Shown here piece after piece: positions 1 to 19,728 of a stretch of 19,728 nt of DNA. The notes below the pieces were generated by a model that was given only the letters and a program-made list of their open reading frames with translations, had not been told where the DNA came from and made no database searches. Both the position numbers and the translations under genes were made by a program. The DNA is from a bacterium (GTDB taxonomy: Bacteria; SZUA-182; DTGQ01). Numbering within the stretch: position 1 is the first letter of the stretch; the number at the start of each line of letters is the position of its first letter. Location of the stretch: the NCBI GenBank assembly GCA_040752695.1, contig JBFMGO010000112.1, positions 1 to 19,728 of the forward strand, given 5' to 3'.

Positions 1-670
1 TCAGCTCGATAGCATATCTCAAAGCAGTACGCGGCATTATCTTCTTATTTCTTACCACATAATCAAATACTTCCTTCTGGTGCAGCCTGCTCGCTTCTTT
101 GAGCAGCCATCCGTAACCTTTCTGTACCATATCATCCTTATCCGGCAATAGCAGTCCGGCTATCTCGAAAATATCTGCCAGGAACCTGCCTTGTCTTGCC
201 GGAATGATGAGCGACACTGCTGATGCTCTTTTCATCCAGCGGTTCTCTGATTGAGCCCAGGCCTTAAGCTCGTTGATCTTTTCCGGATATTTTTCTATGA
301 AGCTGCCGACAGTATGATTGCAAAGCGTATCACAGGAAGCCCAATTACTGATGTAATCTCGTATCCATCTGCCGAATAAGGTAATATCTTCCAGCTCACA
401 TCGTGTACAAACACGGTGTGACCAGTCACAGGCAATAAATGATTCTTCCATATAACCTGACTGGAATAGTTCTTCACATAAGGTAAACACCTCTGCCTTA
501 TCCAGCTTTTTTATCCCGTTGAAGTAATTTTTTGAAATCTTCCTGACAATGGCAGTCTTGATACCATAACATTTAATTTTTTCTTTGAAAAAGCGCTGAG
601 CTGTGTTCTTTGTGTGCTCATCACTATTTTCTTTGAGTTCTGACCTTATCGTATCTAGAATTTCAGCCAT
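1..670 (-). CDS. DNA alkylation repair protein (AlkD/HEAT-like family), 3' end beyond the left edge
   Basis: Absent from the ORF track; translated by hand from ATG at 670 (RBS GAGGGG upstream): MAEILDTIRSELKENSDEHTKNTAQRFFKEKIKCYGIKT...ISNWASCDTLC...WAQSENRWMKRASAVSL...DKDDMVQKGYGWLLKEAS...MPRTALRYAIEL. NWxxCD, RWxKRA, DMVQKGYGWLLKE and PRTALRYAIE are typical of this family. Frame stays open to the edge. Confidence 0.9.
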   Translation of the reverse strand, partial: MAEILDTIRSELKENSDEHTKNTAQRFFKEKIKCYGIKTAIVRKISKNYFNGIKKLDKAEVFTLCEELFQSGYMEESFIACDWSHRVCTRCELEDITLFGRWIRDYISNWASCDTLCNHTVGSFIEKYPEKINELKAWAQSENRWMKRASAVSLIIPARQGRFLADIFEIAGLLLPDKDDMVQKGYGWLLKEASRLHQKEVFDYVVRNKKIMPRTALRYAIEL

Positions 671-803
671 TTTTCCCCTCTTTATATACCTAACCCCACT
701 ATGCTCTTTTTCCTGAATGTCTTTCTTTTGCAGAATCTCTTCTTATCCGATATCTCTTTTTATCCAAGGTGGACTTCAGGGTTTTCATTGACATTATATC
801 AGG

Positions 804-1280
804 TCATTTGACCTGTGCAATAATTGCTACATGATTTTTCCCATATTTTTGAGCACATTTTGGGCAGGTCGTGTACCACATGTACCATTTATCGATACTC
901 AGATTTTTGCTTTTTGCATATGCTTCAAAATCCGTGCACCACTTATCTGTATCTTTATATGGGCCTTCGTAAACTTTGCTTAAGAATTTTCCGGTTAAAG
1001 TCACATTATCTGCACCGGGTATTTCCTTGTCAACAGCAAGGTAGAGGTCCATGTTCCACTTCGAAGTATGGTCTGAAAGGCAAAGCCAGTCAGGGATTTT
1101 GGCATTCGCTTTTTCCACTTTTTCATTAAGGCGTTTCATGGCACTGCCAAAATTCATAGGTATATGGAAGATGGTGAATACTCTATCCCTGATGAACTTC
1201 TTGTGTTCCCAGTCAAGCAGCTTTCCATCCCAGGGCTTAGGGTCGAATTTTGGGCAACATTCCTTGTTTTCTCTGTTCAT
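804..1280 (-). CDS. Conserved hypothetical protein (CCPxFDPxxWD ... YTTCPKC family; possibly GyrI-like fold)
   Basis: 158-aa ORF with RBS GAGGTG; N-terminal ECCPKFDPKPWD, central KVYEGPYKD and C-terminal YMWYTTCPKCAQKYGKN are motifs I recognise from a widespread uncharacterised family. Function not assignable. Confidence 0.75.
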   Translation of the reverse strand: MNRENKECCPKFDPKPWDGKLLDWEHKKFIRDRVFTIFHIPMNFGSAMKRLNEKVEKANAKIPDWLCLSDHTSKWNMDLYLAVDKEIPGADNVTLTGKFLSKVYEGPYKDTDKWCTDFEAYAKSKNLSIDKWYMWYTTCPKCAQKYGKNHVAIIAQVK

Positions 1281-1581
1281 GTTTTCACCTCAATAATCTT
1301 ATTTTGGGGGATCATAAATGCTCAAACCTGTTTGCCTACAATTTAGGCATTATCTCCTGGCTGATTTTTTTTGCCTATGCATAAACCTGCCAGAAAAATC
1401 GATACGAAGATCAAGAAGAAAGGCATCCATCAAGCATGAGCCTGTATAAATATTTTACCTGCTTCAACGAAGCAACTCAAGAAATAAGCACCATATTCCT
1501 GCTCAGGGGATTTTGCCGTTTTAGGGTGGCACAGTAATCTCATGGGCACTCCGCCTTTGGAATAAACAGCATTATTGGTTA

Positions 1582-1611
1582 TTGACAAGCATTTATGTTA
1601 CTATGTATAAG
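1582..1611 (+). promoter_or_regulatory. Candidate sigma70-type promoter upstream of the ECF sigma cluster
   Basis: Perfect TTGACA (1582-1587), 18-nt spacer, TATAAG (1606-1611); an overlapping extended -10-like TGtTACTAT lies at 1596-1604. Confidence 0.45.
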
Positions 1612-1770
1612 TATCTGGTGGTCTTAAGGAGGAGTGAGAGAGTGCAGCAGCATCTCAGAATAGTGTTTGTGGCATTCAGTCCCTCATATGCAAACAACTG
1701 GCTGGTTACTGCTTCTGTTTAACTGCTTTCGCTTCCTCCTTTAGTGAACTTCTCTTCAGTTTGCCAGGCT

Positions 1771-1902
1771 ATGGATAAGAGCAGTTATGGATAAGAGCAG
1801 TTATGGGTGATACTTCAGCTACGGATGATAGATACTTCAGCCATGGATGACACTTCAGCCATGGATAAGAACTTAAGATATGGATAATGATCATATATGA
1901 AT
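1771..1902 (+). repeat. Degenerate tandem repeat of 16-22 nt units starting ATGGAT-like, running into the sigma start codon
   Basis: Units start at 1771, 1787, 1803, 1821, 1843, 1861, 1880 and 1897 (e.g. atggataagagcagtt x2, atggatgacacttcagcc). Confidence 0.8.
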
Positions 1903-2535
1903 AACAACCAGAATATTCCTGATGCAGAACTTTTGCGTGAATGCTTAGAAGGTAAGGAATGGGCATGGAAAATGTTTCATACAAGATTTAATCCTGCTAT
2001 CCAGGCTGCTATCAACCTTACAGCGGATGCTCAGGGAGTTAAACTTGCCCGGGAAGAAAGAGAGGACTGCAAACAGTCTCTCTGGTTTTCGCTGATAAAA
2101 AACAATTATAAAAAATTAGGGAGTTACCGGGGGATTAATGGGTGTACTCTGCGTTCCTGGCTCTGGGTCTGCGCTGTTAACGAGACCCGTAATTATCTCA
2201 AAGAGCGAAAAAAACATGCGCACTCTTCCCTTGAGGATTCTTCATCTGGCGAGAATCAAGATAATTCTCCTTTAAACCTAAGCCAGGGCAGGGAAAGTAT
2301 TGAGGAGGAGATCGCCCAAAATGAGCTGTATGCGATAATTATCCATATCATTGAGGAGCATCTGACGACGCGGCAGAGACTCTTCGCTCAACTTTATTGG
2401 CTTGACGGGGCTTCTTTCGATGAGATTCGGCATATTATGCATCTTCAGGACCAGGAGCTTTACTTATTGAAGCACAGAACCCAGAAAAAAATTAAACAAA
2501 TCTTAAAAAAACATTTTTGTCCATTTGATGACTGA
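1897..2535 (+). CDS. ECF-type RNA polymerase sigma-70 family sigma factor
   Basis: 212 aa; N-terminal DAELLRECLEGKEWAW; region 2 (EDCKQSLWFSL...LRSWLWVCAVNETRNYLK); region 4 HTH (LTTRQRLFAQLYWLDGASFDEIRHIM...HRTQKKIKQIL); followed by an anti-sigma-like gene. Confidence 0.9.
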   Translation: MNNNQNIPDAELLRECLEGKEWAWKMFHTRFNPAIQAAINLTADAQGVKLAREEREDCKQSLWFSLIKNNYKKLGSYRGINGCTLRSWLWVCAVNETRNYLKERKKHAHSSLEDSSSGENQDNSPLNLSQGRESIEEEIAQNELYAIIIHIIEEHLTTRQRLFAQLYWLDGASFDEIRHIMHLQDQELYLLKHRTQKKIKQILKKHFCPFDD

Positions 2536-2543
2536 AATGTAAG

Positions 2544-2570
2544 TGAAAGAAAAATGATTTCCTTTTGTCT
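2544..2570 (+). promoter_or_regulatory. Putative ECF promoter TGAAAGA-N15-TGTC (copy A) upstream of the anti-sigma gene
   Basis: TGAAAGA 2544-2550, 15-nt spacer, TGTC 2566-2569; same motif and spacing at 13676, 15839 and 19106. Confidence 0.6.
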
Positions 2571-2618
2571 ATTCTCATTGATACCTTACATTAAGCATCA
2601 TGCTCCTTAACCTGAACT

Positions 2619-3302
2619 ATGAGGGTTACTATGGAAGAAAAGAAATTTGATAAGTTAATGAGGGATGCTTTTTCCTGGACGAACAGTCAGAGGGAAAAAG
2701 GTAATGACCTGAAAGGCAAGGTTAAGGCAGAAAAGTGTTTTTCTGAAGAAACTCTTTCTGACTATCTGGCTTCTCGCCTTCCTGCTGCTGAACGGGAGGA
2801 AGTTGAAGAGCATCTTTCCTTTTGCTCTGACTGCCGCCAGCTATCGATCACGTTAATCAGAGTGGAAATGAGGAGCAAAATCTGGAGAGTCGCATTAGCC
2901 TGGGTTAAGGGCCAGCTTGTTTCACTGCAAGCAGATGCAGACCCCTTCTCCTTTCAGAATGGCCCTGAACCAGTTCTGGTAAGAGGTCATTCCCCTCAGT
3001 CGGAAACATATTCAATGCCATCATTCTCCAAAATTATCCATGGCTATAGGATTACGGCTCAGATCGAAGGGGAAGAAGGGATATGTGAGCTTTATCTTGA
3101 TGTTTCACCGCCAGCCGGTCAAAGCCTGGGGCCAGGGATGAGAGTTGATCTTTACCGGGCCGATCGGATCCGCCGTTCTTACTCAATGGAAGAAGGCGCA
3201 GTCCGGATAAGTGCAATTTCCCCTGGAGAATATGAAATAAAGGTTCGGGGAGGATCGCATCTGATTGCACTTCTGTCATTGAGTATTAAAGACACTGATT
3301 AA
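2619..3302 (+). CDS. zf-HC2 (ZAS-type) anti-sigma factor, apparently soluble, with C-terminal beta-sandwich domain
   Basis: CFSEETLSDYLASRLPAAEREEVEEHLSFCSDC fits Cx..HxxxCxxC; no convincing TM helix; C-terminal GMRVDLY...GAVRISAISPGEYEIKV resembles a transthyretin/carboxypeptidase-regulatory-like sandwich. Start may be ATG 2631 (GAGGG upstream). Confidence 0.85.
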   Translation: MRVTMEEKKFDKLMRDAFSWTNSQREKGNDLKGKVKAEKCFSEETLSDYLASRLPAAEREEVEEHLSFCSDCRQLSITLIRVEMRSKIWRVALAWVKGQLVSLQADADPFSFQNGPEPVLVRGHSPQSETYSMPSFSKIIHGYRITAQIEGEEGICELYLDVSPPAGQSLGPGMRVDLYRADRIRRSYSMEEGAVRISAISPGEYEIKVRGGSHLIALLSLSIKDTD

Positions 3303-3340
3303 TAAAGATACTGATTAGTAAAGACATTGAATAGTAAAGA
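3287..3340 (+). repeat. 16-nt tandem repeat (3+ copies) including the anti-sigma stop codon
   Basis: taaagacactgattaa / taaagatactgattag / taaagacattgaatag / taaaga. Confidence 0.85.
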
Positions 3341-3351
3341 GGGCTCAAGGA

Positions 3352-3440
3352 GTGAAGATGGGTGGAAAAAAAGTGAAGATGGGTGGAAAGAAGGTGGAGA
3401 TGCGCGGAGAGGAAGTGGAGATGCGCGGAAAGGAAGTGAA
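3352..3440 (+). repeat. 21-nt purine-rich tandem repeat (4+ copies) between the anti-sigma and CHAT genes
   Basis: gtgaagatgggtggaaaaaaa / gtgaagatgggtggaaagaag / gtggagatgcgcggagaggaa / gtggagatgcgcggaaaggaa. Confidence 0.85.
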
Positions 3441-3472
3441 CGGGAGATGCGGAGTAAAAGAGAAGGCAGAAG

Positions 3473-5662
3473 ATGATCACGGATGGTTTTCCAGTCAAAG
3501 ATAAGCCCGAAAAAGCGCTCTGCCTCAGAATTTCCAGCAATGGTCAGGAGTTGAAAATAACCCTCGAAGAGAAATCCCAGAGAGAGGAGCGCCCCTTAAA
3601 GCAATATGTTCCGGCTCTCATTAACCTGAGCGACCTTCAGTCGCTTTCTCAGAAGGCATTCTCCATTCTTCATCGGCATACTTATTCAGGAAAGAACAGT
3701 AAGGGGTGTGAGCAGCGGCTCAAAGCAGTAGGGCAGGATTTATACGATTCTCTTTTTCCCTTCCCGATTAAGGAAAGGCTGGCTTCAGCAGGAGCGGGGA
3801 ACTTATGCCTGGATGTCGATGATTCCCTGGTGGGGATACCCTGGGAAATCCTGCATGACGGTGAGGAGTTCTTTTGCCTTCAGTTCAACATGGGCCGGTC
3901 AGTCACTACTACCCAGTCTGTTCGCCAGCCTCAAGACCGGCATTCCGGGGCCGGAATCAGGATGCTGATACTGGCCGACCCAAAAGGAGATCTGCCAAGC
4001 GCCTATCAAGAGGGGTGGTTTCTTTGGCAAAAGCTCGATACCTGGAGTGATTCTCTCAAGGTTCTTTCTATGACATCCGGTATAACCTCTCAAGAGGTTC
4101 TTCGCCAGATTTCCCAGTGTGAGATGCTTCATTACGCCGGGCATGCTATCTATAACCAGGAGAATCCCGGCCTGAGCGGCTGGTGTCTTCAGGATAGAGT
4201 TTTGACTGCACAGGATATTATCCAAACCGCCGGGGGAAAAAAATCCTTTCCCTCCCTGATCTTCTCCAATGCCTGCCGAAGCGGACAGACCGCTGCCTGG
4301 CCCTCCGCAGAGCCTGACCAGTGGTTTCATCATGCTTCCGATCTGGTCAATGCCTTCCTAAGATGTGGAGTCCAGCATTATATCGGTACTTTCCAGGATA
4401 TTGCCGACCCGGCCAGCCGTGCTCTGGCCCTCTCCTTTTACCAATTCATGATGAAATCCTGCTCCATAGGGGAGTCTCTTCGCCAGGCCAGGCTGAAGAT
4501 TATCGATACATACGGACGGGATAATCTCATCTGGGCCTATTATATGCTCTACGGCGATCCGATGACCCGCTATTTGAAAAGGCAGGAAGAGGAGCCAAAG
4601 CCTGAACCGGCTCATTATGTGGACAGCGGGGACCTGATTGAGTCGCCTGAACCTTTTCCAAGAGGAGCACCGGACGGAGAAGTGCCATATGGAGGAGCGC
4701 CAGGCGGAGAAGCACCGGAGGGAGGATCGCAGGGCGGAAAGGCACCGGACAAAGGGGTGCTGCATGGAGGAGCACCAGAGGAAGGAACCTCGGACGAAAG
4801 GACTCCCCCTGATATCAGGCCGGATTATGCACCACCGGTCTCACAGCTACACGGTCAGGGAAATGAAAAGGGAGGGGGGCAAGGAAAACGGATATCGTGG
4901 GCACTGCCTCTGGCTGGGGGAGGAGTCTTAATCCTTGGCCTTCTTCTTATCGGAGCTTGGCTTCAGGGAACACGGCTTCAGGGAACGCGGCTTCAGGGAG
5001 CATTGCTACAGAGAACCAATCATCCCATTCATGTCACTGATTCTTCAAACTCCGGCTATGAGCCATGGGAAGAGAAGAAGTGGGAATTTGTCCGTGATAC
5101 GCTTTTGAATCTGCAGCAAAGGTACGCTGATTGGAAAGTTCCTGGAAGCAGCTCTTCTCAGGATGCCCCTCTTACTCTCTGTATTGTTTCGGCTGTACCT
5201 GAGGGGATGAACGATCAGGAGGTAGACAGCCGGTTGACTGATGAGCGATTGACTGATGAGCGGCTGACTGATCAGTTAATCGAAGAGTTGCATCTTTTTT
5301 GGATTCATCAAACAGGATTTCGGGTCGTAGAGAGAGACCGGCTGGATTTTGTACTGAGGGAGCTGGATGTGGCAACTTCAAAAGTAAGTGAGCCGAGGTT
5401 ACAATTTGCTCTGGGGAAGATTTTTGGAGCCAGGGGGATCTTGTTTGTCCGGGTTATCCCCAGGATCAACAGGTTTTCCCTCTCCCCTTTGAGCCGCAAG
5501 GCGGAAGTTTATCTGCGCTACGTAGACACCGAAACTGCTGTCATCCAGGCTATGGCTGCTGCATCCATCAAGGGTAGCGATGACCTGAAGAGAATCAGTC
5601 AAACCCTTGGAGAAGAAATTCTGCATAGCCTGCCGACAGCCCATAACCACTCCCTCTTCTAA
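3473..5662 (+). CDS. Membrane-anchored CHAT-domain (caspase-like, clan CD) protease with C-terminal CsgG-like domain
   Basis: CHAT motifs LVGIPWEILHDG, MLILADPKGDLPSAYQE, LHYAGHA (His224), IFSNACRSG (Cys268), IGESLRQAR, WAYYMLYGDP; Gly/Pro repeat linker; hydrophobic helix ISWALPLAGGGVLILGLLLIGAWL (~aa 474-497); C-terminal GFRVVERDRLDFVLREL...LGKIFGARGIL...RYVDTETAVI is CsgG/TolB-N-like. Confidence 0.88.
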   Translation: MITDGFPVKDKPEKALCLRISSNGQELKITLEEKSQREERPLKQYVPALINLSDLQSLSQKAFSILHRHTYSGKNSKGCEQRLKAVGQDLYDSLFPFPIKERLASAGAGNLCLDVDDSLVGIPWEILHDGEEFFCLQFNMGRSVTTTQSVRQPQDRHSGAGIRMLILADPKGDLPSAYQEGWFLWQKLDTWSDSLKVLSMTSGITSQEVLRQISQCEMLHYAGHAIYNQENPGLSGWCLQDRVLTAQDIIQTAGGKKSFPSLIFSNACRSGQTAAWPSAEPDQWFHHASDLVNAFLRCGVQHYIGTFQDIADPASRALALSFYQFMMKSCSIGESLRQARLKIIDTYGRDNLIWAYYMLYGDPMTRYLKRQEEEPKPEPAHYVDSGDLIESPEPFPRGAPDGEVPYGGAPGGEAPEGGSQGGKAPDKGVLHGGAPEEGTSDERTPPDIRPDYAPPVSQLHGQGNEKGGGQGKRISWALPLAGGGVLILGLLLIGAWLQGTRLQGTRLQGALLQRTNHPIHVTDSSNSGYEPWEEKKWEFVRDTLLNLQQRYADWKVPGSSSSQDAPLTLCIVSAVPEGMNDQEVDSRLTDERLTDERLTDQLIEELHLFWIHQTGFRVVERDRLDFVLRELDVATSKVSEPRLQFALGKIFGARGILFVRVIPRINRFSLSPLSRKAEVYLRYVDTETAVIQAMAAASIKGSDDLKRISQTLGEEILHSLPTAHNHSLF
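4664..4812 (+). repeat. 15-nt (5-aa) period repeat in the CHAT linker
   Basis: GAPDG EVPYG GAPGG EAPEG GSQGG KAPDK GVLHG GAPEE; further 15-nt repeats encode LQGTR (~4961-5005) and RLTDE (~5231-5275). Confidence 0.75.
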
Positions 5663-5712
5663 AGAGGAATGGGGGGTATTAACATAAAATATACCTGTAG
5701 AAGTAAGATAAA

Positions 5713-8202
5713 ATGAAAAAATCCATGAGGATCAATCACCTCTGTACATCTTCTCTGTGCGTACTCATCCTCTGCCTGGTCTTCTGGAGCTTTGTTTTCA
5801 CCGGCTGTGCTCTCCATCCGCCTGAACCTTGTCTCAAGGAGGGCCGTATCTATGGATTGACCGATGACTGGATCATAAGCCAGGACTGGGATAGCTGTTA
5901 CCGCCGGGCGATTTCCTATGCTCAGGGCGGGTGCCGTGAGCAGGCTATGGACCAGTTTCTTCAGGCCATCCGGCAGAGGCCGGATGATCAGTGGCGAGCC
6001 CGGACCTATGGCATGCACGTTCTGAATGAATATTTTCCCCATCGGGAGTTGGGGCTTCTCTACCTCCAACAGGACGATCTAAAGGAGGCTATCAGGGAAC
6101 TTTCGATCTCATTGAGCTCGGCAGATTCAGCCAAAGCCAAGTACTACCTCAATCAGGCTCGCAGGCGATGGCTTGAAAAGACAGGCATGGACCATTTCCC
6201 TCCGGGATTCCGGTTCCCGTGGCAAGGTGCAAGAAAAGTTGAAGCGGTTAGCGACAGCGAAGCTTTTAGCGAGAGCAAAGAGATTGGCGAGAGCGAAGCG
6301 GTTGGTGATAGCGAAAAGATTGAAGAGAGCGAAGCGGCTGGCGAGAGCGAGGAGGTTGAAGAGAGCGGGATGATATATACCAACAGTTCTGCCTATCAGA
6401 TCAATGGCCAGGCTGTAGACGATTTCTTTGTCTCTTCGATTCTGGTCGATGATCAACCTCTCTTCCTTGATCTTGCCCAGCCTGCAATCAGTTTTAAAAA
6501 GGAGGTAGCTCTTAAACCGGGCCTTAACCGCTTTCCCATGAAGGTAATAGATCTGGTTGGGCGTACGTATCAGGAGGAGGTCCTGATTTTTCTGGATCAG
6601 CAGGGGCCGACCGTTATCTTCAGTCCGGCGCATTTTCCGGAAAGACCTCCGGAGCATCTTGCGGAAAGACCCGGCCCCGGCAGTTCATCGTCAGTGAAGC
6701 AGGTTCCTGGTGGAGGGGGAATGCGGATCAGGGGCTTGATCTTTGATGATGGCGGCCTGGCAAGGCTGACAGTCGCCGGGGAAGATATCCCTCTGGTTCG
6801 GGGGTTGAGAATGAAAGAGTTTCAGGTAGAGACATCTTCCCTGCTCAGCGCAGCCGGAAGGGCAACCTTCTGGGCCGCGGATCTGGCAGGTAATATTACC
6901 AGCGGAGATTTATCCTGGATAGAGGATAGAAAGGATAGAGGGGATAGAGAGGATAGAGAAGATAGAGTGCACAGAGAAGATAGAGAGGGTAGAGAGTATA
7001 GAGAAGAGCATAGAGAACACGGAGAGAATACCGGCCAGCCTGTTATGGTTGCGGATAATAGTCCATTTCTGCCCCTGCCTGTTAAGGGAGAACTGTCCGG
7101 TGCATCACAGAAGGCTCCCGAAATCTTCATCAGCGAGTTTCCGTCCATCGTTTTTCAGCCGAGGGCAGTCATTCAAGGATGGATCGAATCAACCAGAGAG
7201 ATTACCGGATTGTGGATCAATGAGCAGCCCGTATTCACGAGTCATGATGCTGCGGGCCTTTTCCAGACCTTGCGGCGGCTGTGGTATGGGGAAAGAACCC
7301 TCTTTTATTTTACCCGCCTCATCGATGGATTGAAAGAGGGAGAGAATCGCCTGACTATCAGGGCACATGATAAAGAGGGCAGATCAGCCAGCAAAGACAT
7401 CATGATGGAATATCATATTCGGGAGATTGACCGGATCGGGAATCGATGGTGTCTGGCTATACTCCCCTTCACCGGACAGGCAAACGAGCCGCCTTTTTTG
7501 GCTGATCCCTTGCCAGCTTCCTTCACCTCGCTTCATGATGGTCTCCACCTTTCCTTTTTCCGAACCGGGCGCTTTAGCCTGGTGGAACGGGGAAGGATCG
7601 ATGCGGTTATGCGCGAACTGGAGCTCCAGTCAAGTGAGGCGGTGGATAGAACGAGCGGGCCCCGGCTGGGAAATCTCCTCGCTGCTGAGGTTTTACTGAT
7701 GGGTTCTTTCCGGGAAGAATGGGATGGCCGGGACCGGTGCATGGAGATTATTGCCCGGCTGGTGGATGTAGAGACAAGCCGGGAACTGGCAGTCAAGAGC
7801 GTCTATAACCGATGGAAGAGCAGCCAGGATGAAAAGTACCTGCTGTCTGGACTGGCTCAGGTTTTTCAGCAGGAGTTCCCTCTATCGCAGGGAAAGGTTT
7901 TGGACAAGAACCGGCAAACTTTTCAGATCAGCATGTGTTCCGCCGACTTGATCAAGCAGGGGATGAAGGTCCTGGTGTTCCGTCCGACGGAAGATTCTCC
8001 AAAAGATCTTTATGAGGGAGGGAGCCAACAGGGGAAAAATCGTCACGAGGGGGGCCATCCCCCTCCGGAAGGGAAAGCCCGCCAGATTATTCTGGGTGAG
8101 GCAAGGATCGAAGAGGTGGCAGATTATTTTTCGCTGGCTCAGCCCTCACTCGAAGGGCTTCTGAAAACAATCCGGATTGGGGACCTGGTGGTTACGAAGT
8201 AA
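5713..8202 (+). CDS. Lipoprotein with TPR, Ig-like repeats, CsgG-like and FlgT-C-like domains
   Basis: Signal peptide with lipobox VFTG-C (Cys31); TPR-like helices around ARTYGMH...YFPHRELG; beta-sandwich segments (LKPGLNRFPMKVIDLVG, LKEGENRLTIRAHDKEG); CsgG-like LAILPF...FSLVERGRIDAVMRELEL...LGNLLAAEVLLMGS...RLVDVET; terminal beta domain ending IRIGDLVVTK. Internal 18-nt (~6241-6366) and 9-nt (~6919-7020) repeats encode acidic and xDR linkers. Confidence 0.8.
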   Translation: MKKSMRINHLCTSSLCVLILCLVFWSFVFTGCALHPPEPCLKEGRIYGLTDDWIISQDWDSCYRRAISYAQGGCREQAMDQFLQAIRQRPDDQWRARTYGMHVLNEYFPHRELGLLYLQQDDLKEAIRELSISLSSADSAKAKYYLNQARRRWLEKTGMDHFPPGFRFPWQGARKVEAVSDSEAFSESKEIGESEAVGDSEKIEESEAAGESEEVEESGMIYTNSSAYQINGQAVDDFFVSSILVDDQPLFLDLAQPAISFKKEVALKPGLNRFPMKVIDLVGRTYQEEVLIFLDQQGPTVIFSPAHFPERPPEHLAERPGPGSSSSVKQVPGGGGMRIRGLIFDDGGLARLTVAGEDIPLVRGLRMKEFQVETSSLLSAAGRATFWAADLAGNITSGDLSWIEDRKDRGDREDREDRVHREDREGREYREEHREHGENTGQPVMVADNSPFLPLPVKGELSGASQKAPEIFISEFPSIVFQPRAVIQGWIESTREITGLWINEQPVFTSHDAAGLFQTLRRLWYGERTLFYFTRLIDGLKEGENRLTIRAHDKEGRSASKDIMMEYHIREIDRIGNRWCLAILPFTGQANEPPFLADPLPASFTSLHDGLHLSFFRTGRFSLVERGRIDAVMRELELQSSEAVDRTSGPRLGNLLAAEVLLMGSFREEWDGRDRCMEIIARLVDVETSRELAVKSVYNRWKSSQDEKYLLSGLAQVFQQEFPLSQGKVLDKNRQTFQISMCSADLIKQGMKVLVFRPTEDSPKDLYEGGSQQGKNRHEGGHPPPEGKARQIILGEARIEEVADYFSLAQPSLEGLLKTIRIGDLVVTK

Positions 8203-8204
8203 GG

Positions 8205-8243
8205 GAGGAAGAAGAGTGAGTGATTTCTCCATACTTCTTCCTC
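8205..8243. terminator. Inverted repeat between convergent genes, possible bidirectional terminator
   Basis: GAGGAAGAAG (8205-8214) and CTTCTTCCTC (8234-8243) are perfect complements in the gap between two stop codons; no clear U-tract. Confidence 0.5.
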
Positions 8244-8249
8244 ATGTCT

Positions 8250-11200
8250 CTATCGGCGGCCGGAAAGAAGGAACTTGAGGGTTGAGATAAAGCAGCCTTT
8301 ACTGCCTCTTCCGCCTGAAGGTGTATCGCTGGGTGTATCGCTGCCCGAAGGGGAAACAGGAGGTGATAGTGCAGCACCGCCCGAAGGTGTAGCACTGTCT
8401 GAAGGCGTGTCACTGCCTGAAGGTATGCCTGAAGGCGTATCCTCGTCCGAAGGGGAAACAGAAGATGAAAGTGGAGTTAAATGGAAATTCATGGCTGTTT
8501 CTTCCTCCTCGATGACGCTAACAGGAAAGCTTACAGACTGATAGCCCTGCTTTTCAATGGTAAGAGTGATTTCCCCTGATGGATGAGAAATACGGTAATA
8601 TCCATTGGCGTCGCTTGTGGTTGAATAGTTGTCATTAGTTTTAAGGATCGCGCTGGCAATTGGTTTGCCGGAAGAGTTATCTATTACAATACCAGAGATA
8701 AACCCATTATCAGGATTACCAGGATCGTCCGGGGTACCATTATTACCATTATTATCAGGAGCATAAGGAGTATTAGGAATATCAGAGTTAGCAGATATAT
8801 CTGTAGGGATATCAGTGGTGTCAGGGATATCAGTGGTGTCCGGAGTACCAGGCATAACAGGAGTACCAGGCACAACAGGATTATCAGGCACAACAGGAGT
8901 ATCAGGCTGAGGCGGAGGAGGGGGAGTGTCTGGAGCCAAATCGAAGTTTACGCTTACTGCGGTAAAATCGCGGACCTCGACAGGGGAGCTTATGGGCTGA
9001 TAGCCCTGGCTGGCTGCGGAAATCGCAAAATTCCCCGATGGATGAGGAATGAGGTAAAATCCGCTTGTATCGCTCAACCCTGAGCACCTGCCATCGGTTT
9101 TAAGATGTGCTCTGGCAATGGGTATTCCAGAGGGTTTCTCCCTTACATGACCGAATATAAATCCACCGCCCCCTGTTGGAGAGTATAAGGAAAGGTTATA
9201 CCCGGTATCTTCTCCAAAAATGTTCGGATCCAATTGACGAATCATGAAATAATAGACACCATCCTGAGGGCAGCGCCAGGACCATGTTTTATTTTCACCC
9301 GAAAAGCTCCACTCCGGTCCGATTGGTGTTCCATTGGGGTCATGAAGCATGACGGCAGCGTCACACCTGCTGTTCTCATCGCAGACTTCGACGGTAATGT
9401 CAAATATATGCCCGCTTAATCCATAAAACATAACCCAATCCTGATCACCCGCATCATGGAAGTTATGGTGCTGGCCCCATCCGTTTTCAGCCCAGCCACC
9501 GGCAAAGACGATAGTCCTGGCCTGGCTCATAGAGTCATCGTCCTCGTAGATATCAGGGCCCAGCATCTTACGGACGACAGTCCGCTGAGGCAGGGACAGG
9601 TTGCCCTCCCGGTCAATTGCATACGCTGTCACATGGTAGTCCCCGCTGGTAACAAAATGCTCATAGGTTGCCTGGTAGCTGCTGCCGTCCGTGGAGGTCA
9701 ATGCTATCTCTACGGGCATCGAATGAGCATCCGGACACAGAGGGAGGTTCGGATCGAGTGCCGGTGGGGTGATTACTGCCCAGACTTTATCGATCGTGCC
9801 CGTTGTCGTTATGTTCTCGACCCGGATAGTGGCAGATGATGATCCTTTCAGGGTCTGCTCAGGCGAGATACTTCCGATGATCGGGGCATCCCCGGCCAGA
9901 AGAATACCGGTTCCAAGCCGGCAGCGCCTTGCCAGACGGCCGTCTTTGCCTGGCTCGCTGCCCAGGCCGTTGCCATTATCATCCAGCACCGGCACCTGAC
10001 CCCATGCAAAACCGATAGCAGCGCTGGCCGTATCAAATGCTTCCTTGACAGGTGCACCGTTTATGATCTTCTGCCAGAAGAAGGAGGAAAAAGAGATAGT
10101 CCCGCTACAGGGGAAGAAGGCGGGCTTATTCGGGCCTGTGCTGGCGATCAGGATTCTTTCCTTCTCTTTCGGTGGCGCTGATGGCGGGATAAAGCTCCCG
10201 GCATAGGAGGCATCGTAAATAACGGTCACCGTGCCTGGCAAAGAGCCCTGCAGGGTATCCAGCCAGGTGTCCAGTACAGAAGCGGAGAGCATTTGTGTCT
10301 TATTGATCCTGAAGGCTCCCGGCTCTCCCTCGCCTGTCAGGAAGATGATAAGATCCCGGGTACTGTTTTGTCCTGCCCATTCTCCAATGGCAGATTCCAG
10401 GTTATTCAGGGTCGGTAATGCATCCTGCCCGGTGAGATTGGCAGGGCCCAGAAAACAGATATCATCATCCATATATCCCTGGAAGATCAATGCCCGGTAA
10501 GCCAGGCTGGCACTCTTTCTTATGGCTGGTTCTAAAGAGGCCGTCGGGTCTTGTTCTGTAGCCACGATTATTGCCCTGTGCAAAAAGGGCCTTCCAACCG
10601 TCACGCTCGTGATCTTCGGCTTGGAGGTATTCCCAAGGCCATCCCTGGCATAGATGGCGATCTGATAGACCCCTTCTGCGTTGAAATCGTTATAGGTCCC
10701 TTCATAGCGGTTTGCCCCATTTTGCATATATTCCCCATTGCCCTCATTTTTCACCGCAGGCAAAAGATCGAGGGAAGGCAGATCCTGGACAGCATTGCCC
10801 GGTGATTCATGACTGTAATTGGGTGGCCTGACGATCGCCCATACATGGGCAATACCATGCTCGTCCGCTACCCCTTTTGCATAAAGAAGCGCAGAGGATG
10901 TGCCATGAATGGTTTGGTCCGGGGATACATTCTCTATTACAGGAGCATTACGCCCGGCAGATGGACCCAGGGAGGGATTCTGAGCGAAGATATCGTCTCG
11001 TATTGTATTGTCCTCCCCAGTGCCGTCAACATCCAGCAGGGGGTCCTGGAGCCCGGTGATGGACCTGCCGATGGCATCTTTCGTTGCGTCAAAAGCCTCC
11101 TTCAGACTGTTTCCATTGAAAATGAAGGTCCAGAAAAAGTTTGAAAAAGAAATCGAGCCCTGGTTTATAAAATAGGCAGGTTGCACAGGAGAAGTACTGG

Positions 11201-13481
11201 TTACGATAACCCGGTTCCTTCCTTGCAGAAAAGGGAGGAAGCTTCCTGACTGGCAGGCATCGTACATGACCGTCACGTGTCCTGCGGTCTTTTTCTGATA
11301 GACGTTTAACCAGGCGTTCAAATCTTGAGCGGGTAAGGTTTCGGCAGCACTCAGACGCAAGGTCCCGGTGCCCCCATGATCGACCATATAGACGGCTAAC
11401 TTCTTTGCATCCTGAGCCCATTCAGTAATGGCCTGGCGAAGGTTACCGGTTGAGACTGCCCCATCCACATCATCCATAACACCGTTATCGTCCAGGTCAA
11501 GACCGGTTTCCGGGCTCAGGTAAAAGATAGTCTCCTTGGTAAAACCGCGATAGGTCAGGGCCCGATAGGCGAAGTTGGCACAAAGCTGAGTAGCCGGCCA
11601 CAGATAATTGCCGGGATATGGGCCGCCACCGGCTATAACGATAGCCTTCGATATGTTTTCCTCCGGTTTTTCTTCACGAAAGACCTGAATCCGGTGGTTT
11701 TCAACATCCGAAACATATACTCTGCCATCCGTGCTTATTCCTATGCCTCTTGGATGAATGAACTGACCGGGACCATGGCCCCATTCTCCCCACTGGGTCA
11801 CAAATTGGCCATCGGAAGTGAATTTCTGGATGCGCTCATTGTCTGAATCAGCCACATAGATAAATCCGTTGGAGTCGATGGCTATGCCCTCAGGAGTGTC
11901 CAGCTTGCCAGGGTCAGAGCCACGGCTTCCCCATTGGGTCACAAATTGGCCATCGGAGGTAAATTTCTGAATACGATGATTTTCTGAATCAGCTATATAA
12001 ACAAACCCATCGCAATCAACAGCTATGCCAATAGGGAAGAAAAACTGGCCGGCGGCAGAGCCATGGCTTCCCCATTGGGTCACAAATTGGCCATCGGAGG
12101 TAAATTTCTGGATATGATTTTCAACGGTATGCGTCACATAGATAGACCCGTCAGAAGCAACGGCTATGCCATCGGGAGAGAAAAACCGGTCAGGAGAGCC
12201 ATTGCCTTCCAATTTGGTTACCAATTGGCCATTCGCTTTGTATTTTTTGATACATAAAGAGCCTGAATCGACCTCATAGATAAATCCACTGCGATCGGCG
12301 GCTATACCAATGAAAGCCAGATTATTGACAGAGCCGGCGCCTGTCCACTGGGTCTCGAATAAGCCTTCAGGGCTAAATTTTTTGATTCGGTGGTTACATG
12401 AATCAGCGACATAGACAAATCCATGGGGATCGACAGTTACGCCAGAAGGGGAGTTAAACTGATCAGGTCCGGAGCCTGAACCTATCCATTCGGCTACCAA
12501 TTGACCATCAGAGGTAAACTTTTTGACACTATCCTTGTAGGTATCAGCCACATAGAAAAATCCGTTCTTATCGATAGCTATGCCATCAGAACCGCCAGGA
12601 TTTCCCCATCGGGCTACGAATTGACCATCAGAGGTAAACTTTTGGATACGATTGTTGTTTGAATCAACGACATACACAAATCCATTGGGATCGGTTACGA
12701 TACCACAAGGGTGGGAGAACTGCCCAAGAGCATGGCCCCATTCTCCCCATTTGGCTGCCAATTGACCATCAGAGGTATATTTTTGGATATAGTGACCGGA
12801 CTTATCAGACATATAGATAAAACCATTGGAATCGATGGCTATGTCACCAATAGAATGAAACTTGTCAGGGTCAGAGGCAAGGATTTCCCATTGAGCCACA
12901 AATTGACCATCAAGGGTATATTTTTGGATGCTTCCGTTTGACGCATCGTCAGCCACATAGATAAATCCGTTGGGATCGATGGCTATACCAGCGGGCAAGT
13001 AGGGTCGTCCCTGACGGCGTCCCCATCTGGTCACCAGCCGGCCGTCAGAGGTAAGCTTATAGATATCACCGGCTACCACATAGACAAACCCGTTGGGATC
13101 GACGGCTATGTCATCAAGCCAGCCGAAGGATATATCGGGGCGCCCCCATCTGGTCACGAATTGACCATCAGAAGTGAACTTTTGGATACAGCTATTGCCA
13201 GAATCAGCAATATAAATATTCCCTTTTCGATCTGCAGCAATTCCGCTGGGATATTTAAAGTACCACGGCTGGGGCAGGGATGGCCACATGTATTCAAGTT
13301 TGTACATTTCGTCAGATGCTGCACAGGAAATGAGAAATTCACAGCTTATGGCATAGATACAAACGGTTAGTGACAGCATGATCAAGGCCGATGTTCGAAA
13401 AGCCTGGCAGCGGCTTTTCCCTCGAAATTTTATCATGGGTCTGGTGGATGCTCCCTCTCTGTTATATATAATCATATCCAA
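8250..13481 (-). CDS. Large exported protein: 12 NHL repeats, two C13/caspase-fold peptidase domains, PPC-like domain, two carboxypeptidase-regulatory-like domains, CFI-box C-terminus
   Basis: Hydrophobic N-terminal signal (true start may be ATG 13475 or 13436); 12 countable NHL repeats (PxGIAxDxxGxIYVADxxNxRIQKF); KAIVIAGGG...VYMVDHGG...MYDACQSGSF; a second copy FLTGEGE...IYDASYAGSF; PDIYEDDDS...GDQDW; GHVREKPSGIPIARA and GIVIDNSSGKPIASA; Pro/Ser/Thr linker then GGRGSKGCFISTL. Confidence 0.88.
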   Translation of the reverse strand: MDMIIYNREGASTRPMIKFRGKSRCQAFRTSALIMLSLTVCIYAISCEFLISCAASDEMYKLEYMWPSLPQPWYFKYPSGIAADRKGNIYIADSGNSCIQKFTSDGQFVTRWGRPDISFGWLDDIAVDPNGFVYVVAGDIYKLTSDGRLVTRWGRRQGRPYLPAGIAIDPNGFIYVADDASNGSIQKYTLDGQFVAQWEILASDPDKFHSIGDIAIDSNGFIYMSDKSGHYIQKYTSDGQLAAKWGEWGHALGQFSHPCGIVTDPNGFVYVVDSNNNRIQKFTSDGQFVARWGNPGGSDGIAIDKNGFFYVADTYKDSVKKFTSDGQLVAEWIGSGSGPDQFNSPSGVTVDPHGFVYVADSCNHRIKKFSPEGLFETQWTGAGSVNNLAFIGIAADRSGFIYEVDSGSLCIKKYKANGQLVTKLEGNGSPDRFFSPDGIAVASDGSIYVTHTVENHIQKFTSDGQFVTQWGSHGSAAGQFFFPIGIAVDCDGFVYIADSENHRIQKFTSDGQFVTQWGSRGSDPGKLDTPEGIAIDSNGFIYVADSDNERIQKFTSDGQFVTQWGEWGHGPGQFIHPRGIGISTDGRVYVSDVENHRIQVFREEKPEENISKAIVIAGGGPYPGNYLWPATQLCANFAYRALTYRGFTKETIFYLSPETGLDLDDNGVMDDVDGAVSTGNLRQAITEWAQDAKKLAVYMVDHGGTGTLRLSAAETLPAQDLNAWLNVYQKKTAGHVTVMYDACQSGSFLPFLQGRNRVIVTSTSPVQPAYFINQGSISFSNFFWTFIFNGNSLKEAFDATKDAIGRSITGLQDPLLDVDGTGEDNTIRDDIFAQNPSLGPSAGRNAPVIENVSPDQTIHGTSSALLYAKGVADEHGIAHVWAIVRPPNYSHESPGNAVQDLPSLDLLPAVKNEGNGEYMQNGANRYEGTYNDFNAEGVYQIAIYARDGLGNTSKPKITSVTVGRPFLHRAIIVATEQDPTASLEPAIRKSASLAYRALIFQGYMDDDICFLGPANLTGQDALPTLNNLESAIGEWAGQNSTRDLIIFLTGEGEPGAFRINKTQMLSASVLDTWLDTLQGSLPGTVTVIYDASYAGSFIPPSAPPKEKERILIASTGPNKPAFFPCSGTISFSSFFWQKIINGAPVKEAFDTASAAIGFAWGQVPVLDDNGNGLGSEPGKDGRLARRCRLGTGILLAGDAPIIGSISPEQTLKGSSSATIRVENITTTGTIDKVWAVITPPALDPNLPLCPDAHSMPVEIALTSTDGSSYQATYEHFVTSGDYHVTAYAIDREGNLSLPQRTVVRKMLGPDIYEDDDSMSQARTIVFAGGWAENGWGQHHNFHDAGDQDWVMFYGLSGHIFDITVEVCDENSRCDAAVMLHDPNGTPIGPEWSFSGENKTWSWRCPQDGVYYFMIRQLDPNIFGEDTGYNLSLYSPTGGGGFIFGHVREKPSGIPIARAHLKTDGRCSGLSDTSGFYLIPHPSGNFAISAASQGYQPISSPVEVRDFTAVSVNFDLAPDTPPPPPQPDTPVVPDNPVVPGTPVMPGTPDTTDIPDTTDIPTDISANSDIPNTPYAPDNNGNNGTPDDPGNPDNGFISGIVIDNSSGKPIASAILKTNDNYSTTSDANGYYRISHPSGEITLTIEKQGYQSVSFPVSVIEEEETAMNFHLTPLSSSVSPSDEDTPSGIPSGSDTPSDSATPSGGAALSPPVSPSGSDTPSDTPSGGRGSKGCFISTLKFLLSGRR

Positions 13482-13675
13482 ATAATCCGGGGAAAATAAG
13501 ATTCAGCAAGAAACAAAAATGAAAGATGAATCCCTTTTCTTTATTATACAGGATAGGATAAAGAATTTTCCATTCCCATAAGTATATAAATTCCTTCTGA
13601 GAAGCTATAATAAACTCCCGGTCGTTTTTACCCTCTCTCCGTGGTTTTTCAGGTTGAAAAAACTTAAAAATTTTT

Positions 13676-13702
13676 TGAAAGATTTCTCTTCTCACAATGT
13701 CA
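13676..13702 (+). promoter_or_regulatory. Putative ECF promoter TGAAAGA-N15-TGTC (copy B)
   Basis: TGAAAGA 13676-13682, 15-nt spacer, TGTC 13698-13701, preceded by AAAAATTTTT. Confidence 0.6.
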
Positions 13703-13917
13703 TAAAGGTCAACTGTCGTTTTCCGAAGGACTTGAATTTTTAATTCCTTTGGAGAGAAAGGAGGTGTCAAGGATAAGAAACAAAAGTCTATAAATTTCAT
13801 ATCCTATCATCACTGTCAACCAAGAGAGAAAAAGAGGAGAACACATGCTGTAAAAATCCATAATGGCAGAATTGTACTGCTGAACAATGCTTATATTAAA
13901 GGTAAGTAACTTACTAC

Positions 13918-13954
13918 CTGCAGCCGCACAGGCTCTTAGCCTGTGCGGCTGCAG
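13918..13954. repeat. Perfect 17-bp inverted repeat with 3-nt loop
   Basis: CTGCAGCCGCACAGGCT-ctt-AGCCTGTGCGGCTGCAG; degenerate counterpart at ~16098-16137. Confidence 0.9.
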
Positions 13955-14179
13955 ATAATGGGAATGTAATTTCTGGACAGGCAGGCTGTACAGATATGAA
14001 GTAAGTACTGAATCTAATCCGAATGGCACTTACATAAGTAAAATTTGTATGAGAGCATAAAAAGAAAAAGCCTTCCTTATCCAAAAGGGAATAGATAGAG
14101 GCAAATCTAATAATCCCTTGTTCGAGAGAGGAGGCTCAAGATGTATAAGGATTAATTTTTATTTTGAGTTACGGAAAGG

Positions 14180-15598
14180 GTGAAGGTGGCAATGAATTTA
14201 TCTACTCATAACAATTATAAATTTATCACCGTCCTAATTGCTCTTTTTTTGGTTTTTGCTTTTTCCGCCCCGAGTGTCGCACAATATTCCCTGTATCCAT
14301 ACAATAGCTTCTATGGAAGCATGCATGATGAGTCTGCCAGCTTTGCAGATTTTTATGATAATTACAACAATAGCTTCCACAATATATATAATGGATTACC
14401 CAGCATATATAACGAATTATCCAGCATGTACGGCTGGTTTAATGGTCCACAATATGGTGGATTATTCGATACCTGCAGCAGCAGTCGGCTTTGGGGAATC
14501 GGGGTCGGCAGCGCTTATAGCGGTGCCAATACGAGCTTTGGCAATCCTTACAGCAATTATAACGGTTGGTTGTATAATGCTCAATATAATGGTAATAGAC
14601 TCTATAGCTATTATAATCCCGGTGTACCTCTACAAGGCAATTCTTCAGAGGAAAGTGAAACCAATACCTGCGAATGCCTCTCATGCCACAATCCACATGC
14701 AACTCCTCCGGCTCCCAGATACGATATTCAGGGCACACCGAAGGATACTCAACTGGTGGGAAAGGTGAGTATCGACATCGAGGGCATCCTCTCGACGGAT
14801 GTAGACTTCTCCCAAAAAATAACGGTGCCTGCACACCGTCCCGATTTATTTGCACGGGGGCATTTCTCCGTGTTCGACCTGCTGGTATACCTTGACATGA
14901 ACAGCGATAAATTCAGCATGAGCTATCACTTCGATCCAAACATGGACACCTACCTGATCGATTCAATCAATGGATCGGGAAACTGGTTCTATCGCATGAA
15001 CTATGACATTGCCGGAAGCAGTGAACCCAATTATAAGGAACAGAATCATCGCATGGATTACTGCCTGGTCAAGGATAAAATGTTCATTCAAGTCAGGCAG
15101 TATAGCGAGGAGGAATTGCACATGCGGCATATCATATGGAAAACCGAGGTAAGCCGGAGAAAGGCGAACGGAGGAAAGGTGATCATTCCCGATGTGGTGA
15201 TCTGGCCCAAGAATGAAGCCCCTTTAAGGTTCAGGAACATATTGGTGACCAGCCATGACCTGAGAAAAGACGTGTTCGCCAAAGGAGTATTGACTGCGGC
15301 GGACATCATCCTTTCTCTAGCCGACCAGGAAGAATTCTCCTGTTCCGCCACCTGGTACGGGTATGTCGGATCGAGCGAGGTCAAGGGATACTACTTCGAA
15401 CGATTTAACGAGTGGGAAGCCAGCGGTATGTGCGGTTTTGCCTACACTTTTGGAGAGAGGATTTTTGAGCAAAGCTGCTGGCCCCCGTCACAATGTAACC
15501 CTCCAATACCGAGTCTGCATATCACTGCGGACATCCGGCTCATTCAGAATCCGGAATATATCCAATTTCGCTGGCTCGAGTCAGGACCCTGTGAATGA
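14180..15598 (+). CDS. Exported hypothetical protein with Tyr/Asn/Gly-rich N-terminus, one CxxCH motif and an internally duplicated C-terminal domain
   Basis: Signal peptide KFITVLIALFLVFAFSAPSVA-QY (start GTG 14180 or ATG 14192); CLSCHNPH at 14675; RPDLFARGHFSVFDLL and RKDVFAKGVLTAADII are 142 aa apart. Confidence 0.8.
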   Translation: MKVAMNLSTHNNYKFITVLIALFLVFAFSAPSVAQYSLYPYNSFYGSMHDESASFADFYDNYNNSFHNIYNGLPSIYNELSSMYGWFNGPQYGGLFDTCSSSRLWGIGVGSAYSGANTSFGNPYSNYNGWLYNAQYNGNRLYSYYNPGVPLQGNSSEESETNTCECLSCHNPHATPPAPRYDIQGTPKDTQLVGKVSIDIEGILSTDVDFSQKITVPAHRPDLFARGHFSVFDLLVYLDMNSDKFSMSYHFDPNMDTYLIDSINGSGNWFYRMNYDIAGSSEPNYKEQNHRMDYCLVKDKMFIQVRQYSEEELHMRHIIWKTEVSRRKANGGKVIIPDVVIWPKNEAPLRFRNILVTSHDLRKDVFAKGVLTAADIILSLADQEEFSCSATWYGYVGSSEVKGYYFERFNEWEASGMCGFAYTFGERIFEQSCWPPSQCNPPIPSLHITADIRLIQNPEYIQFRWLESGPCE

Positions 15599-15703
15599 AG
15601 AGGGGAGCGGTTAATAGTGAGACCTGCGTTTTCATGCCGCCGCAGCGCGCTCAATCTATGGCTTGTTATAGTAAGATCTGCTAACCAGATCGCGTGCGTT
15701 ATT

Positions 15704-15740
15704 GGGGGGGGCGAAAAGGCCCCACCCTGCATTTATTTTG
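15704..15740 (+). terminator. Possible intrinsic terminator
   Basis: GGGGGGGGC-gaaaag-GCCCCACCC stem with one mismatch, followed by tgcatttatttt. Confidence 0.4.
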
Positions 15741-16175
15741 AGTATAAGAAAGTTTTTTCTGATAATTTGTAATGAACTCCCGGTCGTTCTTCCCCTCTTC
15801 CTATGGTTTTCAGGCTGAAAAAAAATTTAAAAATTTTTTGAAAGATTTCTCTCCTTTAGATGTCATAAAGGTTAACTGTCATTCCTGAAGGACTTGGATT
15901 TTATATTTCTTTAAGGAGAGAAAGGAGGATGTTAAGGATAAAAAAGCAGAAGTCTTTGAATTTAATATCTTATTACCATTATCGACTAAGAAAGAAAACG
16001 AGGAGAACATATGTTGTAAGACACTCATAAGGGCAGAATTGTGCTGCTGAACAATGGTTTATATTAGTATAGATTTCCTCTAAGGCAAGTAACCTTACTA
16101 CCAGTTGCCGCAGGCTCTTAGTCTATGGCTGCAGGTAATAGGAATGTAGCGATAACTTCGAAACAGCAGGCTGTA
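15741..16175 (+). repeat. Copy 2 of the duplicated promoter/leader module
   Basis: Colinear with 13581-13990; carries a short extra segment (agtatagatttcctct) near 16066-16081. Confidence 0.9.
15839..15865 (+). promoter_or_regulatory. Putative ECF promoter TGAAAGA-N15-TGTC (copy C)
   Basis: TGAAAGA 15839-15845, 15-nt spacer, TGTC 15861-15864. Confidence 0.6.
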
Positions 16176-16199
16176 ATATATCAAAAAAAGGAAAAAGAA

Positions 16200-17456
16200 A
16201 TGAAAAAGCTCCTTTGCGTACTGGTTTTTTCTTTCGTTTTCATTTTTGGAATAAACAGAGCCATAGCAGCTATTCATTATGTAGATGAATACTATCAAGT
16301 TGAAGCTGGTGCCGGATGGAATTCGACCTTTGATTATCAGTATTCACTCCCTTTTTCGATCAATGCATATGATGGTGCGAGTTTCACAGGATACTATTTG
16401 GATCCGCTTGGTAGACTTGTCCCCTTTGATTGGGGATGGGGAGCATTAGGGACGGTATTTGCTGATGACAGCTCATTCTTGGTATCCGCAACTGCAGGAT
16501 CTCATGGCTTTGAAGGCATAGATCCTGGGTCGCTTACTGTGGAAACATGGTATGATCTATGGTCAATTGTACCTGAAGGATATGGTTCTCTATGGGCAGA
16601 GAAAACATTTACTGCTGCATCTCCTGCCATAACTTTCTCCTTCGATTATGAAGTCAATACGGAATCTTATCCTTTTATGTATGTAGGTCTTTATAGTTAT
16701 GAAGATGAAATTACCCTTTTTGATCTCCAGGTGAACCAAAATTGTACCGGATCAGTCAATGAACATTTCGAAGTGAAAGAGGGAGTTCAATATACTCTCG
16801 GTGTTTACCTGTTTAGCTACACATCAATTGAAATGTACAATCCTTTCCTGGAAGTAGCTTCACAAAATGAGAGCCGCATATACAACCTGCGGATAGAAGA
16901 AGTTTCCGATCAGGATGGAGACGGCTATGCCGCAGACAGCGGTGACTGTGATGATAATGATGCCAGCATCTATCTAGGCGCTCCTGAAATCTGCGATGGG
17001 AAAGACAATGACTGCGATGGGATAGTCCCGGCAGATGAAACTGACGGCGATGGAGATGGAGTCATGATATGCAGCCAAGACAACTGCCCCGATACGAGTA
17101 ATCCCGATCAAAAAGACAGTGACGGGGATGGCATCGGCGATGCCTGTGATGTCTGTCCCAATGATGCAGCCAATGATGCAGACGGGGATGGGGTATGCGG
17201 TGATGTAGATTCGTGTCCTGCATCCGACCTCGGCCAGACTGTCAGTATAAATGGTTGTGATAGTGGAGTGAGTAACCAGCTCCTTGAAGGTGGATGCTCC
17301 ATGAATGATCTGATTTCAGAATGTGCGCAAGGCGCTCAAAATCATGGCCAGTTTGTAAGTTGTGTATCACAGTTGACCAATGATTGGAAAGAGCGCAGCC
17401 TTATCAGCGGGCAGGATAAAGGTGCTATCCAAAAATGCGCTGCACATGACAAGTAA
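16200..17456 (+). CDS. Exported protein with a MopE-related metal-binding motif and thrombospondin type-3-like Ca-binding repeats
   Basis: ATG 16200 preferred (AAGGA upstream; MKKLLCVLVFSFVFIFGINRAIA signal peptide); DQDGDGYAADSGDCDDNDASIYLGAPEICDGKDNDCDG; DNCPDTSNPDQKDSDGDGIGDACDVCP; C-terminal NHGQFVSCV...KGAIQKCAA. Confidence 0.85.
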   Translation: MKKLLCVLVFSFVFIFGINRAIAAIHYVDEYYQVEAGAGWNSTFDYQYSLPFSINAYDGASFTGYYLDPLGRLVPFDWGWGALGTVFADDSSFLVSATAGSHGFEGIDPGSLTVETWYDLWSIVPEGYGSLWAEKTFTAASPAITFSFDYEVNTESYPFMYVGLYSYEDEITLFDLQVNQNCTGSVNEHFEVKEGVQYTLGVYLFSYTSIEMYNPFLEVASQNESRIYNLRIEEVSDQDGDGYAADSGDCDDNDASIYLGAPEICDGKDNDCDGIVPADETDGDGDGVMICSQDNCPDTSNPDQKDSDGDGIGDACDVCPNDAANDADGDGVCGDVDSCPASDLGQTVSINGCDSGVSNQLLEGGCSMNDLISECAQGAQNHGQFVSCVSQLTNDWKERSLISGQDKGAIQKCAAHDK

Positions 17457-17508
17457 TCTCATCAATTCAAATCTCTCGACAATGCAACGACAATTCCAAA
17501 GGAATAAA

Positions 17509-17555
17509 CATAAAGGCAGGGTCAGCAGTGGCTCTGCCTTTATGCCTACTTTTTT
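17509..17555 (+). terminator. Intrinsic terminator between convergent genes
   Basis: CATAAAGGCAGGGTCA-gcag-TGGCTCTGCCTTTATG, a 16-bp stem with two G-U pairs, then cctacTTTTTT. Confidence 0.7.
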
Positions 17556-17597
17556 CGCTCTTATGCGAAAGACGACACCCCTCCTAAACAGAAATTT

Positions 17598-17656
17598 CCA
17601 TTTCAAAAAATGGACGATTACCATTTCAAAAATAGACGATTACCAATGGACGATGA
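17598..17656. repeat. Short tandem duplication spanning the barrel gene's stop codon
   Basis: ccatttcaaaaaatggacgatta / ccatttcaaaaatagacgatta / ccaatggacgatga. Confidence 0.75.
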
Positions 17657-18998
17657 GCGATGCATAGGCTGTATGCTCATGTATATCCTGTGAAAAATCG
17701 AGGTGTTGCAGGATGGAGTCTCCCACATCGTTCCCAAATCGGTATTGATAGGCGATATCGAAGACAAATCTCCCTGCCGCAATCCCTGTACCGAGGCTGA
17801 ACCCAAAGTAATCGTCGGGGCTTCCTTCGGCTGGCGCTGGATCGTAGAAAATGCCACCCCGCAATGGTACGATGTATTGGGGAGCTATCCAAAGATATTC
17901 AGCACCGATGCGTACTTGAGTGGTAGGACGGATATCCGACGTATGGAAAGACTGTCCACTGATAGGTGAGGTCTGATTTCCATTGGGATCGGTGAGTATA
18001 AACCTGTTCCATTCCGTCCGGTAAATATCAACCGAAGCGGTAAATTCATCACAAAACCGATAAGCGATCCCGACCCCATAAGAGGCGGGCATGTCCAGCT
18101 TTTCTGTCTGGATCGAAGGCTCTTGGGGTGCCTGGCTTTCAGAGCCGGAAGTGGTGCTGTAAAACCGGGATTCCCTGTGCAGGTCGGCCTGAAAGGGAGT
18201 TTTGAAAACTGCTCCTATGGTCAGGTGCTTGTCAGCTTTCCATAAAACCCCGCAATGAGCATTCATGCCGCTGAGTGAAAACCGGTCTATGCTGCGTACT
18301 TCAAAGGAGGAGGTTTGCCCGTCGTGGGTATAGGTGCCCTCCTGGTGTGTCGTTTTTTTCCACTCGTTGCGGTAGAGCCCATCTTCCCAGATATTTACGG
18401 TCAATCCAAGGGAAAGATCCGGAATAACCTGAATGCAATAGGCAATTCCATGGGCAAAAAGGTTCCCCTCCTGATGACAATCAACGTTTTGATTTATGGG
18501 CAGGCCATCGTCAGAGTTCGATTTCAGAGGAAATTTCCAGTGCCGGGTGAAATCGAAGAGGTTTTGATAGTTCAAAGAGATAATCATGTTTCGGTTCCGA
18601 AAGGTGAAAGGGCAGGCTGCACTCAGGTAATTGATCTGGCTCTTTGAGACATCCGCGGATGATTCGGAACCGGACGATTCGGGGGTTGTTCCGAATGTAT
18701 TCTCCTCCCTGCGGTGGAAGGCAGCTCCCACCAGGGAGATTTCGGGATGTTTGAGCTGGATGAGGCCGCCTGGATTCCAGGATGCGGCGGTGGCATCATC
18801 TGCAACGGCAATGAATGCTCCACCCATCCCGAGTGCCCTCGCACCTGAGCCGACAGGGTTCCACGAGGAAGGAATCTCAATCTTCGTGTCGTAATCAGCA
18901 CCAAAGGCAGGATAGAAAAGGCTGCTGCAAACGCCAACAAGGAGGAGACAGAAAACAGCAACCAAAAACTTTCGAGCTGGATAAAGGCAGTGATTCAT
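17640..18998 (-). CDS. OmpP1/FadL-family (PorV-like) outer-membrane beta-barrel protein
   Basis: Signal peptide; hallmark PVGSGARALGMGGAFIAVADDATAASWNPGGL; later DMPASYGVGIAY, RIGAEYL, PLRGGIFYDP, FDIAYQYRFG; C-terminal Trp. Confidence 0.88.
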   Translation of the reverse strand: MNHCLYPARKFLVAVFCLLLVGVCSSLFYPAFGADYDTKIEIPSSWNPVGSGARALGMGGAFIAVADDATAASWNPGGLIQLKHPEISLVGAAFHRREENTFGTTPESSGSESSADVSKSQINYLSAACPFTFRNRNMIISLNYQNLFDFTRHWKFPLKSNSDDGLPINQNVDCHQEGNLFAHGIAYCIQVIPDLSLGLTVNIWEDGLYRNEWKKTTHQEGTYTHDGQTSSFEVRSIDRFSLSGMNAHCGVLWKADKHLTIGAVFKTPFQADLHRESRFYSTTSGSESQAPQEPSIQTEKLDMPASYGVGIAYRFCDEFTASVDIYRTEWNRFILTDPNGNQTSPISGQSFHTSDIRPTTQVRIGAEYLWIAPQYIVPLRGGIFYDPAPAEGSPDDYFGFSLGTGIAAGRFVFDIAYQYRFGNDVGDSILQHLDFSQDIHEHTAYASLIVHW

Positions 18999-19075
18999 CT
19001 GTACGTCTCCAATGTTTTGGACCCGATAAATATATAAAATTATACATTATCGAAAAGGAATAGTTCAATTTGATC

Positions 19076-19132
19076 TTTCAGGCTGGTAAAATTTTAAAAA
19101 TTTTTTGAAAGATTCTTCTCTCCCGATTGTCT
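19076..19132 (+). promoter_or_regulatory. Short third copy of the module core with putative ECF promoter (copy D)
   Basis: tttcaggctggtaaaattttaaaaattttttgaaagatt matches copies B/C; TGAAAGA 19106-19112, 15-nt spacer, TGTC 19128-19131; similarity ends after the TGTC. Confidence 0.6.
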
Positions 19133-19728
19133 CTGAAGTTAAAATGCTTCTCTTCGGGAAAAAGTGTGCCGATATCCTTACACCAGATCAGCGCTTCGAG
19201 CATTCTCCATCACAGTAAAGCATCTTTACCCGGAACCATGGACAAACGGTGCCGCTTTTGTTTTCCTGATCGCAAGGCCGGTAACAGCCATTCCTGCTGG
19301 GATTTTTTACGGGACATGACTAGAAAAGGATCTTTGTCCCGTATATGAGCGTACACATCTTAAGGTAGCATCTTCTTTGCATATGCTCTTGGTAGTCCTT
19401 GTATTTATTTTTATACGGTATTGTGTTTGATGGCAGTTGAAATCAGTTTCGCAACGGAGCTCTTCAGCAAGGATGGGAATAAGCCGCAGTATATCAGGAA
19501 GGCACCGTGAAAGAATCCGGCTGTCCTTTCCCGATCAGGACCGGCAGGTATTTACGTCGCGTAGTTTTTTCACCCTTAGAGAAGAACAAAGGCCCCTTAA
19601 GGAAGGGGGCGCCAAGGAAGGAGGATCCTTTTATGGCCCGCCGTTTTTATCGCAAGTGTGTCAAGTGTGGCAAGATCTACGATATCAATAAACACATCCG
19701 TAACTGTGAATGCTCTCAAGAGGGGTTG

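Follow-up and report, generated by a model that had tools for sequence, protein, structure and literature searches.

A conserved locus with a membrane CHAT protease that probably releases an alternative sigma factor through cleavage of a soluble anti-sigma factor

Introduction

The known systems closest to the locus described here are Craspase (Csx29/Csx30/CASP-sigma), DdvA/DdvS and CalpL/T/S, and the coupling of a caspase-type protease to an ECF sigma factor already has precedents beyond Craspase in DdvA, CalpL and the ECF54 gene context. FecR- and RseA-type anti-sigma factors, for their part, are membrane-spanning proteins and substrates of site-1 and site-2 proteases. The RIP outline for anti-sigma control is given in the available portion of one report (PMC11506125), which also presents DdvA as a single polypeptide with a periplasmic TPR-CHAT region and an incomplete active site, for which self-cleavage before RseP is proposed. 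In Craspase, as described in the accessible part of its report, inhibition of CASP-sigma is lifted when the CHAT protease Csx29 cleaves a small flexible loop in the C-terminal domain of Csx30, and the cut lies around M427 and not after an arginine (PMC10028731). Proteolytic control has further been proposed, in the excerpts of two papers drawn on here, for the ECF54 context, where CHAT or caspase genes lie near the ECF sigma gene (PMC8999054), and for EACC2-caspase systems with an ECF sigma factor (PMC8195603).

Here we analyse a locus within a 19,728-nt stretch of bacterial DNA, the whole of which we call the window. The locus encodes a conserved signalling module whose inner-membrane CHAT protease probably releases an alternative sigma factor, through cleavage of a soluble anti-sigma factor, once outer-membrane partners signal that the cell envelope has changed. 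We give an even chance to the wider reading that it is a trans-envelope signalling module with three layers, namely outer membrane, inner membrane and cytoplasm.

Results

Gene content and recurrence of the module

The initial annotation had described a unit of four co-oriented, closely spaced genes. Their coordinates were re-confirmed, with ORFs 1-4 all on the + strand and separated by gaps of 83, 170 and 50 nt from the sigma factor through the anti-sigma factor and CHAT protein to the lipoprotein. All four genes of the unit are present, but the unit as first drawn was incomplete, missing both a FadL-type barrel gene (17640-18998) and a recurrent giant propeller/C13 neighbour. The features are as follows.

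1897..2535, + strand: ECF-type sigma factor, 212 aa
2619..3302, + strand: zinc anti-sigma factor, soluble, with a C-terminal beta-sandwich, 227 aa
3473..5662, + strand: CHAT protease, single-pass receptor, 729 aa
5054..5659, + strand: periplasmic domain of the CHAT protein (residues 528-729) with the TolB-N/CsgG/PelC/LpoB fold, from fold matches
5713..8202, + strand: TPR lipoprotein, outer-membrane-type, 829 aa
8250..13481, - strand: giant NHL beta-propeller / Peptidase_C13 / CarboxypepD_reg protein, 1743 aa, from Pfam matches
17640..18998, - strand: FadL/TodX-type outer-membrane beta-barrel (Pfam Toluene_X)

The same order of genes is found in dozens of loci spread over several phyla, far beyond chance. 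More specifically, 80 loci were selected through similarity to the CHAT protein alone, from MAGs labelled Nitrospirota, Thermodesulfobacteriota, Omnitrophota, Planctomycetales and others. A homologue of the sigma factor is present in 63 of them, the anti-sigma family in 66 (across several phyla) and a lipoprotein homologue in 38, counts that are not independent events because the loci were chosen by CHAT similarity and are phylogenetically related. Co-conservation of the genes elsewhere, on which the four-gene proposal had been staked, is thus borne out by the neighbourhood survey. The linkage of sigma and anti-sigma genes to the CHAT gene outlasts rearrangement: the pair is inverted downstream in loci L019 and L026, and in L075 it lies downstream of the lipoprotein gene. 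In close relatives the anti-sigma and CHAT genes abut or overlap (7989/7986 in L001, 8004/8001 in L024). The same genome carries a second full unit on contig C41, where sigma, anti-sigma, CHAT, lipoprotein and FadL genes follow one another in this order. A search for a shared promoter motif found none.

Sigma factor

The protein encoded at 1897..2535 is matched by the sigma70-ECF model TIGR02937 (45.9 bits against a cut-off of 42.9, residues 53-203), which recognises sigma-2 and sigma-4 regions and places it in the ECF sigma-70 family; Pfam Sigma70_r2 alone matches weakly, at 13.8 bits. A profile built from the sigma homologues of the loci scores the window protein at 218 bits and the C41 paralogue at 202 bits, the next best sigma factor of the genome reaching only 77.6 bits, and by this profile the window sigma factor is assigned to a distinct ECF-type subgroup.

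All three characterised systems of this protease/anti-sigma/ECF style are linked to defence, and the type III-E sigma model NF041236 gives a weak match of 32 bits to the window protein. The locus might accordingly be read as an anti-phage defence or abortive infection module of the Craspase/CalpL/DdvA type, in which infection triggers the protease and the sigma factor turns on defence genes. We regard this as very improbable, since the NF041236 score is far below the cut-off of 100 and no better than those obtained with other ECF models, neither the four proteins nor the FadL barrel has a match in PADLOC-DB, the window ORFs scanned include neither CRISPR components nor recognised defence genes, and the partner genes encode envelope proteins. 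A type III-E Craspase module was rejected on the same scores together with the absence of Cas7-11, Csx30 and Csx31 among the scanned ORFs; Csx30 and Csx31 are also missing from the sequence and fold matches of the window anti-sigma factor.

Soluble zinc anti-sigma factor

The second protein carries a Pfam zf-HC2 match at residues 44-73 (33.7 bits against a cut-off of 22.2). Its zinc motif, H65-x3-C69-x2-C72 (nt 2811-2834), is preceded by the ligand C40 within a helical anti-sigma domain, the combination that defines class I / ZAS anti-sigma factors. Among 67 anti-sigma factors aligned, C or H occupies position 40 in 66, and H65, C69 and C72 are kept in 62, 66 and 67, respectively. Compared with solved structures, the family profile matches RslA best (3hug_B, 5.9e-5) and then RsiW, ChrR and DdvA, whose N-terminal domain (8rlz) is matched weakly (E 0.0087); RsrA is matched too.

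The window protein contains no 19-residue stretch above a Kyte-Doolittle value of 1.6, and a TM-like segment occurs in 0/54 homologues, in keeping with the initial description of an anti-sigma factor that bears HxxxCxxC and lacks a TM helix. A membrane anti-sigma factor of RseA/FecR type, as an RIP substrate, is therefore ruled out. Because the protein is soluble throughout the family, RIP-type control is unavailable to it and a cytoplasmic input is needed. Long fusion forms were absent among the best 150 of 452 strong family matches. The anti-sigma factor putatively binds its cognate ECF sigma factor, as suggested by the adjacency of the two genes in 60 or more loci.

An AF2 model of the anti-sigma factor (pLDDT 84.6) has an exposed, flexible loop, residues 106-135, at pLDDT 59-68 within a beta-sandwich that is modelled with confidence elsewhere. 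This loop contains the invariant motif P-x-P-V-(L)-R-G/S, and its arginine, Arg122 (nt 2982-2984), is R in 67/67 sequences; elsewhere in the protein, Y205 is likewise Y in 67/67. The Arg122 loop is a plausible candidate for the cleavage site. Arginine specificity exists among other clan CD enzymes, and it is on this specificity together with conservation that the idea rests, because Csx29 itself does not cut after arginine. Following residue 86, a run of 24 consecutive profile positions present in the relatives is missing from the window protein, and this particular copy could therefore be impaired.

Zinc anti-sigma factors can respond to redox changes on their own, and ECF operons commonly include their own target genes. 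The receptor, lipoprotein and barrel could thus be output and not input, belonging to the regulon of the sigma factor (for example an envelope-remodelling or proteolytic response) while the anti-sigma factor itself senses a cytoplasmic cue, for instance thiol oxidation or the loss of zinc, in the manner of RsrA and ChrR. The conserved zinc ligands (62-67 of 67) and the profile matches to ChrR and RsrA, which respond to redox or singlet oxygen, fit such an arrangement. We nevertheless judge it unlikely, as it leaves unexplained the conserved extra beta-sandwich with its invariant arginine loop, how often the anti-sigma and CHAT genes overlap, and the constancy of the CHAT partner despite an outer domain that varies freely.

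CHAT receptor protease

The third protein matches Pfam CHAT (PF12770, clan CD caspase fold) with an E-value of 2.2e-28 over residues 85-362, covering profile positions 2-289 of 289. Its catalytic dyad, H224 (nt 4142-4144) and C268 (nt 4274-4276), is invariant in the alignment of 21 full-length homologues, as is H220, so the protein belongs to the CHAT family by both domain match and conserved His-Cys dyad, and catalysis is under selection. Neither the family profile nor the single CHAT sequence matched any solved CHAT chain. No TPR match was obtained in the protein, which has only 84 residues ahead of the CHAT domain. The TPR-CHAT protease class (separase, Csx29, the C-terminal region of DdvA) was rejected for it, as no N-terminal TPR or helical-repeat scaffold was found.

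A single hydrophobic segment lies at about residues 474-500 (nt 4892-4972), which upholds the first description of an intact dyad N-terminal to one TM helix. The CHAT domain is predicted to be cytoplasmic, based on the absence of an N-terminal signal peptide, an excess of K+R before the TM helix (100, against 54 after it, over the 21 homologues), relatives that bear a nucleotide cyclase domain N-terminal to CHAT, and a C-terminal domain that has a periplasmic fold and is homologous to a domain of the exported lipoprotein. Topology had been set beforehand as a test of the initial proposal, which this prediction passes. Among the 80 CHAT ORFs, 69 have exactly one TM-like segment, directly C-terminal to the CHAT domain, and the domains that follow it vary between LpoB/CsgG-like, TPR and DUF4384 with or without trypsin. 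Judged by this domain layout, the CHAT proteins resemble single-pass receptors whose outer domains are interchangeable.

The CHAT receptor could also control the sigma factor by another route: it might cleave its own chain, the sigma factor or some further protein, or it might use the beta-sandwich for a partner switch that sequesters the anti-sigma factor. In the portions of the literature available, self-cleavage of DdvA in trans is proposed (PMC11506125) and a putative sigma factor is cut by PCaspase (bioRxiv 10.1101/2023.06.23.546230). The long, low-complexity linker between CHAT and TM helix (residues 370-470) could serve as an autoprocessing site, but its sequence is not conserved; the invariant dyad favours proteolysis over pure sequestration, and the arginine loop of the anti-sigma factor is the most conserved non-structural feature among the partner proteins. 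Such a route appears fairly unlikely to us, and cleavage of the anti-sigma factor is the reading we retain.

Envelope partners

Pfam CsgG matches residues 598-661 of the CHAT protein at 21.2 bits (cut-off 20.8), spanning only profile positions 40-98 of 210. A model of the periplasmic domain, with a pLDDT of only 74.3, aligns in VIA-align with TolB (7mx5_B, Z 10.7, rmsd 2.6, 111 aligned), CsgG (6lqh_A, Z 10.6, rmsd 7.4, 142 aligned), PelC (Z 9.1) and LpoB (Z 7.5); FlgT is also among the fold matches, and Foldseek returns GNA1162 (1.1e-5) and CsgG (5.7e-5). Most of the domain is thus assigned, within the limits of this model, to the TolB-N / LpoB / PelC / CsgG-like alpha/beta fold. The earlier label "CsgG-like" holds at the level of the fold, yet "TolB-N/CsgG/PelC/LpoB fold" is the better term and nothing indicates a pore. 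A CsgG curli channel was rejected for the CHAT protein, as the match is partial, an inner-membrane helix anchors the domain and the fold is equally that of TolB-N, PelC, FlgT or LpoB.

The fourth protein has a hydrophobic N-terminus ending in FTGC, with Cys32 of the lipobox at nt 5806-5808, followed by an N-terminal TPR region, Ig-like middle domains and, at about residues 600-760, a homologue of the CHAT periplasmic domain. This homology is seen in phmmer cross-matches between CHAT residues 600-720 and the lipoproteins, and in a Pfam CsgG match (24.5 bits, residues 607-665). The second CsgG-like domain and the lipoprotein nature that had been claimed for this protein are therefore retained. 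Its TPR_2 match, at 25.4 bits, narrowly misses the cut-off of 27, which paralogues in the same genome surpass at 40.8 bits. The CsgG match covers only positions 40-97, and a full-length CsgG channel appears not to apply to the lipoprotein either.

The barrel at 17640-18998 matches Pfam Toluene_X (PF03349) over residues 63-424 at 46.7 bits (cut-off 29.7), which identifies a FadL/TodX transporter. Homologues with E-values down to 2.5e-170 occur in 32 of the 80 loci, 28 of which also have the lipoprotein, and the gene usually sits between the CHAT and lipoprotein genes or immediately downstream of the latter. On this gene-context evidence the FadL-type barrel is assigned as a fifth component of the module. 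In the window its gene is 9.4 kb away and on the opposite strand, so that co-regulation is not evident there. Among 50 assessable loci, the LpoB/CsgG-like periplasmic domain and the lipoprotein/FadL pair are both present in 27 and both absent in 19; the partner genes occur alone in 3 and the domain alone in 1.

Close homologues of the giant propeller/C13 protein (E = 0) adjoin the module in L023 and L034, partial matches occur in L001 and L040, and any match is found in 7/80 loci. Contigs C17 and C135 from this genome carry lipoprotein paralogues with giant LVIVD/C13 proteins after them. The recurrent giant neighbour could be something that the module targets or a surface protein that it monitors, and its membership of the module is uncertain. 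That giant beta-propeller/Peptidase_C13 proteins adjoin lipoprotein or FadL genes in the window, L023, L034, L001, C17 and C135 raises the alternative of a surface-protein export or sorting machine, in which a FadL/PorV-like barrel, a TPR/PelC-like lipoprotein and clan CD peptidases handle these proteins and the sigma pair only switches the machine on. Weak PorV and PorP/TraF-like matches in L024 and L044 point the same way, as does a periplasmic fold common to the ring-forming export lipoproteins CsgG and PelC. Against it, the CHAT domain is predicted to be cytoplasmic and therefore could not process exported cargo, the sigma/anti-sigma/CHAT triad occurs without lipoprotein, FadL and giant genes in 19/50 assessable loci, giant-protein matches are confined to the 7 loci above, and the window ORFs scanned include no gene for an energy source or inner-membrane translocon. 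We hold an export machine to be quite improbable and keep to a signalling module.

Discussion

Gene content, conservation, predicted topology, folds and invariant residues are what the analysis shows. We infer that the anti-sigma factor binds the sigma factor and is cleaved, together with the position of the cut, the kind of signal and the regulon, which would fit together as follows. The outer-membrane layer would consist of the FadL-type barrel and the TPR lipoprotein, the inner-membrane layer of the single-pass receptor with its cytoplasmic CHAT (caspase-fold) cysteine protease, and the cytoplasmic layer of the ECF sigma factor and the soluble zinc anti-sigma factor that holds it, whose anti-sigma domain is joined to the loop-bearing beta-sandwich. 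A change at the outer membrane or in the periplasm would alter the association between the lipoprotein domain and the receptor domain, and this would activate CHAT, probably through oligomerisation as in other caspase-fold enzymes. Active CHAT would then cut the anti-sigma factor after Arg122, its fragments would be lost or degraded, and the sigma factor would be free to direct transcription, its targets possibly including the neighbouring large surface proteins. The core of this scheme, activation of the protease by the envelope module and cleavage at the arginine loop, is in our estimate evenly balanced between right and wrong. More tentatively, and somewhat short of that, the CHAT proteins may form a family of bacterial "receptor caspases", single-pass and with swappable extracytoplasmic sensor domains (LpoB/CsgG-like, TPR or DUF4384), whose cytoplasmic CHAT domain cleaves the invariant arginine loop of a soluble anti-sigma factor dedicated to it, the window subtype being fed by a FadL barrel and a lipoprotein. 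If true, this would be a complete relay from outer membrane to RNA polymerase, distinct from two-component systems, RIP and TonB-dependent cell-surface signalling.

A literature search found no description of a module made of a sigma factor, a soluble anti-sigma factor, a TM CHAT receptor, a lipoprotein and a FadL barrel. The available portions of the ECF54 and EACC2 descriptions contain no soluble ZAS/beta-sandwich anti-sigma factor, TM CHAT receptor, lipoprotein or FadL barrel; within them, ECF54 is described without an anti-sigma factor and in a context of carboxypeptidase and subtilase genes (PMC8999054), and the EACC2-caspase systems have other domain sets (PMC8195603).

With FecA/FecR/FecI and sigma-E RIP (RseA/DegS/RseP), the module would share a relay in which an outer-membrane barrel or an envelope cue acts on an ECF sigma factor by having its anti-sigma factor destroyed. 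It differs in that the anti-sigma factor is soluble, the protease itself spans the membrane and the barrel is FadL-type and not TonB-dependent. TonB-dependent cell-surface signalling as in FecA/FecR/FecI was rejected on the conserved FadL-type barrel and the soluble anti-sigma factor.

The CalpL/CalpT/CalpS system, as far as the accessible part of its report describes it, resembles what is proposed for the module: on receipt of a signal, a protease in the cytoplasm cleaves a soluble anti-sigma factor and releases an ECF-like sigma factor (bioRxiv 10.1101/2024.05.08.593097). CalpL, however, is a type III CRISPR Lon-type protease that responds to cyclic oligoadenylate via SAVED, with no membrane or envelope component in that account.

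DdvA/DdvS of Myxococcus xanthus is similar in that, in the excerpts available, an ECF sigma factor is under the control of a zinc (CHCC) anti-sigma domain whose function is linked, across the inner membrane, to that of a CHAT module (PMC11506125; PDB 8rot, 8rw5, 8rlz). A DdvA-type anti-sigma factor was nevertheless rejected, as protease and anti-sigma factor are encoded by separate genes here, the anti-sigma factor is soluble and TM-less, CHAT precedes the TM helix and is predicted to be cytoplasmic, and the periplasmic part is a TolB-N/CsgG/LpoB-fold domain.

Craspase (Csx29 TPR-CHAT, Csx30, CASP-sigma/RpoE), in the portions of its descriptions drawn on here, likewise combines a cytoplasmic CHAT protease, an ECF-type sigma factor and a soluble inhibitor (PMC10028731; bioRxiv 10.1101/2022.08.17.504292). 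The window module, in contrast, has no Cas7-11 or CRISPR among the ORFs scanned and its CHAT protein has no N-terminal TPR; its inhibitor is a classical zinc anti-sigma domain, and where Craspase receives its input from an RNA-guided effector, the input here is predicted to be transmembrane and periplasmic.

Gene content of the window

The window spans a complete contig of 19,728 bp from a draft genome of 6.05 Mb in 239 contigs. ORF calling recovered the four co-oriented genes of the initial annotation with exactly the same boundaries, followed by the genes downstream of them:

1897-2535, + strand: ECF-type sigma factor (TIGR02937, 45.9 bits, cut-off 42.9)
2619-3302, + strand: anti-sigma factor (zf-HC2 anti-sigma motif, 33.7 bits; ligands C40, H65, C69 and C72)
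3473-5662, + strand: CHAT protein (full-length CHAT domain at residues 85-362, E 2.2e-28; one hydrophobic segment at about 474-500)
5713-8202, + strand: lipoprotein (signal peptide ending FTGC; CsgG-model match at residues 607-665, 24.5 bits)
8250-13481, - strand, convergent: giant protein of 1743 aa (NHL propeller, Peptidase_C13, CarboxypepD_reg)
14180-15598, + strand: ORF of 472 aa with no Pfam match
16125-17456, + strand: protein of 443 aa (MopE-type metal-binding motif, thrombospondin type 3 repeat)
17640-18998, - strand: FadL/TodX-type barrel (46.7 bits, cut-off 29.7)

The four-gene unit proposed initially therefore stands but is incomplete, as it left out the FadL-type barrel. Within the genome, a family sigma profile scores above 200 bits only for the sigma factors of this contig and of contig C41, the next best match reaching 77.6.

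The 616-nt intergenic region 5' of the sigma gene holds two short tandem arrays (window 1770-1850), one with 2.3 copies of the 16-nt unit TATGGATAAGAGCAGT at 100% match and the other with 1.9 copies of a 22-nt unit, and ATGGATAAGA-like words repeat as far as the sigma start codon. These arrays may serve as binding sites for a regulator or have arisen by slippage. Enumeration of 5-mer/spacer/4-mer pairs over 57 regions upstream of sigma genes gave no usable shared promoter motif, because the best pair occurred in 10 sequences and the 20 shuffles reached up to 9; between window positions 1200 and 8400, scans for sigma-70 and terminator consensus sequences did not rise above shuffles either. The G+C content is 0.40-0.44 in the first 3 kb of the window, sigma and anti-sigma genes included, rises to 0.49-0.55 across the CHAT, lipoprotein and giant genes and returns to about 0.42 at 13-17 kb.

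Conservation of the module

Species-representative genomes were scanned for CHAT similarity, and ORFs called in the 80 resulting loci were searched with the window proteins and then with the anti-sigma profile. The suspected co-conservation is borne out: the sigma factor is found in 63 of the 80 loci, the anti-sigma factor in 66, the lipoprotein in 38 and FadL homologues (E down to 2.5e-170) in 32, of which 28 also carry the lipoprotein. Because the loci were selected by CHAT and share ancestry, these counts describe a conserved module rather than independent events. Where 1.6 kb or more of sequence precedes CHAT (64 loci), single-sequence phmmer detects both upstream genes in 45. The usual order is sigma, anti-sigma, CHAT, with a frequent overlap of a few bases between the anti-sigma and CHAT genes in close relatives; linkage is kept despite rearrangement in three loci (L019, L026 and L075). 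The metagenome-assembled genomes concerned are labelled as Nitrospirota, Thermodesulfobacteriota/delta proteobacteria, Omnitrophota, Planctomycetales, Schekmanbacteria or plainly 'bacterium'.

The genome holding the window contains a second full unit on contig C41, where sigma, anti-sigma, CHAT and lipoprotein genes precede a FadL gene that is truncated where the contig stops. On contigs C17 (locus L084, 106-13602) and C135 (locus L087), a TPR lipoprotein precedes a giant protein of LVIVD/Peptidase_C13 type, 2386 and 2489 aa long, respectively. Further along C17 lie a beta-helix-FadL fusion and, on the opposite strand, a third member of the anti-sigma family, beside which no family sigma or CHAT gene was detectable.

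The CHAT protein as a predicted single-pass receptor

A search with the CHAT protein returned 120 relatives, of which some 20 are full-length and share 29-46% identity with it. The catalytic dyad described initially is intact, with H224 and C268 (and also H220) invariant in an alignment of 21 full-length proteins. Against solved structures, the CHAT alignment profile gave no sequence match at E <= 0.01, and the single CHAT sequence gave one irrelevant match (E 0.081).

Four lines of evidence predict that the protease is cytoplasmic, in agreement with the topology first suggested. The protein has no N-terminal signal peptide. Summed over 21 homologues, the 15 residues before the transmembrane helix contain 100 Lys and Arg, compared with 54 in the 15 residues after it. 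In relatives, among them a C27 paralogue, CHAT is preceded by a class III nucleotide cyclase domain. Finally, the domain behind the helix has a periplasmic fold and is homologous to a domain of the exported lipoprotein.

Of the 80 CHAT ORFs, 69 have a single TM-like segment, directly behind the protease domain. The extracytoplasmic tails differ, being LpoB/CsgG-like, TPR arrays or DUF4384, the last sometimes joined by a trypsin domain; the family thus looks like single-pass receptors whose protease output stays constant. The L019 variant is soluble and has an AAA ATPase module.

The 'CsgG-like' label given to the domain after the helix holds for the fold, which is a shared periplasmic alpha/beta fold, and nothing points to a CsgG-type pore. 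The CsgG-model match is short (residues 598-661, 21.2 bits, cut-off 20.8), and the predicted structure (pLDDT 74.3) resembles periplasmic alpha/beta domains in VIA-align comparisons (Z 10.7 for the TolB N-domain, 10.6 for CsgG, 9.7 for FlgT, 9.1 for PelC and 7.5 for LpoB). Foldseek agrees, with GNA1162 at 1e-5. The relatives CsgG, PelC and FlgT assemble into rings. The domain is anchored to the inner-membrane helix. By sequence, its profile found only a chance S100 match (E 0.95) among solved structures.

Several variations on this architecture were observed. In the window CHAT protein, peptide repeats are inserted in frame at two places, LQGTR x3 close behind the transmembrane segment (about 500-515) and (R)LTDE x3 in the periplasmic domain (about 585-600); among the 21 aligned homologues, this protein alone has them. 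The C27 paralogue (locus L085, 425-3673, - strand) is a protein of 1082 aa with an adenylate/guanylate cyclase domain N-terminal to CHAT. Nitrospirota relatives frequently share this arrangement, in proteins of about 900-1100 aa that often end in CsgG-like and TPR tails, which suggests a second-messenger output or input in some members. In L008, L009 and L071 the CHAT gene is seemingly split, the LpoB/CsgG-like tail being a separate ORF directly downstream; a frameshift or a misassembly could account for this, as could a genuine split.

The anti-sigma factor as a candidate soluble substrate

As initially noted, the anti-sigma factor lacks a transmembrane helix: it has no hydrophobic segment, and none of 54 homologues has a TM-like one. 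The family profile matches solved zinc anti-sigma factors, namely RslA, RsiW, ChrR, the N-terminal domain of DdvA and RsrA. With its zinc ligands, this protein might sense redox itself, the other genes of the module being targets, a reading that we judge distinctly unlikely.

In the AF2 model (pLDDT 84.6), the N-terminal part is helical and the remainder forms a beta-sandwich (residues 88-105 and 136-225), which is broken by a loop at residues 106-135 with pLDDT 59-68. Within this loop lies a motif P-x-P-V-(L)-R-G/S, whose R122 is arginine in 67 of 67 aligned sequences, as conserved as the zinc ligand C72 and more so than H65 (62/67). Foldseek with the model returned only generic Ig/FN3-like sandwiches (best E 6e-3), and neither Csx30 nor CalpT was among the best 50 matches; as modelled, the sandwich appears to have no specific structural relative.

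A search of 1.84 billion cluster representatives with the anti-sigma profile identified 452 proteins at E <= 1e-30. With few exceptions, the best 150 of these are 190-283 aa long and match end-to-end. The few very long matches (3022-6305 aa) represent repeated beta-sandwiches, since the last ~55 profile positions matched repeatedly. Fusions of anti-sigma factor and CHAT protease were sought, and none was present among the best 150 of the 452. The window protein itself lacks 24 consecutive profile positions after residue 86 (residue 86/87) that are present in every aligned relative. What is lost is a helical stretch joining the zinc domain to the beta-sandwich, and the C41 paralogue keeps it; the window copy may have arisen by an in-frame deletion.

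Complex prediction for CHAT residues 1-380 with the anti-sigma factor scored 0.00 in two runs, with controls not folded, a score that speaks neither for nor against binding. The protease might instead target itself or the sigma factor, or work by sequestration, alternatives that we consider unlikely beside a cut in the invariant Arg loop of the anti-sigma factor.

Putative envelope partners of the receptor

For the lipoprotein, both the signal and the CsgG-model match were recovered, and the TPR assignment is borderline (TPR_2, 25.4 bits, cut-off 27). A strict lipobox expression matched 18 of 33 homologues, which gives no firm fraction, since several of the misses, judged by eye, evidently have a signal peptide with a terminal Cys and four (L014, L021, L059 and L061) resemble ordinary signal peptides. 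The window lipoprotein also contains acidic low-complexity runs (ESEA..., DREDRE...).

The FadL gene usually lies between the CHAT and lipoprotein genes or directly 3' of the latter. For 50 loci the CHAT ORF is complete and followed by 4 kb or more of sequence; in these, an LpoB/CsgG-like tail and lipoprotein/FadL genes are both present in 27 and both absent in 19; partner genes occur without the tail in three, in all of which the CHAT gene is split, and the domain occurs alone in one.

The giant neighbor has seven or more NHL repeats and a legumain-like Peptidase_C13 segment, also of clan CD. It has close homologues beside the module in L023 and L034 and partial matches in L001 and L040, with any match in seven loci. 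Such proximity would fit an export or sorting machine serving giant proteins; this is very unlikely, as the protease is predicted to be cytoplasmic and many loci contain only the triad. Many NHL/LVIVD propeller paralogues are encoded elsewhere in the genome (contigs C43, C15, C37, C32, C17, C135 and others), and proteins with TSP3 or CarboxypepD_reg also flank the module in L024, L007, L006 and L030. PADLOC gave a single weak match for the giant protein (PD-T4-6, 21 bits). A role of the module in defense is highly improbable, since PADLOC returned no match for it and its partners are envelope proteins.

Proposed mechanism and significance

In the best-supported reading, which we hold with about even confidence, the FadL barrel and the TPR lipoprotein, as an outer-membrane pair, would signal to the homologous periplasmic domain of the receptor. 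Its cytoplasmic CHAT protease would become activated and cut the soluble anti-sigma factor in the invariant Arg loop, freeing the sigma factor. The interpretation offered initially is upheld in its anatomy, conservation, predicted topology and invariant residues; the cleavage step we infer, along with binding, the cleavage site, the signal and the regulon. Many clan CD proteases prefer Arg, for which a passage on metacaspases gives partial backing. A parallel is offered by the CRISPR-associated protease Csx29, which cuts Csx30 within a small, flexible loop of the Csx30 C-terminal domain and does so at a site other than Arg (PMC10028731).

If the mechanism holds, it would represent a new route from envelope to transcription in diderm bacteria, with the protease as the membrane-spanning component, the anti-sigma factor as soluble bait and an output logic like that of CRISPR-associated Craspase without any CRISPR. 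The anti-sigma family is large and its members come from little-studied phyla (Nitrospirota, Thermodesulfobacteriota, Omnitrophota and unclassified MAGs), and the invariant Arg loop with the Cys268 dyad makes a directly testable prediction. Csx29/Csx30 has already been turned into a synthetic-biology switch, and the protease/bait/sigma triplet could likewise serve as an orthogonal one. The link to the FadL barrel and the giant propeller/C13 protein hints at an uncharacterized surface structure whose state the module may monitor.

Comparison with known systems

CHAT or caspase genes near ECF sigma genes have been noted in previous comparative work, for the ECF54 context (PMC8999054) and for EACC2-caspase systems (PMC8195603); in the main text of the ECF re-classification paper, CHAT and caspase go unmentioned. 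In line with the novelty suspected at the outset, full-text searches of literature mostly outside subscription journals found no description of this architecture; the gene contexts given per ECF group in the supplements of PMC7826278 may bear on novelty.

One domain is shared with the CRISPR system. DUF4384 is reported as one of seven groups of Csx30 C-terminal domains (bioRxiv 10.1101/2022.08.17.504292), and some of the CHAT receptors (L012 and L077) have it as their extracytoplasmic tail, which may indicate an evolutionary link between the systems.

The closest known systems are Craspase (Csx29/Csx30/CASP-sigma), DdvA/DdvS and CalpL/T/S, with FecA/FecR/FecI cell-surface signaling and RseA RIP as looser relatives. 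Compared to these, the module has no Cas7-11 or Csx30 (Craspase), no fused periplasmic TPR-CHAT (DdvA), no Lon-SAVED (CalpL/T/S), no TonB-dependent transducer (FecA/FecR/FecI) and no membrane anti-sigma factor (FecA/FecR/FecI and RseA RIP). Taken together, the module is genuine and widespread and represents an apparently undescribed form of ECF sigma control gated by a protease, in which the protease itself is predicted to be the transmembrane receptor and the anti-sigma factor its soluble bait.

Follow-up and report, generated by a model that had tools for sequence, protein, structure and literature searches.

The window analysed here, a bacterial contig of 19,728 nucleotides, carries a gene for an ECF-type sigma factor and several copies of one bipartite motif, which raises the question of whether this sigma factor reads the motif and which genes it controls. 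A sequence-only reading had proposed that the sigma factor drives its own anti-sigma factor and surface proteins from four exact, plus-strand copies of TGAAAGA-N15-TGTC. The same four matches, at 2544, 13676, 15839 and 19106 (copies A to D), were recovered as the only ones in the window. The proposal is supported by homologous sigma/anti-sigma junctions, motif placement in a related genome (G007), a predicted protein complex and hydrophobic N-termini, for which the motif targets are enriched. We consider it probable that TGAAAGA-N15-TGTC is the -35/-10 promoter of the ECF sigma factor encoded at 1897-2535 and drives the anti-sigma operon plus the targets of B and C. The motif has the features of an ECF promoter: it is bipartite with fixed spacing and an ECF-type -10, lies in intergenic DNA in sense orientation, and is conserved ahead of homologous genes.

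Motif copies and their targets in the window

Copy A (2544..2572, +) is the predicted cognate promoter, with the -35 TGAAAGA at 2544-2550 and the -10 TGTCTAT at 2566-2572. Copies B (13647..13701), C (15808..15864) and D (19076..19134), also on the plus strand, each join an A/T tract to TGAAAGA-N15-TGTC, followed by ATAA in B and C and by TCT in D. Two hundred shuffles of the window gave a mean of 0.01 matches, a weak control because the motif was picked post hoc. The source genome (G000) contains 16 TGAAAGA/TGTC matches at N15 and 1 to 9 at other spacings; five of the 16 lie outside long ORFs, and four of those five are in this contig. All four copies had been called intergenic; B overlaps a 112-codon minus-strand ORF (13462-13800) that was taken as spurious.

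The earlier argument that duplication alone is insufficient stands for A, whose flank is unrelated, but not for the other three. B and C are about 78% identical across approximately 370-400 nt, with 10/15 identical spacer positions, and D shares about 46 nt with them. Over the 20 nt that precede the -35, these three copies match one another at 17-18 positions but match A at only 6-7. All three were copied from a single cassette, and the four motifs reduce to two independent origins.

B and C had been described as preceding exported-protein genes. Both targets do have signal-peptide-like N-termini, but they lie 490 nt (B) and 335 nt (C) downstream. The B target (14180..15598, +) continues with a Tyr/Asn-rich region and uncharacterised C-terminal domains; it has no homolog in 19 other genomes of the phylum and no Pfam family, and Atlas placed it in uncharacterised clusters. 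A DUF4430 match at 0.86 is a lead only. The C target (16200..17456, +) contains MopE-type and TSP3 calcium-binding-type repeats. The long leader of B (13702..14191, +) is duplicated with that of C up to about 13968 and contains a Shine-Dalgarno sequence with ATG-CTG-TAA at 13834-13853 and a 17-bp hairpin near 13918-13954; the leader of C (15865..16199, +) has a Shine-Dalgarno sequence with ATG-TTG-TAA at 16000-16019. An Rfam scan of the window gave a single match at E 0.61, far under the gathering threshold, and no riboswitch for the B/C leader. A two-sequence fold of the leader contained 2 compensatory pairs among 62 and was uninformative. A look-up of sequencing runs with positions 13000-19728 listed none, which counts neither for nor against the reading.

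Downstream of D there is no intact gene for 502 nt. D faces a decayed, frameshifted fragment (19162..19540, +) that shares about 80% identity with an internal part of a gene on contig C158 for a 649-aa membrane protein, and D is likely an orphan promoter with a decayed target. The 5' end of a gene with a full copy on contig C183, which we take to be threonine-synthase-like, follows at 19634..19728 (+), inside a repeat of 196 nt at the end of the contig. The NHL and outer-membrane genes that lie back-to-back with copies B and D may be transcribed from sigma70-like minus-strand sites (13572 and 19068); such sites numbered 9 against 11.7 in shuffles, that is, fewer than by chance.

The sigma/anti-sigma junction in homologous loci

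The sigma factor (1897..2535, +; 212 aa) matched TIGR02937 over residues 53-203 at 45.9 bits (cut-off 42.9) and has the features of ECF (group 4) sigma factors; no Pfam match was found at E 0.01. It carries W at residue 90, where 38/39 homologs have R, and E at residue 187, where all eight clade members have N. Because of these departures, its specificity may be shifted or its function impaired. Copy A begins 8 nt past the sigma stop, a distance given earlier and confirmed here, and 49 nt ahead of the anti-sigma ATG. The annotation also agrees with the earlier statement that A points at anti-sigma, CHAT and lipoprotein genes. The first (2619..3302, +) encodes a predicted soluble zinc-finger (zf-HC2) anti-sigma factor of 227 aa with a C-terminal beta-rich domain; P118 and R122 (in PVLVRG) are invariant in an alignment of 10 (R122 10/10). 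An alternative start at 2631 is possible.

This protein is predicted to bind the sigma factor: the modelled complex scored 0.85 against 0.00 for the best control, a mark reached by 116/157 solved pairs and 2/215 mismatched pairs. Runs agreed in at least 86% of contacts, with partner pLDDT of at least 73. The prediction may be driven by likeness to solved zinc anti-sigma complexes. The CHAT (caspase-like) protein, encoded separately (3473..5662, +), has the His/Cys motifs and a hydrophobic segment, and its C-terminal domain is CsgG-like. Its gene is likely the second on the transcript from A, and it overlaps the anti-sigma stop in three relatives. The CHAT motif is found downstream in 17/17 loci with at least 2.9 kb of sequence. 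No plus-strand terminator-like site lies between A and the CHAT start in a scan that found 6 sites against 7.8 by chance. A TPR/CsgG-like predicted lipoprotein (FTG-C32) follows at 5713..8202 (+).

The sequence-only reading had named the same motif after orthologous sigma genes as a check, and it was found there. From 55 sigma-like rows, 15 were dropped (no zinc-finger ORF downstream, or score <100). A de novo search of 39 homologous junctions, with the window's own locus excluded, returned a [TA][AT]AG-rich box, 14-15 nt and GTCTAT, with 13.7 bits of information against 8.0-8.7 in three shuffles. Copy A fits this motif exactly. The motif lies from -16 to +115 relative to the sigma stop, and coding constraint therefore does not explain it. 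The junction outscored the 200 nt upstream of the sigma gene in 35/36 loci; scores of at least 12 bits occurred in 31/36 junctions and in 0/36 upstream regions, with a matrix trained on the same junctions. A longer operon could carry its promoter beyond those 200 nt.

The -35 tracks the tree and the region 4.2 sequence of the sigma factor, while the -10 GTCTA is constant. The -35 is TG[AT]AAG/GGAAAG in 8/9 members of the window's clade, CATAAG in 10/11 of a second and GTTAGA in 12/14 of a third. This agreement is partly inheritance, as kin share both sigma factor and promoter. CATAAG-N16-CGTCT precedes the same membrane-protease gene in 6/6 family genomes, and 24/30 of its matches are intergenic; since matches are no commoner than with a reversed control (30 versus 30), only the placing can be informative. 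GTTAGA-N16-CGTCTA has six extra same-strand copies in four loci. The GTCTA -10 is recurrent in ECF promoters, being given for eight ECF groups in part of the PMC7826278 supplement, in which TGAAAG has 0 occurrences.

Genome-wide placement and matrix scores

Intergenic, sense-oriented enrichment, the genome-wide pattern that the earlier proposal called for, is present in G007, a relative with the window's sigma clade. There, 14/21 N15 matches lie between genes and have an ORF on the same strand no more than 600 nt away, compared with 4/41 at N12-14 and N16-18 (Fisher p 6.7e-6). It is nearly absent in five relatives without the clade (G001-G005), where 1/35 N15 matches is intergenic and sense. 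On the opposing side, intergenic N15 matches were only 1/4 in G009 and 3/7 in G010.

These placements bear on two other readings. The cluster could be the product of chance and duplication in A/T-rich intergenic DNA, as the motif was defined post hoc and has only two independent origins. Codon phase also inflates coding N15 counts (35/96 N13-17 matches in G001-G005 are N15). However, this reading, which we regard as very improbable, is largely refuted: the junction motif is conserved in about 40 loci spread over several phyla, and an independent genome shows intergenic enrichment specific to the N15 spacing. It is somewhat less improbable, but still doubtful, that the motif is the promoter of another ECF sigma factor, or another regulator's site, acting from elsewhere in the genome. 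At least two further ECF-like matches occur in the source genome, the -10 is common to all clades, and the G009 junction (TGTAATA..GGTCTGT) deviates from the motif and differs from G009's downstream site. In contrast, the -35 changes with the clade of the adjacent sigma factor, the paralog encoded on contig C41 is paired with a CATAAG junction and targets of its own, and the relatives that lack the clade nearly lack intergenic N15 sites.

A matrix from 19 sites of relatives ranked A, D, B and C first to fourth in the source genome (28.4, 23.4, 19.9 and 18.6 bits), with nothing above 17.4 bits outside the window's contig, so that no wider regulon was found there. Agreement in the core is circular, because it was selected by the window's own pattern. 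This matrix replaced a first one of 13 sites, which was biased to TGTCT and ranked B 36 and C 29. Since matrices that were shuffled or reversed score up to 18.4-25.2 bits, neither B nor C rises above noise by itself. B and C fit the motif less well than A, reading TGTC-ATAA where most sites read TGTC-N-W-T-T.

Such scores would suit a reading in which only A is a real cognate promoter, B, C and D are passive copies, unresponsive or weak, and the local regulon is the anti-sigma operon. The duplication of B, C and D, the variant -10 of B and C, the pseudogene fragment facing D and a B/C leader without match in 19 other genomes of the phylum all favor it. On the other side, TGTC is followed by A or G in 7/14 intergenic G007 sites as well, B, C and D keep both boxes and the 15-nt spacing though their spacers have diverged to 6-10/15, and the genes ahead of B and C are intact and encode signal peptides, as at most sites in relatives. 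We regard this reading as unlikely, though a more serious contender than the other two, and prefer a promoter that also serves the B and C targets.

The proposed circuit and related systems

In the preferred reading, active sigma factor would transcribe the anti-sigma, CHAT protease and lipoprotein genes from A, starting at roughly 2576-2580, and would spare its own gene because the promoter sits behind it. B and C, which like D descend from one copied promoter cassette, would bring two likely exported proteins under the control of this sigma factor as well. Newly made anti-sigma factor would shut the sigma factor off, as in SigH-RshA, and CHAT may cleave the anti-sigma factor near R122 after an envelope signal, freeing the sigma factor.

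The same wiring is described in Corynebacterium glutamicum, where sigH has housekeeping promoters and SigH itself controls a promoter that serves the anti-sigma gene rshA alone, proposed as a quick shut-down (PMC3489674). The trigger there is thiol/heat stress and the abstract mentions no CHAT protease, whereas the transcript proposed here also carries a membrane CHAT protease and a lipoprotein, from a promoter with the -35 TGAAAGA. In Escherichia coli rpoE-rseABC, a downstream promoter used only by sigmaE likewise yields anti-sigma mRNA without sigma, but that system also has a sigmaE-recognised upstream promoter and a membrane anti-sigma factor cut by DegS/RseP, according to the sections of PMC12633294 cited here. 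Myxococcus DdvS/DdvA, as portrayed in excerpts of PMC6061681 and PMC11506125, combines an ECF sigma factor, four promoters in its own island, and zinc anti-sigma and CHAT domains. DdvS is autoregulated through the ddvS-ddvA operon promoter, whereas no motif precedes the sigma gene in the window; anti-sigma factor and CHAT are separate here, but DdvA unites them in a single transmembrane protein whose TPR-CHAT part is periplasmic. ECF54 also has CHAT/TPR proteins nearby but is 100% actinobacterial with no putative anti-sigma factor in part of the PMC7826278 supplement.

Type III-E CASP-sigma/Csx30/Csx29 likewise comprises an ECF-like sigma factor, a soluble anti-sigma factor and a CHAT protease, with three motif matches within its own locus (parts of PMC10028731). 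The window's CHAT protein differs in its hydrophobic segment and CsgG-like domain. The window's sigma factor is not CASP-sigma (NF041236 32 bits, cut-off 100), and the CASP-sigma motif TCACATT-N13-CGAC (PMC10028731, Table S2) does not match TGAAAGA-N15-TGTC. No CRISPR gene was found among the nine main window proteins or in relatives' ORF lists read by eye. More tentatively, and with rather more doubt than belief, we suggest that the locus forms the output side of a relative of type III-E CASP that is widespread and free of CRISPR. A caspase-like protease anchored in the membrane would cleave the soluble zinc anti-sigma factor at a conserved PxxxR-G site. Once released, the sigma factor would use the promoter kept at the end of its own gene, a portable cassette that would be copied ahead of newly acquired surface-protein genes, with paralogs insulated by a -35 swap alone (TGAAAG, TGTAAG, CATAAG, GTTAGA).

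ECF promoters and anti-sigma-only feedback are already known; the promoter code and the regulons are added here. Published ECF promoter pipelines, as outlined in part of PMC7776599, take the DNA in front of the sigma gene, of its operon or of a divergent gene, and so would give this family no motif. Since the motif sits at the junction behind the gene and marks further genes, targets of an unstudied regulator family become predictable from sequence, giving clade-specific promoters and testable regulons in uncultivated lineages. With these promoters as reporters, one could also ask what triggers membrane CHAT proteases in CRISPR-free settings, and the clades together supply natural -35 variants that share one -10. 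The predicted G007 regulon comprises about 14 promoters; most serve exported proteins, and the others include those of a sigma70-family gene and a PAS kinase. Elsewhere, the predicted regulons include the conserved membrane protease for the paralog and a BNR-type propeller in Omnitrophota-type loci.

Motif copies in the window and at homologous junctions

A pattern scan of the window for TGAAAGA-N15-TGTC returned matches at 2544, 13676, 15839, and 19106 (copies A to D), on the + strand only, confirming the four identical bipartite motifs described in the sequence-only reading. The contig (C112) belongs to a 6.05-Mb genome (G000) with 16 matches at the N15 spacer compared to 1 to 9 at other spacers in the range 8 to 24; 5 of the 16 fall outside long ORFs, and 4 of these 5 are in the window. 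Copies B and C lie inside a duplicated leader (78% identity across ~370 to 400 nt), with which D has ~46 to 49 nt in common. In the 20 nt 5' of the -35 element, aligned in register, B, C, and D are identical at 17 to 18/20 positions, compared to 6 to 7/20 against A. The claim that duplication alone is insufficient thus stands for A, but B, C, and D are not independent. Because those three share leader or upstream sequence that A lacks, the alignments trace the four copies to two independent origins. The argument therefore has to rest on other genomes.

The junction between sigma stop and anti-sigma start was collected for 40 of 55 sigma-like rows (those scoring 100 or more and followed by a zinc-finger ORF). 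A two-block motif sampler run on 39 junctions, with the window locus excluded, yielded an AAG/TAG-centred box, a 14- to 15-nt gap, and GTCTAT, at 13.7 bits compared to 8.0 to 8.7 in three shuffles. The same bipartite motif was therefore recovered de novo after homologous sigma genes, in line with the check that had been proposed; copy A is an exact instance of it, and the junction of G007, a relative of the same order, carries TGAAAGA-N15-TGTC exactly. Its position ranges from 16 nt ahead of the sigma stop to 115 nt past it, so the box is not merely the sigma's last codons. With the junction matrix, at least 12 bits was reached at 31/36 junctions, a circular count, and in 0/36 upstream 200-nt regions, which is not circular.

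On the sigma tree, the -35 element reads TG[AT]AAG or GGAAAG in 8/9 members of the window sigma's clade, CATAAG in 10/11 of the paralog clade (L044, read as CATAAGT..CGTCAT, was not counted), and GTTAGA in 12/14 Omnitrophota/Planctomycetota rows, and region 4.2 is distinct in each clade. This pattern is consistent with co-evolution of -35 and sigma but falls short of proof, since kin share -35 labels.

G007 (98% complete) carries the window sigma's ortholog, and 21 of its 62 matches at N12 to N18 have the N15 spacer. When all 62 were classified, 14/21 at N15 were intergenic and had an ORF on their own strand no more than 600 nt away, compared to 4/41 at other spacers (P = 6.7e-6). In G001 to G005, with strong family matches to the paralog clade only (76 to 97% complete), 1 of 35 N15 matches, all classified, passed. 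The anticipated intergenic, sense-oriented enrichment is thus evident in G007 and weaker in G010 (3/7) and G009 (1/4), both with the window sigma's clade; each of these two has one site at the module end, flanked by the outer-membrane gene and the gene of a large exported protein. At the sequence level, these comparisons show the motif, its placing, its spacing-specific enrichment, and the clade-specific -35. In G007, locus L113 has two copies back-to-back (C13:55828 and 56483), one N15 and one N16; the N15 copy sits ahead of a primary-type sigma70-family gene, which suggests a sigma cascade.

Targets and scoring of the window copies

Hydrophobic N-termini were found in 10/16 non-junction targets by script, or 11/16 after one mis-picked ORF was corrected, compared to 30.5% of G000 ORFs. 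The proposal of exported or surface-protein targets is supported to this extent, with D facing a frameshifted fragment. Pfam assignments among targets comprise carboxypeptidase-regulatory, propeller, peptidase-inhibitor, cytochrome-like, PAS-kinase, and sigma70 proteins.

We rescored G000 with a matrix built from 19 sites of relatives. The window copies took ranks 1 to 4 (A 28.4, D 23.4, B 19.9, and C 18.6; next site, 17.4), ahead of the 12 remaining exact matches, but the matrix core is circular, and scores of 18.4 to 25.2 are also attained by matrices that were shuffled or reversed. On score alone only copy A clearly stands out; an earlier 13-site matrix ranked C 29th and B 36th. Judged from all the sequence comparisons, the motif is very probably a real, conserved ECF promoter at copy A and fairly likely one at B and C, while D is a predicted promoter with no evident target. 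The regulon in G000 looks local, as is given for nearly half of ECF sigmas in the available part of PMC7776599.

TGTC is followed by ATAA in B and C and by N-W-T-T in most sites. B lies 490 nt and C 335 nt from its gene (14180-15598 and 16200-17456, +), and an SD with ATG-YTG-TAA is kept in between, plus a hairpin. In both leaders, a strong SD (GAGGAG) precedes this two-codon ORF (13834-13853 and 16000-16019, +), possibly a translational control element. The B hairpin (~13918-13954, +) is 17 bp, near perfect, and without a U tract; the C version is degenerate. The intact counterpart of the fragment that D faces is on contig C158, and beyond the fragment the window contig closes with a 196-nt repeat. 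Positions 19162-19728 are a decayed duplicate of an operon present on C158/C183, the last 196 nt being a collapsed repeat, and the contig end may mark a duplication or insertion site. B and D have divergent neighbours on the minus strand, the large NHL/C13 gene and the outer-membrane gene, which are therefore not targets in the window. These two genes (within 8250-18998) run opposite to the sigma operon, whereas in relatives the outer-membrane gene follows the module in the same direction.

The sigma/anti-sigma/CHAT module

The module, all on the + strand, comprises the ECF sigma (1897-2535; passes TIGR02937), a predicted zf-HC2 anti-sigma (2619-3302), a protein with CHAT and CsgG-like domains (3473-5662), and a predicted lipoprotein with TPR and CsgG-like domains (5713-8202). 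Relatives share this order, followed by an outer-membrane gene resembling 17640-18998. In three relatives the end of the anti-sigma gene overlaps the beginning of the CHAT gene, which suggests a single transcript. A CHAT motif is downstream in 17/17 loci with at least 2.9 kb of downstream sequence, the other 23/40 being left out as too short. Short degenerate tandem repeats occur at 1765-1890, just 5' of sigma, and at 3340-3465, between anti-sigma and CHAT. L088 (G007:C20) has two anti-sigma-like genes between sigma and CHAT; the first, at 411 aa, is the longer and has a sigma-like match at its C-terminus.

A sigma/anti-sigma complex is predicted with a score of 0.85, compared to 0.00 for the best control, the mark being reached by 116/157 solved and 2/215 mismatched pairs; contact agreement between runs was at least 86% and partner pLDDT at least 73. 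This pass may stem from resemblance to solved zinc anti-sigma complexes. Two residues of the window sigma are unusual: W90, which is R in 38/39 homologs, and E187, which is N in 8/8 clade members.

In the mechanism we propose, sigma would be transcribed from a separate promoter and then sequestered by the anti-sigma. A signal from the envelope would reach the CHAT domain by way of the lipoprotein and the CsgG-like domain, and the CHAT domain would cleave the anti-sigma near the invariant R122; the released sigma would fire A, B, and C, and newly made anti-sigma would reset the switch.

Known systems and other sigma clades

As described in the available parts of the sources, the wiring of C. 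glutamicum SigH-RshA (PMC3489674) and of the E. coli downstream rseA promoter (PMC12633294) matches that proposed for the module. For CASP-sigma (PMC10028731) and DdvS (PMC6061681 and PMC11506125), the parts available describe islands in which several local promoters accompany a CHAT protease; the window system is a member of neither. The accessible part of PMC7826278 gives -10 boxes of the GTCTA type for eight ECF groups and CHAT neighbours for ECF54 only. Our literature search, which covered few subscription papers, found no paper on the window sigma family or its motif.

The junction pattern of the paralog clade, which includes a second G000 sigma, gave 30 matches in 20 genomes compared to 30 for the reversed control; 24/30 are intergenic, and 6 are junctions. 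It precedes the same HExxH membrane-protease gene, presumably of the site-2/M50 type, in 6/6 family genomes; genomes without the family have 4 matches, all within ORFs. CATAAG-N16-CGTCTA was seen at the protease gene in G000 (C2:121248-121274, -), L178, L179, L198, L203, and L207, and also ahead of a response regulator in two family genomes.

For GTTAGA-N16-CGTCTA, a total of 6 extra same-strand copies are spread over 4 of the 12 loci carrying it, in each of these four ahead of a conserved ~520-aa exported protein; the one scanned is a propeller-type protein of the BNR/Vps10 kind. One 20.6-kb locus has four copies, like the window. L070, L066, L068, and L075 are of the Omnitrophota/Planctomycetota type; they encode a CHAT-TPR protein and contain as many as four copies of this pattern.
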